Origin: a virus | IMG/VR virus record: IMGVR_UViG_3300022542_001227 | Coordinates: 1 to 40,383 of that record | Reading direction: 5' to 3' (one strand) | DNA: 40,383 nt | In this document: in pieces, positions 1 through 40,383 of the stretch | Layout of the letters: every line of letters begins with the position of its first letter | Numbering within the stretch: position 1 is the stretch's first letter | Made by a program: the position numbers and the translations under genes | Notes under the pieces: generated by a model | The model's database searches: none | Told to the model about the DNA's origin: nothing | The model's input: only the letters and a program-made list of their open reading frames with translations

Positions 1-141
1 TACTAGCCATCTAAAATTAAAATTGCTTGCATGAATATAACTATTAAGTATCGGTGTGAACACCAGCAGGTTCAGTTACTTGTACCAAAAACGATTCTAA
101 TGTATGGTAAATTAAAGTGCCTAGTATATCATATGGCTCTA
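1..141. repeat. Terminal direct repeat, copy 1 (circular-assembly overlap)
   Basis: Identical base for base to 40243-40383. Contains the portal start codon (8-10) and the 3' end of ORF 44..403. Confidence 0.95.
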
Positions 142-403
142 TGTCACAATCATAATTTGTTACAACATTAAAGAAATCTGCAGGTACATCAAAATAAAAT
201 TGCTCATTAGTACTGCCATCTACATCACCTATTCCAGTCCAGGTTATTGATCTTTTAGTACCATCAAGTGCTTTGAAATGCCAAACAAATGTATCAAGTC
301 CTGGTACTGTTAGAATATCTCTTGCTATATTATTCATAAAATGTGAAAATCCTTTTCTAAAATTACCATCACCACGCCTATAAATTAAAGTGGTTTTTGC
401 CAT
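44..403 (-). CDS. Hypothetical protein (119 aa)
   Basis: Track ORF with ATG start in the same-strand gene array. No motif recognised. Confidence 0.55.
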   Translation of the reverse strand: MAKTTLIYRRGDGNFRKGFSHFMNNIARDILTVPGLDTFVWHFKALDGTKRSITWTGIGDVDGSTNEQFYFDVPADFFNVVTNYDCDIEPYDILGTLIYHTLESFLVQVTEPAGVHTDT

Positions 404-431
404 AGATTATCTAAATCCTTCATGTATTTTA

Positions 432-581
432 TTATGATCTTTTATCAATGAAATTAAGTTTTGTAATTATTGATTGTAGAACATCAACAAATTCTAATTG
501 TGTGATGTTAGTAAGTAGAAATTTAAGACTAGTTAGAATTGAAAAAGCAGTTCTTCTTCTAGTTGGAAATGCAAAATACAT
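432..581 (-). CDS. Possible small protein (49 aa)
   Basis: Hand translation MYFAFPTRRRTAFSILTSLKF... The ATG lies 3 nt after the stop of 585..908. Below the track length cutoff. Confidence 0.3.
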   Translation of the reverse strand: MYFAFPTRRRTAFSILTSLKFLLTNITQLEFVDVLQSIITKLNFIDKRS

Positions 582-584
582 AAT

Positions 585-908
585 TTAGAATTTAAAGAAC
601 AGGAATTTAACAGTTCTAAGTGTTCCAGATACTTGTCTAATTGAAATTTTATACCCATATTTGTTACTTCTTGGCTGAAATCCAACTATTGGATCATCCA
701 ATACACCAACATAAGTTTCATCTTGCTTGTTTTTTCTATAAGGATCTGCTGCAGCAATAATTTCTTCACCACGAATTTCAACATCTTCTGTTGCTTGTAA
801 CGTAGCAAGATCTACTTTACCTTCAAATGTGTTATTTGTAGTTCCTTCAAAAAGTGTTTGAAATGAATTTGTAAGTAATAATGAACCTTCACCTGCTACT
901 GTTGGCAT
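585..908 (-). CDS. Hypothetical protein (107 aa)
   Basis: Track ORF with ATG start, preceded by a degenerate copy of the T-rich late intergenic element. Confidence 0.55.
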   Translation of the reverse strand: MPTVAGEGSLLLTNSFQTLFEGTTNNTFEGKVDLATLQATEDVEIRGEEIIAAADPYRKNKQDETYVGVLDDPIVGFQPRSNKYGYKISIRQVSGTLRTVKFLFFKF

Positions 909-944
909 GATAATAAAAAAGAAAAGGTAGTATTTTAGGATTTA

Positions 945-1367
945 TTATTTTTTCTTTAATTTTTCCCTTAATTCTAGTTCTAGATCAGAAATCATTTCAA
1001 ACAGTTGGCCAATCATCATTGGGCTACGTAATTCACCTTCTGCTTTTTTAAGATATTCTTTCAATTCTTTTAGGTCTTTTTCTTCTAGTGACCATACACC
1101 TTTGTCTGTATTGAATTTATTTCTGATTGATTTGATATAGGTGTAGATTTTACCAGCTTCTTCTGCATCTTTTGGTTTTACAGATGTTGCAAGCAATCTA
1201 AGAATCAATGTACCAACATCAAGTACAGGGGCCATCTTACGAATTTCTGAAATTGTTTTTCCTTCCAGTTGTTCTTTAGATGCTTCAAGTCTTGCTGCTT
1301 CATGGATTTCTTTGCCCATATGATCTAGAACCAATTCTTTGAGTTTTAGAACTACTGCTTCACTCAT
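945..1367 (-). CDS. Coiled-coil protein (140 aa)
   Basis: Track ORF 945..1376 trimmed to the ATG at 1367, which directly follows the ATGCTACAT promoter motif. K/E/L-rich helical sequence. Confidence 0.6.
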   Translation of the reverse strand: MSEAVVLKLKELVLDHMGKEIHEAARLEASKEQLEGKTISEIRKMAPVLDVGTLILRLLATSVKPKDAEEAGKIYTYIKSIRNKFNTDKGVWSLEEKDLKELKEYLKKAEGELRSPMMIGQLFEMISDLELELREKLKKK

Positions 1368-1395
1368 ATGTAGCATAAAAAAAAGAAAGAATAAA
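1368..1395 (-). promoter_or_regulatory. Motif promoter 1: TTTATTC box, then ATGCTACAT abutting the ATG at 1367
   Basis: Gene-sense strand reads tttattctttcttttttttATGCTACAT-ATG. Confidence 0.5.
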
Positions 1396-1400
1396 AAGAT

Positions 1401-1757
1401 TTACAATGAATCAATTATTGATTTTGTGGCATCAAAAATTTCTTGTCTTCTAGTATTATCCATATCCTTAGCTGGTATCATTGGATCTTTTGGTAATACA
1501 TCAAAAACACGTTTCGTTACTGCAGGTGTTCCAGGTTGTGCTGATACTGCTGGTTCAACTTCTGTTTCACCATCCATTACTGCATCTTTTCCAGGTTGTG
1601 CTGATACTGCTGGTGTTTCTTCAACTTCACGTGAGTTCATTTTGATGCTAGTAATTGCTTCTTCTGCTTGATTCAGTGTAGATCTTTGTGTTCTGTTTTG
1701 GCCAAGTTTATCTTGGATTTTCTGCGTAAGATCTGAGATTTGTTTATCAGTTGGCAT
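1401..1757 (-). CDS. Hypothetical protein with internal repeat (118 aa)
   Basis: Track ORF. PAVSAQPG occurs twice, encoded by a 60-nt tandem repeat. The antisense ORF 1339..1671 is judged a shadow. Confidence 0.55.
   Translation of the reverse strand: MPTDKQISDLTQKIQDKLGQNRTQRSTLNQAEEAITSIKMNSREVEETPAVSAQPGKDAVMDGETEVEPAVSAQPGTPAVTKRVFDVLPKDPMIPAKDMDNTRRQEIFDATKSIIDSL
1516..1635. repeat. Imperfect 60-nt tandem duplication inside CDS 1401..1757
   Basis: The 24-mer ccaggttgtgctgatactgctggt is exact at 1531-1554 and 1591-1614. Confidence 0.8.
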
Positions 1758-1797
1758 TACAAGATGGTTTGTTTGGAATTATTTAAAAGAATTGAAT

Positions 1798-2112
1798 TTA
1801 GGCATATCTTACATCTACGAATGTATAAAATAATACATCATCAAACATGGAATAGATAGATCTTTTTTGATTCATTGTTTGCCCACCATTAAAACGCCAT
1901 ACATATTTTCCATGTGCTTTTGCTGATGCTTCATTTTTTCTAACTGTTTTGATTTTCTTAAGTACCTCAACGGCACAAATTTTACCATTTTTTACAGCTA
2001 TTCCATCTGGACATTTACCATTAAGATTAATTGTTTTGTAACCTTTATTTTGTAATTCTTTCAAAAATTCTTTTACTTTATCCTCATGCTCTATTGAACC
2101 TCTCTTGGCCAT
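1798..2112 (-). CDS. PD-(D/E)xK nuclease, Holliday-junction-resolvase (Hjc)-like
   Basis: RGSIEHE ... PDGIAV ... VEVLKK reproduces the order and spacing of the Hjc catalytic E / D / E-x-K residues. The track start at 2130 is GTG, so the ATG at 2112 is preferred. Confidence 0.5.
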   Translation of the reverse strand: MAKRGSIEHEDKVKEFLKELQNKGYKTINLNGKCPDGIAVKNGKICAVEVLKKIKTVRKNEASAKAHGKYVWRFNGGQTMNQKRSIYSMFDDVLFYTFVDVRYA

Positions 2113-2120
2113 AATTGAAT

Positions 2121-2292
2121 AAACACACACCTGTATTAAAAGGTGTCACACCTTTGTTTCCAGTCCGCTAATAGATTTAATTAATGTTATTTTTCTTTTT
2201 TTATTATTTTATTTAATTTTTAAAAAAACTTAAAATTAAAAATACCTACTGGAAATATAGGTGTCTCTCCCTTTTGTTTAGGTGTGTGTGTC
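2121..2292. promoter_or_regulatory. Origin-like region: AT-rich core bracketed by nested inverted and direct repeats
   Basis: ACACACACCT (2123-2132) pairs with AGGTGTGTGT (2280-2289). TTTCCAGT (2157-2164) pairs with ACTGGAAA (2248-2255). Direct repeats AGGTGTCACACCTTTGTTT (2141-2159) and AGGTGTCTCTCCCTTTTGTTT (2259-2279). Perfect 17-bp palindrome at 2138-2154. The ~83-bp core is almost entirely A/T. Confidence 0.4.
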
Positions 2293-2327
2293 TAAAATCA
2301 TTTATTTTCTATCAATTTAAAGATAGA

Positions 2328-2666
2328 TTATTTACTAAGATTTTTAATTCTAATTCTTTCATTAACACACTTATCCACATCATTTTGAAATGCGTTCAAT
2401 ATGGATAATCCATTGGTGTCATTTGATACAGTTGCTTCATCTATTGCATCATGATAATTTTCAAACTTCTTATATCTTCTTGGAATTTCCAAACCAAATG
2501 ATTCAGAATTAAAAAATTTTGTTTCACTTAACAAAATATCAACATGGGCTTGACCAATTATTAATTCATGTTTTTTACATTTTTTATGAGATTTAACAAA
2601 TGTAAAATTATGGTCATACTCTATTTTACAAAAACAAAAACTAGGTTTCCATATTGTGTTACTCAT
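2328..2666 (-). CDS. Hypothetical protein (112 aa)
   Basis: Track ORF with ATG start, 6 nt downstream of the fibre gene stop. Confidence 0.5.
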   Translation of the reverse strand: MSNTIWKPSFCFCKIEYDHNFTFVKSHKKCKKHELIIGQAHVDILLSETKFFNSESFGLEIPRRYKKFENYHDAIDEATVSNDTNGLSILNAFQNDVDKCVNERIRIKNLSK

Positions 2667-2672
2667 TTATTA

Positions 2673-4868
2673 TCATTCCACCGAGTCTATTTTAACTCTT
2701 ATGTAGCCAGTCCAGCCTGTTATAGTTCCAGAACCTGTAGCGATTATCTTAAAATTAAGATTGTCATTGATTGCTATTGCGTCAGTATTTGCCACACTTT
2801 CAAATTCACCTGTTGCAGATGAACCGATTGTTAATGTTCCTTTATCTACCCCTGCTATTCTAAATGTTAAAGTTGATGAAGTGTTTTTTGAATTGGATTT
2901 TACATTAAAGTGAAATGTATTAAATTCACCTGCAAAGTCAGCATCATTTGTAAAATTGGCCTCTGTAGTATCCCATGAACTCCCAGGAGTTCCAAGACCT
3001 GCATAATACGTATTGGCTGCTGTTAAATTCAACCCTGCAAAACCTATAATTGCATAATTTGCACCTGCACCACCAACCGTATTTCTAAATATTTCAATCC
3101 AATCAGTGCCATTAAATCTAAGACCTAAAACAAACCCTGCTGCAGTTGTGATATTTGCACCATCAGCAGTAAGAATGTCATTGGTTCCACCTGAATTATT
3201 AGTAATGGTTAAAATTGCATCAAACTGTAATGAGATTTCAGATCCAGCTTGCCAATTTGTACCAAGTATTTCATTAATAGTTGTAGTTCCTGTAATGTCA
3301 AAGAAATTACCATCACCACCCAATGTTATTGTACTTGCACTTACTACATCTGATCCTTTATCTTCTTGATTTCTGGCAGCATGTATTACATTTGCATTAA
3401 ATGTCTGTATAGATAGAAAAGTGTTTATTGTGTTAAGGTATGCAATATCTGCTGTATCAGTAAGTGCAGTACTTGCACCAGTGACTTCTGTGCCAATTAC
3501 AATTTGTGATGCTTCACCAGTAACTACAATATCCCTATTTGCAGTAAGTATTGGAATTATTAGATTTCTATCTGCTGTTTGATTGCTATTTACAAATATA
3601 ACACCATCAGCATCATCTGGTGAATTAATCTTTAATTGATTATCTTTGAAAGTTTGTAAAAAATCACCATATGTATTTGCTTGATCTGTTTGTACAACAG
3701 TTGATGCTACTGCCAATGTAAGAACATCTGTTGCAAGTGCTGCATTCATTCCATTACCATTACTAATTGAAATAAGATTTAGATTTACACCAGTTTTTGG
3801 TGTTGCAGCAGTTAATGCAAATGAGCCACCACCAAGTGAGCTATGAGTATTTGCTTCACCAGCACCTACTGCTTCAAGTGAAACAGTTGCGCCTGCACTA
3901 GTTCTAACTGATAATTCACCAGTTGCAGTATTTACAAATAATCGTCTTATACTTGCACCAGGGTTTGCTGGCACTGCAATATCATCAATGTCAACATAAA
4001 ATGCACCAAGTGAGTTATTTTGATCACCGTAAATAATACTAGAATTCAATTGACCTTTTGCAGTAATTGTAATTTTTGTTGAAGTGTGTACTGCAATATC
4101 CCCATCAACTATTACACCAGTATTAATTGATGTAACACCAGTATTTGAAATTAGTATATCCCCACTCATTATTACAGGTGTAGGTACTGCAGATGCGTTT
4201 CCAATCCATATTTCACCATCTGGAATATTTGGCAAGTCGTTTGTTCTATCCATTGAAGTAATTTTGATTCTTCCAACACCAGCACCACCAACTTTTAGAA
4301 CTGTACCAATGTTTTGAATTAATCCAGTACCAGTTGGTTTTACATCTGTAAATACACCTGGTGTTCCATTTACATAAATTGTTGCACCGTTTGTCAATCC
4401 AGTTGTAACTACACCATCCAATACGCCAGCAATTGTTACATCACCATTTGTATTATCTGAAATATCATCTGTGACAATACCAACTGCTGGCATTGTTGCA
4501 GCACTATCTGAATCAGCTAATGCAATTAATGGAAGATCTTGTGGAACTGAAAAGCCTGAAATATGCACAACTGATCCTTTTGTAATAGTTACACCAGTTT
4601 CATTTCTTATTTGAATATGTACAGTATCAGCATGATTTGTATTTAGAAAACTATCTAGTGTTTTACCTGTCATAGTTTGTGTAGTTGTTTTATCAATAAT
4701 GTCTGCTTCATCTGGTGTTTGATTTATCCACAATCCAGAACCGTTATCAAATGCAAGTATTTCATTATCTGCAGGTGCAGTTAATGTTACATCAGATAAT
4801 GTACCAAGTGGCACTAGTTCATTTATCAAAGATAGTAGTGCTTGTTGGCCTGTCTCAAAATCACCCAT
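2673..4868 (-). CDS. Tail fibre / receptor-binding protein (731 aa)
   Basis: N-terminal LSDVTLTAPADNEILAFDNGSGLWINQ fibre-type motif, followed by a long G/T/N/S/A-rich beta-type sequence. Confidence 0.65.
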   Translation of the reverse strand: MGDFETGQQALLSLINELVPLGTLSDVTLTAPADNEILAFDNGSGLWINQTPDEADIIDKTTTQTMTGKTLDSFLNTNHADTVHIQIRNETGVTITKGSVVHISGFSVPQDLPLIALADSDSAATMPAVGIVTDDISDNTNGDVTIAGVLDGVVTTGLTNGATIYVNGTPGVFTDVKPTGTGLIQNIGTVLKVGGAGVGRIKITSMDRTNDLPNIPDGEIWIGNASAVPTPVIMSGDILISNTGVTSINTGVIVDGDIAVHTSTKITITAKGQLNSSIIYGDQNNSLGAFYVDIDDIAVPANPGASIRRLFVNTATGELSVRTSAGATVSLEAVGAGEANTHSSLGGGSFALTAATPKTGVNLNLISISNGNGMNAALATDVLTLAVASTVVQTDQANTYGDFLQTFKDNQLKINSPDDADGVIFVNSNQTADRNLIIPILTANRDIVVTGEASQIVIGTEVTGASTALTDTADIAYLNTINTFLSIQTFNANVIHAARNQEDKGSDVVSASTITLGGDGNFFDITGTTTINEILGTNWQAGSEISLQFDAILTITNNSGGTNDILTADGANITTAAGFVLGLRFNGTDWIEIFRNTVGGAGANYAIIGFAGLNLTAANTYYAGLGTPGSSWDTTEANFTNDADFAGEFNTFHFNVKSNSKNTSSTLTFRIAGVDKGTLTIGSSATGEFESVANTDAIAINDNLNFKIIATGSGTITGWTGYIRVKIDSVE

Positions 4869-4914
4869 GACAAATTACAGTTCTAATGCATGTATTTTAC
4901 TATTTTGCAGTAAA

Positions 4915-4934
4915 AGGTGCTAATTTAGAACCAT
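4915..4934 (-). promoter_or_regulatory. Near-palindromic 20-mer AATGGTTCTAAATTAGCACC, copy 1
   Basis: Identical to 12454-12473. Intergenic, just after an oligo-T tract. Confidence 0.5.
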
Positions 4935-4964
4935 TAAAAAAAAGAAAAAATATTCTATTTTGAA

Positions 4965-5408
4965 TTAAGTAGTATTGGAAACTGTCCACAATTCGAGCAT
5001 AGAACCTGCTTTTACGGTTAGATCAGAAGCGTTTGATGTTGTTTGTGCCCCTTCTGCTGTTAGGTTACCTGCATTTGCACCAGTGGTAATTACACCTTCA
5101 ATGATGATTAAAGATTCTACATCATCTGTTAGTGCTACCATTAGTTCATCATCTTCAACAGATACTTTTGGAGTAACACCAGTCAGTCCATAAGTAAGTA
5201 CTGCTGCTGCTGCTGAAAATCCCATTGCAACATCAATATCTGCTGCTGCTTTACCAACTACTAACAAACTCAATTTGAATTTGTAAGATTTGCTGGCATC
5301 TAATGCATGTAGTAACCCAAGAATTGCAACAATCGTTGTACTAGCGTTTGCCAGTACAAGGTCTGCATCTACCCGTGCAATTTTATAGGTTTGGTTTTGT
5401 TGAACCAT
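4965..5408 (-). CDS. Hypothetical A/V/T-rich protein (147 aa), possibly structural
   Basis: Track ORF directly upstream of the fibre gene. No motif recognised. Confidence 0.5.
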   Translation of the reverse strand: MVQQNQTYKIARVDADLVLANASTTIVAILGLLHALDASKSYKFKLSLLVVGKAAADIDVAMGFSAAAAVLTYGLTGVTPKVSVEDDELMVALTDDVESLIIIEGVITTGANAGNLTAEGAQTTSNASDLTVKAGSMLELWTVSNTT

Positions 5409-5428
5409 GAAATTAATTTTGAATGCAT

Positions 5429-5548
5429 CTATTTAACTTTAAAAGAAATCCATACACGATTGCAGTTACTACAAAGTACAATATCATATGGTGCACCGCC
5501 ATCACAAGGACATTTGTCTGAAATTTTAGTAATACATTCCTTACACAT
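5429..5548 (-). CDS. Zinc-ribbon micro-protein (39 aa)
   Basis: Hand translation MCKECITKISDKCPCDGGAPYDIVLCSNCNRVWISFKVK. The ATG lies 2 nt after the stop of 5551..5871. Confidence 0.4.
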   Translation of the reverse strand: MCKECITKISDKCPCDGGAPYDIVLCSNCNRVWISFKVK

Positions 5549-5550
5549 GT

Positions 5551-5871
5551 TCAATCACTTTTCAATTTATCCAAATCAAATTCCAGGTTAGTGTCCTGGT
5601 GATCAGATTGTACTGCAGTACTTGATTCATCATAATCATCTTCTACTACATTCATTTGTTTTTTTCTAGTTTCAATTTCTGCAATATTTTGCTTTTCTTT
5701 TTTATTTTTAATTTTAGTTAGTATTCTTTTGTAACCATTTGCAGTTGGTTTTTTCTTATCGCACTTCCAGCATCTTGTGGGATTTGTAATATCATTTTCA
5801 GCACCACATTCTTCATATGGACATATCCATTTTGGAAAAAATTCTACATTAGATTTCTGATTTTGCAGCAT
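5551..5871 (-). CDS. RanBP2-like zinc-finger protein (106 aa)
   Basis: WICPYEECGAENDITNPTRCWKC fits W-x-C-x4-C-x3-N-x7-C-x2-C. A K-rich then acidic tail follows. Confidence 0.6.
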   Translation of the reverse strand: MLQNQKSNVEFFPKWICPYEECGAENDITNPTRCWKCDKKKPTANGYKRILTKIKNKKEKQNIAEIETRKKQMNVVEDDYDESSTAVQSDHQDTNLEFDLDKLKSD

Positions 5872-5933
5872 TATTTTTCATTATTTTACTTGTTTTAATA
5901 GGTATTTGATGTTGTTTACCCATCCCTAATTCA

Positions 5934-6185
5934 CTAAAGTATGATTTCAGGCTTATCACCCGATAATTCAAAGCCACCCATTAAAGTCTGCTGCATTAAT
6001 AATCGAAGTGATTTCTCACTATACAATTCCATTTGTAAATGATAGAAATAATGTATTAGATGTTCAGAAAATCCACGTGCACGTAATTTAAGATAAAATA
6101 TACAGTGTTCATCTTTGAATGTGCATCTTTCAATAACACTTGGCCATCCATATTTTTCAATTAGTGATGTTAGATCTAATTTCAT
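5934..6185 (-). CDS. Hypothetical protein (83 aa)
   Basis: Track ORF with a 4-nt overlap with the upstream gene. Confidence 0.5.
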   Translation of the reverse strand: MKLDLTSLIEKYGWPSVIERCTFKDEHCIFYLKLRARGFSEHLIHYFYHLQMELYSEKSLRLLMQQTLMGGFELSGDKPEIIL

Positions 6186-6553
6186 TTCTTTTTATCCCAT
6201 GAATTCTTTTCATCAAGATACTTTTTGATGTACTCAGTTATTTCAACATAAAATTCAGACTGTGAGAAATCCATAACAGATACTTCTGCATTTGATCCTT
6301 TTCTACTCATCACTGGTTTGTAAATGGGCGGTTCAACAGAAGTAAATCCAACTGTTTGGAATTTGTAAATTCCATTTGATTCATCATTTTTCATATCTTC
6401 ACTAGGATCAAAACCAGATATTGCTAACAAGTATCCATTACAATATTTCAGTGGGTGTTGTGTTAGTGCTGCAGCATCAATAATTTCTGCATACGATACA
6501 TCAAGTATTTCTTGAATTTCAAGTGATTTGAAACCAGTTACTTTAATGTTCAT
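6182..6553 (-). CDS. Hypothetical protein (123 aa)
   Basis: Track ORF 6182..6583 trimmed to the ATG at 6553, which forms a TAATG overlap with the stop of the upstream gene. Confidence 0.5.
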   Translation of the reverse strand: MNIKVTGFKSLEIQEILDVSYAEIIDAAALTQHPLKYCNGYLLAISGFDPSEDMKNDESNGIYKFQTVGFTSVEPPIYKPVMSRKGSNAEVSVMDFSQSEFYVEITEYIKKYLDEKNSWDKKK

Positions 6554-6837
6554 TAGAAGACACCATATCCGCACTTGCAACATTTCAATGTTGATTCTAT
6601 ATTTTTTGTAGTGAGTGTTGGTGATTCATAAGTAACAGTTGTTTGGATTTCCTCAAATGGTTCAACGGTACAAATGTATCCTGGCTTCATAGTATGTTCA
6701 CAAAGTGCCCATCTTTCAATATCTGTTGGATTGTAACCCTTAGATGCCAGTCCACTTTTAGAACCAAGTAACCAACCAACAGAAATTATTTTTCCACAAT
6801 CAGAACATGAAGTTGTATTTACTTCACCATTTTTCAT
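6553..6837 (-). CDS. Zinc-ribbon protein (94 aa)
   Basis: CSDCGK ... CCKCGY cysteine pairs. The track ORF starts with TTG at 6930 inside the upstream gene, so the ATG at 6837 is preferred. The start remains uncertain. Confidence 0.45.
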   Translation of the reverse strand: MKNGEVNTTSCSDCGKIISVGWLLGSKSGLASKGYNPTDIERWALCEHTMKPGYICTVEPFEEIQTTVTYESPTLTTKNIESTLKCCKCGYGVF

Positions 6838-6895
6838 AAATGATTCTTCAACTTTTATATTCTTGTGGTTTCTAATTAGGCCACAAATTGTTTGA

Positions 6896-7084
6896 TTAAT
6901 CTGCAGTATCATCACCTTCATCATCTGCAAGTGTTTGATCTACTTGTTCAAGCCATCCTTGTGCAGCATTGTTTGCACGTTCAATTGCATTACTGGTATC
7001 ATCATCTTGTTCATTTGTAATTTCCATTAGCAGTTGGATGATTGCATAATTTTGTGCAACTAGTACTTCATTGATATGTACCAT
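6896..7084 (-). CDS. Small acidic protein (62 aa)
   Basis: Track ORF. The ATG directly abuts the stop of 7085..7237. Confidence 0.45.
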   Translation of the reverse strand: MVHINEVLVAQNYAIIQLLMEITNEQDDDTSNAIERANNAAQGWLEQVDQTLADDEGDDTAD

Positions 7085-7237
7085 CTAAAGTTTCACCCTT
7101 CGTTGTTCTGCAGTATTAGCTGATTTTTGAAATGTACCGTTTCTAAATTCCCATCCTTGGCCCCATTTATCAGTGAAAAAACTACCATTGATTGGATTTA
7201 TTGGTCTTGTTTCTGCTTGCTTTTCTTCATATAACAT
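7085..7237 (-). CDS. Small protein (50 aa), first gene of a motif-driven transcription unit
   Basis: Hand translation MLYEEKQAETRPINPINGSFFTDKWGQGWEF... The ATG abuts the GTAGCATATTGCTAC palindrome. Confidence 0.5.
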   Translation of the reverse strand: MLYEEKQAETRPINPINGSFFTDKWGQGWEFRNGTFQKSANTAEQRRVKL

Positions 7238-7267
7238 GTAGCAATATGCTACAAAGGGGTATTTAAA
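7238..7267 (-). promoter_or_regulatory. Motif promoter 2: TTTAAATA at -30, palindrome GTAGCA-TAT-TGCTAC abutting the ATG
   Basis: Read directly. The palindrome spans 7238-7252. Confidence 0.6.
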
Positions 7268-7286
7268 AATATAGTATTCCAGGTGA

Positions 7287-7448
7287 TTAGCCTGAATTAT
7301 TCTTTAGATATTCTTTAGCATCAAATTCACTAGTAAATGGGCCCACCATTTTATTTATGGCAAAGTATCCACGTTGTGGATTTTTACCAGTGCCATCATC
7401 TACATTTTCAAGATATAGTGCTTCATTCTCTATTGTCATTACTGGCAT
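7287..7448 (-). CDS. Small protein (53 aa)
   Basis: Hand translation MPVMTIENEALYLENVDDGTGKNPQRGYFAINK... Below the track cutoff. Confidence 0.4.
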   Translation of the reverse strand: MPVMTIENEALYLENVDDGTGKNPQRGYFAINKMVGPFTSEFDAKEYLKNNSG

Positions 7449-7485
7449 AAACTAAGATAAAATAATAGAAATAAAAAAGTTGTGA

Positions 7486-7758
7486 TTAGTTACCAACTAA
7501 TCTATTTGTATGTCTAGATATTTCACTTGATTTTCTACGAATTGATTCAATTACAGTTACTAAGTTTTCCATACTTGGCATTGTACCGCTTTTAGAATCT
7601 GTTTCTGGATTACCAGCAGCAACAGGCTTATCACCATTTACAAGAATATCCAATGATTGTTTTGGACTTAATAATACTTCATCTATTTCTTGTAATTGTT
7701 GATAAATTCCTTTTAGATTTTTAGGAATTTCCATTACTGCTTCTTTTTGATCACTCAT
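7486..7758 (-). CDS. Hypothetical protein (90 aa)
   Basis: Track ORF with ATG start. Confidence 0.5.
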   Translation of the reverse strand: MSDQKEAVMEIPKNLKGIYQQLQEIDEVLLSPKQSLDILVNGDKPVAAGNPETDSKSGTMPSMENLVTVIESIRRKSSEISRHTNRLVGN

Positions 7759-7761
7759 TAG

Positions 7762-7968
7762 TCATGCTACATCTTCTAACTTTATAATCTCTTTGGTTTT
7801 TCTTTTCTCAACACGATCAACAATCTCACCGTCATACACTACATTATGTTCTTTACACCACAATAGTAAACACTTGTCACTACACCAACGAAATGAATCA
7901 AGTGGAAATATTGCAAATGTAACTTGTGCACCTAAAATATCACATCTAATGCAGTGTTTTAATTTCAT
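7762..7968 (-). CDS. Cys-rich small protein (68 aa)
   Basis: Track ORF 7762..8103 trimmed to MKLKHCIRCD...FRWCSDKC...WCKEH. The longer version overlaps 7946..8152. Confidence 0.45.
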   Translation of the reverse strand: MKLKHCIRCDILGAQVTFAIFPLDSFRWCSDKCLLLWCKEHNVVYDGEIVDRVEKRKTKEIIKLEDVA

Positions 7969-8152
7969 GTGTACCCCTATCATATGATACTTCTTTACAA
8001 GTACAACCAATTGATTCAATTGTTCCATCAGTTCTTGGTATAATTCTAGTAACACCAACACCACAAAGATTTCCATTATGTCCAGGATGGCCACATGTTT
8101 CACATTGTTGGCAGTATTTATTATTGAATTTCCTAGTGCAAGATCTACACAA
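7946..8152 (-). CDS. CCHC zinc-knuckle protein (68 aa)
   Basis: CETCGHPGHNGNLC fits C-x2-C-x4-H-x4-C exactly. There is an additional CRSC...CQQC pair. TTG start. Confidence 0.5.
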   Translation of the reverse strand: MCRSCTRKFNNKYCQQCETCGHPGHNGNLCGVGVTRIIPRTDGTIESIGCTCKEVSYDRGTHEIKTLH

Positions 8153-8297
8153 TTTTAATCAAGTCTAAATTATTTTCAAATATCTTTAGCCATGCTAATG
8201 TAGCAATATATGGTTCTTCACTATGTAAGATACACCATCTGGCCCTATCTAGACAAAATTCTAAAAAATCTAAATTAGTTATCATCAGTGAAATCAT
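8145..8297 (-). CDS. Possible small protein (50 aa)
   Basis: Hand translation MISLMITNLDFLEFCLDRARWCILHSEEPYIATLAWLKIF... Confidence 0.35.
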   Translation of the reverse strand: MISLMITNLDFLEFCLDRARWCILHSEEPYIATLAWLKIFENNLDLIKIV

Positions 8298-8363
8298 CTA
8301 TAGATGTACCTTTATGGTTTTCGTTGTGTGTCTTTTTGTTAGATAGTTTAGATGTTCGAAGTG

Positions 8364-8585
8364 TCAATATCTACATACACCATAGTGAATTACATTATTT
8401 TCATAATTTGTGTGCTCATTAATTTCATGGGCATAAATGCATGGGTTCCAATAACTAAGATAGATAGTTTTGGAATAATAGTATGTGCACCCATCTACTG
8501 GTACACCATTACAACTAATTGGATTTTCAGCAATGATTAATGTCCAACCACAAACAGATGCAATACAAATTGCTACTTCAATCAA
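8364..8585 (-). CDS. Cys-rich small protein (73 aa)
   Basis: Track ORF with a TTG start in a TTGA overlap with 8582..8704. Confidence 0.4.
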   Translation of the reverse strand: MIEVAICIASVCGWTLIIAENPISCNGVPVDGCTYYYSKTIYLSYWNPCIYAHEINEHTNYENNVIHYGVCRY

Positions 8586-8704
8586 GACATGCCACTACCA
8601 AAACAAACAGGGCAATCACCAACCACTACATCACCTTCCATTTCTTGGCCAGTACCACTACATGTAATACAATCAAAGCCATCTGATTCTTCTTCAAAAC
8701 TCAT
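8582..8704 (-). CDS. DnaJ-type CxxCxGxG zinc-finger micro-protein (40 aa)
   Basis: Hand translation MSFEEESDGFDCITCSGTGQEMEGDVVVGDCPVCFGSGMS. ATGA overlap with 8701..8892. Confidence 0.45.
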   Translation of the reverse strand: MSFEEESDGFDCITCSGTGQEMEGDVVVGDCPVCFGSGMS

Positions 8705-8892
8705 TGTAGATCATCTATTCTTGCTTTCTTGTAACTATAATCTAATGTTTCAGTTAATGTTTTTTCAGTATCAGGTGTTAATAATAATCTCATATCATAA
8801 CCACATTTTTCACAAAAAATAATCAATTCATCTTGTAAATAATGTACATAACTACATCTTTTACAAGTAGTAATGTCGCCTTCATATCTCAT
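8701..8892 (-). CDS. Zinc-ribbon protein (63 aa)
   Basis: CKRC ... CEKC pairs. 4-nt overlap with the upstream gene. Confidence 0.5.
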   Translation of the reverse strand: MRYEGDITTCKRCSYVHYLQDELIIFCEKCGYDMRLLLTPDTEKTLTETLDYSYKKARIDDLQ

Positions 8893-9188
8893 TTCAATTC
8901 ATCCTTCTTTACAATTGCTGCAATAATATGTTTACAAGAAAAAGTGTGGCCATGTTCTGAAAAATAGTTTGATGCTAGGCATTTTGAATCTTTCATGTAG
9001 TCCATACCAAATTTGAAGGAAGGACAACTACATGCATTAAAGATACCATCAGCAGTAATGACACCACAATATTTTATTTTAGTTCCATCAACTACTTTGA
9101 AGTGATTCTTTGTATGAAATATTACATCAACTAGTTTTGATTTCTTGATTCGTCTATTCTTTTCAAAGATTTGTTTACTGGTGTTCAA
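8889..9188 (-). CDS. SWIM-type zinc-finger protein (99 aa)
   Basis: CSCPSFKF ... CKHIIAAI fits the CxC-xn-CxH SWIM signature. Confidence 0.6.
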   Translation of the reverse strand: MNTSKQIFEKNRRIKKSKLVDVIFHTKNHFKVVDGTKIKYCGVITADGIFNACSCPSFKFGMDYMKDSKCLASNYFSEHGHTFSCKHIIAAIVKKDELK

Positions 9189-9394
9189 TTTTTAATCAAC
9201 AACTCACTAATTTTTTTAGCATATGTACTTAGATATTTCATACCTGCAGCAACATCACCTGCAAATTCAGCAGTTAATGTACAAGTTTTAGCATCAAATC
9301 TTAAATTTTTAAATCCAAAAACTTTTCCTTCTTTGTTGACATGTAATTCAACATCTTCTGAGTGATCAACTTTTGAATCATATGTATCAAGCAT
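9185..9394 (-). CDS. Hypothetical protein (69 aa)
   Basis: Track ORF 9185..9433 trimmed to the ATG at 9394, giving an 8-nt overlap with 9387..9509. Confidence 0.5.
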   Translation of the reverse strand: MLDTYDSKVDHSEDVELHVNKEGKVFGFKNLRFDAKTCTLTAEFAGDVAAGMKYLSTYAKKISELLIKN

Positions 9395-9509
9395 GATAAT
9401 GATACCTACACTTACCAGAAATAGTTGAATCAATTGGTGCAGCTAGTATTTCAACTACTTCCATCAATTTATCAAATGTTTCATCTGATACTTTAATGTC
9501 ATATTCCAT
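9387..9509 (-). CDS. Small protein (40 aa), first gene of a motif-driven unit
   Basis: Hand translation MEYDIKVSDETFDKLMEVVEILAAPIDSTISGKCRYHYHA. The ATG abuts the GTAGCAATATGCTAC palindrome. Confidence 0.45.
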   Translation of the reverse strand: MEYDIKVSDETFDKLMEVVEILAAPIDSTISGKCRYHYHA

Positions 9510-9538
9510 GTAGCATATTGCTACATATCACTATAAAA
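9510..9538 (-). promoter_or_regulatory. Motif promoter 3: TTTTATAG at -29, palindrome GTAGCA-ATA-TGCTAC abutting the ATG
   Basis: Read directly. The palindrome spans 9510-9524. Confidence 0.6.
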
Positions 9539-9548
9539 CAGTGTCGAT

Positions 9549-9728
9549 TTACCACTTTTTCTTGACTACTTTAAAGTACTCACAAGCACCACTATGGCCC
9601 AAGCCACCATTATTGATACAAGTTTTAGTTACCTTAGTACCATTTTCTTTGAATATTTTCTGAATAGTACATTGGATAAAATCATTAGGTGTCTTTTGTA
9701 ATATGGTAGTTTTAGATTGTCTTCTCAA
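9549..9728 (-). CDS. Possible basic Cys/His protein (59 aa)
   Basis: Only the part of track ORF 9549..9929 that lies downstream of the TerL stop. Requires a TTG start. Confidence 0.35.
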   Translation of the reverse strand: MRRQSKTTILQKTPNDFIQCTIQKIFKENGTKVTKTCINNGGLGHSGACEYFKVVKKKW

Positions 9729-9747
9729 CCTGTAATGATATGATTCA

Positions 9748-11538
9748 TTAGAGTGTCTTAAACCAACCTGAACTATCATTTTTGAGTAAGTGAGCAACAA
9801 ACATGTACACAAGTGCATGCATTGCATCATCTGGTTCTGTTTCATCATGTTCATACACCATAGTTTCCCTGCCTTTTCGTAGTACCATAACCCCTTCAAC
9901 TGCTTCAAAGTTGTCAATGAGCCAATCATTATCTGTATCAGTAAATCCAGGCAATCCAGTATTATATGGAATAATTAATCTAGGAAATGTATTGTTCCCT
10001 TGCACATGATACCTTGTCATAAGATCACGTAGTTGCTCAATTGCATATGTTCTATCTATCATGTATCTATTATCATATCGCAGTTGATCAATTTCTTCTG
10101 GTTTTGGTAATGGAAATTCTGGCCTGCCCATTGGATAATAATTAATTCTAACAACACGTGGCCCAAATGTATCTTGTAGTTTTTGTACTTGTCTAGTTCC
10201 ACCACCAGCATCTATTCCAACCATATCAACTTCATATGCATTGATTAATGAAATTAGCATGTCTGCTTGTTTCTCAACATCTTTTTCTTTGATTCGTCTT
10301 ACGTACAATGTTTTGAAAATTGGTGCAGTTGGGTGTAGTCTTTGTGCAATCCAGATTATTGTATATGCTTTGTTGCCACCACCAAGATCTATTCCAGCAA
10401 GTATGGGGCCTTTTGTTTTATCAATTAAGTCTGCAGGTGTTAGTGAAGATGATTTATCAAATAGTTTTTCAAGGTCTTCACGTAGAAATGGTTTTGCTGC
10501 ACCTTTGATGAACTTGGCCTTAATGTGACGCATGTATTCATCATATGTTAATTCGTTCTTCAACCACTGTAAAGACCACTTGATAGAAATTTTGTATTTC
10601 TGCATTGCTTCTGTTTCTGTAACTGGAACATTTGGAAATATTTCTTGGCCCATGTGATAACCGTTAATTGGTGAATCATGATTTGCTTGTGATACCCATT
10701 TACCTGCAAGTAGTGGTTTCATGTAATTACCCCACACTAATCTGCTTCTTCCAATTGTAAATTCATCTTCAAGTAGTTCTTTACAATTGTATCCTAGGAA
10801 TTTTAAACCATCACGCCACTTTTCATTGTCATATATCCATTCCATTTGATTTGATTCAAGCCATCCTTTGTGATGTTTAGTGCCAATGTATCCACCGATA
10901 CCTGCAAGAAATGAATTACCTTGTGTCCAGGAAGATGCAAGTATTAGCCTACCATATGCTACCATGTTCAAGTATTGCCATTCATCTAGAAAATTATCAT
11001 CAGTAGATTTTCCTTCAGCGTGTGTAAAGTCATGATTATGTGTAATGAAATCTTGCTTACTACCATTTAGAAAATCCATATGATTCATTGAACCAAGTGT
11101 TGTACCGTTTACAAATTTAGCAAGGAAGTTATCTTTGCCACCAAATACTGATTGTCGATATTTAGCACCAACAAATGTTCGTCTTGATTCATCTTCATAT
11201 GTACAGTACAATTGCCAAGAATTATTTTTAGTAATTGCTTTGTATGCAAGTTTGTTTCCAATTAATGATGTTTTGCCACGTTGTCTTGCAATTACATATC
11301 GCTGTTCATCAGATTCATCTTCATATGGTTGTTTCCACATTGGTAAAAATTCTAAGATATTACGTTTGCCTTCAAAGTATGGCCTATACTTTATTGTAAA
11401 TTCGTAACAGTTAGCTGCATCAATTTGTGGTAAGGTGTCTACTGCTGCTTCCTTTGCTTGATTCAAAGAAGCCATTGAGATCTTCGATTCGTTGTGCTTC
11501 TCTACTGTCTTCCATCTTTTTGTTCTGGTCACTGTCAT
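9748..11538 (-). CDS. terL: Terminase large subunit
   Basis: Walker A-like VIARQRGKTS and Walker B LDEWQ. RNaseH-like nuclease Asp motifs GIDLGGG, GIDAGGG and DDAMHA. 596 aa. An alternative start at M22 is possible. Confidence 0.9.
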   Translation of the reverse strand: MTVTRTKRWKTVEKHNESKISMASLNQAKEAAVDTLPQIDAANCYEFTIKYRPYFEGKRNILEFLPMWKQPYEDESDEQRYVIARQRGKTSLIGNKLAYKAITKNNSWQLYCTYEDESRRTFVGAKYRQSVFGGKDNFLAKFVNGTTLGSMNHMDFLNGSKQDFITHNHDFTHAEGKSTDDNFLDEWQYLNMVAYGRLILASSWTQGNSFLAGIGGYIGTKHHKGWLESNQMEWIYDNEKWRDGLKFLGYNCKELLEDEFTIGRSRLVWGNYMKPLLAGKWVSQANHDSPINGYHMGQEIFPNVPVTETEAMQKYKISIKWSLQWLKNELTYDEYMRHIKAKFIKGAAKPFLREDLEKLFDKSSSLTPADLIDKTKGPILAGIDLGGGNKAYTIIWIAQRLHPTAPIFKTLYVRRIKEKDVEKQADMLISLINAYEVDMVGIDAGGGTRQVQKLQDTFGPRVVRINYYPMGRPEFPLPKPEEIDQLRYDNRYMIDRTYAIEQLRDLMTRYHVQGNNTFPRLIIPYNTGLPGFTDTDNDWLIDNFEAVEGVMVLRKGRETMVYEHDETEPDDAMHALVYMFVAHLLKNDSSGWFKTL

Positions 11539-11911
11539 ATTCTATAATGCCTTGTACTTCATCATAATAACTGGTTAAAATTTCTTGCAGTCTGGCCATG
11601 CTATTGTATACAAACTGTGCATCTCTAAATTTTTCTGCAGCAACACATGCTTCTGCATTTTTAAAACTTAATCCAATCAGTTGATCAATTCTATCAATTG
11701 CTTCAATTTGTTTTTTCAGTACACCTTCTAAGATGAAACGTTTCTTTCTTTTCTCAACATTTGCATCAATTTGGCCAAGTGTGTAACGATATTGATTAGA
11801 AGTTAATGTGTAACCATGTTCTTTTTTAATCCAATCCCTTGCTTTTGTTTCTGGCATGTTGAAGATCGAAGTAGTTAGTACTGCAGATTCACGTGGATTA
11901 AATATTGACAT
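11420..11911 (-). CDS. Candidate terminase small subunit (163 aa)
   Basis: Helical protein immediately upstream of, and overlapping, terL. The call rests on position only. Confidence 0.4.
   Translation of the reverse strand: MSIFNPRESAVLTTSIFNMPETKARDWIKKEHGYTLTSNQYRYTLGQIDANVEKRKKRFILEGVLKKQIEAIDRIDQLIGLSFKNAEACVAAEKFRDAQFVYNSMARLQEILTSYYDEVQGIIEYDSDQNKKMEDSREAQRIEDLNGFFESSKGSSSRHLTTN
11604..11613. repeat. TTGTATACAA palindrome, copy 1 (inside the terS candidate)
   Basis: Read directly. Confidence 0.7.
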
Positions 11912-12084
11912 TTACTCACTAATCACCAATACAATTAATGAATTTCATGAATTTAAGGGCTTTGTATACAATCACGCCTGATCGAATAAAAAATTTGCAT
12001 TTCGTGGGCGGTAAGATAGTATGTTAGATTGTATGTACGAGAATTAGTATGATGTATGTAAAATAAAATAAGATAGTAAGTAAG
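11912..12084. other. 173-bp non-coding repeat-rich region upstream of the terS candidate
   Basis: TAAGATAGTA twice (12012-12021 and 12070-12079), GTATGTA twice, the TTGTATACAA palindrome, and two GC-rich patches (cacgcctgatcg, cgtgggcgg). Confidence 0.5.
11962..11971. repeat. TTGTATACAA palindrome, copy 2 (51 nt upstream of the terS candidate start)
   Basis: Read directly. Confidence 0.7.
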
Positions 12085-12285
12085 TTATACTACTTTCTTA
12101 CTTGATTGATTACCTTTAGGTTTTGTTCCAGGAATTGGTCTTAATGAAAGTGCTTCATCAATATCTTTGATGCCAGTGGTTCCTTCCTTAACAAATTGTG
12201 CTACAATAGGCCATTCAAAATAAATCAAATGTGAACGAAATGCTTCAATTGATTCATAACCTTGGCCTTTCCAATTATAACCCAT
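12085..12285 (-). CDS. Hypothetical protein (66 aa)
   Basis: Track ORF with ATG start, preceded by a 168-nt non-coding stretch. Confidence 0.5.
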   Translation of the reverse strand: MGYNWKGQGYESIEAFRSHLIYFEWPIVAQFVKEGTTGIKDIDEALSLRPIPGTKPKGNQSSKKVV

Positions 12286-12453
12286 ATCTAATTATTCTAA
12301 TATCTCTATTTAACTGTGATTGCAAATGGTTGTGAAGCCATATTGCAGTGATTTGGCTGAACAAGCGTTTGCAATTGCAGTGTACCTTGCGTAATGTAAC
12401 ACTACTAAAACTATTGATTTTGGAAGGGGTGTGGGGAAACCTTTTAGATCAAT
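12286..12453 (-). other. 168-nt non-coding, comparatively GC-rich structured region (long 5' UTR or small RNA candidate)
   Basis: No ORF longer than 11 codons on the gene strand. TGCAATTGCA palindrome (12371-12380), ATTGCAGTG twice (12342-12350 and 12373-12381), and an imperfect hairpin tgcaaatgg/ccatattgca. Confidence 0.35.
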
Positions 12454-12473
12454 GGTGCTAATTTAGAACCATT
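12454..12473 (-). promoter_or_regulatory. Near-palindromic 20-mer, copy 2
   Basis: AATGGT/ACCATT arms. Overlaps the stop codon of 12472..12588. Confidence 0.5.
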
Positions 12474-12588
12474 AAAGCATCTCAGGCTTAGATTCTTCAT
12501 GGCATTCAGTACAGGTAATTTGATTAACTTTCTTGATATTCTTGTTGCAGGCCCTACAAATTATTTCTTCATCAAAGTATTCAATCAT
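12472..12588 (-). CDS. Zinc-ribbon micro-protein (38 aa)
   Basis: Hand translation MIEYFDEEIICRACNKNIKKVNQITCTECHEESKPEML. ATGA overlap with 12585..12794. Confidence 0.4.
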   Translation of the reverse strand: MIEYFDEEIICRACNKNIKKVNQITCTECHEESKPEML

Positions 12589-12794
12589 TCAAAATCAATT
12601 GGTAATGTATCTTGGCCACCTAATTTTGCAATTAATGGTGCTATCTTTTCCATCAATGTGGTTAGTTGTTCATTACTACCTTTTGCAGATAATGATAGTT
12701 TGAATTCAGTACCACGTGGTACAATTCCAACATCTTTTTCTTTCTTTTGTCCATTAGATTTTGTGATTTTATAATTCCATTCTATTTGATCCAT
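12585..12794 (-). CDS. Hypothetical protein (69 aa), first gene of a motif-driven unit
   Basis: Track ORF. The ATG abuts ATGCTAC. Confidence 0.55.
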   Translation of the reverse strand: MDQIEWNYKITKSNGQKKEKDVGIVPRGTEFKLSLSAKGSNEQLTTLMEKIAPLIAKLGGQDTLPIDFE

Positions 12795-12822
12795 GTAGCA
12801 TTACAAATTTAGTATCATAAAA
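12795..12822 (-). promoter_or_regulatory. Motif promoter 4: TTTTATGA at -28, single ATGCTAC abutting the ATG
   Basis: Read directly. Confidence 0.5.
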
Positions 12823-12903
12823 AGATTAGGATGATTCACATGGCCAGATCGTTCATCTTATTCAGTTATACTGCTATTGATTAAAAAAATTACTATACAT
12901 TGA

Positions 12904-13215
12904 TTATTCTAGTACGATAAATGAATCAATATCTACACCTGCACCATTGTTTGTATCAAAATTTAACTTTGCATTATGTGGTACAAAATCCAGCAAGTGG
13001 TGTATTCTATCAGTTACCTGTGTGTCAATATCCATGAATATGCTACCATTATCAAATGTAACACGTATGCTTGGCAGAAATCCAAATGCAACAATTAGTA
13101 CTTCACTAACTTTTCCTGGTGGTGCTTCTACTGATAATGGTTTTTCAAAAAATAATTCATTTTGATCTTTATGGCCAGATGTTTCACCCAATTTAGTATG
13201 GTGTTCTATTCCCAT
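12904..13215 (-). CDS. Hypothetical protein (103 aa)
   Basis: Track ORF with ATG start and a TATA-like box about 31 nt upstream. Confidence 0.5.
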   Translation of the reverse strand: MGIEHHTKLGETSGHKDQNELFFEKPLSVEAPPGKVSEVLIVAFGFLPSIRVTFDNGSIFMDIDTQVTDRIHHLLDFVPHNAKLNFDTNNGAGVDIDSFIVLE

Positions 13216-13317
13216 GAAGATCTAACACGTTGTTATAAGATTTAAGATACTGTGATTCATGTGTAGTAAATTATAAAACAAAGTTTTTTTGAAAATTTTA
13301 AATTAGTAACATAAAGT

Positions 13318-13488
13318 TCAGCAAGATAACCAGGGGTAAATGGTGCAAATGTATGATGGAATGATACCGTTTTCAAGAATTATTCCACTTGAATAAAATA
13401 TTGATTCACCAAATGCAGTTTCAAGTAATGATGCTATGATTATTACTAGTACAATAATTGGTAGAATTGCATATATTTTTGCATTCAT
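13318..13488 (-). CDS. Small membrane or secreted protein (56 aa)
   Basis: Hand translation MNAKIYAILPIIVLVIIIASLLETAFGE... with an N-terminal hydrophobic helix. Confidence 0.4.
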   Translation of the reverse strand: MNAKIYAILPIIVLVIIIASLLETAFGESIFYSSGIILENGIIPSYICTIYPWLSC

Positions 13489-13527
13489 TACTTACGTGAT
13501 TCACCTAGAATTATTTAAAGAATGATA

Positions 13528-14094
13528 CTAAAGTGGAACTCTATAAACTGTAATCTTTGTTCCAATTTTCCAAGTGCTTGTACTTGTTCTAAGTGTAATA
13601 GATGTGATTGAATCATGGTCTTGTTTTAATCTTCCACTACCTATTGATCTGCCATCAGTACCAGCAAAATCTGATTTAATGATTGGGTTGTCTGCACCTG
13701 CACCTTCAGGTATTGCAACATCTATTGTTCCAAGAAAGAATCCACCTGCGTCATTAATTTGTGATGGGAATACTACCATTGTTGAAATATTATCAAAATT
13801 GTCTGGTGCTGTAGTTAATCCTCCAGTAAATCTCGCTAAATCAGAATTATAATCCCCAGCAGTCACACCATTAAGCCTCATTTGCATTGTAAATGCAAGA
13901 GTTGTTTTTCCCATCACGTCTACTACTATTTTTGAATCCTTTGTAAAATCTACTGCATCAAAACTAATTGTTTTTTCTGCTTCATCTGATGCAGCAATAT
14001 ATTCACCTATTTTTATTCTAGGTTTTAATGTATCATCTAATGCATCAATTGTTAATGAACCTGGTGAAGGTGGGTTTCCTTGTGGTAATGGCAT
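13528..14094 (-). CDS. Hypothetical beta-rich protein (188 aa), possibly structural
   Basis: Track ORF with a TAATG overlap with 14094..14426. Confidence 0.55.
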   Translation of the reverse strand: MPLPQGNPPSPGSLTIDALDDTLKPRIKIGEYIAASDEAEKTISFDAVDFTKDSKIVVDVMGKTTLAFTMQMRLNGVTAGDYNSDLARFTGGLTTAPDNFDNISTMVVFPSQINDAGGFFLGTIDVAIPEGAGADNPIIKSDFAGTDGRSIGSGRLKQDHDSITSITLRTSTSTWKIGTKITVYRVPL

Positions 14095-14426
14095 TAACTT
14101 GAATCCTCATGGATTTCACAAAAACTAACAGTAGTGCCTGCTGCATCATCTGTTCTTAGATTAATTAATGCACCATGTTTTACACGTACGCCAAATTCAA
14201 AAATTGAACCTGCTACAAGTGCTACACCGCCATTAAGATAACCAAATAATGTTCCATCAATTGTTGCTTGAATTTTTACTGCAGTAGTTAATTGAATGGT
14301 TATAAGAATTTTAGTCGAACCTGCATCAAATCTTGCACCACTTTTAATATCAGATGCTAGAAATTCAGCATTTTGAGCAAATACACCTGGTGTTGCTTCA
14401 CCTTTGAATTTTGTTTGTCTTCCCAT
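14094..14426 (-). CDS. Hypothetical beta-rich protein (110 aa)
   Basis: Track ORF with ATG start. Confidence 0.55.
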   Translation of the reverse strand: MGRQTKFKGEATPGVFAQNAEFLASDIKSGARFDAGSTKILITIQLTTAVKIQATIDGTLFGYLNGGVALVAGSIFEFGVRVKHGALINLRTDDAAGTTVSFCEIHEDSS

Positions 14427-14650
14427 AAATTCAAAATATAATCCAAGTAATTAAATATTTTGTGTGGCCATCTTACCAGATCATCATGATGAATCAAAGC
14501 TAAGTATGCAAAGTCGTGTCCACTTTCTGGCATACACTTGCCACACAATGGTTTGTTTTGATCCTTGTAATTAAATAGTGTGCTCAGGTAAGAAAGGTTC
14601 ATCATGACAATATCCATATCAGAACCAAGTGAATCATCATTACACACCAT
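14357..14650 (-). CDS. Hypothetical protein (97 aa)
   Basis: Track ORF. Its 3' end overlaps 14094..14426 by 70 nt, so the boundaries are uncertain. Confidence 0.35.
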   Translation of the reverse strand: MVCNDDSLGSDMDIVMMNLSYLSTLFNYKDQNKPLCGKCMPESGHDFAYLALIHHDDLVRWPHKIFNYLDYILNLWEDKQNSKVKQHQVYLLKMLNF

Positions 14651-14731
14651 CTTCTATTTCTTTGAAATCTTTATCAAGTTTTGCTATTAGATCTTTGATT
14701 TTTTGTATTATCTTCTTTTCTTTTTGGTTCA

Positions 14732-14950
14732 TTATCTATGGAATAGATCAACGTACTCATAGGGTATTTTGATTGTTTTGGGTATCTTTGTAATTTTTTG
14801 TGCAAACTTTATCAATTTTTCATGTTGCATTTCTTGATTTTTTACAAGTTCTTGTAGAATTAACCAATGTTTTCTTTTGATATGATTTACAATATGTGTT
14901 GTTAGTTCATATGATTTTGGGCAGTATGGACACTTTAATGAATTCACCAT
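14732..14950 (-). CDS. C2H2 zinc-finger protein (72 aa)
   Basis: LKCPYCPKSYELTTHIVNHIKRKH is a classical C-x2-C-x12-H-x4-H finger. The track TTG start is replaced by the ATG at 14950. Confidence 0.55.
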   Translation of the reverse strand: MVNSLKCPYCPKSYELTTHIVNHIKRKHWLILQELVKNQEMQHEKLIKFAQKITKIPKTIKIPYEYVDLFHR

Positions 14951-14968
14951 CAATATCACCAAAAAAAA

Positions 14969-15127
14969 CTAGGAAAGTTTAGCATCAATTTTATCAATGC
15001 TAACTCCTAGTAGATTTTTTTCTTTTGTAAGTAGATGCATTTGTTCATCAATTTGTGTAATTCTAGTTACTGCATCAAGTCTTTCTTGTTGAAGAATTTT
15101 TGTTGCTTCTTTTGCTGGGCTTTTCAT
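14969..15127 (-). CDS. Small coiled-coil protein (52 aa)
   Basis: Hand translation MKSPAKEATKILQQERLDAVTRITQIDEQMHLL... ATGA overlap with 15124..15555. Confidence 0.4.
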   Translation of the reverse strand: MKSPAKEATKILQQERLDAVTRITQIDEQMHLLTKEKNLLGVSIDKIDAKLS

Positions 15128-15555
15128 GATTCATCAACTTGTGATTCTAGTTTATAGATTTCACCACTTCTAAATACTTGATCTGCACGTGACATTTCAG
15201 ACAATCGACCTCTTATTGTTGATTCACTGTAAAGTGATTCAAACTCTTTGATGATTTCTTGTTTTGTTTTTGGGCCATGTTGTAGAAATTTAGATATTTT
15301 TGCAGGTAATGTACTACCTTCTAATGATGGTACATATCCTTCTGGTAGTTGATCTTCTGCAATTACCCAACCACTAAATCTTGAATCAGTATCAATATGG
15401 TATCTGATTTGTTTGTTTTCTTCAAGATTAGATAGTGCACTACGAGTTTCAGCACCATATCTTTGGTGTAATTCACTTAGCTTATGTGTGCCACTGTATT
15501 TTTTTAAAAATTGTAGTAGTGATTCTTGTGTTGCCATAGATGATTCCACCATCAT
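15124..15555 (-). CDS. Tandem winged-helix DNA-binding protein (143 aa)
   Basis: Two wHTH-like segments: LSELHQRYGAETRSALSNLEENKQIRY and KQEIIKEFESLYSESTIRGRLSEMSRADQVFR. Confidence 0.45.
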   Translation of the reverse strand: MMVESSMATQESLLQFLKKYSGTHKLSELHQRYGAETRSALSNLEENKQIRYHIDTDSRFSGWVIAEDQLPEGYVPSLEGSTLPAKISKFLQHGPKTKQEIIKEFESLYSESTIRGRLSEMSRADQVFRSGEIYKLESQVDES

Positions 15556-15704
15556 AGTTTAACCACCTTTCTAAGTTCTGCATTAAGTACTGCTGAAAAA
15601 GAAACACTATGTGTGCTAACAGTAATTAGTTTTGCTTGTTTTTTACGCAATGCTGTTTGTATATCACCATCTAACATGATGGTAATTCTACTTGCTTTAT
15701 TCAT
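15552..15704 (-). CDS. Ribbon-helix-helix (CopG/Arc-like) DNA-binding protein (50 aa)
   Basis: Hand translation MNKASRITIMLDGDIQTALRKKQAKLITVSTHSVSFSAVLNAELRKVVKL. It shows the beta strand, helix, loop, helix pattern. The ATG abuts the best palindrome. ATGA overlap with the next gene. Confidence 0.6.
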   Translation of the reverse strand: MNKASRITIMLDGDIQTALRKKQAKLITVSTHSVSFSAVLNAELRKVVKL

Positions 15705-15734
15705 GTAGCAAATTGCTACATGGTTCTTAATATA
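15705..15734 (-). promoter_or_regulatory. Motif promoter 5: TATATTAA at -30, 9-bp-arm palindrome CATGTAGCA-ATT-TGCTACATG
   Basis: Read directly. Core palindrome at 15705-15719. Drives the RHH gene. Confidence 0.6.
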
Positions 15735-15748
15735 TTGATCGTAATACT

Positions 15749-16519
15749 TTACGCCTGTGTGAATTGTTCCAATAATTGTTGTGGGGTTTCACGTGCAAAC
15801 ACTGGATCATAATATTGAGTATCACGCCAGAATTTTTGAATGTGTCTATCTGATCTTGTTTTGATTACGTGGCAATCATGACATAATAATTGAAAATTTC
15901 GTTCATCCCAAGGATGGCCACCAAACATTATTGCTATAATGTGATCAATTTCTATTTGATAATCAGAAATCATTAAACAGTTGCAATGCTCGCAATGCCA
16001 CTTTCTACCATACCCAGAATTTTCATCATGTGCTACTGCAGATTTTCTAATGAAAGAATTTCTAATGTTAGACCAGACAGTGAACATTTCATAGCAATAC
16101 TTGTTTGCACATTCATCACTGCAATGCTTTCTACGTGGCCACACAAAGGAATTACCACAATGGCAGATACCATTTTGAATATTAGTTAATTGTTGTTTTG
16201 TTGCATAGTATCTTTTGACTGGTCTTTTTGGAACATAGAGTGGTGCAGCCATCAAGCCTTGTGATTCATCTGGTTTCAACCATTTCTTTACAACTTGTCC
16301 TGGAATTAATACTGAATGAGAATATTTATTTGAATCAGTAAATTCATAATCAACTTTTTTATCAGGTTCTAGAAAATATTCAAACTTTTGATTATGTGTA
16401 TCTAATCTATGTTTCTTAAATTCATCTGGATAAAAAAATACTTTGTTGCAATTGTTGTGTCTGCATGTAAAATCAGTTGATGGTTCTGGTGAATCTTTGA
16501 ATAGTAATCCTTGTTTCAA
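15749..16519 (-). CDS. HNH endonuclease with N-terminal C2H2 finger (256 aa)
   Basis: IEIDHIIAIMFGGHPWDERNFQLLCHDCHVIKT is an HNH motif. N-terminal CRHNNCNKVFFYPDEFKKHRLDTH. TTG start in a TTGA overlap. Confidence 0.85.
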   Translation of the reverse strand: MKQGLLFKDSPEPSTDFTCRHNNCNKVFFYPDEFKKHRLDTHNQKFEYFLEPDKKVDYEFTDSNKYSHSVLIPGQVVKKWLKPDESQGLMAAPLYVPKRPVKRYYATKQQLTNIQNGICHCGNSFVWPRRKHCSDECANKYCYEMFTVWSNIRNSFIRKSAVAHDENSGYGRKWHCEHCNCLMISDYQIEIDHIIAIMFGGHPWDERNFQLLCHDCHVIKTRSDRHIQKFWRDTQYYDPVFARETPQQLLEQFTQA

Positions 16520-16650
16520 AAATCATCAATTCCTGTTTGATCTGGATTAGATGCAGCGTGTCTATTTACATGTGCCATCATTTCATCATATGTCATATTG
16601 TTTAAATCTTGATCACAGATTTTACATCTAGTGTCTTTCATTTGATTCAT
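16516..16650 (-). CDS. Small Cys/His protein (44 aa)
   Basis: Hand translation MNQMKDTRCKICDQDLNNMTYDEMMAHVNRH... ATGA overlap with 16647..16907. Confidence 0.4.
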   Translation of the reverse strand: MNQMKDTRCKICDQDLNNMTYDEMMAHVNRHAASNPDQTGIDDF

Positions 16651-16907
16651 AATTGGCTGGCCTTCGTGAAGGTAGTACTAGTTACATCGAATTTTTCATG
16701 TTTAGCGTTTAATTTTTTCAAGTGATTTTTACATAGTGTTCTAACTTCTTTACCAAATGGAATTCTAGTACCAGGTAATCCACAAAATGTACATTTCTTT
16801 GTCTTGTCTTGTGTAGCTAACTTTACTTTCTTCATTACTATTTTTTGATTCTTAGGTTTCACTGCAGCACTGTTAATGATTGCCCAAGGGCTTCTGCTAT
16901 ACTTCAA
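16647..16907 (-). CDS. Basic zinc-ribbon protein (86 aa)
   Basis: CTFCGLPG ... LCKNH. Track ORF. Confidence 0.5.
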   Translation of the reverse strand: MKYSRSPWAIINSAAVKPKNQKIVMKKVKLATQDKTKKCTFCGLPGTRIPFGKEVRTLCKNHLKKLNAKHEKFDVTSTTFTKASQL

Positions 16908-17325
16908 GATCAGAATCCTTGATAATCAAATCTTCAAATCCAAGTGCCACCATATGTTCCACAATTTTTTCTTCACTATAATCATCAGTTTGTGCAGCAT
17001 AAATTTCAATTAATTTCATTGGTAGTAGCTTATAATCAACTGCTGTTTTTACGTCATACTCTCTAATGATTTCACCATATCCATGCCAGCCACCATGAAG
17101 TAAAATTGCTAGATGTGGCAAATGATTTTTAACATAAATATCAGGGTATCTTGCATAGTTTTTGCCAGGTATCTTGAATGCTTCACCAGTCAAACATGGT
17201 AAATTAAAATGTCTTTTCAGATATTTCATTACTCTAAACTTATCAGGTATATCAGATTCTTCTGTTCTGTTTTTATTAGCTAAATGTACATATGCTTTTT
17301 TGCCAGTGTCATTATATTTTTTCAT
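16897..17325 (-). CDS. Vsr-like (very-short-patch-repair type) endonuclease-fold protein (142 aa)
   Basis: YPDIYVKNHLPHLAILLHGGWHGY parallels the Vsr signature PDIV..K.AIFVHGCFWHGH. Confidence 0.5.
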   Translation of the reverse strand: MKKYNDTGKKAYVHLANKNRTEESDIPDKFRVMKYLKRHFNLPCLTGEAFKIPGKNYARYPDIYVKNHLPHLAILLHGGWHGYGEIIREYDVKTAVDYKLLPMKLIEIYAAQTDDYSEEKIVEHMVALGFEDLIIKDSDLEV

Positions 17326-17900
17326 GATGATTCAAGTAGTACTGCTTCTTTTGTTGCATCTTCTTTGATGCCTTTGGATTTTAATAATTTTCTATCAGTT
17401 GGCAAGTATTTAGATTCCTTTAGTAGTTGATCAATCTCACTTTGAATTAACCAGTACCTTCTATCTTTGTTTGTTAGTTTATCATTTTTTATTTCATCTT
17501 GTAGAATTACAATTGCAGTTCTTTCTGGTTCACAAATTTTTCTACGCATCCTAGTAATGCTATCTGGCTGTGCTTCATTGTGAATTTTATTGTATAGTTG
17601 AACTGTATATGGCATTCCAGCACAAAACCCTAGGTAGTAATGCCAGTATTGATTGATAAACTGCCAATCATCTGTGTTTCTCATTCCTGGAATACAGTCT
17701 AACATGTATCTAATTCGTTCCTCAATATCATTTAATTTTACAATTACACTTTGATAGTACTGAAAAGTTTCATCTGTAATTTCATCTGATTCTGTAAGTG
17801 GAACAAAAGAATTTTCATCACAATTTTTATCACAATTCAATAATGTACATACGTGTGGTTCTTTTTCTGCATGATGATGTTGACAATTTGCACACTTCAT
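17322..17900 (-). CDS. Hypothetical protein with N-terminal Cys/His cluster (192 aa)
   Basis: Track ORF with 4-nt overlaps at both ends. Confidence 0.55.
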   Translation of the reverse strand: MKCANCQHHHAEKEPHVCTLLNCDKNCDENSFVPLTESDEITDETFQYYQSVIVKLNDIEERIRYMLDCIPGMRNTDDWQFINQYWHYYLGFCAGMPYTVQLYNKIHNEAQPDSITRMRRKICEPERTAIVILQDEIKNDKLTNKDRRYWLIQSEIDQLLKESKYLPTDRKLLKSKGIKEDATKEAVLLESS

Positions 17901-18163
17901 TCTAGATCATCTGTTTCAACTACTGCAAGCATTATACCTTCATAGAATAGATGGTTGCAATGATCTGTATTTAGTTTAATTTGTGCAGCAAGATAATGGG
18001 TATCACATGCATTTACCAATACATCAATATTTTCTGGATAAATATAATCACGTTCAATTACCTTGACACATTTACAACCACATTCCATATGCATGGCCCA
18101 TAAAATAGAACCATTTGGTGATACACAATAAGATGGTAGTGATAAAATTATTTTATTTTCCAA
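17897..18163 (-). CDS. Hypothetical Cys/His-rich protein (88 aa)
   Basis: Track ORF. Confidence 0.5.
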   Translation of the reverse strand: MENKIILSLPSYCVSPNGSILWAMHMECGCKCVKVIERDYIYPENIDVLVNACDTHYLAAQIKLNTDHCNHLFYEGIMLAVVETDDLE

Positions 18164-18569
18164 TTTTCTTTACTCCTGGTACTGCTTTGAAGAAATCAAT
18201 GGTTCCTACAATTGAAATAATAGGCATTTTCATTACATCAACAATTTGGGGATTTTCTAATGAATTGGTAACTGTGTTGAATTCACTGATTTTTGCATAT
18301 GTTCTTTTTTTGTTTGATGATATTTCAATCATGAATGATTTAGATCTTGCAAATGCTTCTGCAGCCATCAATACACATTTTGGACAAAAATTAGCACCTG
18401 GTTTTAATTCACTAAGTAATTCTGGTTCTACTGTTCCACCGCAATTTGTACAGTTATTTGATGGTTCAATTTCAATTCCAATATCAATTTTATTTGCTGT
18501 GTCAAATTGTTTTAATCTTGATTGTAATTGTTTTTCTTTCAAAATTTCTAGTTCTTTATCTTGTTCCAT
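18153..18569 (-). CDS. Zinc-ribbon protein (138 aa), first gene of a motif-driven unit
   Basis: CTNCGG ... CPKC. Track ORF trimmed to the second ATG (18569), which abuts the proximal ATGCTAC copy. Confidence 0.55.
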   Translation of the reverse strand: MEQDKELEILKEKQLQSRLKQFDTANKIDIGIEIEPSNNCTNCGGTVEPELLSELKPGANFCPKCVLMAAEAFARSKSFMIEISSNKKRTYAKISEFNTVTNSLENPQIVDVMKMPIISIVGTIDFFKAVPGVKKIGK

Positions 18570-18599
18570 GTAGCATGGTGTCATGTAGCATGTAATAAA
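18570..18599 (-). promoter_or_regulatory. Motif promoter 6: TTTATTAC at -30, tandem ATGCTACATG-N5-ATGCTACATG
   Basis: Copies at 18567-18576 and 18582-18591. Confidence 0.55.
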
Positions 18600-18639
18600 G
18601 ATATTGTCAATAAAATTACATAAAATAGTAGATTCCGTT

Positions 18640-18653
18640 CATTGTATACAATG
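18640..18653. repeat. CATTGTATACAATG palindrome, copy 3
   Basis: Perfect 14-bp palindrome in the intergenic composite element. Confidence 0.75.
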
Positions 18654-18668
18654 TGCAGGACAACATTG

Positions 18669-18682
18669 GGCCCAATTGGGCC
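18669..18682. repeat. GGCCCAATTGGGCC perfect palindrome
   Basis: GC-rich 14-mer in an AT-rich genome. It occupies the slot held by the 20-mer palindrome in the paralogous element at 35408-35427. Confidence 0.7.
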
Positions 18683-18685
18683 ATT

Positions 18686-18704
18686 TCCAGGTCAGTTACC
18701 TGGT
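18686..18704. repeat. 19-bp CCAGGT-N5-ACCTGG hairpin repeat, copy 1
   Basis: tccaggtcagttacctggt is the exact reverse complement of 19825-19843. Confidence 0.85.
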
Positions 18705-18947
18705 TACTGGACTGGAAACAAAGGGGTGCACATATGCAATTACAACATCTGTTTCAATTGCTTCATCTATAATGTGATCCATACAATAATGTCTGTTAGG
18801 TTTGTTTACAATTTCATTTTTACAATGCCTGTTGCTACATTTTTTGTATAATTTTACTTTATGATTCCTCAAAGTATGAGCAAGAAACGCAGCAGAATCT
18901 AATTTGTTAAGGGGATTACCAAATAGATCTTTCTGATTCTTGCACAT
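18696..18947 (-). CDS. Cys/His-rich protein (83 aa)
   Basis: HCKNEIVNKPNRHYCMDH. The track TTG start is replaced by the ATG at 18947. The last codons overlap the 19-bp CCAGGT hairpin repeat. Confidence 0.45.
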   Translation of the reverse strand: MCKNQKDLFGNPLNKLDSAAFLAHTLRNHKVKLYKKCSNRHCKNEIVNKPNRHYCMDHIIDEAIETDVVIAYVHPFVSSPVTR

Positions 18948-19020
18948 GCTTTGATTCAACAATACTTTACAAAGTCTGAATATCAGTCTAATTGATCAAA
19001 AAGATTAAGCTGATGGTTGA

Positions 19021-20256
19021 TTATTTGACTTGATTGCCATATCCTCTAAAACCTTTTGTTGGCTCTCTTTGATACATTTCAATTGCATCTGGTCTATTGG
19101 GATACATTTCTAGTAACATTTTAGCAAATATTTTTGGCTTGGCAGAATGTTCACCAACTGGTGCATCAATAACAGATTCAAATCTTTTTACTGGTACAAC
19201 TTTCTTACCTTTGAAACAAAGTAACAATGTTTCATGGTATCCAAGTGTGTAAGAACCAGTATTTGGTTTATCTTTATGCCATATGATTTCTGCACCAACT
19301 TCAAGACCATGTGCTTCTAAGATATGTTCCATTGTAGATCTAGTTTTTGAAATTGGTTTCATAATTTTTCTATGCTGTGTTACGTGATTTACTACACCTG
19401 CTTCAACTATTGTTTCACGTTCACCAGTAATTCTTTTAATTCTATCATACTTCATACTGTTTGGTATCCACATTGCAACAACTGCTTCATCTGCAATTGG
19501 TAATTTAATATCACAAATTTCATCAAGTGTCATTAATGGATAATGTTTCAATGCCCCACCACGTACAGTTGCATCTTTGAATTTGTAGGGCCAATCAACA
19601 TATAGCAATGTAGTTTTGCCTTCTGGTGCTGGTAACTTTGGTAAATTTCGTTCTTTGATTGTAACTAGTGTATGTACTGTATTGATTGATTTTTTCTTTT
19701 TATCCAAATCATCTAAAAACTTTTCAAATTCAGGGTTTGCATCAACACTATCAATGATTTTTTTAATCTTTGAAATTTGTGCTGGTGAATCACCAGTAAT
19801 TTGTGATACTATTTTGATTGTTTTACCAGGTAACTGACCTGGATTGTCTTTTGTTGGTCTACCAAGTATTTGCTTCTTTTCAATCAAATCAATAATGGTT
19901 CCAATTTCCCTTGTAGTGTAACCTTTACGTGCACCAGTTCCAATAAAACCTGCAGCAACTAGATCATCAACATCTAACATTACAAAAGGAATTACAGTTG
20001 CATCAAGTGATTCAAATGCTTGTATTCTTCGTTCACCTTTTACAAGTTTCATTTTTGGTGTAATTAGTATTGGCTGTTCTATTCCTACTTCTAGCATTGT
20101 ATTAGCTAGTGCTTCAATATCACCATAGTTGGTTCTGATTCTGCCAGATCTATCAATGTCTGCAATTGAAATTAATTCTGCATTAGTTGGTACTTTGATT
20201 TGAATTGCTTTTGTTTCAAAATAACCACCAACAAATTTTTGTGGTTTGTGAATCAT
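19021..20256 (-). CDS. ParB-like N-terminal domain fused to an MT-A70-type N6-adenine DNA methyltransferase (411 aa)
   Basis: ParB/Srx box GIEQPILITPKMKLVKGERRIQAF. MT-A70-like LLYVDWPY (a DPPW variant), YPLMTLDEI, MWIPN, IIWHKDK and HSAKPK. Confidence 0.8.
   Translation of the reverse strand: MIHKPQKFVGGYFETKAIQIKVPTNAELISIADIDRSGRIRTNYGDIEALANTMLEVGIEQPILITPKMKLVKGERRIQAFESLDATVIPFVMLDVDDLVAAGFIGTGARKGYTTREIGTIIDLIEKKQILGRPTKDNPGQLPGKTIKIVSQITGDSPAQISKIKKIIDSVDANPEFEKFLDDLDKKKKSINTVHTLVTIKERNLPKLPAPEGKTTLLYVDWPYKFKDATVRGGALKHYPLMTLDEICDIKLPIADEAVVAMWIPNSMKYDRIKRITGERETIVEAGVVNHVTQHRKIMKPISKTRSTMEHILEAHGLEVGAEIIWHKDKPNTGSYTLGYHETLLLCFKGKKVVPVKRFESVIDAPVGEHSAKPKIFAKMLLEMYPNRPDAIEMYQREPTKGFRGYGNQVK
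19825..19843. repeat. 19-bp hairpin repeat, copy 2 (inside the ParB-MT-A70 gene, at the domain junction)
   Basis: accaggtaactgacctgga encodes NPGQLPG. Confidence 0.85.
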
Positions 20257-20429
20257 TGCTCTACCTCACTATACTTTGGTATTTCACTAAACTTTATTAC
20301 TTTGGAATAATCTATATTGTTTTTCTTGGGATTGCCTTGTTCATCTACATATCCATTCTTTGTCCATATCCAAGTTTTAGTGACTCCTTTGAGTTTTTCT
20401 TCATGTTTACCTTTGATGTGTGTAATCAT
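20253..20429 (-). CDS. Hypothetical protein (58 aa)
   Basis: Track ORF trimmed from a GTG start to the ATG at 20429. 4-nt overlap with the methyltransferase gene. Confidence 0.45.
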   Translation of the reverse strand: MITHIKGKHEEKLKGVTKTWIWTKNGYVDEQGNPKKNNIDYSKVIKFSEIPKYSEVEQ

Positions 20430-20538
20430 TAACACTCACTCCAACCACATTCACAGTCATAACCATTTTCATTATACTTGCATTTTTTACCACATTTAGA
20501 ACAGTTTAGAGTACCCTCAATAGTTTCAAAATCTTCAA

Positions 20539-20727
20539 TCAATCTTCTCTCTCCCATAGTTCAGCATGTTTACCCATAGGGATTCTAGTTCTAGGTGGTA
20601 ATTTTCCATCTCTTAATTGTCTTAATTTGGATTGTGTAATATCAAAGAATTGTGACATACCTTTCATATCCATTCCTTGTTCTAATGAGTCTACCAATTC
20701 AGTTTTAGTAAGATAGTTTTGAGTCAA
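20539..20727 (-). CDS. Possible helix-turn-helix protein (62 aa)
   Basis: MSQFFDITQSKLRQLRDGK is an HTH-like segment. TTG start in a TTGA overlap. Confidence 0.4.
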   Translation of the reverse strand: MTQNYLTKTELVDSLEQGMDMKGMSQFFDITQSKLRQLRDGKLPPRTRIPMGKHAELWERED

Positions 20728-20918
20728 TGCATAAAAAACTCCTGTACGATAGTTGCAGTTTCAATTAATCCACAACCTGACTCACATTTTGGACAAAACA
20801 GTTGTACTAATTCAGGTAATTCTTTGTAACGTCTATCAAACTCTAAAATCTCTAACTGTGTAGAACATTCAGCACATGTTCTTTCAGTTGTTAATGTTTC
20901 TGATTTATCTAAACTCAA
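20724..20918 (-). CDS. Zinc-ribbon protein (about 64 aa)
   Basis: CAEC ... CPKC. The track ORF 20724..21008 has a hydrophobic N-terminus that looks like an out-of-frame read of 20938..21075. A TTG at 20918 lies 9 nt after AGGAG. Confidence 0.4.
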   Translation of the reverse strand: MSLDKSETLTTERTCAECSTQLEILEFDRRYKELPELVQLFCPKCESGCGLIETATIVQEFFMH

Positions 20919-20937
20919 GAACAATCTCTCCTGAGTG

Positions 20938-21075
20938 TCATTTAATTCCCTCAATGTGTTTTTTGATACATTCAAAACAAAATAAATCACTACAAAAACC
21001 ACATTCAAAATGGTGATTTCTTGCCTCCATGTGCCAACATTGGTCGGTTGAATTACACTTTAATTCTTTAATCAA
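20938..21075 (-). CDS. Cys/His-rich micro-protein (45 aa)
   Basis: Hand translation (M)IKELKCNSTDQCWHMEARNHHFECGFCSDLFCFECIKKHIEGIK. TTG start in a TTGA overlap. Confidence 0.4.
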   Translation of the reverse strand: MIKELKCNSTDQCWHMEARNHHFECGFCSDLFCFECIKKHIEGIK

Positions 21076-21188
21076 CTACTTTCTACTCCAAGTGTTGTTT
21101 GGCAGACGTTACCACAGTCTTGACAAATCTCCTTATTGGAATCTAAATCAGGTAACGTATTGTTAGTTTTACAGTTATAACATCTCAT
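21072..21188 (-). CDS. Zinc-ribbon micro-protein (38 aa)
   Basis: Hand translation MRCYNCKTNNTLPDLDSNKEICQDCGNVCQTTLGVESS. ATGA overlap. Confidence 0.4.
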   Translation of the reverse strand: MRCYNCKTNNTLPDLDSNKEICQDCGNVCQTTLGVESS

Positions 21189-21295
21189 TTTAATTTCTTA
21201 CCCTCACTTCTTAGACCACATTTTGAACATTGTGATTTTGGTTTAGAACTGATAAAATAATGACTGCATTTACAAGAAAATAAAAAATAAGGCAT
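21185..21295 (-). CDS. Zinc-ribbon micro-protein (36 aa)
   Basis: Hand translation MPYFLFSCKCSHYFISSKPKSQCSKCGLRSEGKKLK. TAATG overlap. Confidence 0.4.
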   Translation of the reverse strand: MPYFLFSCKCSHYFISSKPKSQCSKCGLRSEGKKLK

Positions 21296-21411
21296 TAGAA
21301 ATAATATCTGCCTCTATATGTTACAAATCCATTTTCCAACCCCTCTCTTAATGGGATTGTTCTAAAGACTTTTTGGATTGTTTGTATGTTGTGAGTTTTT
21401 ACTTGTTTCAT
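21295..21411 (-). CDS. Small protein (38 aa), first gene behind the GTTATAATATAAC operator pair
   Basis: Hand translation MKQVKTHNIQTIQKVFRTIPLREGLENGFVTYRGRYYF. Confidence 0.4.
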   Translation of the reverse strand: MKQVKTHNIQTIQKVFRTIPLREGLENGFVTYRGRYYF

Positions 21412-21458
21412 GTTATATTATAACAACTCCTTAGTTATATACATTGTTATATTATAAC
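21412..21458 (-). promoter_or_regulatory. Promoter with two GTTATAATATAAC near-palindromes bracketing a TATATAAC box
   Basis: 13-mers at 21412-21424 (abutting the ATG at 21411) and 21446-21458. TATA-like octamer at 21434-21441, starting 30 nt upstream of the ATG. Confidence 0.5.
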
Positions 21459-21461
21459 ACT

Positions 21462-21710
21462 TCAACTACGTTCAACCTCAAGTGTATAGTGATTTAATTT
21501 TCCTAGTTTCTTATCCTTTTCATAATCCATGAATAATTTATGGTCTCTGTCTGTCATTGAACAGTAATGAGGCTTACAATATTTTGTTTTTAATCCCCAA
21601 TCTAATGCAAATTGATACTGTGATTCGTTTTGATTCATGGCGTAATTTGCTTTCCATACTTTACAGATGAATAAATTTTCTAACCAATTTGGTTTTTCTT
21701 TAACTTCCAT
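21462..21710 (-). CDS. Hypothetical protein (82 aa)
   Basis: Track ORF with ATG start and a TAATG overlap with the upstream gene. Confidence 0.5.
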   Translation of the reverse strand: MEVKEKPNWLENLFICKVWKANYAMNQNESQYQFALDWGLKTKYCKPHYCSMTDRDHKLFMDYEKDKKLGKLNHYTLEVERS

Positions 21711-21928
21711 TATGCTTTACCCTCATCTTCTTTTGTTGTTTGACCTGTTTGTTCCAACCAAAAATCAAATAATTCTCCTAGTGGAAATAACTCATTGTGT
21801 ATCATTTCTTCTAATTTTGGCATGACTTGTAAACAGAAATTGGTTGAATATCCCCTAGATGCAAGATGTTGACATTGATCTTTCAATGCTAGATACTGCA
21901 TAACTGTGTTAAGTTCCTCAAATTTCAT
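21710..21928 (-). CDS. Hypothetical protein (72 aa)
   Basis: Track ORF 21710..21994 trimmed to the ATG at 21928, giving an ATGA overlap with 21925..22299. Confidence 0.45.
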   Translation of the reverse strand: MKFEELNTVMQYLALKDQCQHLASRGYSTNFCLQVMPKLEEMIHNELFPLGELFDFWLEQTGQTTKEDEGKA

Positions 21929-22299
21929 ATCGCTTTCCCTTCTTCTTTGTCGGTATCTTGGGGTTCTTCGTGTAGCCTCTCTAATGTATCCCACATACCA
22001 TTTGGTTTAGTAACTCTGAGAATTGTTTTAGCATTTAGATTCTTTTCAGGTAGAGTTTTGTAATCCCAACCCTCAGAACCGTCATATTCTGAACGTTCTA
22101 ACCACCAAGTACCACCAACAACTAACAAATCACTAGCAATCTCTTGAGCACCATATCCTGAATCATAGTCTATATCTGCAATCTTTTCAAATTCTTTCCA
22201 AGAGATAACATATTCACCATTACCAACCCATTTAATTTCAACAGTGCTTTTGTCATGACTCTTTAGAATCGATAGTGTTTCTTCAAGTAAGTTTGTCAT
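21925..22299 (-). CDS. Hypothetical protein (124 aa)
   Basis: Track ORF with a GGTWWLERSEYDGSEGWDY segment. No family assigned. Confidence 0.55.
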   Translation of the reverse strand: MTNLLEETLSILKSHDKSTVEIKWVGNGEYVISWKEFEKIADIDYDSGYGAQEIASDLLVVGGTWWLERSEYDGSEGWDYKTLPEKNLNAKTILRVTKPNGMWDTLERLHEEPQDTDKEEGKAI

Positions 22300-22430
22300 T
22301 TCTTCACTTTCCCAATGTTTGAAAGTGTATTTTCACGCATGATTGATTCATAAATAAATTGGTACTCTTTTTTGAAATCTTCTGAAAGATTAGGTGTGAT
22401 GCAATCATGTAAGAATTGATATTGTTTCAT
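22296..22430 (-). CDS. Small protein (44 aa)
   Basis: Hand translation MKQYQFLHDCITPNLSEDFKKEYQFIYESIMRENTLSNIGKVKK. ATGA overlaps at both ends. Confidence 0.4.
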   Translation of the reverse strand: MKQYQFLHDCITPNLSEDFKKEYQFIYESIMRENTLSNIGKVKK

Positions 22431-22531
22431 TGAGAACTCTTACCTCGAAGTGTAACTTGACTCGGACACCCTTGATAACATGGAGGACATATCCAATGGT
22501 GATTTCGTTTATGTAATGCACAATAGAACAT
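22427..22531 (-). CDS. Cys/His micro-protein (34 aa)
   Basis: Hand translation MFYCALHKRNHHWICPPCYQGCPSQVTLRGKSSQ. GGGAG lies 11 nt upstream of the ATG. Confidence 0.4.
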   Translation of the reverse strand: MFYCALHKRNHHWICPPCYQGCPSQVTLRGKSSQ

Positions 22532-22623
22532 TATCGATTTAACTCCCAATGATAAACACAATACTCTGAATTATCTTCTTGTACTGTAGCCTCTTCAAAA
22601 CATTCAGGCCAATCACACGTCAT
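22531..22623 (-). CDS. Cys/His micro-protein (30 aa)
   Basis: Hand translation MTCDWPECFEEATVQEDNSEYCVYHWELNR. The ATG abuts the stop of 22624..22857. Confidence 0.35.
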   Translation of the reverse strand: MTCDWPECFEEATVQEDNSEYCVYHWELNR

Positions 22624-22857
22624 CTAACATTTTCCCCCTTTTGTTCGCTGAGGAATGAATTTATCGTCAGGGTGGCATTTATGACAGTCTAACGAATCAT
22701 AAAATCCATCAAAACAATAACCACAAGGTTCATCACATAAGATAAACTCAGGATTCCAGCCATATTCTTGATTATGGAATATTACATGTTTTGGTAATCT
22801 AAGTAAAAATCCTATTTGTCTAACTCGTCTATGAATTAAACCATGAATGTTCCTCAT
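22624..22857 (-). CDS. Cys/His-rich protein (77 aa)
   Basis: CDEPCGYCFDGFYDSLDCHKCH. Track ORF abutting the Dam gene stop. Confidence 0.5.
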   Translation of the reverse strand: MRNIHGLIHRRVRQIGFLLRLPKHVIFHNQEYGWNPEFILCDEPCGYCFDGFYDSLDCHKCHPDDKFIPQRTKGGKC

Positions 22858-23259
22858 CTACCTGTTTCTCCTTTCGGTTACATGAGGCGTAAAGATACAA
22901 AGCATTGAACCATACATAGGATGTTTACCACTATCTAATTGCAAGCGACCTCTAAAACCCAAGATTTTAGCATTAGGTACAATCAAATCAAAAAACCAGG
23001 CTGCATCAGGTACGTGCGGCAACAACATTACCGTTATGTTTCCTTTCTTTTGTTCTTTTATTGCCCTTTTAATCCAGGGTATCTTATCTGAATAAGGGGG
23101 ATTCACATAATTCATTCTAGACCATTCTATTTTTAGACCGTCCCAATCTGGATGTTCTCTTAACGGACAGGGGTCAAAGAATCCACCAAACAAATCAAGT
23201 AACCACCTGGGGCTAGGACTTGAATCTTTTGAACCCCTTGTAACCGATTGATTAATCAA
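22858..23259 (-). CDS. Phage Dam-type N6-adenine DNA methyltransferase (133 aa)
   Basis: WLLDLFGGFFDPCP followed by YVNPPYS (NPPY catalytic motif) and IPWIKRA. Size and layout match the small phage Dam family. TTG start after GGGAG. Confidence 0.8.
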   Translation of the reverse strand: MINQSVTRGSKDSSPSPRWLLDLFGGFFDPCPLREHPDWDGLKIEWSRMNYVNPPYSDKIPWIKRAIKEQKKGNITVMLLPHVPDAAWFFDLIVPNAKILGFRGRLQLDSGKHPMYGSMLCIFTPHVTERRNR

Positions 23260-23390
23260 TTATCTAACAACTCCCTTTTCTTTCTATTTGTAACAATTTG
23301 AGGATAGCATTTAGGACAACGCCATAAACAATCAGTGCAATTACAAGAATGGTTACAGTCTGGCTCGTTCCCCTTTGGCTGTTCTGTCAT
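23256..23390 (-). CDS. Cys-rich micro-protein (44 aa)
   Basis: Hand translation MTEQPKGNEPDCNHSCNCTDCLWRCPKCYPQIVTNRKKRELLDN. ATGA overlap. Confidence 0.4.
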   Translation of the reverse strand: MTEQPKGNEPDCNHSCNCTDCLWRCPKCYPQIVTNRKKRELLDN

Positions 23391-23560
23391 TTGACTCGTC
23401 TGACTCCTTCATCTGCTGAATGTTTTTCACATAATCCAATTCTAACATTATTACCATTCCATGATTTCATGATAAATCCTGTAAAAACAGGTTTACCACA
23501 CATTCCAGTTTTTGATAAATATCTTAAACAAGTCTCCTTGCTCTTTGTAGAATCGGGCAT
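23387..23560 (-). CDS. Small Cys-containing protein (57 aa)
   Basis: Hand translation MPDSTKSKETCLRYLSKTGMCGKPVFTGFIMKSWNGNNVRIGLCEKH... AGGAG lies 11 nt upstream. Confidence 0.45.
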   Translation of the reverse strand: MPDSTKSKETCLRYLSKTGMCGKPVFTGFIMKSWNGNNVRIGLCEKHSADEGVRRVK

Positions 23561-23594
23561 CAGGCTTTATCTCCTGAACCGAATGAATGTTTTG

Positions 23595-23711
23595 TCAAAT
23601 TAACTCATCCTCCAAATCGTATGGAGTAAAACCAATATCTCTTTTCCAGATAATTAGATTGGCATACCTGATAAATGCTATAATTGGATTCTCAATTTGA
23701 CGTTTATTCAA
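23595..23711 (-). CDS. Possible small protein (38 aa)
   Basis: Hand translation (M)NKRQIENPIIAFIRYANLIIWKRDIGFTPYDLEDELI. Requires a TTG start. Confidence 0.3.
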   Translation of the reverse strand: MNKRQIENPIIAFIRYANLIIWKRDIGFTPYDLEDELI

Positions 23712-23811
23712 TTTCGCTTACCTCATTTTTCCTATCTTCCATAATCTGACATTCATGACAAAATTTGTATGTGTGAGTATTACAATCTGGACAATTATTC
23801 AACTCGGTCAT
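23704..23811 (-). CDS. Zinc-ribbon micro-protein (35 aa)
   Basis: Hand translation MTELNNCPDCNTHTYKFCHECQIMEDRKNEVSEIE. AAGGAG lies 9 nt upstream. ATGA overlap. Confidence 0.4.
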   Translation of the reverse strand: MTELNNCPDCNTHTYKFCHECQIMEDRKNEVSEIE

Positions 23812-23897
23812 TGACCATCACTCCTTTCCTCACCACATTGAGGACAGAAAACCCATGTTTCGTCTAATTCAAAACTACAAGAAATACACTCTTTCAT
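23808..23897 (-). CDS. Zinc-ribbon micro-protein (29 aa)
   Basis: Hand translation MKECISCSFELDETWVFCPQCGEERSDGQ. TAATG overlap with 23897..24349. Confidence 0.4.
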   Translation of the reverse strand: MKECISCSFELDETWVFCPQCGEERSDGQ

Positions 23898-24349
23898 TAT
23901 TGTTTATACAACTCCACCATACTGTACAAAAATACTTGTGCAAGTATACTTCTTTCTTTTGCATTTTTATCAACAATAATTGGGCCTTCTTTTGTTGGCA
24001 TTCCAGTTTCATCTTTTGGTACTTGTGATTCAGCATACTTTTTTGCTGCTGGCCATAGATCATATAACATTCTTTCAGAATCTTTTAGTTTTTGTTCTGG
24101 TGTTCTAGTTGGTTTTGAAGGGATTGCACCACGTGCTTCTTTAACTTTGAAAATTGGTTTCATATCAAAGTACTTGTGGATTGCAGAAATTTCATCATAC
24201 ACTGCATTTCGTTCTTTAGTAGATTTTGATTTATCAAAAAACAAATCACATAGTTCTTTTCTTCTTGCATGGATTACATCTAGTGCACCTGCATCATGTT
24301 GATCACGTGGCTTTTTCATTAATTCTTGTACTGTTTTATCTGGTTCCAA
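23897..24349 (-). CDS. Hypothetical protein (150 aa)
   Basis: Track ORF. TTG start 5 nt after GGTGA. An alternative ATG lies at 24319. Confidence 0.5.
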   Translation of the reverse strand: MEPDKTVQELMKKPRDQHDAGALDVIHARRKELCDLFFDKSKSTKERNAVYDEISAIHKYFDMKPIFKVKEARGAIPSKPTRTPEQKLKDSERMLYDLWPAAKKYAESQVPKDETGMPTKEGPIIVDKNAKERSILAQVFLYSMVELYKQ

Positions 24350-24358
24350 TCATTTCAC

Positions 24359-24559
24359 CTATTGAGATTTTAATTTCCTATATTCATTTAATTTTGATTC
24401 GTTGATTCTAATGTTAATTGAAATGTTTGCACCAATTGCTGGATCAAAACCATCTGTAATTACAGGGTTCATTATTGCTTTTGCTTCTGTTGCTTCTTGG
24501 ATTATATTTTGTACTTCCATCATTTTTCTAACTACATAATCATCTATTGATTCTACCAA
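24359..24559 (-). CDS. Hypothetical protein (66 aa)
   Basis: Track ORF. The TTG start abuts the stop of 24560..24718. Confidence 0.45.
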   Translation of the reverse strand: MVESIDDYVVRKMMEVQNIIQEATEAKAIMNPVITDGFDPAIGANISINIRINESKLNEYRKLKSQ

Positions 24560-24718
24560 TTATTTCAGCCTCTTTTTGTCTTTAGAAATTGCAGAATTTA
24601 TTGCATTAATCATGTATGAAGGTAATGAACCTAGGGTATATTTTTCTAGAAAAGTATTCCATTTCTTAACATCTGTTTTTAATGCTCTAATATTTGTCCA
24701 CTTGCTTGTTTTAACCAT
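24560..24718 (-). CDS. Small basic protein (52 aa), first gene of a motif-driven unit
   Basis: Hand translation MVKTSKWTNIRALKTDVKKWNTFLEKYTLGSLPSYMINAINSAISKDKKRLK. The ATG abuts the GTAGCAAAATGCTAC palindrome. Confidence 0.45.
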   Translation of the reverse strand: MVKTSKWTNIRALKTDVKKWNTFLEKYTLGSLPSYMINAINSAISKDKKRLK

Positions 24719-24748
24719 GTAGCATTTTGCTACAAGACATTATATAAA
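24719..24748 (-). promoter_or_regulatory. Motif promoter 7: TTTATATA at -30, palindrome GTAGCA-AAA-TGCTAC abutting the ATG
   Basis: Palindrome at 24719-24733. Confidence 0.6.
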
Positions 24749-24752
24749 GATT

Positions 24753-25565
24753 TTATTTTCTATTGTACAAAGATCTTAAAACCCTTCGTTGTCGCCATCT
24801 AGATAAATGGCGGTTCAATATGCCTGAACTTCCAAATCTATCTTGCATTCTTGGAATGCTGCTTATTGTATCCCAATAGAAATTTTGTTTCTGTAGTATT
24901 CCATTAACATATCCAGGCTTTGCATATGGCCCCATTAGTGATTCATTGGGATTTGCTAAATCATGTCTTCCAATTAGTGAATGAAATATTTCATGCATTG
25001 CAATTTGTAATGTTGGCTGACTGGCTCTCATTATTAAATTACCTAGTCTATCAGTTTGTCCTGGATGGAAATTTATAGGATCAACAAAGTGTGCTTCAAC
25101 TGGCCAACCTAATGAAGTAAAATACCAATTGCTTTCTGGTGAATCATTGAATTCTATTACACCATTAAATTTTGAATTTGGATAATATAGATATGCATGT
25201 GCAAGTACTCCAAGTTTGTTTCCAAATGTTTCAATATCTTCACGCCATTCAATTGTAAGATCAGTTTTGATTCCAGTGAGTTTTTGAAAATCTAATTTTA
25301 TTTTTGTTAATTTTTGAAAAGAATTGAATGCTTCTTGAAATGTAGTTAGCTGTGCTTTACCAGTCATATCGGGTGTATGATCTATAAATTTCCAATCAAA
25401 ATATTTTTTATCAGGTGGCCAATTGAATTTCCATATATCTTGGCCAATATCTATTTCATCAACAATCTCACCGTCTAGTGTGTTTAGTACATAGTTGATT
25501 GTTTTACCTGGGTTATCTTCTTGAACTAGTGAACATCTGATTTGATCAGTACTGAAATTAACCAT
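24753..25565 (-). CDS. Matrixin-like (metzincin) zinc metalloprotease, no signal peptide (270 aa)
   Basis: HEIFHSLIGRH zinc site at 24963-24995 followed by an SLMGPY Met-turn. Upstream TDLTIEWRED and GVLAHAYLYYPNSKFNGVIEFNDSPESNWYF parallel the matrixin blocks aDImI.F and GtLAHAf.P...G..HFDd.E.W. Confidence 0.7.
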   Translation of the reverse strand: MVNFSTDQIRCSLVQEDNPGKTINYVLNTLDGEIVDEIDIGQDIWKFNWPPDKKYFDWKFIDHTPDMTGKAQLTTFQEAFNSFQKLTKIKLDFQKLTGIKTDLTIEWREDIETFGNKLGVLAHAYLYYPNSKFNGVIEFNDSPESNWYFTSLGWPVEAHFVDPINFHPGQTDRLGNLIMRASQPTLQIAMHEIFHSLIGRHDLANPNESLMGPYAKPGYVNGILQKQNFYWDTISSIPRMQDRFGSSGILNRHLSRWRQRRVLRSLYNRK

Positions 25566-25570
25566 GTTAA

Positions 25571-25600
25571 ATTAAAATAAAAAAAGAAGATAAAGGTTTC
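25571..25600 (-). repeat. 30-bp conserved intergenic element, copy A (terminator and/or promoter)
   Basis: Gene-sense GAAACCTTTATCTTCTTTTTTTATTTTAAT, identical to 35989-36018. Lies between a stop codon and the next ATG. Confidence 0.8.
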
Positions 25601-26133
25601 TAGTTGTTCCAGGCTTGATCGTTCATTACACGTTTCTTTTCAGCAATTGCTTCTGCCATTTGTTTTTGTGCATCTACAATATCTTTACTAACTGCATCAA
25701 TTTCTTCTGAAAAATTATCCTTTAGTGTTGGATATTGTTCTTTCATTGAATTGAATTTTGCAAGTAGTTTTTCACTTCTAACAATATCATCAGCATAAAA
25801 TTGTATCATTTGATTCAATTGTTTGGCCATGTTAGTGCGTGCCCAATTGCCATTTGGACTTCTTAACCCACTTGATACTACTGCAGCAATCTTTTGTCCT
25901 TGGGTAATACCCAGCATCAAAATACCTGCACCTGCAATACTAAACACAACACCTTGGAATAATCCAAGATCAATTGTTCCAGTTACAACAATGTTATCTT
26001 TGCCATTCCAAACACCAATGATTACTGTTGCAGCATATGTTGCAACAATTAGTACAAGTACTACACCAACAACTATCATTGCCATTTCATTCTTGCTTAG
26101 ATTTCCTAATTGGTTAGGATTGTCTTTACTCAT
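25600..26133 (-). CDS. Two-TM membrane protein with C-terminal coiled coil (177 aa), holin-like candidate
   Basis: Hydrophobic helices MAMIVVGVVLVLIVATYAATVIIGVW and LGLFQGVVFSIAGAGILMLGI. Motif-type promoter upstream. Confidence 0.6.
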   Translation of the reverse strand: MSKDNPNQLGNLSKNEMAMIVVGVVLVLIVATYAATVIIGVWNGKDNIVVTGTIDLGLFQGVVFSIAGAGILMLGITQGQKIAAVVSSGLRSPNGNWARTNMAKQLNQMIQFYADDIVRSEKLLAKFNSMKEQYPTLKDNFSEEIDAVSKDIVDAQKQMAEAIAEKKRVMNDQAWNN

Positions 26134-26164
26134 TGAATATGTAGCATATTGTCTACTATTAAAA
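26134..26164 (-). promoter_or_regulatory. Motif promoter 8: TTTTAATA at -31, degenerate palindrome GTAGAC-AATA-TGCTAC, 6-nt spacer to the ATG
   Basis: Motif at 26139-26156. Confidence 0.5.
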
Positions 26165-26446
26165 TTAGTCTGATTTTAGATTAAAGTGCTTTAGTAAAAT
26201 ATCCACTTTTGCAGTAGTAGCTGCTTGTTCTACCTTTACTTCTTCTAACTCTTTGTATAGATCTTTATGAGTATCATGACCATTTTTGGTTTCTTCTTCT
26301 TGGTGTTCTAGTTTATTTCTAAAAATTGTTAGGCATTTATCTTTTTTAATTACATACTTGATCCCTTTGTAAATAAAAGGTGATAAGATAGCTGCAACAC
26401 CAACTGCAGTTCCAGCAGCAATTTCAAGATAAAAATGCTCAGACAT
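26165..26446 (-). CDS. Single-TM membrane protein with charged C-terminus (93 aa)
   Basis: N-terminal helix IAAGTAVGVAAILSPFIY followed by a K/E/H-rich tail. Confidence 0.55.
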   Translation of the reverse strand: MSEHFYLEIAAGTAVGVAAILSPFIYKGIKYVIKKDKCLTIFRNKLEHQEEETKNGHDTHKDLYKELEEVKVEQAATTAKVDILLKHFNLKSD

Positions 26447-26505
26447 AGGATGATGAAAGTATGCATGTATTTAAGAAATGATTTATGCCTAGGTTATTGT
26501 GTAAT

Positions 26506-26535
26506 ATTTATTACATGCTACATGAAATATGCTAC
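26506..26535 (+). promoter_or_regulatory. Motif promoter 9 (plus strand): ATTTATTA at -30, tandem ATGCTACATG-N4-ATGCTACATG
   Basis: Copies at 26515-26524 and 26529-26538. Confidence 0.55.
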
Positions 26536-26769
26536 ATGAATCAAAACAAAAAAGCATTGATAATTACATTATCAGTATTAGCTACTGTGATTGTAATTTC
26601 TACTGGGTTCAGTTATGCAACACATATTGATGAATCTGATCCAGATTGGCAATGTAAAAAATGGATAGGTATAACAGAACTTGCAAAACAAGGTTATCCA
26701 CATTTTCTTGAAGATAGTTTAACTATGGGCAAGATGAAATGTGGTTTTGACATTAGTGAATTTATTTAA
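26536..26769 (+). CDS. Small secreted or membrane-anchored protein (77 aa); the only plus-strand gene
   Basis: Track ORF 26485..26769 trimmed to the ATG at 26536, which abuts the second ATGCTAC copy. MNQNKKALIITLSVLATVIVISTGFSYA is a signal or anchor-like segment. Two Cys residues. Confidence 0.55.
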   Translation: MNQNKKALIITLSVLATVIVISTGFSYATHIDESDPDWQCKKWIGITELAKQGYPHFLEDSLTMGKMKCGFDISEFI

Positions 26770-26787
26770 TTCACTTTTTTATTTTTT
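26770..26787 (+). terminator. Oligo-T tract after the plus-strand gene
   Basis: ttcacTTTTTTATTTTTTc between the convergent stops at 26769 and 26788. Oligo-T runs are the usual archaeal termination signal. Confidence 0.4.
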
Positions 26788-28854
26788 CTAACTTGTAACA
26801 GATGCATCAAAATCAAATCCATACCAATTACCATTTACATTTCTAACCCACAATCTAAGTAATAATCCAGTATCCCATCCCATTGCACCTTCATGATCTC
26901 CCAATGCAGCATCCATGTTTGCTTTAGTTTTTGAGCCAGGTAATGAACCAGATGGAATTGCAAGCAGTCCCAATGTTCCAATATTAGCAGCAGCATTATC
27001 AACTTGAATTCCAATTTCTGCTAGTTGTGCAGATAGTATTCTACTACCAGTTTTTATTGTAATATCTGCAACATCAACAAGATCACCATCACCCATATCA
27101 ATCGCACCACCCAACATATTGAGAGTGCTACCAGAACCATTTGCTTGCAATACATCAAATCCAGTAATATCACCTCCACTCATATTCAAAAGTGATCCAG
27201 CACCACTAAAAATTAAATCATCTATTGATGTAATATCATTTGAATTCATATTCACATTTGTAAACATGTTAATTATAGATGCACCAATACCAAACTTTTG
27301 AGAACCATTTATAGTAACAAGTAACCCATCACCAGTTGGAACATTAATCAAAAGGTTAGGATCATCAAAGTGAATATATGGAATAGTTGATAATAATGAA
27401 GATTGATTTGCATTTCTAAATTCTATCCCTCTAAAATCTTGTAACAAAAAATTATCTGCATCTATATTAGTAGTCCAAGGGGTTTGCGAACCGCCACCAG
27501 TTGTTAAATCTACTGCAGCTAGTCCATCACCAACAAAAAATGGTCTTGAAATACCAGCCACATCTTTTACATAAAACATTCCTTCATTAACACCAGCAGT
27601 TGGATCAGCCCTCTCACCCATTCTAACAAATCCAGTATTGAGTATTAGATTTCTATCAGATGTTAATTCAAATCTATCAGTTCCGAAAAACATTGTATTC
27701 ACATTATCATTTACAACATTGATTCTTCCAGAAGAAGCAGAACCAGTAAAGTACGTATCACCACCACCATCAAAAAATAATTTACTCGTATCTAATCCAG
27801 ACTGTAAAATAAGATCTTGAACTATTTCAACATCTTCTACCATTCTAATTCGTTCATCATTTGCAGAATTAATGATCATGAATGGTTTGAATTGTGTTGT
27901 TGCACCAGTATCAAATGATGTTGCAAATATCATACTTGATGCAATTCTACCAGCAGTAACATTTTCATATTCAACTGCAATTTGAGAATACACTTGTGAA
28001 GCCAGTGCTGAATCAGTACCGATAAATCTTAGTTTACCAAATTCATCATCATTAGCTGGGCTTGGATCATCTCGAAATATATCAATACGTGGTACTGCAG
28101 ATGCATCTAATGCATTTGTTTCAACTGTTAAAACAGTATCATTATTTACACCTTCTCTATTTAGTTGCATAATTGTTTCATTACTATTAGTCCAGAACCA
28201 TTGTTTTTGATCAGCGATATTGTAAACCATGTTGGATACACCATCCAAGTAAATTGATGGATCATCAGCAGAAGCAGGTGCAGCACTATCTGAAACAAAT
28301 CTTAATCTATCAATGTTAATTCCATCAAATGTTGCAAAATTAATATCCTTTGTAGCAATATGATTTCCAAGATTATCACCTGCAAGTGTTAGCCATTTGT
28401 CACCACTTTCAACATTCCATAGCATTAGTGTAAAAGTTCCATCTGGTATTGTAATGTCTGCAGTATTTGTAAAATGTCCACCAGTTTTTAGAATAAGATC
28501 TTTACCTGTTTCTGGATGTAAGAATTTTATTTGGCCATCATTAATTGGTGATTCAAGAAAAAATAAATTTAAAGGATCATCAGTTGGGTGTGATACAATT
28601 GCGTTTGTATGTGCAGCAGGGATTTCACCAGCAGGTGATAATAGTTTTGTAATTTCTTGATCAAGTGGTGCAAGTGTGAATAATGTAGATAGTCCAGTGT
28701 TTAATGCTCCAAAACTTTCAAGTGATGTTCTACCAGTTCCAACTGATAAATCAGATACTTGTTGTTGATTGTTTACTTGATTTTCTAATTCTAACAGTCT
28801 TGAAAATATATTATTAAGTTCAGTATCTTCACCAGGTAGTTCTGCAAAAACCAT
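26788..28854 (-). CDS. Tail fibre / tail spike-like protein (688 aa)
   Basis: Position after the tail hub gene. N-terminal coiled segment followed by a long N/D/G/S/T-rich beta-type sequence. Confidence 0.6.
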   Translation of the reverse strand: MVFAELPGEDTELNNIFSRLLELENQVNNQQQVSDLSVGTGRTSLESFGALNTGLSTLFTLAPLDQEITKLLSPAGEIPAAHTNAIVSHPTDDPLNLFFLESPINDGQIKFLHPETGKDLILKTGGHFTNTADITIPDGTFTLMLWNVESGDKWLTLAGDNLGNHIATKDINFATFDGINIDRLRFVSDSAAPASADDPSIYLDGVSNMVYNIADQKQWFWTNSNETIMQLNREGVNNDTVLTVETNALDASAVPRIDIFRDDPSPANDDEFGKLRFIGTDSALASQVYSQIAVEYENVTAGRIASSMIFATSFDTGATTQFKPFMIINSANDERIRMVEDVEIVQDLILQSGLDTSKLFFDGGGDTYFTGSASSGRINVVNDNVNTMFFGTDRFELTSDRNLILNTGFVRMGERADPTAGVNEGMFYVKDVAGISRPFFVGDGLAAVDLTTGGGSQTPWTTNIDADNFLLQDFRGIEFRNANQSSLLSTIPYIHFDDPNLLINVPTGDGLLVTINGSQKFGIGASIINMFTNVNMNSNDITSIDDLIFSGAGSLLNMSGGDITGFDVLQANGSGSTLNMLGGAIDMGDGDLVDVADITIKTGSRILSAQLAEIGIQVDNAAANIGTLGLLAIPSGSLPGSKTKANMDAALGDHEGAMGWDTGLLLRLWVRNVNGNWYGFDFDASVTS

Positions 28855-28860
28855 TATAGA

Positions 28861-31509
28861 TCACCCATCAAATTTTTCATACCCTAGTACCTGCATTCTA
28901 GTACCATTTCCATCTTCATAAATTGTATATTCTGCACATGTCATTGTTCTAGGGCTTCCAATCCATCTTGCACCTTGTGCTACAAAAGTTCTTCCAACAC
29001 GTAATCTTACATCAGCATATGCATCTATTGGTGTCCAAATTGGATAATGTTGTGCACGTGCAAGTTCACCTTCACCAATTGCAACCAGTGTAAGATAATC
29101 TGAAAACCTATTTGCATTCACTGGCAGTATTCTAGCATTTGCAGTTACACCAGTTGCAGTACTTACTATTGCATCTTTCAAAAATCTTAGTTCTGTCATT
29201 CTAAGTTTTACTGTATCAATTACAAAATTACCGCCTGTAGTAGGAAATGCTAAAGTAGTAAAGAATTGTGTAATTTGTTCTTGAAACAAATCAAGGAAAC
29301 TATCTTGTGAGCCTTTGTAAAAGAATGTATCAGTGTATGATCCTTTATAGAACCAACCAAATTCTACTACTTTTTCCCAATCAAATTGAATTCCAGTAAA
29401 CTCTTTTTCCTTCAATGTAAAGTCTGTTGGTAATACGTAGCCAAGTATTTGTTCTAATTCATCAATTCTTAATTCATGTAGTCTGTAACTTTTTGCTTGT
29501 GGCCCTGCATCTGCTTTTATTTTTCCCCATCCTTTAGCATTTTCAATATTTGCATCTGTATAGATTACACGATCTTGTAAGTCACGCCACCACAATACAC
29601 CAGGAATATTTGGCATTCCATCAATTCTATTATTAGATGCATCACGAAAATCTAATTCCTGTTTGAATTCAATTCCACGAATTGCCCCAAGGTTCATTGT
29701 TTTAACACCACCATTTGATGTTGCATTATCACCAGATACAATATCAAATTCTAAATTATTTGTATCAAGAAATGGTACATTAAAAACATCACCAGGTGAT
29801 AATGCACCTTTACTTCTATGTGGTGAATACACTCTATAAGACCAGCCAGCCCATCTACTTGCAAGATTTTGTGCTTTTCTTATAAAGTTCCAATCAAATT
29901 CAAATTCAATTGCAGAATTTGCAACACCATCTGGCCCTGTTGCAAGTCTAATTGCTTTAACTGGATGAAATGGTGATGCAACATTTGCATTTGCTGTAAG
30001 TGTCCAATCAGGTAACCACACAGTACCGTTAAATCTAAAAATTTGTCCTAGTCTTCTTACATGTACAGTATCATCTGTTACAGGATTTTTTGAAAATTGC
30101 CAATCTGCACCGCCTTCTTTGAATGCATCCCACTGTGCAATTTGTCCACCATGTCCAGCCCAATCACCAGTACCACCATTTACAAGCCAGCGTTTCCCAT
30201 GTACAATTTCACCAGATGGTATTGATGTTGGATCAACTATAAAATCTTCTGGATCTTTTATTGAAACAGATTCAAATTCATTTGTTGCATCTGTTCTATC
30301 ATAGTTTGGTACTACAATATTCATATCAACAAACATTGTTTCATAAAATGCGTCACCAGTAGGATCATCACCACTTCCCATTGCCTTCCATAAATCAACA
30401 GAAGTTGTAAGTGGTGTATGTCTTATTGCAGTGCTCAGGTTTTCCCATTGAACTGGTGATGAAGAAGGTGTATTACCAAGGTTTGATGCCACAAGTGATT
30501 TGAAAAGTTGATTGTTTGATTTAACAAAGTCACCTTTGATGTAAGTGATTATGGCAGAATAAACATCAGAAATTGTTGCATGTGCATAATCAGATGCAAA
30601 TATTGTGTGAGCTAGTGGTATTGTGTGTATTCCATTTGCAGCACGTACAAGTGCAACATTCTTAAAATTTTTATTATTTATAATGTGGTTGTGTTTTTTT
30701 TCATAAACATTTTGTGAACCTGCTGCACGTGCAGCATCAAGTATTACACCAGTGGATACTGATCCAACATCTTCTGCAAATACTTCAATTTCATTTGTTC
30801 TAGTTGGGTGTGTTACATAAAACCAATAAGAATCTGTAAAATTTCCACCAACTAATGCAGGTTTTGAAACTTTTTGTATAATTTCTTCAAGTAATGTTTG
30901 GGTTGATTTGAATGCACCAGGTAGCCAATCTTGTTTAATAAATTGTTCATTTGGTAAATCTATATTTCCAGAAGTGAATGAAAAAAATGGCGCACCTGCA
31001 CCAAGACTTACTGTTAAATCACCAAGCCAATTTCTAAATGCTTCACTTGGTGTTTTTAGTTTTTGTGGTGATGATTCATAATATTCTCTACCTCTTTGTG
31101 CAATATCAATTAATGTTAGTACTACAAGTTCACCTTTTTCATCAGCATCTTGTGATGCTTCTGTAATTTCATATCTAACTAATTCACCAACCCTTCCAAG
31201 TGGATCAGGGTGTCCTGGTTCACCTGGCCTAGTATGTTGGAATTTTTGGTATTCAACATAGTATGCTGCATATGCTTCTGGTTCAACAAGTAATGGTGCT
31301 ACTGTTGTAAATAATCCATTCTTGGCCCTAAGTGTTAATGTGGCATTTCTATTTTTCTTAATTACTGAAAAACTAAATGCACCTTCTTTTCTATGTCGTG
31401 TTAAATTTCCATCAGTTGCATCACCATTTACAGAAATTACAATTCTATCAGTAGTTCTTGTTGCATCAACAAGTGTAAGTACTGTTGTGTATTCAGTTGT
31501 TGCACTCAT
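28861..31509 (-). CDS. Large tail / baseplate hub protein with CBM5/12-like segment (882 aa)
   Basis: Largest structural gene, located after the tape-measure-like and distal-tail-like genes. YIKGDFVKSNNQLFKSLVASNLGNTPSSSPVQW resembles the Y.xGD.V...Y.a...G..P.....W carbohydrate-binding repeat. Confidence 0.6.
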   Translation of the reverse strand: MSATTEYTTVLTLVDATRTTDRIVISVNGDATDGNLTRHRKEGAFSFSVIKKNRNATLTLRAKNGLFTTVAPLLVEPEAYAAYYVEYQKFQHTRPGEPGHPDPLGRVGELVRYEITEASQDADEKGELVVLTLIDIAQRGREYYESSPQKLKTPSEAFRNWLGDLTVSLGAGAPFFSFTSGNIDLPNEQFIKQDWLPGAFKSTQTLLEEIIQKVSKPALVGGNFTDSYWFYVTHPTRTNEIEVFAEDVGSVSTGVILDAARAAGSQNVYEKKHNHIINNKNFKNVALVRAANGIHTIPLAHTIFASDYAHATISDVYSAIITYIKGDFVKSNNQLFKSLVASNLGNTPSSSPVQWENLSTAIRHTPLTTSVDLWKAMGSGDDPTGDAFYETMFVDMNIVVPNYDRTDATNEFESVSIKDPEDFIVDPTSIPSGEIVHGKRWLVNGGTGDWAGHGGQIAQWDAFKEGGADWQFSKNPVTDDTVHVRRLGQIFRFNGTVWLPDWTLTANANVASPFHPVKAIRLATGPDGVANSAIEFEFDWNFIRKAQNLASRWAGWSYRVYSPHRSKGALSPGDVFNVPFLDTNNLEFDIVSGDNATSNGGVKTMNLGAIRGIEFKQELDFRDASNNRIDGMPNIPGVLWWRDLQDRVIYTDANIENAKGWGKIKADAGPQAKSYRLHELRIDELEQILGYVLPTDFTLKEKEFTGIQFDWEKVVEFGWFYKGSYTDTFFYKGSQDSFLDLFQEQITQFFTTLAFPTTGGNFVIDTVKLRMTELRFLKDAIVSTATGVTANARILPVNANRFSDYLTLVAIGEGELARAQHYPIWTPIDAYADVRLRVGRTFVAQGARWIGSPRTMTCAEYTIYEDGNGTRMQVLGYEKFDG

Positions 31510-32018
31510 GGCCCTGCAGTTTTTTGATTACCGCCAAGTGTTGCAGTTAGAATAATTGTTACTGCTTCATTTCCAGAAGTATAAGATACTGGTGCACGGT
31601 CATATGTATAGCCAAATGCATTTGTAGGATCTACATCAAAATCACCAAGTTTTGGATGGAAGAAACCAAAAATTCCAAATTCGTGATAAGCAGGTTCTAC
31701 TGGAATAAGATTCATAAAATCATTTAATTTTGTACGCCATGCTGCTTGGTCAACATCTGATTTTATTGTTAGTTCTAATCTTCTACCAAAATTTCCATTG
31801 TATTGTTTTTCAATAATTGGATCACTAGCTGGATCATAATGTGGGTCATTTGATGTATTAATTTGTGGTTCTTGTTGTGAATCAATTAATGAATTAAATT
31901 CATCACCTTCAAGAACTTGTAATGGTTTTGCTGCAATCAATTTATCTAGTGTGTCATAGAGTGGATCAGATTTCTTTGTATTAGTATCACGCCAAAATAA
32001 AACAAAATCAGAAGGCAT
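31506..32018 (-). CDS. Tail-module protein (170 aa), distal-tail-like by position
   Basis: Track ORF with a 4-nt overlap with the hub gene. Confidence 0.45.
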   Translation of the reverse strand: MPSDFVLFWRDTNTKKSDPLYDTLDKLIAAKPLQVLEGDEFNSLIDSQQEPQINTSNDPHYDPASDPIIEKQYNGNFGRRLELTIKSDVDQAAWRTKLNDFMNLIPVEPAYHEFGIFGFFHPKLGDFDVDPTNAFGYTYDRAPVSYTSGNEAVTIILTATLGGNQKTAGP

Positions 32019-32024
32019 TATTAA

Positions 32025-32822
32025 TTACCGCCCATATGGAACACGTGTAATTCTTGTTCTGTTGTGTCCATCTCTTAGATTCATTGTATTACTTCTAATT
32101 TCTTGCCCTGGTTTTAAAGTTCTACTATTTGCAAAGTATAGTTTTGCAGAAATAATTGATTCTTCAAACTGTAAATCAATGATAGTTTTTACATCATCCT
32201 TGACTGGTTTTCTAGGATCACGTATACCGCCCCTACCATAACTATCAATCCATAACTGTAATGCTGCTTGTGCAATCATTGCAACAATTGCTACTGGTAG
32301 AACAAATTTTGTTATGCTCATTAATCCTTGACTGAAAAATACTTTACCAGCATTTCCACCTGCTGCAGCACCAAGTACACCAAATTTAGAAAATGCTTTT
32401 GTTAATCCCTTTGTGGCTTTTTCTTGAATGATCAGTCTTTTGTTCATTTGTTGTACAAGGTTTAGTTTCTGGATTGGTGCACCTGCACCACTGATTAATG
32501 ATTTAGTTTTTCCTGTAATTCCTAGTTTCTGAAAAATTTTATTTGTAATTGTTAGTTCTTCTGCTGCTTGAATTTTTTTTATTTTCTGTTTCTGTAATAT
32601 TCCAGATTCATCACCACGCCCACCAAGCAATCCAAGTACACCAAGTTTTCTTTGCTTTCTGGTAATTGCACCAGGTAATGCTGGGCCAACTCTTTGTGCA
32701 ATTTTTGCACTGGCTATATCATTACGTGCTGCTAGTTTTTCTTGTTGTACTACATCACGTTCTAATTCTTTAAGATCATTTTTAGATAAAATTTTGAGTT
32801 TACCACGTTCAATTACTGCCAT
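32025..32822 (-). CDS. Tape-measure-like / internal virion protein with one TM helix (265 aa)
   Basis: Helical K/Q/G-rich sequence with GAG repeats and the hydrophobic helix FVLPVAIVAMIAQAALQLWI. Positioned before the tail hub. Its short length would imply a short tail. Confidence 0.4.
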   Translation of the reverse strand: MAVIERGKLKILSKNDLKELERDVVQQEKLAARNDIASAKIAQRVGPALPGAITRKQRKLGVLGLLGGRGDESGILQKQKIKKIQAAEELTITNKIFQKLGITGKTKSLISGAGAPIQKLNLVQQMNKRLIIQEKATKGLTKAFSKFGVLGAAAGGNAGKVFFSQGLMSITKFVLPVAIVAMIAQAALQLWIDSYGRGGIRDPRKPVKDDVKTIIDLQFEESIISAKLYFANSRTLKPGQEIRSNTMNLRDGHNRTRITRVPYGR

Positions 32823-32839
32823 GTAATTGGATTATAATG

Positions 32840-33373
32840 CTAGGATTTTAAGATTTTTTCAAACATTTGATCCGTTTCTTGGTCAAGTTTTGCTTGTGCA
32901 GCAGGGTTATTTTCTCTATTTACATCACGTACAATATGTGTTGCATCTATTCCTGGCCTAAAATGTCCAAATGAAAATAATCTTATTCCCTGTTGAATCC
33001 ATGTAAGTGCTAGTTTGAATATTGGTCTAAGAAATACACCTTCTGTTCCTTCTTCCCTACCTTTAGCAACATCAAATCCACCATCTGCTTCATAATCAGA
33101 TATAATTGCATAATCAAGTATTCCATCACCACCAATGTTTACTTCAAGAACACGTGTTGAATCAATAATTTTTCTACTATAACCTGCTGCTTCCATTTTT
33201 TTTTGCATTGGATCAATTAATTCTTCATTTAAAATTCTTGTTGCTTGAATTTCTAAGAAACCTGGGTATTGCTGTTGAATCTGCATTACTTTAAATAATC
33301 TTTGTAGTACTTTTTTTCTACCTTTTTTAATACCAATTGATTGAATTCTTTTTGATTTAATTTGTGTGGACAT
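32840..33373 (-). CDS. Head-tail joining / tail completion candidate (177 aa)
   Basis: Position in the morphogenetic array only. Confidence 0.4.
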   Translation of the reverse strand: MSTQIKSKRIQSIGIKKGRKKVLQRLFKVMQIQQQYPGFLEIQATRILNEELIDPMQKKMEAAGYSRKIIDSTRVLEVNIGGDGILDYAIISDYEADGGFDVAKGREEGTEGVFLRPIFKLALTWIQQGIRLFSFGHFRPGIDATHIVRDVNRENNPAAQAKLDQETDQMFEKILKS

Positions 33374-33375
33374 TA

Positions 33376-33879
33376 CTATGATGCTTGCCTATGACCTTCT
33401 TTTACATCTTCCATTATTTCACCAGCAATTTCAATTTCTTGTGCACCAAGTCCTTCTTCACGTGGAATATCTCTAATTGTTTCAACTGTTGCAATAAATT
33501 GTCTTCGTATGAATTTATTAACTGCACTATCTGCTTCATCAATTCCTTCAAATGCACCAGTAACAATTTCATTATCAGTATTTATTTTTCTTCTAAACCA
33601 TGAAATCGTTTTAACATCAGTTGGTGGATCTGTAGTATCAAATAAATCTGCAGTTTTCTTTACAACAAGTCTATAAGTTGATGAATTACCAGTTGATTTT
33701 TTTCTTTTTTTACCAGCAGCAGAATAAAACTTTTCACTATCTGCTTGATCAAGCATTTCAAGAGTTATAGGATGATCAAATGTGAATAATACACCAGTGG
33801 AATGATTACCATTATCATAAATTCCAAAAATACCTTTAAAAATTCCAACAAGATCTGCTTCTTGATTCCAGGCTGGCAT
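33376..33879 (-). CDS. Virion morphogenesis protein (167 aa)
   Basis: Position only. Confidence 0.4.
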   Translation of the reverse strand: MPAWNQEADLVGIFKGIFGIYDNGNHSTGVLFTFDHPITLEMLDQADSEKFYSAAGKKRKKSTGNSSTYRLVVKKTADLFDTTDPPTDVKTISWFRRKINTDNEIVTGAFEGIDEADSAVNKFIRRQFIATVETIRDIPREEGLGAQEIEIAGEIMEDVKEGHRQAS

Positions 33880-33908
33880 GATTATTTCATAAAGTCCAAC
33901 TAAATAAG

Positions 33909-34706
33909 TTAATTGATTATTTCCATCATTACGTCTAATGTTTCAATTGAATTGAATGGTGCACCATTTTCAACAACTGTTAGATAACCAACTTTATTTT
34001 CACTTACACCGTTTCTTTTGAAAACTGCAGTAATCTTTGCACGTGTTCTTTTTAATGATCTTAATTCTGTGGCCCTTACATCAGTGTATCCAATTACAAA
34101 GAAGAATTGGTGATCTTCATTAATTGGAAAAGTTTTGGTTCTAACATTTGCTGCATTAAACACGCTTTCAACATTATCTTCTTCACGTTCAATTGGTTTA
34201 TCATATACTTGTGCATCTGCAATTATGCCAATTGTTATTGTATTTTGGCCACCTAATACTACACCAGTTTCAGTTGCTTGTGTTTCTTGGATTTCAAATA
34301 TTAGTGTGGATTGAATACCATTTACTTTTTTAGGGTTTACTTTAATGGGCCCACGTGTGAAATCTCTTTTTTCAAGTACTACTTTACCAACTGTTAAATC
34401 TTGATCTGCATCAAGTGTTGCTGCAACTAATAATGCAAGTATGTTTTGTTCAGTGGTTCTAAGATTTTCAGTACTAGCACTTCTATCACCGCCATATCTA
34501 TCATAAATAATAACTTGGAATCTGTTTGAAACTTCTGTAACATCTTTTTCTACTGTGTCCATTTCTGGTTTGACATTTTGAACTTCAACACTTGGATAAA
34601 GTCTTTGTGATGGTAATTGTTCTTCTGAAAAATATCTAATATAGGGATATGGTGTTGTTGCTTCTTTGATTATATCAAGGATTTCTTCACTTCTAAAAGT
34701 TGTCAA
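33909..34706 (-). CDS. Virion structural protein (265 aa), possible tail tube or major tail protein
   Basis: Position only. TTG start 1 nt after the upstream stop. Confidence 0.4.
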   Translation of the reverse strand: MTTFRSEEILDIIKEATTPYPYIRYFSEEQLPSQRLYPSVEVQNVKPEMDTVEKDVTEVSNRFQVIIYDRYGGDRSASTENLRTTEQNILALLVAATLDADQDLTVGKVVLEKRDFTRGPIKVNPKKVNGIQSTLIFEIQETQATETGVVLGGQNTITIGIIADAQVYDKPIEREEDNVESVFNAANVRTKTFPINEDHQFFFVIGYTDVRATELRSLKRTRAKITAVFKRNGVSENKVGYLTVVENGAPFNSIETLDVMMEIIN

Positions 34707-34707
34707 A

Positions 34708-35136
34708 CTATGCCACTATGATCCAATTAACGCCATCACTAACTAGGGTAATTGAATCATATTGTGATGATAAAACATTTGTTGCAGCACCATCAATTGT
34801 TTCAGCATTAGCTGGATCAATTGTTACAGAATTTGCACTAACATCTATTTTTTTAATTATAATTTGTTTGCCAGTTCTATTTGCTGAACCAAGTAAATTT
34901 ACTGTTGCAGCACCAAGTGTTGCATCTACTAGAATAATATCATCATTTTCAATTTGTGTGTATGGTGTTGTTGTAATTGATTTTATTGATTTTTTCTTAA
35001 CTTCACCAAGTTCAATTCCTTTTGTTTCAAAATTACTACTTCCATCATCAGCATCAATTAGAAATACATGTGTGGATCTAAGTACTGTTTCTTTGGTTCT
35101 TTGATTAATTTCATCAGTAGAATTCTTTGCTGCCAT
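34708..35136 (-). CDS. Small beta-rich structural protein (142 aa)
   Basis: C-terminal pattern DDIILVDATLGAATVNLLGSANRTGKQIIIKKIDVSANSVTIDP...TIDG...SITLVSDGVNWIIV is typical of small fibre or decoration domains. Confidence 0.45.
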   Translation of the reverse strand: MAAKNSTDEINQRTKETVLRSTHVFLIDADDGSSNFETKGIELGEVKKKSIKSITTTPYTQIENDDIILVDATLGAATVNLLGSANRTGKQIIIKKIDVSANSVTIDPANAETIDGAATNVLSSQYDSITLVSDGVNWIIVA

Positions 35137-35169
35137 ATGAAATATTGTTTAATTGCATAGATAAAAGGA

Positions 35170-35373
35170 TTATCTATACATGACATTGAAATATTTTTTG
35201 AATGTGGAATTGTTCAAGCCATCAATATATGTATCCAGATAGCATTTTTTGCATTCATTACACCACCATCCAATAGGAACAAACCCACGTTTTCCAGCAT
35301 TAGATCTTACATACAATCTTGACATCAAAATTCTATATTGATGTTTCATACAATGAATTACCCTGTATCCCAT
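35170..35373 (-). CDS. Cys/His-rich small protein (67 aa)
   Basis: HCMKH ... WWCNECKKC. An ATG 9 nt downstream of the CATTGTATACAATG palindrome. Confidence 0.5.
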   Translation of the reverse strand: MGYRVIHCMKHQYRILMSRLYVRSNAGKRGFVPIGWWCNECKKCYLDTYIDGLNNSTFKKYFNVMYR

Positions 35374-35380
35374 ACCTGCA

Positions 35381-35393
35381 CATTGTATACAAT
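35381..35393. repeat. CATTGTATACAAT palindrome, copy 4
   Basis: Read directly. Lies just upstream of the ATG at 35373. Confidence 0.75.
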
Positions 35394-35407
35394 AAGCAGG
35401 TTAAAAA

Positions 35408-35427
35408 GATTCTAAATTAGAACCATT
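35408..35427 (-). promoter_or_regulatory. Near-palindromic 20-mer, copy 3 (3 mismatches)
   Basis: Gene-sense AATGGTTCTAATTTAGAATC, inside the composite element 35381-35460. Confidence 0.45.
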
Positions 35428-35439
35428 TCCAGGGGTGTT

Positions 35440-35458
35440 ACCAGGTAACTGGCCTGGA
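35440..35458. repeat. 19-bp hairpin repeat, copy 3 (1 mismatch)
   Basis: accaggtaactggcctgga. 23 nt including the flanks match 19823-19845 with 1 mismatch. Confidence 0.8.
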
Positions 35459-35983
35459 TTAACTCACTGTATTATTAATAATATTAGTACTTGATTTTAC
35501 TTCAATTGCTGCAAGTACTTTATTTGTGCCAACAAATTTTATATATTTTCCATCAGTTGTTAAAATTTTTGTTGCTCTACGAAAATCAGAAGTGAAATCA
35601 AGAATATCACCTGATACTGCACCAAAATGTTCTGTAATGTATCCTTCAAGTGATTCTTCTGCAGGTTCCATTCTATCAATGTTTTCACTAAAGTCATGTT
35701 CAAGCATTGCAATAACAAGATCATCTGCAATTGCACGAATATGATCATCAATTGGTGCTTGGTAAGTTTTAGAATAATCATCAATTAATTCAGTTGTTCC
35801 ACTTAGTGGTAAAATAATTCTAAATCCATTTACATCAAAGTTTCCCATTCTGGCCCTAAGAGCAGAATTTATCTTACTATCAGTATTTCTTTGTGCTACT
35901 TCAACATCTTCTACTTTGTATCTTGAACCAGTTCTAGATTGTATTTTATCCCTTTTAGAATAAACTGCAACATAGTCTGCCAT
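35459..35983 (-). CDS. Head completion / connector candidate (174 aa)
   Basis: First gene after the capsid gene. Preceded by the 30-bp conserved intergenic element. Confidence 0.45.
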   Translation of the reverse strand: MADYVAVYSKRDKIQSRTGSRYKVEDVEVAQRNTDSKINSALRARMGNFDVNGFRIILPLSGTTELIDDYSKTYQAPIDDHIRAIADDLVIAMLEHDFSENIDRMEPAEESLEGYITEHFGAVSGDILDFTSDFRRATKILTTDGKYIKFVGTNKVLAAIEVKSSTNIINNTVS

Positions 35984-35988
35984 GTATT

Positions 35989-36018
35989 ATTAAAATAAAA
36001 AAAGAAGATAAAGGTTTC
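35989..36018 (-). repeat. 30-bp conserved intergenic element, copy B
   Basis: Identical to 25571-25600. Lies between the capsid gene stop and the ATG at 35983. Confidence 0.8.
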
Positions 36019-36020
36019 TT

Positions 36021-38453
36021 CTAGATAGTGTTTCTACTAGTTAGTCTACATGTTGAATCTTTGATTTTACAAAATGCACCAGTTTTCATAGATGCAGTTG
36101 CAAATACAGATTGCTGTCTGGATACCCTTTCAGCATCAACTTGTAGTTCCCTACCAGTAACAAATCCAAATGAAACAGTTGGAACGAACATTACAGATCT
36201 ACTTACCGTAGTAGTAGTTGGGTGTGTTGCAAGACTGTTTGTTGTGATTAATTGTACCCCAGATAATTTTTCAATTATTCCTTCCGTTATGATTTCAGGA
36301 AGGCTTCTTTGAACGTATCTTGAGATGTTTGTATCATTAATCAAGTCGTTTCTTGCTTGTGTAGTTGTGTACATTACTACATTTTCTACACTTAACCCAG
36401 TGTCTTCAATCTTTTTCTTACCTGCAAGTAATGCTGCAAAAGTCATTGCACCAGTTGCACCCGAATCACCGTTTGCTGTGGTGATTTCTGCAGCACTGTT
36501 ACCATTTATCCAGTGTCTATTACCCACAATGTCAACTGTATGTTTTGCACCGCCACCAGCAGGTCTTACTGCATCTGTTGCAGAATTATATGCTGTGTCG
36601 TTGTTGTATGCAGTGTTAAGAACTTGGAAGTTCTTTCTTTCTTCTGCACGCATTGCAAAACCAATGTTGACTTTTTGGATAATGTCTATTGGTAATTCTT
36701 CAAGATCAGTGAATCCGATTCTGACAAGTCCACCTTGTGCAGTTGTTTTTCCACCAGATGCATTGATTGTTACATCACTGGCTTGTAGTGCAAATCCACC
36801 ACCGCCTGCATCCATATCGGCTTCATCTGTATCAAAGAATTCTGGTATGTCAACATCATAGAATAGATGTTCTTTCTTGCCAGGGGCTAAGATTGCAGTT
36901 TCACAGAATTGCTGAATTGGTGTAACTATAATTCCGTTAGGAAATACTAGTACCAATTCACTTTGAGTTCGTTGGAAGTTATTAGGATCTGCACCACCAG
37001 CCATTCCAGCGTTTGTTGCTTCAAATGACTTTAGGTAGTCTTTACCCATAACACTCTCATAGGATTTCATTACGTGGTTTCCAAATTCATTCACATCTCG
37101 GAACTTACTAGTTACGAAGTTGTCAACGTATTGATGTGAAACCTTCCAAGTTTTATTCCAAGGTACATTTTCATCACCTCTAATCAACTTGTCAATCCAT
37201 TGTTTTGGGGCCATGTTAGCAGCTTCTATTGATTTGGTAAGTATTGAATTAACATTACTACCAAGTTTTGCTTTTTGAATAGCAGCAGTCTTTTGGGCTT
37301 CAAAAGATTTTTCTGCCATTGCTAAAAGTTGCTCGTTTAGCTTGTCCTTTACTTCCAAGGATTTCGTGTATTCCAGTTGAGCAGCAGTCCTTTGTCTAAC
37401 ATCAGCGTTTGGCCCATTATATTCAAGGTCTTTTGCTTCAATAGATTTGGTGCTTTCATTTAATTTGTCTAAAGCTTCTTTTGCTTTGACAGATGTAGCT
37501 CTTGCTTCTTTAGCAGCCTTGATAATCATTTCACCTTTTTTGATTGCTTCATCAGCTTTCTTTTTGGTTTCATCATTTTCATCTTCGGTTTCTTTTGATT
37601 TTTCCTTTTCAGGATCATCATTAGAATTATCTGCCTCAGTGCTTTCTTCTGGAAGTGGTTCTGTTTTCACAGGTATTTGTGCACCAGTGTCAGCATCAAT
37701 AATTGCCTTAGTTGTAGTAGGATTATTGGCGTTTGGCATGGTTCCACCTGCTTGTTCTGCTTCTGTAGAAGTCGTTGTTTCGTTATTTTTGGTTTCGTCA
37801 ACCATATTGTTTTGATTTTCTAGTGCACGTATATAACTACTATCTTTTTCAACTGCTTCTGTACTTAATGTTGCAATTGAAAACCCTGGTTTGAATACAA
37901 TACTATATTCTTCATAGATTGAATTTTGGATAATTTTGTAACATGCTACTTCATCACAAAATTGTGGTAAATCTGCAGGGTGTAATACTCCTTGTGAAAC
38001 ATTCATTTTTTTCAGAATTTCAGGGTTTTTATAAAATGGATCAGTGATCAGTCCTTCATGTAATAATTGTAATGTTTCAGGGTTCCACCAAGTTTTGCCA
38101 GAACCAACAACAATTTCTTCACCTGCTTCTAATCTGGCCCTGTAACTATCAGGTAGTAAATCTGGCCCAATTCCATCTGTTCCAATCATAGTTCCATGAT
38201 TTAACCAAATTGGTAATGCTATACCATCACCATGCATCAATTCACCAATAGAATACAGTTTTCCATTTGCGGATATTCCAGGATATGCAAGCATTCCATG
38301 AATTTTTGTGCCAGCATTGGTTTGTTCAAATACAATAACTTCACCATTTAATGCTTCAATTGCAGTCATTTTTGAAATATCACCACCTGCTGCTTCTAAT
38401 GATTTCATAAATTCTGCAGTTTTAATACTGCAAGGCTTGAAGCCTTCAATCAT
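36021..38453 (-). CDS. Prohead protease - scaffold (delta-like) - HK97-fold major capsid protein fusion (810 aa)
   Basis: N-terminal ~200 aa has HK97-type prohead protease blocks (ALPIWLNHG, MNVSQGVL). The middle ~180 aa is an acidic/K-rich coiled coil. The C-terminal ~380 aa is capsid-like and follows the portal gene. Confidence 0.7.
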   Translation of the reverse strand: MIEGFKPCSIKTAEFMKSLEAAGGDISKMTAIEALNGEVIVFEQTNAGTKIHGMLAYPGISANGKLYSIGELMHGDGIALPIWLNHGTMIGTDGIGPDLLPDSYRARLEAGEEIVVGSGKTWWNPETLQLLHEGLITDPFYKNPEILKKMNVSQGVLHPADLPQFCDEVACYKIIQNSIYEEYSIVFKPGFSIATLSTEAVEKDSSYIRALENQNNMVDETKNNETTTSTEAEQAGGTMPNANNPTTTKAIIDADTGAQIPVKTEPLPEESTEADNSNDDPEKEKSKETEDENDETKKKADEAIKKGEMIIKAAKEARATSVKAKEALDKLNESTKSIEAKDLEYNGPNADVRQRTAAQLEYTKSLEVKDKLNEQLLAMAEKSFEAQKTAAIQKAKLGSNVNSILTKSIEAANMAPKQWIDKLIRGDENVPWNKTWKVSHQYVDNFVTSKFRDVNEFGNHVMKSYESVMGKDYLKSFEATNAGMAGGADPNNFQRTQSELVLVFPNGIIVTPIQQFCETAILAPGKKEHLFYDVDIPEFFDTDEADMDAGGGGFALQASDVTINASGGKTTAQGGLVRIGFTDLEELPIDIIQKVNIGFAMRAEERKNFQVLNTAYNNDTAYNSATDAVRPAGGGAKHTVDIVGNRHWINGNSAAEITTANGDSGATGAMTFAALLAGKKKIEDTGLSVENVVMYTTTQARNDLINDTNISRYVQRSLPEIITEGIIEKLSGVQLITTNSLATHPTTTTVSRSVMFVPTVSFGFVTGRELQVDAERVSRQQSVFATASMKTGAFCKIKDSTCRLTSRNTI

Positions 38454-40252
38454 TTTAAAGGATCTTGTCCACTAGTTCTTGTAAAAATTTCTTCAACTGT
38501 TGTTGTTTGACTTCTTTTCTTAATGTCTTTCATTACTTTTTTCTTTTCATCACCACGTGGAATTTCAGTTATATCTTGGTGTCTTGTTTCTGTTTTTGCT
38601 TGCAATCCAATTTCAGCAGGGTTAATTTCTGCAGATAAATCACCAAAAGTATTTGCTTCTATTGCTTTCTTTTTGAATGCAGCAAACACTTCTTTTGAAG
38701 GTACACCATCATTAATTGCATTAAGTGCTTCTTCAACATCTTCTTCTGTGATTCCTGGAGGCATTGTTTCATATTTTGTACCAAATGTTGATTTGAATAA
38801 TACTTGTGCAAAGTTTTCTAGTGCCTTATCTTTTTGAACTATTGATTTAACATATGATTCCATTGCTTTAGGACTGTGAAGTGGATGATTTGTAAATGAT
38901 TCTGCACTAGTTGTATCAGGTTTTGGTGCTTCCTTTTCAATGTCTGGTCTTTCTGGTGCATCTGGATCTTTTGGTTTCCCTGGTGTAACAGTTTCTTCTA
39001 ATTGCATCATGTCTTCTTTATTTTTTTCTTTCCACTCCAAAAATTCATCATCATTCAAATCTGGAATAAATGATTTAAGCCCTGATCTAAATTCCATATC
39101 AGAAATTCGTTTACTTGTTTCTAGTTTGACGTATTGTTCAAATACAATTTTTTCTACGAATGCTGAAAATGTCCAACGTGGGTTTACTTCATAGAAATCA
39201 AAATTCCAGTCTTCACATTTTCTTTTCATTATTGTATTAACCATTAGTTCTTCAAGATCTTTTTGAATCCCTGCAACTTGGGCCATCATTTCTTGAATTG
39301 GTGTTTGTGATGCAGCAAAGCCTGCACTTCCTGGGTTATCTATTGCTTCACTAGGAAAATTTGTTGCTTTTGCAATTTGTTGTTTCATATCATCAGTATA
39401 ATCTTTCATCACACTGGAAATATCAGGTTGTGCTTTATTGACAATAAATTCTTTATCAGATAGTGTAATGAATTTTCTAGTGTCAGATGAATTGATATTA
39501 TTTTCAATTTCTTTGATTCTTTGTTTATTGGTTTCACCTTTGATTGTAACAAACATCATTGATTTAGCATGTTTTTCTGCAGTAGCTAATTGTGAAAATC
39601 TAATTCTGGCATCTCTATCTAATACAGACACCAGATATTTGTCTGCTTCAATTAAGTTTCCATCTTCATCAAATTCACCAGTAACTTTTTGTGGTACTGC
39701 AATTGAAAAGATTTCTGATTTTCCAAAATATTCTTCTTCTGGATTGTTAATTGCATAGTGAATCATGTAATCAGGGCTAAGTCTATGCATTTGCCCATCA
39801 ATCATTTGTATAACTTCAAGTACATTTCCAAAATCATCACGAAATGCTTTCCACATTGTAGACATGGGAACATGTTTTACATTTCCAAGTTTCCCATCTG
39901 GTGTAAATTCTTCGGACATATTGAAGGTTCCAGTAATTAACATATCCCTAACAGTTTCTTCAAATTTTGATCTTAGTCCAACGACTTTTGCCCATGTGAT
40001 AAATAATTTTGTAAATGCTTCATTGTCTGATTCATATGTAATATCAGTACCCATCAGTCTTCTATGAATTCCATTCAATCCACGTTTTACTTCTGGCCAT
40101 CCATGATAGTAATCGTAAAATCTACTAAATGGTAATTCAAATGCTGTTTCACCAGAAAACTGTTTTGACCTGGATACAATAATTGGATTTGCTGCAAATT
40201 TCTTTGCAATCCCTCTAAATGTAGAACTTAGATTTCTAATGATACTAGCCAT
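38450..40252 (-). CDS. Portal protein (600 aa)
   Basis: Size, its position immediately upstream of and overlapping the protease-capsid gene by 4 nt, and a charged C-terminal tail. No profile search was run. Confidence 0.6.
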   Translation of the reverse strand: MASIIRNLSSTFRGIAKKFAANPIIVSRSKQFSGETAFELPFSRFYDYYHGWPEVKRGLNGIHRRLMGTDITYESDNEAFTKLFITWAKVVGLRSKFEETVRDMLITGTFNMSEEFTPDGKLGNVKHVPMSTMWKAFRDDFGNVLEVIQMIDGQMHRLSPDYMIHYAINNPEEEYFGKSEIFSIAVPQKVTGEFDEDGNLIEADKYLVSVLDRDARIRFSQLATAEKHAKSMMFVTIKGETNKQRIKEIENNINSSDTRKFITLSDKEFIVNKAQPDISSVMKDYTDDMKQQIAKATNFPSEAIDNPGSAGFAASQTPIQEMMAQVAGIQKDLEELMVNTIMKRKCEDWNFDFYEVNPRWTFSAFVEKIVFEQYVKLETSKRISDMEFRSGLKSFIPDLNDDEFLEWKEKNKEDMMQLEETVTPGKPKDPDAPERPDIEKEAPKPDTTSAESFTNHPLHSPKAMESYVKSIVQKDKALENFAQVLFKSTFGTKYETMPPGITEEDVEEALNAINDGVPSKEVFAAFKKKAIEANTFGDLSAEINPAEIGLQAKTETRHQDITEIPRGDEKKKVMKDIKKRSQTTTVEEIFTRTSGQDPLK

Positions 40253-40383
40253 CTAAAATTAAAATTGCTTGCATGAATATAACTATTAAGTATCGGTGTG
40301 AACACCAGCAGGTTCAGTTACTTGTACCAAAAACGATTCTAATGTATGGTAAATTAAAGTGCCTAGTATATCATATGGCTCTA
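40243..40383. repeat. Terminal direct repeat, copy 2 (circular-assembly overlap)
   Basis: Identical to 1-141. 40286-40383 duplicates the 3' part of ORF 44..403. Confidence 0.95.

Follow-up and report, generated by a model that had tools for sequence, protein, structure and literature searches.

A repeated heptad over the predicted start site of nine putative leaderless promoters in a tailed virus genome of likely archaeal host

The window analysed here, a stretch of 40,383 nucleotides, represents the complete circular genome of a tailed virus (40,242 unique bp), in which nine gene heads carry the heptad TGCTACA behind a T/A-rich box. On sequence grounds, these heads are best read as archaeal BRE/TATA promoters giving leaderless mRNAs, with the transcription start predicted from the TATA spacing; archaeal promoter elements of this kind have published precedent (PMC7289017). 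We consider it probable that the heptads serve as operators at the start site for a small repressor encoded by the virus, with the 52-aa protein p52 as the leading candidate; the regulon so controlled would be autoregulated and probably early.

The motif was over-represented in the window. The sequence TGCTACATG occurred in 10 exact copies against 0.57 expected, a number that none of 100 dinucleotide shuffles reached, and TGCTACAT was the most over-represented 8-mer (10 vs 0.94 expected). TGCTAC was found 36 times against 14.1 expected, heptads in either orientation (TGCTACA/TGTAGCA) were found 23 times against 6.9, and pairs of heptads 1 to 9 nt apart were found seven times against 0.02. All nine heads listed in the original prediction were present at their coordinates, each with a heptad behind a T/A box (Table 1). 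The four palindromes that it placed at 7238, 9510, 15705, and 24719 were recovered as TGTAGCA-N3-TGCTACA at the 7237, 9509, 15704, and 24718 heads; that at 15704 extends to CATG at both ends, and the final A of the proximal heptad at 7237 is the A of the ATG. Its two tandem sites (18569, with N8 between the heptads, and 26536 on the plus strand, with N7) and its two single sites (12794 and 1367) were likewise found, as was the degenerate copy near 26133, where one heptad ends 6 nt upstream of the ATG and the left arm is altered. The hexamer TGCTAC had been said to abut the ATG at eight heads; the 1367 head reads TGCTAC-AT-ATG, so the number is seven. The motif was absent from the heads of the portal, capsid, tail, and terminase genes, in agreement with a regulon of non-structural and membrane-protein genes.

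Table 1. Coordinates of the nine heptad-bearing gene heads and of the candidate regulator genes in the window
Feature	Position	Strand	TATA box	Heptads and remarks
Head of 140-aa gene (945-1367)	1365-1398	-	TATA-like CTTTTTAT 1391-1398	Single TGCTACA 1369-1375; ATG 1365-1367; hexamer 2 nt from ATG
Head of 50-aa gene (7085-7237)	7235-7267	-	TTTAAATA 7260-7267	Distal TGTAGCA 7247-7253; proximal TGCTACA 7237-7243
Head of 40-aa ORF (9387-9509)	9507-9539	-	GTTTTATA 9532-9539	Palindromic heptads 9519-9525 and 9509-9515
Head of 69-aa gene (12585-12794)	12792-12824	-	CTTTTTAT 12817-12824	Single heptad 12794-12800
Head of 50-aa gene with weak ribbon-helix-helix (RHH) similarity (15552-15704)	15702-15735	-	ATATATTA 15728-15735	Palindromic pair 15714-15720 and 15704-15710
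Head of 138-aa zinc-ribbon gene (18153-18569)	18567-18600	-	CTTTATTA 18593-18600	Tandem heptads 18584-18590 and 18569-18575, 15-bp period
Head of long operon of small non-structural genes, first gene p52	24716-24748	-	TTTATATA 24741-24748	Palindromic pair 24728-24734 and 24718-24724
Head of 177-aa membrane-protein gene (25600-26133)	26131-26164	-	TTTTAATA 26157-26164	One heptad 26140-26146 (-13 to -7); degenerate left arm GTAGAC
Head of sole plus-strand gene, 77-aa membrane protein (26536-26769)	26506-26538	+	ATTTATTA 26506-26513	Tandem heptads 26516-26522 and 26530-26536, 14-bp period
p52, 52-aa basic protein, regulator candidate	24560-24718	-		First gene behind the palindromic heptad pair in all five genomes with the region available
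50-aa protein, second regulator candidate	15552-15704	-		Weak similarity to RHH repressor CopG
143-aa protein, third regulator candidate	15124-15555	-		Two winged-helix-like halves (by eye); weak Z-alpha match, E = 0.5

The distance from the TATA box was measured to the ATG as a stand-in for the transcription start. A T/A-rich octamer was found at about -31 to -23 in 9/9 heads, and the T/A-only box at -30 to -23 is centred at -26.5 from the A of the ATG, as the original prediction had proposed. The consensus TTTAWATA, with at most two mismatches and starting at -33 to -27, was present in six of the eight minus-strand motif heads. In the same register, it preceded 24 of the 35 gene starts that follow a gap, compared with 11.9% of 1080 control ATGs (binomial p = 6.5e-15). 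The octamer predicted at 28 to 31 nt upstream is thus real and positioned, but it is not specific to the family: the geometry was also found in 18/27 heads lacking the motif, and the heptad is therefore not needed for it. The spacing of TATA box and ATG belongs to the genome in general, and the family is defined by the heptad alone. Shine-Dalgarno-like GGAG/GAGG at -18 to -4 was found in 3/35 heads (none of them a motif head), in 13/50 internal genes, and at 2% of random positions, so that the heads mostly lack such a site and the internal genes carry some.

Across 29 sites from five genomes, no G or C was found at -28 to -24, and T was found at -29 and -28 in 25/29. Further upstream, A was found at -33 in 22/29 sites and at -35 in 19/29, with A or T at -34 in 27/29, a modest signal in an AT-rich genome. 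C was present at -1 in 24/29 sites and A at +1 in all 29, the latter being fixed by the ATG. The (A)TGCTAC sequence had been called invariant; TGCTAC at -6 to -1 was retained in 24-25 of the 29 sites, but the preceding A, at -7, was present in only 19. In the commonest arrangement, the proximal heptad spans -6 to +1 and the distal heptad -16 to -10, the distal copy lying in either orientation, 9-10 bp away centre to centre. The tandem heads of the window have periods of 14-15 bp (two sites), which place their two heptads on different faces of the helix and count against the operator reading. The binding unit is better described as the heptad itself, usable in either orientation, than strictly as a palindrome. 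The orientation of the proximal heptad was the same in 28/29 sites, more than a purely symmetric operator would demand, and may reflect a role in initiation itself or the copying of promoter cassettes.

A search of related viral contigs showed conservation of the motif across five genomes, together with its register and the TATA box; the motif was present in relatives of 82-87% and 56% terminase identity. At the 24718 promoter, the TATA box and both heptads were invariant in the five genomes, and the 3-nt spacers and upstream DNA differed. The proposal of a conserved sequence lying over the predicted start site thus holds, in the form of paired heptads about one helical turn apart. The distal heptad flipped between inverted and direct in orthologous promoters: the 7237 promoter is a palindrome in the window and a direct repeat in relatives, whereas the 18569 promoter is tandem in the window and a palindrome in relatives. 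The tandem arrangement at 26536 was kept in L144 and L145, and the 12794 promoter was also a single site in L004 and L005. More distant relatives lacked the motif; they kept the TATA/leaderless geometry and carried other proximal repeats instead.

With regard to the host, the genes and regulatory signals of the virus point most likely to marine ammonia-oxidising archaea (Nitrososphaeria, Nitrosopumilus-like). The 810-aa protease/major-capsid fusion protein had one match among 50,697 phage records, the Nitrososphaera provirus Pro-Nvie1 (E = 5e-19), and at 23% identity this is a distant homology. The sole match of the terminase among 185,579 species genomes was a Nitrosopumilus MAG, on a contig whose GC of 43% differs from that of the virus, and an MCM helicase gene was found in L008, a relative with 40% terminase identity. 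Sigma-70-like sites (-35/-10 hexamers with 16-18 bp spacing) numbered 86 between positions 7001 and 27000, fewer than the 106.7 ± 11.2 expected, and none of the best matches listed in that interval fell at a motif head, which speaks against bacterial -35/-10 initiation. The Shine-Dalgarno pattern described above and the location of T runs of at least 7 nt on the sense strand, seven of nine in the intergenic DNA that makes up 7% of the genome, also argue for an archaeal host. The archaeal reading of the promoters was supported in silico. Pro-Nvie1 and the marine thaumarchaeal tailed viruses resemble this virus in having a protease/major-capsid fusion protein and an archaeal tailed-virus gene set; the fusion protein itself is far diverged from that of Pro-Nvie1, and no promoter or operator analysis of these viruses was found in the literature searched.

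In the mechanism that we favour, host TBP, TFB, and RNA polymerase would read the viral transcription units from promoters made of an A-rich BRE at about -35 to -31 and a TATA box at -30 to -23. This spacing would set the start at or beside the A of the ATG, so that the first genes would be translated from leaderless mRNAs, with the internal genes translated via Shine-Dalgarno sites. The nine heptad promoters would drive non-structural and small-membrane-protein genes. One dimer of a small virus-encoded DNA-binding protein would occupy each heptad, binding paired heptads cooperatively and single heptads weakly. Seated between the TATA box and the start, the protein would leave TBP and TFB able to bind and would exclude RNA polymerase. 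The regulon would thus be repressor-controlled, probably early and autoregulated, and shut off as the regulator accumulates; the regulator would be the 52-aa product of the first gene in the largest motif-headed operon. The sequence evidence shows the motif, with its geometry and conservation, and the archaeal affiliation; the start position, the binding, the sign of the regulation (repression rather than activation), and which protein binds are inferred. In the archaeal regulators MDR1, LrpA, Phr, and the TrmB family, activation is exerted from upstream of the BRE, and binding downstream of the TATA box leads to repression; an operator between the TATA box and the start blocks the recruitment of RNA polymerase, with TBP and TFB still binding. 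The operator proposed here has the same position, but those regulators are cellular and act on few operons, whereas this would be a viral regulon of nine promoters.

Small viral regulators with comparable sites are known. The RHH regulators of archaeal viruses include F55, SvtR, and AvtR (PMC5569661). F55 is a small virus-encoded protein whose short repeated sites lie at its own promoter and at several early ones, where they overlap the start site and the BRE, and its graded affinity for promoters gives a temporal order (PMC5569661). F55 differs in that it recognises tandem ATAGATAG(AGT) repeats and maintains lysogeny in a crenarchaeal fusellovirus. The tailed virus described here has no detected integrase, its repeat unit is TGCTACA in inverted or direct order, and p52 is a candidate binding protein. 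SvtR of SIRV1 and AvtR of AFV6 are autoregulated RHH proteins that bind imperfect inverted repeats, and SIRV promoters carry a virus-specific GTC motif downstream of the TATA box (PMC5569661). However, the SvtR sites are distant from the TATA box and the protein spreads from them along the DNA, and the GTC motif is only three nucleotides long and has no known reader; the unit described here is 7 bp long and lies on the predicted start site, including the first base of the start codon. The RHH Omega repressor of plasmid pSM19035 binds one dimer per 7-bp repeat, cooperatively on direct or inverted pairs that overlap promoters (PMC9499535), which matches the orientation flips found here. That system belongs to a bacterial plasmid, and its heptads, unrelated in sequence to TGCTACA, are contiguous (7-bp period), as opposed to 9-10 bp here (14-15 bp at two sites).

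The most likely heptad-binding regulator is p52, given its place behind the invariant heptad pair. No DNA-binding fold was demonstrated for it by PDB profile searches or by hhalign against Arc and CopG, and a single-sequence AlphaFold model with Foldseek was uninformative. The second candidate, the 50-aa protein, matched CopG weakly by hhalign, with P = 5.8e-4 and a probability of 29%. Its orthologue was absent from the syntenic site of the motif-positive L002, and a homologue was present in the motif-negative L019. A third candidate is listed in Table 1.

The heptad could instead belong to the core promoter, as an extended initiator or a promoter-proximal element read by the basal machinery of the host or by a viral TFB-like or RNA polymerase-associated factor, and mark a strong or temporal promoter class with no repressor. 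The fixed register and nearly fixed orientation of the proximal copy would suit such an element, as would the pyrimidine/purine step that it provides at -1/+1, the single-heptad promoters that stay single in relatives, and the precedent of SIRV promoters, which have a virus-specific motif beyond the TATA box with no known reader (PMC5569661). This reading is nevertheless unlikely, as it leaves unexplained why a further copy should lie a helical turn upstream, in either orientation, and why the symmetry reaches CATG at both ends; moreover, two-thirds of the other heads share the TATA geometry without the heptad, and Pfam detected no TFB-like or RNA polymerase gene.

Still less probable is an activator encoded by the virus, which would bind the heptads and recruit the pre-initiation complex, or stabilise it, at early or middle promoters. 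The cis evidence fits this kind of sequence-specific protein equally well, and AvtR of AFV6 can activate at low concentration (PMC5569661). However, the heptads fall between TATA box and start, over the region of about 12 bp that is melted at initiation (PMC7289017). Sites so placed repress in the archaeal regulators named above.

Two further explanations are very unlikely. If the virus were a bacteriophage, the A/T box would act as a -10-like element, and the palindrome would be an operator or a 5'-UTR hairpin within a short leader that lacks a Shine-Dalgarno site. Bacillus phages were the nearest isolated phages by terminase, at about 22% identity, and four sites could fold as 6-7 bp hairpins, but five of the nine sites are non-palindromic, no peptidoglycan hydrolase was detected, and the capsid match, the MCM gene of the relative, and the sigma-70 counts all oppose it. 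Alternatively, the repeats might be functionless copies of one promoter cassette spread by recombination. Duplication is clear upstream of 35983 and 25565, which share about 30 identical nt, and 19 nt are common to 18584 and 26522. Nonetheless, orthologous promoters keep the heptads and TATA box invariant as spacers and flanks diverge, their arrangement shifts with heptad positions unchanged, and the motif is retained down to 56% terminase identity.

Beyond the operator reading preferred above, we tentatively suggest that the heptad is initiator and operator in one, read either way by p52, which has no detectable relatives, and times the early regulon, related lineages having swapped in other start-site repeats together with their own regulators. 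If true, such swaps would make promoter-proximal operator families a general, fast-evolving control layer in these abundant uncultured viruses of marine ammonia-oxidising archaea. The comparison suggests that start-site repeats are the main difference among related viruses, and these repeats would then offer a simple marker for regulatory lineages. The ocean holds many viruses of ammonia-oxidising archaea, almost none have been cultured, and no report on their transcription control was found in the literature searched. The genome offers a complete testable map of predicted starts, leaderless first genes, a nine-promoter regulon, a 7-bp unit, and small proteins, as well as short defined promoter/operator parts for Nitrosopumilus-type archaea, which lack genetic tools.

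An intrinsic terminator or RNA hairpin was rejected as an explanation of the sites, which lie at gene starts and are palindromic in 4/9 cases only; a terminator scan reports the palindromic ones only because each is followed by AT-rich coding sequence. Outside the family, the tenth copy of the motif (8200-8205) lies within an ORF and has no TATA box, in line with its earlier exclusion. An extra heptad pair at 14211-14226 is located inside an ORF, where it encodes V-A-L-V-A and is probably a coding coincidence.

All nine gene heads assigned to the motif family in the original prediction were recovered (start codons at 1367, 7237, 9509, 12794, 15704, 18569, 24718 and 26133 on the minus strand and at 26536 on the plus strand). 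The enrichment of the motif against shuffled controls was also borne out: TGCTACATG occurred 10 times in the window, compared with 0.57 expected from dinucleotide-preserving shuffles, and 0 of 100 shuffles reached 10. The top over-represented 8-mer of the window was TGCTACAT, the hexamer TGCTAC occurred 36 times (14.1 expected), and the heptad TGCTACA or its complement TGTAGCA occurred 23 times (6.9 expected), with seven heptad pairs 1–9 nt apart (0.02 expected). The palindrome TGTAGCA-N3-TGCTACA was confirmed at heads 7237, 9509, 15704 and 24718, tandem copies at 18569 and 26536 (+), single sites at 12794 and 1367, and an upstream-displaced copy at 26133. Two details required correction: at 1367 the hexamer, thought to abut the ATG, is 2 nt away, and the A before TGCTAC, described as invariant, is variable. 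The copy at 8200–8205, which had been left uncounted, and the heptad pair at 14211–14226 were rejected as family members, both being ORF-internal and without a TATA box; the latter codes for V-A-L-V-A within its ORF and has probably arisen by chance. The upstream ATG of ATGCTACATG was rejected as a start codon because its frame is wrong and the TATA box too near, and a divergent plus-strand gene at the palindromes was rejected because there is no ORF there. Two of the genes behind the nine heads code for small membrane proteins and the others are small and non-structural (methyltransferases, HNH, zinc-ribbon and DNA-binding-like proteins); the motif was found at no portal, capsid, tail or terminase head, in agreement with the prediction of a regulon without structural genes.

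The A/T box upstream of the ATG proved to be real but not specific to this family. Among all 35 window gene starts that follow an intergenic gap of at least 25 nt (starts taken from ORF logic, not a trained gene finder), 24 had an octamer with at most two mismatches from TTTAWATA beginning at −33 to −27, compared with 11.9% of 1080 control ATGs (binomial p = 6.5e-15); at other offsets in the same upstream regions, the octamer was found at 4 to 11 of the 35 starts. The box was also present at 18 of the 27 heads without TGCTAC, indicating that promoters throughout the genome are built with this spacing between box and ATG, and the heptad is the mark of a promoter subclass. When 29 motif sites from five genomes, which include orthologues and are not independent, were aligned on the start codon, positions −28 to −24 contained no G or C, T occurred at −29 and −28 in 25 sites, and A occurred at −33 in 22. 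From the TATA spacing we infer the transcription starts of the motif-headed genes. GGAG or GAGG stood ahead of 13 of the 50 internal genes (random positions, 2%); among the 35 heads it did so at three, none of them a motif head. Leaderless first genes together with Shine–Dalgarno-led internal genes are a known pattern in archaea such as Sulfolobus (see also PMC7289017).

Proximal sequences of other kinds were also observed. An identical cassette of ~30 nt, AGAAACCTTTATCTTCTTTTTTTATTTTAAT, precedes both a structural-module gene (35983) and the matrixin gene (25565) and is a second, motif-free class, which has a T7 run downstream of its TATA box and ahead of the ATG. In AAATACATGCA, which several heads share, the TATA box is followed directly by CATGCA; with one mismatch allowed, there were eight matches compared with 3.9 expected, and this element may be a third promoter-proximal class.

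The motif was then sought in related viral contigs. It was present in the same register in L002/L003, L004/L144 and L005/L006 (82–87% terminase identity), as well as in L010 (56% terminase identity) and the 10-kb contig L145, and in these relatives the full palindrome, (CA)TGTAGCA-N2-3-TGCTACATG, was commoner than in the window. In the promoter of the p52 operon (p52 being a 52-aa basic protein), the TATA box and both heptads were invariant in five genomes, and the variable parts were the 3 nt separating one heptad from the other, the 3 nt from box to heptad and all sequence upstream of −35. The arrangement differed between orthologous promoters, whereas the heptad positions were retained: at the 7237 promoter, three relatives have a 10-bp direct repeat where the window has a palindrome, the 18569 promoter is tandem in the window and palindromic in relatives, and both common arrangements place the heptads at −16 to −10 and −6 to +1. 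The distant relatives L008, L009, L018, L019 and L023 lacked TGCTAC but kept the leaderless layout with a TATA box at −30, and they carried other repeated start-proximal sequences (ATATTGATAT and ATATGTCAATAT in L008, ACACATAAATAATCTTCATA in L019). A pattern scan of IMG/VR gave just seven single unrelated matches (GC 37–57%), which are due to chance. A metagenome scan gave at least 120 stretches; among the matches listed, none shared a window protein at E ≤ 1e-5, and the best protein match was ParB/MT-A70 (E = 1.3e-4).

The copies of the unit are spaced by roughly one helical turn and may face either way, their symmetry often reaches CATG on both sides, and they are conserved amid drifting spacers. 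Such a combination is typical of the target of an oligomeric DNA-binding protein with sequence specificity, and unlike a basal promoter element. The heptad itself is pseudo-symmetric (TG-YWR-CA), so a dimer could bind in either orientation, and the omega ribbon-helix-helix (RHH) repressor binds its own heptads in either orientation (PMC9499535). The sites fall in the interval from the TATA box to the predicted start. When an archaeal regulator occupies this interval, RNA polymerase is excluded; by this analogy, repression would be the likeliest action, and we infer both the protein binding and the direction of regulation. Approximately 12 bp melt on initiation (PMC7289017), and the sites cover this stretch. 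The single sites at 12794 and 1367 might act as weak operators and the pairs as strong ones, giving graded control of the kind by which F55 sets the order of early promoters in SSV1 (PMC5569661).

The closest archaeal systems are the F55 sites of SSV1, the SvtR and AvtR operators, and the virus-specific GTC motif of SIRV promoters, all from hyperthermophilic crenarchaeal viruses (PMC5569661), and the omega repressor of pSM19035 shares the orientation-free heptad logic (PMC9499535). The window's motif differs from these systems in sequence, regulon size and virus group, and also in being placed exactly on the start site, with the first start-codon base included. No promoter analysis of viruses of ammonia-oxidising archaea was found in the searchable literature, a recent virome survey included. 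The heptad system would gain in interest if p52 were a new DNA-binding fold or if the heptad doubled as an initiator.

As a candidate regulator, p52 comes first behind a palindromic site in each of the five genomes that cover the region, and its core WTNIRA...LGSLP is invariant. A strand-helix-helix pattern was recognized by eye, with statistical support from no method. For p52 and a 50-aa protein whose gene likewise lies behind a palindrome, PDB profile searches gave chance matches only. Single-sequence models gave helix hairpins (pLDDT 83 and 70) for which Foldseek returned nothing. Pfam at E ≤ 10 returned nothing on the regulator fold, nor did hhalign of p52 against CopG and Arc sequences entered by hand; a homologue search found only p52 itself, and a metagenome scan with the p52 alignment found no relative. 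The 50-aa protein, a second candidate, aligned weakly with the RHH repressor CopG (P = 5.8e-4, CopG sequence entered by hand); another gene takes its place in L002, and a homologue is present in the motif-negative L019. A third candidate, a 143-aa protein, looks by eye like two winged helices, with a weak Z-alpha match (E = 0.5).

An exact terminal overlap of 141 bp (1–141 and 40243–40383) indicates that the assembly in the window is circular and complete, with 40,242 unique bp, a GC content of 33% and almost every gene on the minus strand. The Pfam search covered all ORFs, ten large proteins and then 63 small ones concatenated with X linkers; the sole matches were terminase, ParB/MT-A70, Dam, HNH, matrixin and a weak DUF2793. 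PHROGs added just the capsid domain, and Rfam and tRNA scans found no RNA genes.

To assign the host, distant homology was used. The 810-aa protein had one match among 50,697 phage records, a "protease/major capsid protein" fusion of the Nitrososphaera provirus Pro-Nvie1 (E = 5e-19); megablast of 25 kb of the window against the same number of phage records gave no match. When one genome from each of 185,579 bacterial and archaeal species was searched, the terminase had a single relative, in a MAG labelled Nitrosopumilus, which is weak evidence because the contig GC is 43%. The related contig L008 (logan SRR9948809, 38.8 kb; 40% terminase identity) encodes an MCM helicase. Among isolated phages, the terminase matched just Bacillus-type phages at ~22% identity, which is uninformative on the host. 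The alternative of bacterial −35/−10 initiation was not upheld, since sigma-70-type promoters were not enriched (86 compared with 106.7 expected). Sense-strand T runs of at least 7 were intergenic in seven of nine cases, in 7% of the sequence, which fits archaeal oligo-T termination. Taken together, the capsid, MCM and terminase matches and the sigma-70, T-run and Shine–Dalgarno results make it very likely that the host is an archaeon, with a marine ammonia oxidiser as the most probable kind; from their labels, the related contigs are presumably marine metagenome assemblies.

Coordinates of genes and repeated elements in the window
Feature	Position	Strand	Source
Terminase large subunit	9748-11538		
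ParB/MT-A70 and Dam methyltransferases; HNH nuclease			Pfam
810-aa protein, C-terminal HK97-like major-head domain	36021-38453	-	
Matrixin-like metallopeptidase	24753-25565	-	Pfam
p52	24560-24718	-	
50-aa protein	15552-15704		
143-aa protein	15124-15555		
AGAAACCTTTATCTTCTTTTTTTATTTTAAT	~35984-36018, 25566-25600	-	
AAATACATGCA	4887-4897, 26462-26472	-	
AAATACATGCA, one mismatch	419, 5424, 13468		
Motif-headed ORF at 9509	9387-9509	-	
TTG-start ORF	9185-9433	-	
Mini-ORF formed by tandem heptads	26522-26539	+	
CCAGGTNANTNNCCTGG	5583-5599, 18687-18703, 19826-19842, 35441-35457		
CCTGCACATTGTATACAATG	18632-18651	-	
TTGTATACAA	at CCTGCACATTGTATACAATG, 11604, 11962, 35383		

The matrixin-type metallopeptidase has 47–84% identity in 68 protein clusters, many on ~43-kb contigs. 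A peptidoglycan hydrolase was not found in any part of the genome, and it is a speculation that the metallopeptidase is a lysis enzyme against a proteinaceous S-layer.

At head 9509, the motif-headed ORF is just 40 aa and is overlapped in another frame by an 82-aa ORF; in relatives the position is taken by unrelated genes of 75 and 147 aa, and 9185–9509 (−) may be a decayed or frameshifted gene. At the plus-strand head, the tandem heptads give rise to a mini-ORF of five codons (ATG-N9-ACA-TGA), with an overlap between its stop and the main ATG. This mini-ORF is kept in three genomes, with equivalents in L144 and L145, and may be a by-product of heptad spacing.

The 17-bp inverted repeat CCAGGTNANTNNCCTGG has four copies, compared with 0.04 expected, and also occurs just upstream of the TATA box in the L002, L004 and L005 orthologues of the 7237 promoter. 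The repeat may act as a terminator hairpin, or a second DNA-binding protein may recognise it. The 20-nt block CCTGCACATTGTATACAATG, which lies ~60–80 nt ahead of the 18569 start, shows no change across four genomes, in non-coding DNA that otherwise diverges. The palindrome TTGTATACAA has exactly four copies, one of them at this block, and the copy at 35383, just ahead of the 35373 start, is bracketed by CCTGC...GCAGG.

What the first reader, a model, noticed from the sequence alone, without database searches (positions are those of the whole stretch)
18585..18715. Composite intergenic element with three palindromes, paralogous to 35374-35460
Two intergenic stretches share the same ordered blocks on the same strand. 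Gene-sense, these are: CCAGG..CCTGG hairpin, CCTGGAAATGG, a central palindrome, CCTGC, then (C)ATTGTATACAAT(G).

The central slot holds the GC-rich GGCCCAATTGGGCC (18669-18682) in one copy. In the other it holds TTCTAATTTAGAA (35408-35427). The outer modules are therefore conserved while the middle operator has been swapped.

Both elements lie just upstream of a promoter or start: the 18569 unit and the 35373 gene. Each also has AGGGGTG nearby. This resembles a modular landing pad for several DNA-binding proteins, or a structured RNA. I know of no standard feature class that describes it.
Basis: seen in the sequence. Interest (0 to 1): 0.65.

Follow-up and report, generated by a model that had tools for sequence, protein, structure and literature searches.

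The report
Repeated promoter-region cassette in uncultured virus
Two intergenic stretches of this 40-kb uncultured virus genome are real copies of one regulatory cassette, assembled from short DNA palindromes that the virus also uses separately at other promoters; they most likely are docking sites for regulatory proteins, not a folded RNA.

Summary
Copy el1 (18640-18716) and copy el2 (35375-35458) share the same ordered blocks on the gene (minus) strand, far beyond chance.

Related metagenomic genomes carry el1 in three contigs and el2 in two. Across these, two parts stay fixed:
- H1: three CCWGG pentamers 12 nt apart, forming a 29-bp palindrome.
- The core: an 18-nt box, CCTGCACATTGTATACAA, 100% identical among el1 orthologues while third codon positions of flanking genes are 67-72% identical.

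The middle is unconstrained (about 45% identity). No compensatory base-pair change supports an RNA fold, and two modules occur flipped.

Each module also occurs alone elsewhere in the family. CCAGG-N7-CCTGG lies next to or inside other promoters, and the core lies upstream of the terminase genes.

Genes lack Shine-Dalgarno sequences. A CTTTAWAT box sits about 30 nt before many start codons, which suggests archaeal-type TATA promoters with leaderless mRNAs. In el2 the 'terminator' T-run is in register as such a TATA box, and the core palindrome fills the TATA-to-start slot of a small accessory zinc-finger gene.

The cassette and this gene are absent from the closest relative. Best reading: a modular, recombination-prone operator/promoter cassette, similar in concept to the PeSL cassettes of T4-type phages. 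The function is inferred, not shown.

The parts
18687..18715 (-). el1 module H1: three pentamers 12 nt apart (CCAGT-N7-CCAGG-N7-CCTGG in gene sense). It is a 29-bp quasi-palindrome and overlaps the stop codon (18696-18698) of the upstream 88-aa gene.
   Evidence: The CCWGG columns are invariant in 7 copies.
18660..18686 (-). el1 variable centre, containing the 14-bp palindrome GGCCCAATTGGGCC (18669-18682). It has no TATA-like box.
   Evidence: Centre identity among el1 orthologues is 0.45.
18640..18659 (-). el1 core: the 18-nt box CCTGCACATTGTATACAA (18642-18659), including the 14-bp palindrome CATTGTATACAATG (18640-18653).
   Evidence: It is 100% identical in 4 orthologues, against 0.67-0.72 at third codon positions of flanking genes.
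18567..18600 (-). Promoter of the gene downstream of el1. It has a TATA-like CTTTATTA box (18593-18600) and two direct TGCTACA half-sites (starting at 18590 and 18575, read on the minus strand). The likely start codon and transcription start is at 18569.
35429..35457 (-). el2 module H1: CCAGG-N7-CCTGG-N7-CCTGG. It begins one base after the stop codon (35459-35461) of the 174-aa gene.
35408..35424 (-). el2 central hairpin GGTTCTAATTTAGAATC. It belongs to a repeated terminator-like hairpin family also found at 4913-4938 and 12451-12476. Its 3' arm lies where a BRE would be.
   Evidence: (family D11).
35401..35408 (-). el2 T-run CTTTTTAA. It is in register with the CTTTAWAT boxes of the other promoters, about 31 nt upstream of the predicted start site at 35377, so it is a putative TATA box (and possibly an oligo-T terminator).
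   Evidence: Counting the printed sequences puts the box start 30-31 nt before the A of GCAGG in L007 and L008; no tool output gives this number.
35375..35400 (-). el2 core: the 26-bp palindrome CCTGCTTATTGTATACAATGTGCAGG. It fills the slot between the TATA box and the predicted start site, and ends 1 nt before the ATG (35373) of the small gene.
35170..35373 (-). Accessory 67-aa Cys/His-rich (zinc-finger-like) gene tied to el2. Homologues of 81-97 aa occur in the element-bearing relatives. It is absent from NODE_785 and from distant relatives.
11962..11993 (-). Third, degenerate core (GGCGTGATTGTATACAAA), preceded by TTTTTTAT, upstream of the putative small-terminase gene. The same spot in L010 has the intact box; in NODE_785 it has ATATGCTACATAG instead.
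5583..5599 (-). Solitary CCAGG-N7-CCTGG at the 3' end of the 106-aa gene. The stems are conserved in L006, L007 and L008.
19826..19842 (-). Solitary CCAGGTCAGTTACCTGG inside the linker of the ParB-methyltransferase gene. It is identical to the plus-strand 17-mer of el1 (an inverted pair 1.1 kb apart) and is present only in the window lineage.

Best explanation
The two stretches are copies of a lineage-specific cis-regulatory DNA cassette. It is a string of protein-binding palindromes, not an RNA.

Anatomy:
- H1 is three CCWGG pentamers in 12-bp register, forming a 29-bp palindrome.
- The core is the 18-nt box CCTGCACATTGTATACAA, extended to a 26-bp palindrome in el2.
- The spacer between them is free to vary.

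el2 as a promoter: the cassette is a complete small promoter. Its hairpin and T-run sit where the virus's other promoters have their BRE/TATA box. The core palindrome occupies the 22 nt between that box and the predicted start site (A at 35377, 4 nt before the ATG of a small zinc-finger gene). A dimeric regulator bound there would block or tune initiation, and H1 upstream would bind a second factor.

Other copies: the core overlaps the predicted start region of the terminase operon at the third site. At el1 the same pair of sites sits 45-130 nt upstream of a different class of promoter, and could act as an upstream control region or a roadblock between operons.

Evolution: the cassette is accessory and is gained, lost, flipped and copied by recombination at the repeats.

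Shown: paralogy, conservation pattern, absence of covariation, independent recurrence of modules, presence/absence polymorphism, and fixed spacing of TATA-like boxes to start codons.

Inferred: archaeal-type transcription, the start sites, protein binding, and which protein binds.
For: 1. Orthologues exist. el1 is in L009, L010 and L011; el2 is in L007 and L008.
2. Constraint is on primary sequence. Core identity is 1.00 among el1 orthologues and 0.96 between paralogues; H1 is 0.80. The centre is 0.45, downstream is 0.39, and third codon positions of flanking genes are 0.64-0.72.
3. There is no RNA-type covariation: 0 of 21 pairs change on both sides, and the score is no better than shuffles.
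4. Orientation does not matter. H1 of L011 is nearly the reverse complement of H1 of L007 (26 of 29 bases), and the perfect 18-mer of window el2 lies on the opposite strand.
5. The core is kept where its pairing partner is absent (el1 group, third site).
6. Modules recur alone.
   - A triple CCWGG lies just upstream of a TATA-like box at L010 7797.
   - CCAGG-N7-CCTGG lies between the TATA-like box and the ATG at L008 6433 and L010 15751.
   - The core alone lies upstream of the terminase genes at L010 17349.
7. Promoter architecture. A TATA-like box starts at -32..-29 from the ATG in 12 of 28 genes with an upstream gap, against 1.1% of control ATGs, and there is no Shine-Dalgarno sequence. 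The el2 T-run aligns in the same register.
8. A different palindrome (TGTAGCA-N3-TGCTACA) fills the same slot in at least 6 other promoters. At the third site, NODE_785 carries a half-site of that motif exactly where the window has the core.
9. Phyletic pattern. All four genomes with the small gene carry the core (the window, NODE_420, ZHAN22 and the L010 genome). NODE_785 lacks the gene, el1, el2 and any core in the 23.7 kb read.
Against: - There is no experimental or transcript data, so start sites and protein binding are predictions.
- The host is unknown. The archaeal reading rests on promoter spacing, the lack of Shine-Dalgarno sequences, one 23%-identity capsid match to a Nitrososphaera provirus and many small zinc-finger-like ORFs. 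The large terminase instead matches Bacillus phages weakly.
- No DNA-binding fold could be assigned to the small protein: no Pfam hit and a low-confidence model (pLDDT 57).
- el1 has no TATA-like box next to its core, so its role is the weakest part.
- Only 7 copies from 5 other contigs (plus the window) were available.
- Part of the gene/core co-occurrence is trivial, because the el2 core is physically next to the gene.
- The hairpins do fold better than shuffled sequence (z -2.5 to -3.1), although both strands do so equally.
Confidence: 0.5

Rival explanations
1. Structured RNA in the intergenic transcript. Three hairpins would act as processing or stability signals for the upstream mRNA, or as a translational operator that hides the start region of the small gene.
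For: - Both copies are predicted to form three hairpins, with z-scores of -2.45 and -3.08.
- The element starts right after a stop codon and, in el2, ends 1-4 nt before a start codon.
- The central slot holds different sequences that both fold (el1 and el2 of the window).
Against: - No pair changes on both sides in 7 copies, and covariation is no better than shuffles.
- The plus strand folds as well as the minus strand.
- L011 has A-C and C-A mismatches on the sense strand where L007 has G-U, so no single strand is favoured.
- CCTGC is invariant in el1 copies that lack the GCAGG partner.
- The centres of L009 and L011 contain no clear hairpin by my reading of the sequence; they were not folded.
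- There is no Rfam match at the gathering threshold or at E < 0.05.
Confidence: 0.15
2. A bacterial-type operon junction: an intrinsic terminator (hairpin plus U-run) followed by a sigma-70 promoter with TACAAT as its -10 element. This would be a true PeSL equivalent in a bacteriophage.
For: - The el2 centre is a hairpin followed by TTTTT, and the same hairpin family lies after other genes (family D11).
- The core contains TACAAT.
- PeSLs are exactly such composite motifs (PMC2839356, PMC4122927).
Against: - The consensus scans call no promoter or terminator inside either element.
- No conserved -35 element lies 16-18 nt upstream of TACAAT, because that region is the variable centre.
- Genes lack Shine-Dalgarno sequences, and the AT-rich box sits at a fixed -30 from the ATG rather than at -10.
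- The terminator-like stem has only 2 G-C pairs.
- The position of the core relative to the T-run differs by 9 nt between el2 and the third site.
Confidence: 0.12
3. A functionless repeat: either a recent local duplication or a selfish or miniature mobile element whose copies are merely drifting.
For: - There is presence/absence polymorphism: NODE_785 lacks both copies and distant relatives lack el2.
- A 125-nt extra segment with a 9-bp direct repeat abuts H1 in L009 and L011.
- The motif has been copied into a coding linker.
Against: - Both copies are retained at the same two loci in genomes whose flanking genes are only 60-78% identical in protein.
- The 18-nt box is unchanged while neighbouring intergenic bases are 39-45% identical.
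- Paralogues are as similar as orthologues, which indicates constraint to a consensus rather than recency.
- No terminal inverted repeats or target duplications bound the cassette itself.
Confidence: 0.1
4. A site for DNA transactions other than transcription. Examples are a core site for a tyrosine recombinase (10-bp arms around GTATAC), a parS-like site for the ParB-domain methyltransferase encoded next to el1, or a packaging or replication signal.
For: - The 26-bp palindrome in el2 has the arm-spacer-arm shape of recombinase core sites (from my own knowledge; not tested).
- A ParB_N/MT-A70 fusion gene lies 400 nt upstream of el1 and itself contains a CCAGG-N7-CCTGG copy.
Against: - No integrase or recombinase was detected in the proteins scanned.
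- NODE_785 keeps the ParB-methyltransferase (61% identity) but has no H1 or core.
- The sites sit in promoter slots at fixed distances from TATA-like boxes and start codons.
Confidence: 0.06

Closest known systems
PeSL (promoter-early stem-loop) cassettes of T4-type phages (Arbiol et al. 2010, PMC2839356; Comeau et al. 2014, PMC4122927)
   Same: - Both are short composite intergenic motifs that join a stem-loop or terminator part to a promoter part.
- Both are repeated at several intergenic positions.
- Both are associated with small accessory ORFs.
- Both coincide with insertion, deletion and replacement differences between close relatives.
   Different: - PeSLs carry a strong sigma-70 promoter and proven terminators; here no sigma-70 promoter is detectable.
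- The AT-rich box lies about 30 nt before the start codon, which is an archaeal-type layout.
- The most conserved parts are palindromes that look like operators.
- Only 2-3 copies occur per genome.
- No mini-circles or recombination products have been shown.
Archaeal operators placed between TATA box and transcription start (the general mode of archaeal repression; from my own knowledge)
   Same: The el2 core palindrome, the TGTAGCA-N3-TGCTACA palindromes and some CCAGG-N7-CCTGG copies all fill the roughly 22 nt between a TATA-like box and the predicted start site.
   Different: - The host domain is not established.
- No regulator has been identified.
- el1 has no TATA-like box next to its core.
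Morons of tailed phages (autonomous promoter-gene-terminator units inserted between genes; from my own knowledge)
   Same: el2 plus the 67-aa gene forms a self-contained unit inserted between the head and tail genes. It is absent from the closest relative and from distant relatives.
   Different: The cis part has a gene-less paralogue (el1) that is itself under strong constraint, which a simple moron does not explain.
Stoperators and start-associated sequences of mycobacteriophages (from my own knowledge)
   Same: Both are short conserved motifs repeated in small intergenic gaps near stop and start codons, and are thought or shown to bind a phage regulator.
   Different: - The sequences and hosts are unrelated.
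- Those motifs are single short sites present in a dozen or more copies, not a three-part cassette.

Membership tests
PeSL cassettes | Sigma-70-type early promoter (-35 and -10 elements at 16-18 nt) inside the motif | tested here: not met
   The consensus scans find no such site within 18640-18716 or 35375-35458. The region 16-18 nt upstream of TACAAT is not conserved.
PeSL cassettes | Stem-loop acting as a transcription terminator next to the promoter | tested here: inconclusive
   Hairpins are predicted and el2 has a hairpin plus T5. However, the terminator scan does not call it, and terminator activity cannot be tested here.
PeSL cassettes | Copies coincide with indels or replacements of small accessory genes between close relatives | tested here: met
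   NODE_785 lacks el1, el2 and the small gene. L009 and L011 have an extra 125-nt segment at the H1 border. Distant relatives lack el2 and the gene.
Bacterial intrinsic terminator | G+C-rich stem followed directly by a U-run | tested here: not met
   No terminator-like site was called in either region. The el2 stem has 2 G-C pairs, and the el1 palindrome is followed by CAAUGUUGU.
Archaeal-type promoter (BRE/TATA about 26 nt upstream of the start; leaderless mRNA) | AT-rich box at a fixed distance from the start, and no Shine-Dalgarno sequence | tested here: met
   This holds for the genome and for el2. Boxes start at -32..-29 in 12 of 28 genes against 1.1% of control ATGs, and el2 is in the same register. 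It does not hold for el1, which has no such box next to its core.
Archaeal-type promoter | Transcription actually starts there, using host TBP/TFB/RNA polymerase | not testable with these tools
   No transcript data are available and the host is unknown.
Structured RNA family (Rfam or novel) | Match to a curated model, or base pairs supported by compensatory change | tested here: not met
   No match at the gathering threshold and only chance-level matches at E <= 1. 0 of 21 pairs show change on both sides.
Operator of a dimeric DNA-binding regulator | Dyad symmetry; sequence (not pairing) conservation; orientation independence; position overlapping promoter elements | tested here: met
Operator of a dimeric DNA-binding regulator | A cognate protein binds it | not testable with these tools
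   The candidate 67-aa protein has no family match, and its model is of low confidence.
MITE or other miniature mobile element | Terminal inverted repeats and target-site duplication bounding the unit; many dispersed copies | tested here: not met
   There are 2-3 copies per genome at conserved loci. No duplications flank el1 or el2. No copies were found in IMG/VR, JGI metagenomes or GTDB genomes beyond chance matches.

The most novel reading that the evidence does not exclude
The window is a complete genome of an uncultured tailed virus of an archaeon, possibly an ammonia-oxidising Nitrososphaeria host. It would be transcribed from leaderless TATA-box promoters sorted into classes by at least three different palindromes placed between TATA box and start site: TGTAGCA-N3-TGCTACA, CCAGG-N7-CCTGG, and CCTGCACATTGTATACAATGTGCAGG. 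The composite element would be a mobile regulatory cassette that carries its own small zinc-finger regulator (the 67-aa gene). That regulator would shut off its own promoter and act on the el1 and terminase-operon sites.
Probability: 0.25. Interest if true: 0.65.

Novelty: new variant of a known kind. Interest (0 to 1): 0.42.

Why it matters
If this reading is right, the element gives a sequence-level handle on gene regulation in a virus lineage known only from metagenomes.

- It offers testable operator sequences, predicted transcription start sites (35377, 18569) and a candidate regulator.
- The promoter layout is a cultivation-independent clue that the host is an archaeon with leaderless mRNAs.
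- It would extend to a very different virus the idea, established for T4-type phages, that small composite regulatory cassettes are the joints at which virus genomes gain and lose accessory genes.

It is not a new class of biology. Repeated operator/promoter/terminator cassettes are known.

Tried and rejected
RNA and tRNA searches
- tRNA/tmRNA scan and Rfam at the gathering threshold found nothing.
- Rfam at E <= 1 on both loci gave only chance-level SraG and mir-460 matches.

DNA-pattern and nucleotide searches
- Exact-pattern scans of IMG/VR with the whole cassette and with each half gave 0 hits or only chance matches inside unrelated coding sequences.
- The one JGI-metagenome scan and the one GTDB-genome scan with CCTGG-N20-45-CCTGCNNATTGTATACAA gave only unrelated, mostly high-GC coding matches.
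- blastn of 4 kb around el1 against GenBank phages gave no match.

Protein-based searches for related loci
- Searches in IMG/VR with the 174-aa protein and with the small-protein alignment found no relatives.
- The P0025 contig (L024) and the P0006 contig (L025) did not help with host or el2; L025 ends 220 nt after the capsid gene.

Protein annotation
- Pfam and PHROGs on about 50 ORFs found no RNA polymerase, integrase, wHTH or RHH protein. The only matches above or close to the curated cut-offs were ParB_N/MT-A70, Dam, HNH, large terminase, M10 peptidase and a depolymerase-like domain.
- The AlphaFold model of the small protein was too poor (pLDDT 57) to justify a fold search.

Interpretations considered and dropped
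- Sigma-54, ECF-sigma and Bacteroidetes -7/-33 promoter readings of the blocks were checked by eye and dropped, because the spacings do not fit.
- The partial third copy at 5577-5612 reported by the repeat finder is a solitary CCAGG-N7-CCTGG inside a coding 3' end, not a cassette.
- The 141-bp terminal repeat is most simply an assembly overlap of a circular or terminally redundant genome, not part of the element.
Full report
**1. The genome**

The window is a 33% G+C sequence whose first 141 bases repeat at the end (family D1). It is therefore a complete circularly assembled or terminally redundant genome of about 40.2 kb. All credible genes lie on the minus strand.

Recognisable genes:
- a large terminase (9748-11538);
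- an 810-aa protein with a capsid-like C-terminus (36021-38453);
- a ParB_N/MT-A70 methyltransferase fusion (19021-20256);
- a Dam-like methylase, an HNH endonuclease and an M10 peptidase.

Nothing similar exists at nucleotide level among GenBank phages. The only GenBank-phage protein match of the capsid protein is the protease/capsid gene of the Nitrososphaera provirus Pro-Nvie1, at 23% identity. The terminase matches Bacillus phages at 21-23% identity.

**2. The observation**

Read in gene sense, both loci carry the same order of blocks:
1. CCAGG-N7-CCWGG-N7-CCTGG (module H1);
2. AAATGG;
3. a central palindrome;
4. CCTGC-NN-ATTGTATACAAT (the core).

The exact 12-mer and the exact 11-mer each occur only at these two places. 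The 18-mer CCTGCACATTGTATACAA, with up to three mismatches, occurs three times against 0.06 expected.

Four corrections apply:
- In el1 the first pentamer is CCAGT, and the upstream 88-aa ORF stops inside H1.
- In el2 the element starts one base after a stop codon and ends one base before the ATG of a 67-aa gene.
- The 'AGGGGTG' is coding sequence in el1 and unconserved spacer in el2.
- A degenerate third core lies at 11962-11972.

**3. Relatives**

Exact DNA patterns found nothing real in IMG/VR, JGI metagenomes or GTDB genomes.

Protein searches with the capsid protein and the ParB-methyltransferase did find relatives, at 33-94% and 30-81% identity. Their contigs were read.

| Feature | Present | Absent |
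|---|---|---|
| el2 plus an 81-88-aa homologue of the small gene | L007 (ZHAN22 scaffold), L008 (NODE_420) | NODE_785 (L006) |
| el1 | L009 (NODE_420), L010, L011 | NODE_785 (L012) |

NODE_785 is the closest relative by capsid protein (94%), yet it lacks the cassette at both loci:
- At the el2 locus it has only a terminator-like hairpin followed by the promoter of the next gene, and no small gene.
- At the el1 locus the upstream gene runs straight into the next promoter.

Three relatives at 46-52% capsid identity have a gap of about 30 nt at the el2 locus. The cassette is therefore accessory and confined to a subclade.

**4. What is conserved**

In the seven-copy alignment the invariant columns are the three CCWGG pentamers, most of the GGTAAC that follows the middle pentamer, and CCTGC..ATTGTATACAA.

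| Segment | Identity among el1 orthologues | Identity between paralogues |
|---|---|---|
| Core (18 nt) | 1.00 | 0.96 |
| H1 | 0.80 | 0.80 |
| Centre | 0.45 | 0.41 |
| Downstream | 0.39 | 0.26 |

For comparison, third codon positions of the flanking genes are 0.64-0.72 identical.

Because paralogues are as alike as orthologues, the sequence is being held to a consensus. This is not a recent duplication.

**5. RNA or DNA?**

Both strands of both copies fold into three hairpins with z-scores of about -2.5 to -3. Any set of palindromes would do that. On the alignment, none of the 21 proposed pairs shows a change on both sides, and covariation does not exceed shuffles.

Further points against an RNA fold:
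- Where the inner H1 stem varies, L007 has G-U pairs on the sense strand, but L011 has A-C and C-A there. The L011 H1 is nearly the reverse complement of the L007 H1 (26 of 29 bases).
- In window el2 the perfect 18-mer is on the antisense strand.
- CCTGC is invariant in the el1 group, although its partner GCAGG is absent.
- The centres of L009 and L011 contain no clear hairpin by my reading. They were not folded.

These points favour recognition of double-stranded DNA by proteins.

**6. The modules are independent**

Scanning all family loci shows each module on its own:
- A full triple-CCWGG sits alone just upstream of a TATA-like box at L010 7797-7825.
- Single CCAGG-N7-CCTGG copies occur at L008 6433, L010 15751, L009 3385 and L011 5946.
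- In the window, single copies occur at 5583-5599 (conserved in three relatives) and 19826-19842.
- The 18-nt core stands alone upstream of the putative small-terminase gene in L010 (17349-17366). It is degenerate at the same spot in the window and in L011.
- In NODE_785 that spot holds ATATGCTACATAG instead, a half-site of another motif family.
- The central hairpin of el2 belongs to a repeated hairpin family also found at 4913-4938 and 12451-12476 (family D11). It is the only part left at the el2 locus of NODE_785.

**7. Promoter architecture**

Upstream regions show no Shine-Dalgarno sequences. They do show a recurrent (A/T)ATC-TTTAWAT box. A strict pattern for that box starts at -32..-29 from the ATG in 12 of 28 genes that follow a gap. 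The same is true for only 1.1% of other ATGs.

A fixed distance of about 30 nt from the start of an 8-nt AT-rich box to the start codon is what an archaeal TATA box gives for a leaderless mRNA. The TATA box is centred near -26/-27; this is established knowledge of archaeal promoters. Leaderless transcripts, with 0-5 nt before the start codon, dominate in several archaea (PMC4983044).

At least six of these promoters carry the palindrome TGTAGCA-N3-TGCTACA between the box and the ATG. These are conserved across the relatives. At L008 6433 and L010 15751 the same slot holds CCAGG-N7-CCTGG, in front of a called gene and a plausible 56-aa membrane ORF respectively.

Aligned on the A of GCAGG, the el2 sequence AGAATC-TTTTTAAC falls in exactly the register of the other BRE/TATA boxes. 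Counting the L007 and L008 sequences printed gives the same spacing, 30-31 nt from box start to that A. That count is mine; no tool output gives it. So the el2 core palindrome fills the TATA-to-start slot of the small gene's promoter.

At the third site the core lies 9 nt further from the T-run and would overlap the predicted start. el1 has no such box. Its core lies about 45-75 nt upstream of a TGCTACA-class promoter (18567-18600).

**8. Mechanism proposed**

The cassette is a set of operator-like sites.
- In el2 and at the terminase site, a dimeric factor bound to the core would control initiation.
- H1, found upstream of or inside other promoters, would bind another factor.
- At el1 the pair could act as an upstream control region, or as a roadblock to read-through between operons.

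A candidate for the core-binding factor is the small Cys/His-rich protein encoded immediately downstream of el2. All four genomes known to have this gene carry the core: the window, NODE_420, ZHAN22 and the L010 genome. For L010, homologue P0029 lies on a 40,204-nt contig, the same length as the longest contig listed for P0021, the ParB-methyltransferase of the L010 genome; I infer from this that both genes are in one genome. NODE_785 lacks the gene and has no core in the 23.7 kb examined.

This link is only correlative. The protein has no family match and gave a poor structural model.

**9. Plasticity**

The repeats coincide with rearrangement points:
- the presence/absence differences above;
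- a 125-nt extra segment bounded by the 9-bp direct repeat GCGATCCAT at the H1 border in L009 and L011;
- flipped modules;
- a 17-nt copy of the el1 hairpin written into the linker of the ParB-methyltransferase gene, only in the window lineage, where it changes KDAAVPSLTGKT to KDNP-GQLPGKT.

This behaviour parallels the PeSL composite terminator/promoter cassettes of T4-type phages (PMC2839356, PMC4122927). The sigma-70 promoter that defines a PeSL is not present here.

**10. Verdict**

The most likely nature is a modular DNA-level regulatory cassette, with a confidence of about 0.5. The alternatives are a structured RNA, a bacterial terminator-plus-promoter junction, a selfish repeat, or a recombination or partition site.

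It is a new variant of a known kind rather than a new class. It is of moderate interest, raised somewhat by the indication that this is an archaeal virus with a readable promoter code.

Noticed in passing
window 24690-24750, 18567-18600, 15680-15735, 12770-12830, 9490-9540, 7215-7270; conserved in L009-L012: A promoter class has a CTTTATAT-like box about 31 nt before the ATG, and the palindrome TGTAGCA-N3-TGCTACA runs into the start codon (TGCTAC-ATG). Some sites carry direct instead of inverted half-sites (18567-18595; 26505-26540). It is probably the operator of another regulator, or a virus-specific promoter element.
   Followed up: partly
whole window, upstream of about 28 genes: There are no Shine-Dalgarno sequences. 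An AT-rich box sits at a fixed -32..-29 from the start codon in 12 of 28 genes, against 1.1% of control ATGs. This suggests archaeal TATA promoters, leaderless mRNAs and an archaeal host. The capsid protein's only GenBank-phage match is a Nitrososphaera provirus.
   Followed up: partly
window 19826-19842 and 18687-18703: The identical 17-mer CCAGGTCAGTTACCTGG occurs in inverted orientation 1.1 kb apart. One copy is inside the ParB-methyltransferase linker, where it replaces the peptide found in all four homologues.
   Followed up: partly
L009 7673-7792 and L011 10254-10374: An extra segment of about 125 nt lies between the 88-aa gene and H1, bounded by the 9-bp direct repeat GCGATCCAT. It is not found elsewhere in the fetched loci. 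It may be a small insertion or the remnant of an antisense ORF.
   Followed up: partly
window 35984-36019 and 25566-25601: Two nearly identical 40-nt upstream regions (AGAAACCTTTATCTTCTTTTTTTATTTTAAT...) precede the 174-aa gene and the M10-peptidase gene. They probably represent one strong promoter used twice.
   Followed up: no
window 4913-4938, 12451-12476, 35405-35430: A repeated terminator-like hairpin family (AATGG-TTCTAAATTAGCACC-TTTT) carries a conserved internal mismatch. It is also present in NODE_785 at the el2 locus.
   Followed up: partly
window 1-141 and 40243-40383: An exact 141-bp terminal direct repeat. It is most simply the k-mer overlap of a circular assembly, so the window is a complete genome.
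   Followed up: no
window 11603-11613 (plus strand) and L010 17702-17712: A further exact ATTGTATACAA lies inside the putative small-terminase coding sequence, on the antisense strand. It is conserved between the two genomes.
   Followed up: no
window 14732-14962, 18153-18584, 18696-18962, 20724-21008, 8889-9188, 35170-35373: Small Cys-rich ORFs with weak zinc-finger or zinc-ribbon matches are unusually frequent. They are candidate nucleic-acid-binding proteins.
   Followed up: partly

Follow-up and report, generated by a model that had tools for sequence, protein, structure and literature searches.

A Fast-Changing Chain of Overlapping Micro-Genes with Shared Coding Tails and Bridge ORFs in a Tailed Virus Probably Infecting Ammonia-Oxidizing Archaea

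Positions 20253 to 24349 of IMG/VR record IMGVR_UViG_3300022542_001227 (here the window, analyzed at its full length of 40,383 nt) were found to carry, on the minus strand, a genuine and fast-changing chain of tiny overlapping genes (Table 1). Together, 24 ORFs tile 99% of this stretch (4,047 of 4,097 nt are coding); 14 of them are 25 to 59 aa long, and two more comprise 8 and 12 aa. Stop and start codons overlapped or abutted (spacings of -8 to 0) at 23 of the 24 junctions between position 24349 and the start of the ParB-methyltransferase (ParB-MTase) gene, with 14 junctions at -4, six at -1, two at 0, and one at -8; the remaining spacing of +50 is a break in the chain at 21462 to 21411. The original prediction had described about 14 additional micro-ORFs, nearly all joined to their neighbors by 1- to 4-nt overlaps, and both points were borne out, the latter at the 20 junctions spaced at -4 or -1. 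Every junction that it listed was recovered on the minus strand, namely ATGA at 23808, 23387, 22427, 22296, 21925, and 21185, TAATG at 23897, 22531, 21710, 21295, and 20429, and TTGA at 23256, 21072, and 20724. Overlaps absent from that list were TTGA at 23595, 20915, and 20539, TGATG at 23560, ATGA at 20938 and 20253, and the -8 overlap (23711/23704), together with abutting TAG-ATG at 22858 and 22624. As predicted, TTG starts were frequent at overlaps (8 of 24 starts, six of them within TTGA overlaps) and paired CxxC motifs were common (two CxxC in seven ORFs; at least four cysteines in 8 of the 14 micro-ORFs).

Table 1. Features of the array and its borders, in the direction of the coding strand
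Feature	Coordinates	Strand	Remarks
Unit head: TATA-like box, palindrome, leaderless ATG, conserved 52-aa gene	24560..24752	-	No SD
Conserved 66-aa gene, TTG abutting preceding stop	24359..24559	-	dN/dS 0.05-0.33
Conserved 150-aa helical protein, left slot border	23897..24349	-	57-75% identity, four relatives
29-aa zinc ribbon (predicted)	23808..23897	-	PF13240 above cut-off, E 3.8e-7; public call
35-aa ORF, two CxxC	23704..23811	-	Public call
38-aa ORF, TTG start, -8 overlap	23595..23711	-	No homolog found
12-codon bridge ORF, TTGA in, TGATG out	23560..23598	-	SD -11.4 kcal/mol
57-aa gene	23387..23560	-	L012 homolog 90% identical, other neighbors, dN/dS 0.12
44-aa Cys-rich ORF, two CxxC	23256..23390	-	Weak codon score; no homolog found
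Dam-type adenine methyltransferase, 133 aa, TTG start	22858..23259	-	PF05869 above cut-off; L003, L045 orthologs
77-aa gene, two CxxC	22624..22857	-	Cluster of four; dN/dS 0.09 vs L013
30-aa Cys/His ORF	22531..22623	-	Public call; SD -9.1
34-aa Cys/His ORF	22427..22531	-	Weak L044 homolog, 44%, E 1e-3
44-aa ORF	22296..22430	-	Tail common to unrelated L003 and L044 genes
124-aa phage protein	21925..22299	-	phrog_3972 E 1e-32; tail common to L013, L003 genes
72-aa ORF, ATG 21928	21710..21928	-	EDEGK-type tail
82-aa ORF, end of chain 1	21462..21710	-	VEVDGS-type tail
Promoter-like cassette	21411..21461	-	Palindromes, TATA-like box; between chains 1 and 2
38-aa ORF, head of chain 2	21295..21411	-	Public call
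36-aa Cys/His ORF	21185..21295	-	Weak codon score
38-aa zinc-ribbon-like ORF	21072..21188	-	PF08271 E 2e-4, below cut-off
45-aa ORF, two CxxC, TTG start	20938..21075	-	TTGA junction at 21072
8-codon bridge ORF, ATGA in, TTGA out	20915..20941	-	22 nt identical to L003 Dam 3' tail
64-aa zinc-ribbon protein, TTG 20918	20724..20918	-	phrog_1257 E 3e-4; public call; atlas features 0.95
62-aa gene, TTG start	20539..20727	-	L044 homolog, 57% identical
37-aa zinc-ribbon-like gene, TTG 20542	20429..20542	-	Cluster of three; public call starts 20557
58-aa gene, last in slot	20253..20429	-	L014 homolog 86% identical, dN/dS 0.39
ParB-N + MT-A70 methyltransferase gene, conserved, right slot border	19021..20256	-	Comparison with relatives

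Among ORFs of at least 25 aa, 15 of 28 ended on the start of another such ORF. Dinucleotide shuffles gave a chance level of 1.1 of 18.7, and among off-frame ORFs of the structural region 5 of 48 did so. Such ORFs were chained in runs of up to 10, whereas no run exceeded 4 in 300 shuffles. A public protein collection contained 7 of the 14 micro-ORFs with identical boundaries; it lists an eighth with its start farther upstream. For two 94-aa candidates, starting at 21008 and (with GTG) at 21994, the coupled starts 20918 and 21928 were adopted instead, both of which match public calls. Approximately half of the micro-ORFs had no homolog, and the codon scores of the Cys-rich ones fell within the range of wrong frames. 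Of the zinc-ribbon profiles, PF13240 was matched above its cut-off by the 29-aa ORF; the other ORFs scored below cut-off or gave no match. A rough census of the genome placed 34 of 93 genes below 60 aa, a share closer to one third than to the predicted quarter. The 60-aa cutoff that had been taken as a standard pipeline loss proved to be the limit of the ORF track itself, and public pipelines differ.

The virus genome is complete (40.2 kb) and of the tailed type, with terminase and HK97-type capsid genes. Judged by its sequence affinities, the host is probably a member of the Nitrosopumilaceae, marine ammonia-oxidizing archaea of the class Nitrososphaeria. A counterpart of the capsid operon (32 to 46% identity) is present in a Nitrosopumilaceae genome bin, and a counterpart of the peptidase gene sits on a Nitrosopumilus contig alongside a tRNA. 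For the fused protease/major capsid protein, the sole match among 50,697 phage genomes was the Nitrososphaera provirus Nvie-Pro1 (FR725450; E 5e-19), which at 23% identity is a distant relative only. Scanning for sigma-70 promoters yielded fewer sites than in shuffles, as expected for an archaeal virus.

The array occupies a hypervariable slot between two conserved genes, those of the 150-aa protein and the ParB-MTase, thus showing the variable small genes and conserved flanks of a phage hyperplastic region. This slot is empty in L004 and in one Logan contig, where the border genes are directly joined by a -4 overlap; it holds a single micro-gene in L002 and in L006 and a different array in L003. 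Although its gene content turns over almost completely among close relatives, three small genes have homologs in other neighborhoods, with dN/dS values from 0.09 (against L013, a possible chimera that joins a truncated H+-pyrophosphatase gene) to 0.39, and are under purifying selection (pooled pN 0.056, pS 0.31). In-frame conservation in relatives, originally proposed as a check, was lacking for the whole array and present for single genes. As a test of gene reality, conservation in place would have misled, since the array is missing in close relatives while its genes are kept elsewhere. Neither the 150-aa protein nor tail patterns, when scanned against IMG/VR and JGI contigs, returned anything beyond chance matches, and the 150-aa protein had no family match, no fold match for its model (pLDDT 70), and no atlas match. 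At the unit head, the palindrome GTAGCA-N3-TGCTAC (24719-24733) abuts the leaderless ATG of the 52-aa gene (24718-24560), which shows dN/dS of 0.23 to 0.38 against four relatives; at the other border, the stop codon of the 58-aa gene (20253) shares nucleotides with the ParB-MTase start ATG.

Shine-Dalgarno (SD)-like sites were scored at a threshold of ≤ -4.5 kcal/mol, with the anti-SD taken from the 16S 3' end of three Nitrosopumilaceae genomes. They were detected at 23 of the 24 array starts, compared with 20% of 202 unused start codons. Four of 14 structural internal genes and 2 of 14 unit heads also had one, so the claim that SDs are lacking there was mostly, not wholly, right. Across six variable arrays, three of them on contigs shorter than 6 kb and the relatives' genes called with a custom caller that rewards overlaps and SDs, SD use at overlaps was 89%, compared with 52% in the conserved early clusters of the same viruses. 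The host control, 34 junctions of one Nitrosopumilaceae genome, gave 50%. None of the conclusions depends on the unpublished genome G261. Because SD use at overlaps lies above both levels, the array departs from ordinary operon architecture. SDs at internal genes combined with leaderless heads are an archaeal pattern (Huber et al. 2019, PMC6728339). The proposed internal genes of an archaeal operon thus look real and overlap in the manner of coupled genes, whereas the ordinary architecture implied by that proposal did not hold.

Contrary to the supposition of one continuous chain, a promoter-like cassette divides the stretch into two. Its two perfect 15-bp palindromes (21445-21459 and 21411-21425) flank a TATA-like box located 24 to 30 nt ahead of the ATG at 21411, and this arrangement suggests a second transcription start. 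A TTG ORF of 15 codons (21465-21418) also spans the cassette. No such cassette was found in the relatives' loci.

The final 35 nt or so of the genes, containing the SD and the overlap, were common to unrelated genes and differed between orthologs. The SD itself lies within the upstream gene's final ~20 nt. Among pairs of non-homologous junctions, 13 of 3,799 scored at least 18, whereas two nulls that kept each SD and overlap gave expectations of 0.5 (maximum, 2) and 1.7 (maximum, 3) pairs; conserved clusters yielded 1 of 5,450 pairs and host junctions 0 of 561. Identity was limited to about -35 to +5 around the start codon and dropped sharply on both sides. Tails of 22 to 23 identical nt, third codon positions included, link different upstream and downstream genes. 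One 54-aa zinc-finger body was seen in three copies, of which two end in an EDEGK-type tail and the other in a VEVDGS-type tail; both types are present in the window on other genes. C-terminal tails of Dam and of the 77-aa gene likewise differed between orthologs or cluster members, and the L045 Dam ortholog had no tail at all. A strong tail partner was found for only 7 of the 23 window junctions. Ahead of the SD, an ACA motif seemed frequent on visual inspection, but it was not enriched (38%, versus 33% in conserved clusters) and was rejected as a common core.

Gaps of 19 to 46 nt were closed by bridge ORFs of 8 to 17 codons. These occurred in 12 of 18 gaps versus 4.3 expected (P about 2e-7) and in 0 of 19 in conserved clusters. 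All 13 bridges were located in variable arrays and their sequences were mostly different; of the two in the window (8 and 12 codons), the longer has a sequence match in the 3' tail of an unrelated L003 gene of 55 aa. The starts downstream of bridges equaled independent public gene calls in 9 of 12 cases. Gaps of about 20 nt nearly abolish coupling in Haloferax and Escherichia coli, and in E. coli the upstream gene's last 15 nt are enough for it (PMC10666635).

The explanation that we favor, and consider reasonably probable, is an accessory operon translated by termination-reinitiation, in which selection preserves an unbroken chain while gene bodies turn over. The stretch would form the accessory slot in the early operon of a tailed virus of archaea; its mRNA would begin at the unit head with no leader, and ribosomes would move from gene to gene by termination-reinitiation. 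Because of this passage, a gain or loss that broke the chain would silence all downstream genes, including the conserved ParB-MTase, and selection would therefore keep rearrangements in which every joint retains an intact SD-plus-overlap tail. Such tails would outlast gene bodies and then be reused, and a deleted gene would shrink to its head and tail, that is, to a bridge ORF whose role would be to supply ribosomes and not a useful peptide. The products of 30 to 80 aa, many with predicted zinc binding, most likely act early, in host interaction or regulation. Strong SDs could let ribosomes initiate de novo, and the selection argument would then be weaker.

Adding to this explanation, not opposed to it, is the reading of tails as active recombination joints, with 20- to 35-nt shared ends providing homology for body swaps between coinfecting viruses, in the manner of PeSL cassettes but within coding sequence. 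We regard this as a plausible possibility that falls short of probable. It accords with the identical tails that unite different genes on both sides, the sharp fall in similarity beyond them, and the switching of tails on identical bodies, but the tails form many small families with no single consensus, PF00589 is absent from the window, and no near-identical genome pair places a crossover inside a tail. Tentatively, tails might be both portable reinitiation modules and recombination joints, so that bodies could be added, exchanged, or lost with neither an integrase nor polarity, each loss leaving an 8- to 17-codon bridge; we consider this combination rather unlikely.

It is improbable that the array is an ordinary compact phage early region, in which genome compaction, A-rich composition, and the amino acids encoded by the SD generated overlaps, SDs, and similar ends independently and bridges by accident. 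Overlaps of -4 and -1 are the commonest prokaryotic spacing (PMC10666635), small CxxC genes are described as common in archaeal viruses in passages of PMC7230728, and the conserved clusters of the same viruses overlap too. This reading is nevertheless already disfavored by the SD- and overlap-keeping nulls, which never approached the observed number of shared tails, and by the near or total lack of shared pairs, and the absence of bridges, in conserved clusters and host junctions. We give little credence to the notion that tails act as peptides (C-terminal degradation or docking tags) and that bridges encode active micro-peptides: tails always lie in one frame and produce recurrent C-terminal motifs, but the frame is set by the stop codon and its constancy is uninformative, the motifs are centered on SD letters, nucleotide-level identity extends a few bases into the next gene, and one Dam ortholog dispenses with a tail. 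An integron-like or att-site array made by a site-specific tyrosine recombinase is highly improbable and largely rejected: the L003 array does end with such a gene (PF00589, E 5e-14; interrupted by an in-frame stop following codon 45), and the final 24 nt sequenced of it are identical to window positions 20268-20291, but the complete window genome has no PF00589 match, the ORFs overlap directly with no attC-type or other inverted-repeat site and no common core at their junctions, and the shared 18- to 24-nt sequence was dismissed as an att site, its 18-mer being no commoner than a control in 401 host-family genomes.

Coupled micro-genes alone are known biology; the shared tails and bridge ORFs are added features. 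Known coupled overlapping gene pairs (Huber 2019, PMC6728339; 2023, PMC10666635) likewise have -4/-1 overlaps with the SD inside the upstream gene, leaderless heads, and SDs mainly at internal genes. Those pairs encode subunits of one complex, whereas the chains here join up to 15 unrelated accessory genes, and array SD use (89 to 96%) exceeds that of the host control. Coupling was measured in Haloferax, while in this virus of a probable Nitrososphaeria host it is deduced from sequence. MIRUs (reviewed in PMC12548453) similarly contain a short ORF coupled at -4 that keeps the next gene's expression intact; they are one dispersed chromosomal repeat family, whereas the bridges are heterogeneous, head-plus-tail-like, and confined to one variable viral slot. 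The PeSL cassettes of T4-type phage hyperplastic regions (Arbiol et al. 2010, PMC2839356) also accompany variable small nonessential genes, and their short shared sequences at gene borders are proposed drivers of modular shuffling. PeSLs, however, are intergenic promoter-terminator units, whereas the tails are parts of coding sequences, contain only translation signals, and fall into many small families. No PeSL-type promoter/terminator stem-loops were found between the array genes, 23 of whose 24 junctions leave no intergenic space; the coding strand has one terminator-like site. Passages on HF1-group halovirus CxxC proteins (PMC7230728) and Haloferax zinc-finger micro-proteins (PMC6562870) likewise describe many CxxC proteins of <100 aa, clustered outside the structural module and mostly without assigned function. 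These belong to a different host class, are likened by description and not homology, and tail sharing and bridges are absent from those passages. Neither pattern was found in the limited set of open-access literature searched.

The findings address an open question, namely how genes are gained and lost at the borders of phage and archaeal-virus mosaics without silencing the genes downstream. Shared coding tails and bridge ORFs offer a concrete, testable answer in a system whose internal genes probably rely on reinitiation. With them, the case for termination-reinitiation reaches viruses of ammonia-oxidizing archaea, and a class of 8- to 17-codon ORFs comes into view that is reported by no annotation pipeline. 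The array thereby suggests a way for these viruses to exchange genes while translation stays intact.

The virus genome is a single contig with direct terminal repeats and a completeness rating of 100%, and nearly all of its genes lie on the minus strand. Among 50,697 phage records, the only match to its capsid protein was the Nitrososphaera provirus Nvie-Pro1. Because, in addition, a genome of the Nitrosopumilaceae set carries a syntenic capsid operon and a homologue of the peptidase is found on a Nitrosopumilus MAG contig, the sequences suggest that the host is probably a marine ammonia-oxidizing archaeon. The peptidase homologue (L011:10001-13491) lies near a tRNA-Gly gene and small genes, possibly as part of a decayed integrated element. 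A genome search also detected a protease/capsid homologue in a Nitrosopumilaceae genome (L068/L073:5675-7993), with one TAG inside the matched stretch.

Annotated genes of the virus and their positions
Feature	Position
Terminase	9748-11538
ParB + MT-A70 methyltransferase	19021-20256
Dam	22858-23259
M10 peptidase	24753-25565
Fused protease/capsid	36021-38453

All 14 overlap junctions listed in the original prediction for the array of tiny genes were located in place, and further ones were found. From 24349 to the start of the ParB-methyltransferase gene, 24 ORFs, 14 of them of 25 to 59 aa, are connected by 24 junctions with spacings of -4 nt (n = 14), -1 nt (n = 6), and -8 nt (n = 1), two abutting junctions, and one 50-nt break, and 4047 of 4097 nt are coding. 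In 15 of 28 cases, an ORF stopped where another one of at least 25 aa begins, compared with about 1 of 19 in shuffles. Called ORFs had a codon score of 0.02 versus -0.39 for wrong frames (P = 1e-6); scores of the Cys-rich ORFs were weak one by one. Using the anti-SD sequence from 16S genes of three host-family members, SD-like sites were detected at 23 of 24 array starts and at 20% of unused start codons. The proposed absence of such sites from leaderless unit heads and structural genes mostly held, with exceptions at 2 of 14 heads and 4 of 14 structural genes. SD use at overlaps was 89% in variable arrays, compared with 52% in conserved clusters and 50% of 34 overlaps in the host control, which fits modules obliged to work in any context. 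Our control was another cluster of small genes with overlaps, located at 5429-9509 behind the terminase gene; it is more conserved, its SDs are weaker, and it lacks bridges.

This architecture suggests that the ORFs are translated and coupled. For three of the small genes, close homologues occur on other contigs, where each is coupled to neighbors other than those in the window. Their dN/dS values were 0.12 (57-aa gene versus L012; P = 3e-5), 0.09 (77-aa gene versus L013; P = 1e-7), and 0.39 (58-aa gene versus L014; P = 0.095), pointing to selection. Another array holds a 57% identical homologue of the 62-aa gene, two relatives cluster with the 37-aa gene, and the 29-aa gene scores above the Pfam zinc-ribbon cutoff. 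Public pipelines had already called 7 of the 14 micro-ORFs with exactly the same ends; support for the remaining ones as genes comes from their place in the chain, their SDs, and the pattern of Cys residues.

The array is hypervariable, since close relatives (terminase 82 to 87% identical) keep both flanks while the content of the slot differs. The 150-aa gene directly overlaps the ParB-methyltransferase start in L004 and in one Logan contig, and L002 and L006 hold one unrelated micro-gene. The L003 array, which exceeds 4 kb, is a different one with only Dam in common, and in a fifth relative a further series of small genes lies behind the peptidase. Conservation in place, proposed as a test of the micro-ORFs, was therefore the wrong one. 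The array is a real feature, and its reading as a coupled, archaeal operon-like series was partly supported.

L003 contains a tyrosine recombinase gene (PF00589; 9391-10014) in which codon 45 is followed by an in-frame TGA, and its last 24 sequenced nucleotides are those of window positions 20268-20291. The same N-terminal piece is followed by an HNH gene in L014, where an 18-nt part occurs in two copies. In L013 (1391-2377), a stop codon marks the joint between the array and the N-terminal half of an oppositely oriented H+-pyrophosphatase gene; either the array was inserted into a cellular gene or the contig is chimeric.

Where arrays share short stretches of DNA, these lie at gene ends. Windows of -36 to +6 were compared for 88 junctions of six variable arrays, and pairs whose upstream or downstream genes are homologous were excluded. 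Thirteen of 3799 pairs scored at least 18, against 0.5 expected (maximum, 2) from an SD-anchored column shuffle and 1.7 (maximum, 3) from a pooled codon shuffle preserving each SD and overlap; the corresponding counts were 1 of 5450 for the conserved clusters of the same viruses and 0 of 561 for host junctions. The signal was lost in windows shifted by 42 to 84 nt. Mean identity of the top pairs was 0.73 over the last 20 nt and about 0.3 outside -40 to +9, and 7 of 23 window junctions had a partner at a score of at least 16. Dam orthologues of the window and L003 end differently and that of L045 lacks the tail, at least three distinct ends are seen for the 77-aa gene, and a 54-aa zinc-finger body occurs with one or the other of two tail types, both present in the window on other genes. 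Swappable tails are well supported by sequence, although the sample comprises six arrays. Such tails may have some role in recombination; as joints they call for caution, as young copies resemble each other without selection. Two paralogues in one array (L044:744-1079 and L044:1925-2188) are 82% identical and differ in heads and tails.

In the window, bridge ORFs of 12 (23598-23560) and 8 codons (20941-20915) close what look like two gaps; both have an SD ahead of them and overlap their neighbors on either side. The former has its match in the tail of a 55-aa gene of L003, and the latter shares 22 identical nucleotides with the tail of L003 Dam. Over all variable arrays, 13 bridges of 8 to 17 codons were found. 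Of the gaps of 10 to 70 nt, 12 of 18 were bridged, compared with 4.3 expected when the null model holds both flanks constant (P of about 2e-7). In conserved clusters, 0 of 19 gaps were bridged. The gene caller used rewards overlaps, yet 9 of 12 starts downstream of bridges coincide with independent public calls. Two bridges of different viruses have 23 identical nucleotides in common. A bridge in L003 (5599-5646) shares 12 nt with the start of the 29-aa zinc ribbon (window 23886-23897) at the same slot position, as expected for a collapsed gene. Bridge ORFs are likewise well supported by sequence, with the same limit of six arrays.

At the break (21462-21411), two perfect 15-bp palindromes (21411-21425 and 21445-21459) flank a TATA-like box positioned as at the leaderless head 24718; this operator-like pair was not found in relatives. 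The break is probably an internal promoter and operator that arrived with the downstream part of the array. A 15-codon ORF traverses it, so read-through coupling may occur. Another palindrome, GTAGCA-N3-TGCTAC, adjoins four leaderless ATGs (24719-24733, 15705-15719, 9510-9524, and 7238-7252; 0.07 expected) and is kept in loci of five relatives.

In Haloferax, overlapping gene pairs are strictly coupled, with an SD that acts without de novo initiation, and reinitiation is almost lost once the gap reaches about 20 nt; for E. coli, the final 15 nt of the upstream gene are enough (PMC6728339, PMC10666635). Should these rules apply, a break anywhere in the slot would silence downstream genes, and therefore only rearrangements preserving a tail at each joint would survive. 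Deletions fusing a head to a tail would leave bridges. The array would then work like a TeRe operon. It also behaves like a hyperplastic region of phages, and its bridges would act like MIRU ORFs (PMC12548453). A PeSL array, an integron, and membership in the MIRU family were ruled out, as promoter-terminator repeats, an integrase and attC sites, and one common repeat sequence, respectively, were not found. Micro-genes are ordinary for archaeal viruses. In HF1 haloviruses, small CxxC genes have been described (PMC7230728). The swappable tails and the bridge ORFs are open to direct test.

What the first reader, a model, noticed from the sequence alone, without database searches (positions are those of the whole stretch)
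24753..26769. Candidate non-canonical lysis cassette: cytoplasmic matrixin-like metalloprotease next to three small membrane proteins
Tailed phages normally keep holin and endolysin at the end of the tail-fibre module. At that position this genome has four genes:
- a 93-aa single-TM protein (26165..26446);
- a 177-aa two-TM protein with a coiled-coil tail (25600..26133);
- a divergent 77-aa signal-anchored protein (26536..26769);
- a 270-aa metzincin (24753..25565).

The metzincin carries HEIFHSLIGRH plus an SLMGPY Met-turn and the matrixin-like blocks GVLAHAY...GVIEFNDSPESNWYF. It has no signal peptide.

I could recognise no muramidase, amidase, peptidase-M23 or pseudomurein-type enzyme anywhere in the genome. 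If the host is an S-layer-only archaeon, as the promoter architecture suggests, a holin-released protease that digests the proteinaceous S-layer would be the functional analogue of holin-endolysin lysis. Egress of archaeal tailed viruses is essentially uncharacterised.

Two of the membrane-protein genes use the ATGCTAC promoter. The protease gene follows the 30-bp late intergenic element.
Basis: partly seen in the sequence, partly recalled or inferred. Interest (0 to 1): 0.8.

Follow-up and report, generated by a model that had tools for sequence, protein, structure and literature searches.

The report
Viral metalloprotease with holin-like membrane partners
A tailed virus that probably infects ammonia-oxidising archaea carries a very conserved, signal-less matrix-metalloprotease-like enzyme next to small membrane proteins, the first concrete and testable candidate for how such viruses break the protein shell (S-layer) of their host.

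Summary
All four ORFs exist as described. The 270-aa protein is a genuine, apparently active M10/matrixin-type metzincin: Pfam E 3.8e-12, AlphaFold pLDDT 84, and Foldseek TM 0.75-0.80 to MMP catalytic domains. The zinc ligands and Met-turn are invariant in 66 of 66 full-length homologues, and none has a signal peptide or TM segment.

No other wall hydrolase was detected among the other 62 ORFs screened. The host is very probably an S-layer-only ammonia-oxidising archaeon. The evidence is archaeal leaderless TATA promoters, a Nitrosopumilus MAG contig, and S-layer-protein-like neighbours in relatives.

New comparative evidence:
- The protease is by far the best-conserved gene, 50-84% identical where neighbours are 35-45% or unrecognisable.
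- A small membrane protein lies immediately upstream in 8 of 18 non-redundant loci, drawn from at least four unrelated families. This replacement pattern is typical of holin-lysin cassettes.
- The protease shares an exact 30-bp promoter with a structural gene.
- It has a universally conserved N-terminal cysteine, a possible latency switch, and an Arg-rich C-tail.

My best reading is a holin-released S-layer protease (about 0.45). Function is not shown. In two lineages the gene sits inside the tail module, which keeps a virion-borne entry enzyme alive. The + strand gene is not a conserved part.

The parts
24753..25565 (-). 270-aa signal-less M10/matrixin-like zinc metalloprotease. Residues 1-50 form an N-terminal beta-hairpin with invariant Cys11, about 52-225 form the catalytic domain (H191, E192, H195, H201, M211), and about 245-270 form an Arg-rich tail.
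25571..25600 (-). 30-bp promoter element GAAACCTTTATCTTCTTTTTTTATTTTAAT. Its TTTAT box lies at -29..-25 from the protease ATG, which implies a leaderless mRNA. It overlaps the stop codon of the 177-aa gene.
35989..36018 (-). Second, identical copy of the 30-bp element, in front of the 174-aa gene 35459-35983 that follows the MCP-containing gene. It links the protease to late structural expression.
25600..26133 (-). 177-aa holin-like protein with 2 TM helices and a C-terminal helical hairpin. Homologues lie directly upstream of the protease in L030, L025, L024, L008 and L010.
26141..26147 (-). ATGCTAC half-site between a TATA-like box and the ATG of the 177-aa gene.
26165..26446 (-). 93-aa protein with one N-terminal TM segment (about 7-25), a basic juxtamembrane stretch (KKDKCLT) and a charged helical tail. 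It has a homologue in L030 (87%) and a likely one in L005 (shared KKxxC[LF]T motif).
26461..26473 (-). TAAATACATGCAT box upstream of the 93-aa gene. Similar boxes stand before the 731-aa gene (4886-4898) and the 147-aa gene (5423-5435). The 13-mer alone is not statistically enriched.
26536..26769 (+). 77-aa signal-anchored protein with two cysteines, transcribed divergently. It is a variable accessory gene. Unrelated counterparts occupy the same place in L029 and L035, and L030 has a partial homologue.
26515..26535 (+). Two ATGCTAC copies directly before the ATG at 26536.
24719..24733 (+). Palindrome GTAGCATTTTGCTAC abutting the ATG of the 52-aa gene 24560-24718. It marks the start of the next transcription unit, so the protease is the last gene of the late block.
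26788..31509 (-). Two tail-fibre-like genes (688 aa and 882 aa) immediately upstream of the block. These are context, not part of the cassette.

Best explanation
The protease is the lysin of a two-component lysis system of tailed viruses of ammonia-oxidising archaea (Nitrosopumilales).

Proposed mechanism.
1. Late in infection the enzyme is made in the cytoplasm from its own leaderless, late-type promoter. It has no export signal.
2. It is probably kept latent there, possibly by the invariant N-terminal cysteine acting on the catalytic zinc.
3. One or both small membrane proteins, above all the 2-TM protein encoded directly upstream, accumulate in the cytoplasmic membrane and permeabilise it like a holin.
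4. The protease then reaches the pseudo-periplasm. Its Arg-rich C-terminal tail helps it bind the strongly acidic inner face of the S-layer.
5. There it cuts the S-layer protein or its anchor, so that the protein shell falls apart and virions escape.

Shown here.
- The enzyme family, fold and intact active site.
- The absence of export signals.
- The extreme conservation of the protease.
- The recurrent adjacency to small TM proteins of several unrelated families.
- The shared late promoter.
- The lack of any other lysin.
- The archaeal promoter architecture.

Inferred, not shown.
- The substrate.
- Latency through the cysteine.
- Hole formation by the TM proteins.
- The role of the basic tail.
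For: Enzyme and active site.
- The protein is an active-looking MMP-type metzincin.
- HExxHxxxxxH plus Met is kept in 66/66 full-length homologues, and none has a TM-like segment.

No alternative lysin.
- No other wall-degrading family was found in the other 62 window ORFs.

Conservation.
- The protease is 80% identical to its L029 counterpart, whose other proteins are 45% identical or less, or undetectable.
- It is 71% identical in L007, 66% in L023 and 50% in L005, where almost nothing else matches.
- This fits a conserved host target. It does not fit co-evolution with viral partner proteins.

Membrane partners.
- The 2-TM protein has homologues immediately upstream of the protease in L030, L025, L024, L008 and L010.
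- L005 repeats the order 1-TM, 2-TM, protease.
- L006/L007 have an unrelated 3-TM protein at that position. L029 and L034 have other 2-TM proteins there.
- 8 of 18 non-redundant protease genes have such a neighbour against an 18% background (binomial p 0.009; the lineages are not independent).

Expression.
- An exact 30-bp promoter is shared with a gene of the structural block.
- The protease has its own TATA-like box at about -30 in most lineages.
- It is the last gene before a new operator-controlled unit.

N- and C-terminal features.
- The N-terminal Cys is kept in 62/66 homologues. The 4 exceptions are N-truncated gene calls. It is also kept in all distant representatives inspected.
- The last 30 residues carry a net charge of 0 to +9, at least +3 in 21 of 22 aligned homologues.
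- The N. maritimus S-layer is highly acidic, most of all on its membrane-proximal side (PMC11153153).

Host.
- TATA-like boxes peak at -31..-27 from the ATG. SD-like motifs occur in 2/39 first genes against 10/28 operon-internal genes.
- The only hit among species-representative genomes is a Nitrosopumilus MAG contig.
- Secreted, acidic, Ig-array giant proteins that resemble S-layer proteins lie beside the protease in L001 and L003.

Literature.
- No S-layer-degrading enzyme is known in archaeal viruses, and egress of tailed archaeal viruses is uncharacterised (PMC10791045).
- It is still described as 'unknown mechanisms' in a 2026 preprint.
Against: No experiment exists, and no substrate is known.

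Gene context is not uniform.
- In L014 and L035 the gene is translationally coupled between a 166-aa tail gene and the fibre genes, with no promoter of its own.
- In L001 and L003 it is on the opposite strand to the structural genes.
- In the WLW* loci the upstream genes have no TM segment.
- In L007 the pair follows a terminase fragment and a 487-aa protein rather than fibres.

The membrane proteins are weakly characterised.
- They match no holin family in Pfam or PHROGs.
- In the window they carry other promoter or operator types than the protease.
- The adjacency statistic is inflated by shared ancestry.

Other gaps.
- Late expression fits a virion protein as well.
- The host assignment rests on indirect evidence.
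Confidence: 0.45

Rival explanations
1. The protease is a virion-associated entry enzyme. It is assembled onto the tail tip or baseplate and locally digests the S-layer from outside, so that the tail can reach the membrane. This would be the archaeal analogue of tail-associated peptidoglycan hydrolases.
For: - In L014 and L035 the gene lies between a conserved 166-aa tail gene and the fibre genes. It is translationally coupled there (1-nt gap, no TATA box).
- Elsewhere it is next to fibre genes.
- It shares a promoter with a structural gene.
- It has no signal peptide, as expected for a virion protein.
- Some genomes carry two paralogues (L017, L018). These could split entry and exit roles.
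Against: - The protease is 50-80% identical where tail proteins are 35-45% identical or unrecognisable. A free-standing virion component should co-evolve with its docking partner.
- Its position and strand vary between lineages.
- It is repeatedly adjacent to small TM proteins, which a virion enzyme would not need.
- It carries its own promoter in most lineages.
Confidence: 0.2
2. The protease acts inside the cell. It cleaves a conserved cytoplasmic host protein (take-over or counter-defence), or a repressor-type regulator as ImmA/IrrE-type metalloproteases do. The neighbouring membrane proteins would then be unrelated.
For: - No member of the family has an export signal.
- Small DNA-binding-type genes are adjacent in some loci. 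L001 has an AbrB/MazE-like gene directly upstream. In the window, L030 and L029 small RHH-like genes lie directly downstream.
- High conservation fits a conserved host target.
Against: - The protein has the MMP catalytic fold, not the M78 fold.
- The neighbouring regulators are not conserved with it, whereas an anti-repressor protease should track its repressor.
- The late-type promoter is shared with a structural gene, which is poor timing for take-over.
- The recurrent upstream TM partner would be unexplained.
- A universally conserved N-terminal Cys suggests that the enzyme is held inactive in the cytoplasm. This is an inference.
Confidence: 0.15
3. The protease matures viral proteins, acting as a prohead protease or processing tail fibres.
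For: In L007 the gene pair lies after a terminase fragment and a 487-aa protein that could be a portal. That is a place where prohead proteases are found.
Against: - In the window it lies about 10 kb from the portal and MCP genes, behind the whole tail module.
- The capsid gene is an 810-aa fusion of the kind that carries its own protease domain in thaumarchaeal proviruses (PMC6563490; weak MCP matches).
- From general knowledge, known prohead proteases are serine or assemblin-type enzymes, not metzincins.
- Conservation is far above that of its supposed substrates.
Confidence: 0.05

Closest known systems
Matrixins (MEROPS M10A; MMP catalytic domains, bacterial karilysin)
   Same: Catalytic fold (Foldseek target TM 0.75-0.80), three-His zinc motif with catalytic Glu, Met-turn, the LAHA and EFNDxxE blocks, and a Pfam PF00413 score above threshold.
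   Different: - No signal peptide, no PRCGxPD prodomain and no hemopexin domain.
- Asp rather than Ser follows the third His in 65/66 homologues.
- The motif Gly is at position 9 instead of 8 in half of the family, including this protein.
- It has its own N-terminal beta-hairpin with an invariant Cys, and an Arg-rich C-tail.
- It belongs to a small, apparently virus-restricted clade: 20 clusters at E<=1e-30 among 1.84 billion representatives.
Holin-endolysin cassettes of tailed bacteriophages
   Same: A signal-less envelope-degrading enzyme gene lies beside small membrane-protein genes at the end of the late region. The membrane partner is replaced by unrelated 1-, 2- or 3-TM proteins between relatives, and the cassette moves between genome positions.
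   Different: - The presumed substrate is a protein lattice, not peptidoglycan.
- The enzyme class is a metzincin.
- No spanins are present.
- The partners have separate promoters.
- Nothing has been tested functionally, and the membrane proteins match no known holin family.
Pseudomurein endoisopeptidases PeiP/PeiW of methanogen tailed viruses
   Same: They are the only characterised lysins of archaeal tailed viruses. They are also peptidases made without a known export route (PMC10791045).
   Different: From general knowledge they are cysteine-type peptidases that act on pseudomurein cross-links in hosts with a pseudomurein wall. No sequence or family relation was found here.
Listeria phage-derived metzincin Mtz with TIMP-like lipoprotein Tim (PMC8235301)
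   Same: A phage-associated metzincin whose expression weakens the envelope and enhances phage-mediated lysis and virion release. It is encoded next to a small exported partner protein.
   Different: It is secreted, acts in a peptidoglycan-walled bacterium, and is controlled by a CI/Cro-like switch. Its partner is a cleaved inhibitor-like lipoprotein. No close homology was tested or seen.
PVAP pyramid proteins of Sulfolobales viruses (SIRV2 P98, STIV C92)
   Same: An archaeal virus egress protein of about 90-100 aa with an N-terminal TM segment and a helical tail. This is the same architecture as the 93-aa protein.
   Different: There is no sequence-family match. PVAP opens the S-layer mechanically without any protease, and it is known from non-tailed viruses of thermoacidophiles.
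MMP-like proteases of insect viruses (granulovirus, entomopoxvirus, ascovirus)
   Same: They are the best structural matches among viral proteins (BFVD E 1e-7 to 1e-5). From general knowledge, they are viral MMPs that degrade a host extracellular protein barrier to aid virus release or spread.
   Different: They come from eukaryotic viruses, are larger secreted proteins, and are only 12-21% identical.

Membership tests
Peptidase M10 / matrixin (metzincin clan) | Profile match above the curated threshold | tested here: met
   PF00413 scores E 3.8e-12, 46.8 bits against a cut-off of 24, covering residues 52-216. All 68 homologues carry PF00413.
Peptidase M10 / matrixin (metzincin clan) | Zinc motif HExxHxxGxxH with three His ligands and a catalytic Glu | tested here: met
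   H191, E192, H195 and H201 are invariant. HExxHxxxxxH is present in 66/66 full-length homologues. One deviation: the Gly is at motif position 9 (HEIFHSLIGRH) in this protein and 32 others, and at the canonical position 8 in 33.
Peptidase M10 / matrixin (metzincin clan) | Met-turn below the active site | tested here: met
   M211 (SLMGPY) is invariant. A Met lies 6-14 residues after the motif in 66/66 homologues.
Peptidase M10 / matrixin (metzincin clan) | MMP catalytic-domain fold | tested here: met
   AF2 gives pLDDT 83.9. Foldseek against PDB finds MMP-13, MMP-2, MMP-3, MMP-12 and karilysin at E down to 7.8e-11, with target TM 0.75-0.80.
Peptidase M10 / matrixin (metzincin clan) | Cysteine-switch prodomain (PRCGxPD) that gives latency | tested here: not met
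   There is no PRCGxPD motif and no helical prodomain. Pro-MMP entries align no further than catalytic domains alone. A different, universally conserved N-terminal Cys exists (xxRCSLV). Whether it reaches the zinc could not be measured, because no coordinates were available.
Peptidase M10 / matrixin (metzincin clan) | Secretion signal (matrixins are extracellular enzymes) | tested here: not met
   No hydrophobic segment occurs in any of the 66 homologues or in the distant representatives.
Holin-lysin lysis cassette (functional class) | Small protein with at least one TM segment and a charged tail, encoded next to the lysin gene | tested here: met
   The 177-aa (2 TM) and 93-aa (1 TM) genes lie directly upstream. 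The adjacency recurs in 8/18 non-redundant loci, with at least 4 unrelated TM families.
Holin-lysin lysis cassette (functional class) | Lysin lacks an export signal and depends on the membrane lesion | tested here: inconclusive
   The absence of a signal is shown. Dependence on the TM proteins cannot be tested in silico.
Holin-lysin lysis cassette (functional class) | Enzyme degrades the host cell wall, and the holin forms lethal membrane holes at a set time | not testable with these tools
   This needs protease assays on S-layer sheets and holin assays.
Holin-lysin lysis cassette (functional class) | Late expression | tested here: inconclusive
   An exact 30-bp promoter is shared with a gene of the structural block. 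No expression data exist.
PVAP (virus-associated pyramid protein) | Sequence or profile similarity to SIRV2 P98 / STIV C92 | tested here: not met
   The 93-aa protein has no Pfam or PHROG match. Only the architecture is similar.
Caudoviral prohead protease | Gene lies between the portal and major capsid genes, and the enzyme has a serine or assemblin-type fold | tested here: not met
   The gene lies behind the tail-fibre genes, about 10 kb from the portal and MCP genes. The fold is a metzincin.
ImmA/IrrE (M78) anti-repressor metalloproteases | M78 profile match and conserved pairing with a cognate repressor gene | tested here: not met
   The only Pfam match is M10. The neighbouring small regulators are not conserved together with the protease.

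The most novel reading that the evidence does not exclude
This is the first identified lysis system of tailed archaeal viruses. It would consist of a cytoplasmically made, cysteine-latched matrixin that is released through holin-like membrane proteins and dissolves the acidic S-layer of ammonia-oxidising archaea. It would be conserved and horizontally exchanged across a whole assemblage of marine and terrestrial thaumarchaeal viruses. That would make it the first virus-encoded S-layer-degrading enzyme known in archaea.
Probability: 0.4. Interest if true: 0.85.

Novelty: new variant of a known kind. Interest (0 to 1): 0.7.

Why it matters
How tailed archaeal viruses leave cells that have only a protein S-layer is an acknowledged open question. 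A 2024 review states that no S-layer-degrading enzyme is known in archaeal viruses and that the players of this egress route are uncharacterised (PMC10791045). A 2026 preprint still writes 'unknown mechanisms'.

Ammonia-oxidising archaea are among the most abundant cells in the ocean, and viral lysis shapes nitrification and carbon flow.

This gene gives a concrete, very conserved and easily expressed candidate enzyme, together with candidate holins. S-layer sheets of Nitrosopumilus maritimus can already be isolated and imaged at atomic resolution (PMC11153153), so the hypothesis can be tested directly.

The protease would also serve as a marker gene for this virus assemblage, and as a tool for removing thaumarchaeal S-layers.

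Tried and rejected
- tblastn of the protease against 50,697 GenBank phage records gave no match. TerL finds only Bacillus phages at about 22% identity, so no described relative exists in that collection.
- PHROGs gave nothing for the protease or the three membrane proteins, apart from one chance-level hit.
- A database-wide search with the 177-aa protein returned only 4 close homologues. The distant ones were found only by a local phmmer search within the fetched loci. Those E-values refer to a small database and rest partly on positional coincidence.
- I could not test the cysteine-switch idea geometrically, because model coordinates are not exposed. Pro-MMP structures do not align over the N-terminal 50 residues.
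The run on four close homologues gave low confidence in the TM region.
- The C-terminal tail is basic but not clearly amphipathic (hydrophobic moment 0.3-0.55). I therefore dropped the idea of a membrane-inserting helix in favour of electrostatic binding.
- The 1765-aa neighbour in L003 has no sequence match in the PDB. Since fibre proteins here are also acidic and poor in Lys and Arg, composition alone does not prove that it is an S-layer protein.
- The prohead-protease and ImmA-like readings were considered and ranked low (see rivals).
- I could not walk along the 137-kb and 112-kb contigs to look for host genes, because look-ups are limited to window proteins and search hits.
- The TAAATACATGCAT box is not statistically enriched as a 13-mer (8 found, 5.4 expected).


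Full report
**What is in the window**

The window is a complete 40,383-bp contig of about 32% G+C, with nearly all genes on the minus strand.
- Its identifiable genes are a large terminase (9748-11538), an 810-aa protein whose C-terminal part weakly matches major capsid proteins (36021-38453), and a probable portal (38450-40252).
- There are also tail and baseplate-like genes, two fibre-like genes (28861-31509 and 26788-28854), DNA methyltransferases and an HNH nuclease.
- They lie between the last fibre gene and a new transcription unit. That unit begins with a palindromic operator and a 52-aa gene.

**The protease**

- The 270-aa product matches Pfam Peptidase_M10 above threshold (E 3.8e-12) and MMP-13 catalytic domains in the PDB by sequence.
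- An AlphaFold2 model built on 22 homologues is confident (pLDDT 83.9, pTM 0.84).
- It superposes on MMP-13, MMP-2, MMP-3, MMP-12 and karilysin catalytic domains (E about 1e-10, target TM 0.75-0.80).
- The best viral matches are the MMPs of insect viruses.
- All 66 full-length homologues among the 68 found keep HExxHxxxxxH and the Met-turn. None has a hydrophobic segment that could act as a signal peptide or anchor.

The family departs from textbook matrixins in four ways.
- Asp follows the third His in 65 of 66 homologues.
- The motif glycine is at position 9 in half of the members, including this one.
- A 50-residue N-terminal beta-hairpin carries an invariant Cys (DQIRCSLV). That Cys is also kept in every distant representative inspected.
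- The last 30 residues form an Arg-rich tail of net charge 0 to +9, at least +3 in 21 of the 22 aligned homologues.

The clade is small. A profile search of 1.84 billion representatives found 20 clusters at E<=1e-30 and 180 at E<=1e-3. No GenBank phage encodes a relative.

**Is there another lysin?**

A Pfam and PHROG sweep over the other 62 window ORFs found no glycosidase, amidase, M23, CHAP or Pei-type family.

**Host**

- In 39 genes preceded by a gap of at least 20 nt, TATA-like hexamers pile up at -31 to -27 from the start codon.
- Shine-Dalgarno-like motifs are nearly absent there (2/39) but common before operon-internal genes (10/28). This is the archaeal leaderless pattern.
- The only hit among 185,579 species-representative genomes is a 43.8-kb contig binned into a Nitrosopumilus MAG.
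- The capsid gene is a long fusion protein and no replication genes are recognisable. Both features were reported for thaumarchaeal head-tail proviruses (PMC6563490).
- In two long contigs the protease lies beside giant secreted proteins (1433 aa and 1765 aa). The 1765-aa one has annotated Ig-like domain arrays. Both have 10-12% Asp and under 2% each of Lys and Arg. That is the compositional signature published for the N. maritimus S-layer protein (PMC11153153). There is no direct sequence match, however, and the fibre proteins here are acidic too.
- I put the host as an ammonia-oxidising archaeon at roughly 80-85%.

**Comparative genomics**

The protease is the outlier in conservation.
- It is 80% identical in L029, whose other proteins are 45% identical or less, or undetectable.
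- It is 71% identical in L007, 66% in L023 and 50% in L005, where almost nothing else matches.
- Only the close relative L030 keeps the whole block in the same order: fibre, fibre, opposite-strand signal-anchored gene, 93 aa, 178 aa, protease, RHH-like gene.

A membrane protein is a recurrent neighbour.
- The 2-TM protein has homologues directly upstream of the protease in L030, L025, L024, L008 and L010. They share a TG[TS]xD[LA] loop motif, and the long forms also share the C-terminal helices.
- The Nitrosopumilus MAG contig repeats the order 1-TM, 2-TM, protease. Its 1-TM protein shares the KKxxC[LF]T motif of the 93-aa protein.
- Unrelated proteins take the place in other loci: a 3-TM protein in L006/L007 and other 2-TM proteins in L029 and L034.
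- Overall, 8 of 18 non-redundant protease genes have a co-directional 60-200-aa TM protein immediately upstream, against an 18% background (p about 0.009; the lineages are not independent).
- A conserved enzyme with a fast-changing, non-orthologously replaced membrane partner is the hallmark of holin-endolysin cassettes. That statement rests on general knowledge of phage lysis.

**Counter-examples**

These matter and are kept in view.
- In L014 and L035 the protease gene is translationally coupled between a conserved 166-aa tail gene and the fibre genes. In L035 the membrane-protein genes remain at the end of the fibre module.
- In L001 and L003 it is on the opposite strand to the fibre genes.
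- In the WLW* loci it follows a zinc-ribbon gene and precedes several signal-peptide proteins built of C-type lectin repeats. Some of these genomes have two protease paralogues.
- In L007 the pair follows a terminase fragment.

**Regulation in the window**

- An exact 30-bp element stands before the protease gene and before the 174-aa gene that follows the capsid gene. It contains a TTTAT box at -29..-25 from the ATG. It occurs nowhere else in the window. The protease therefore probably shares late, high-level, leaderless expression with a structural gene.
- Most relatives also have a TATA-like box about 30 nt before the protease ATG.
- The 'ATGCTAC promoter' is better described as a half-site of a palindrome, GTAGCA-N3-TGCTAC. 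The palindrome abuts the start codons of four 40-52-aa genes. Single or tandem half-sites precede the 177-aa gene and the + strand 77-aa gene.
- The 93-aa gene has a third type of box.
- The block is therefore not one operon. Its members seem to belong to different regulatory classes.

**Interpretation**

The extreme conservation, and the likely exchange between otherwise unrelated viruses, point to a conserved host target rather than a viral partner. That argues against a maturation role and weakens the structural-component reading.

Four features support action on the cell envelope from inside at the end of infection. They are the extracellular-type MMP fold, the lack of an export signal, the recurrent membrane-protein neighbour, and the late-type promoter, together with the absence of any other lysin.

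- The invariant N-terminal cysteine could hold the enzyme latent in the reducing cytoplasm. This is an inference by analogy with the MMP cysteine switch.
- The Arg-rich tail could bind the strongly acidic, membrane-proximal face of the AOA S-layer. This is an inference from PMC11153153.

I give the holin-released S-layer protease model about 0.45. A virion-borne entry enzyme gets about 0.2, an intracellular role about 0.15 and viral protein maturation about 0.05. The rest is unassigned.

**Known and new**

- The enzyme is a new, virus-restricted subfamily of a known family.
- The system would work like a holin-endolysin cassette, but with a different enzyme class and a protein lattice as substrate.
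- The literature I could search states that no S-layer-degrading enzyme is known in archaeal viruses and that egress of tailed archaeal viruses is uncharacterised (PMC10791045). A survey of viral lytic proteins lists only Pei and PVAP for archaea (PMC12596118).
- The nearest functional precedent for a phage-linked metzincin that promotes lysis is the secreted Mtz/Tim pair of Listeria (PMC8235301).
- I found no paper that links M10 peptidases with archaeal viruses.

Noticed in passing
window 7238-7252, 9510-9524, 15705-15719, 24719-24733: A perfect palindrome GTAGCA-N3-TGCTAC occurs four times (0.07 expected). Each copy ends at the ATG of a 40-52-aa gene and lies about 25 nt downstream of a TATA-like box. 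It looks like an operator over the transcription start of small regulator genes, at least two of which look RHH-like. Half-sites also precede the 177-aa and the + strand 77-aa genes.
   Followed up: partly
window, all genes with an upstream gap of at least 20 nt: The promoter architecture is archaeal and leaderless. TATA-like hexamers peak at -31..-27 from the ATG. SD-like motifs occur in 2/39 first genes against 10/28 operon-internal genes.
   Followed up: yes
L003 4540-9837 (-) and L004 192-5498 (-); L001 3707-8008 (-); L031 13084-16677 (+): Giant signal-peptide proteins lie next to or near the protease: 1765 aa, 1433 aa, and at least 1198 aa (cut by the contig end). Ig-like (Big/cadherin) domain arrays are annotated in the 1765-aa protein only. 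The first two have 10-12% Asp and under 2% each of Lys and Arg. They resemble the Nitrosopumilus S-layer protein in size and composition, but no PDB sequence match was found. They could be host SLP genes at a provirus border or SLP genes carried by the element.
   Followed up: partly
L022 6631-8121 and 10833-17970; the same in L019 and L021; a similar downstream array in L011: Next to the protease, these viruses encode proteins built of C-type lectin repeats: Pfam Lectin_C in the 1156-aa (E 6.5e-103, 8 repeats), 436-aa and 496-aa proteins. The first two and two similar untested paralogues (310 and 304 aa) carry Sec-type signal peptides; the 496-aa protein has none. Exported lectins are unexpected for a tailed virus.
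   Followed up: partly
L017 5301-6101 and 7213-8046; L018 953-1750 and 3193-4026: Two diverged protease paralogues, about 54% and 48% identical to the window protein, are separated by one signal-peptide gene. They may represent a division of labour such as entry versus exit.
   Followed up: no
contigs WLWD01002912.1 (L021/L022) and WLWD01002494.1 (L018/L011): The same gene order appears twice, 45-46 kb apart, on 69-kb contigs, with small differences between copies. These are concatemer or strain-chimeric assemblies of roughly 45-kb genomes, not larger genomes.
   Followed up: partly
window 36021-38453 (-): In this 810-aa protein only the C-terminal 580-790 residues resemble major capsid proteins (phrog_267 E 1.6e-6; PDB 9jwb E 0.005). 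The 550-aa N-terminal part is unassigned. It may be a protease or scaffold fusion, as described for thaumarchaeal proviruses.
   Followed up: partly
window 9748-11538 versus 38450-40252: In the direction of transcription, the terminase gene is separated from the portal gene by about 10 kb of small genes and a 731-aa fibre-like gene (2673-4868). That gene shares a 47-residue stretch at 64% identity with a fibre gene of L001. This module order is unusual.
   Followed up: no
L001 9800-9961 (+): A 53-aa AbrB/MazE-type (SpoVT-AbrB) gene lies directly upstream of the protease and is co-directional with it, in the lineage where the protease is inverted relative to the fibre genes.
   Followed up: no
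L032 7572-9092 (-); L034 1081-4773 (+); L023 8233-9522 (+): Other signal-peptide proteins lie beside the protease in further lineages. They have HemolysinCabind repeats, faint NHL-repeat matches and FG-GAP repeats respectively. Exported repeat proteins are a recurrent neighbour of this gene.
   Followed up: no
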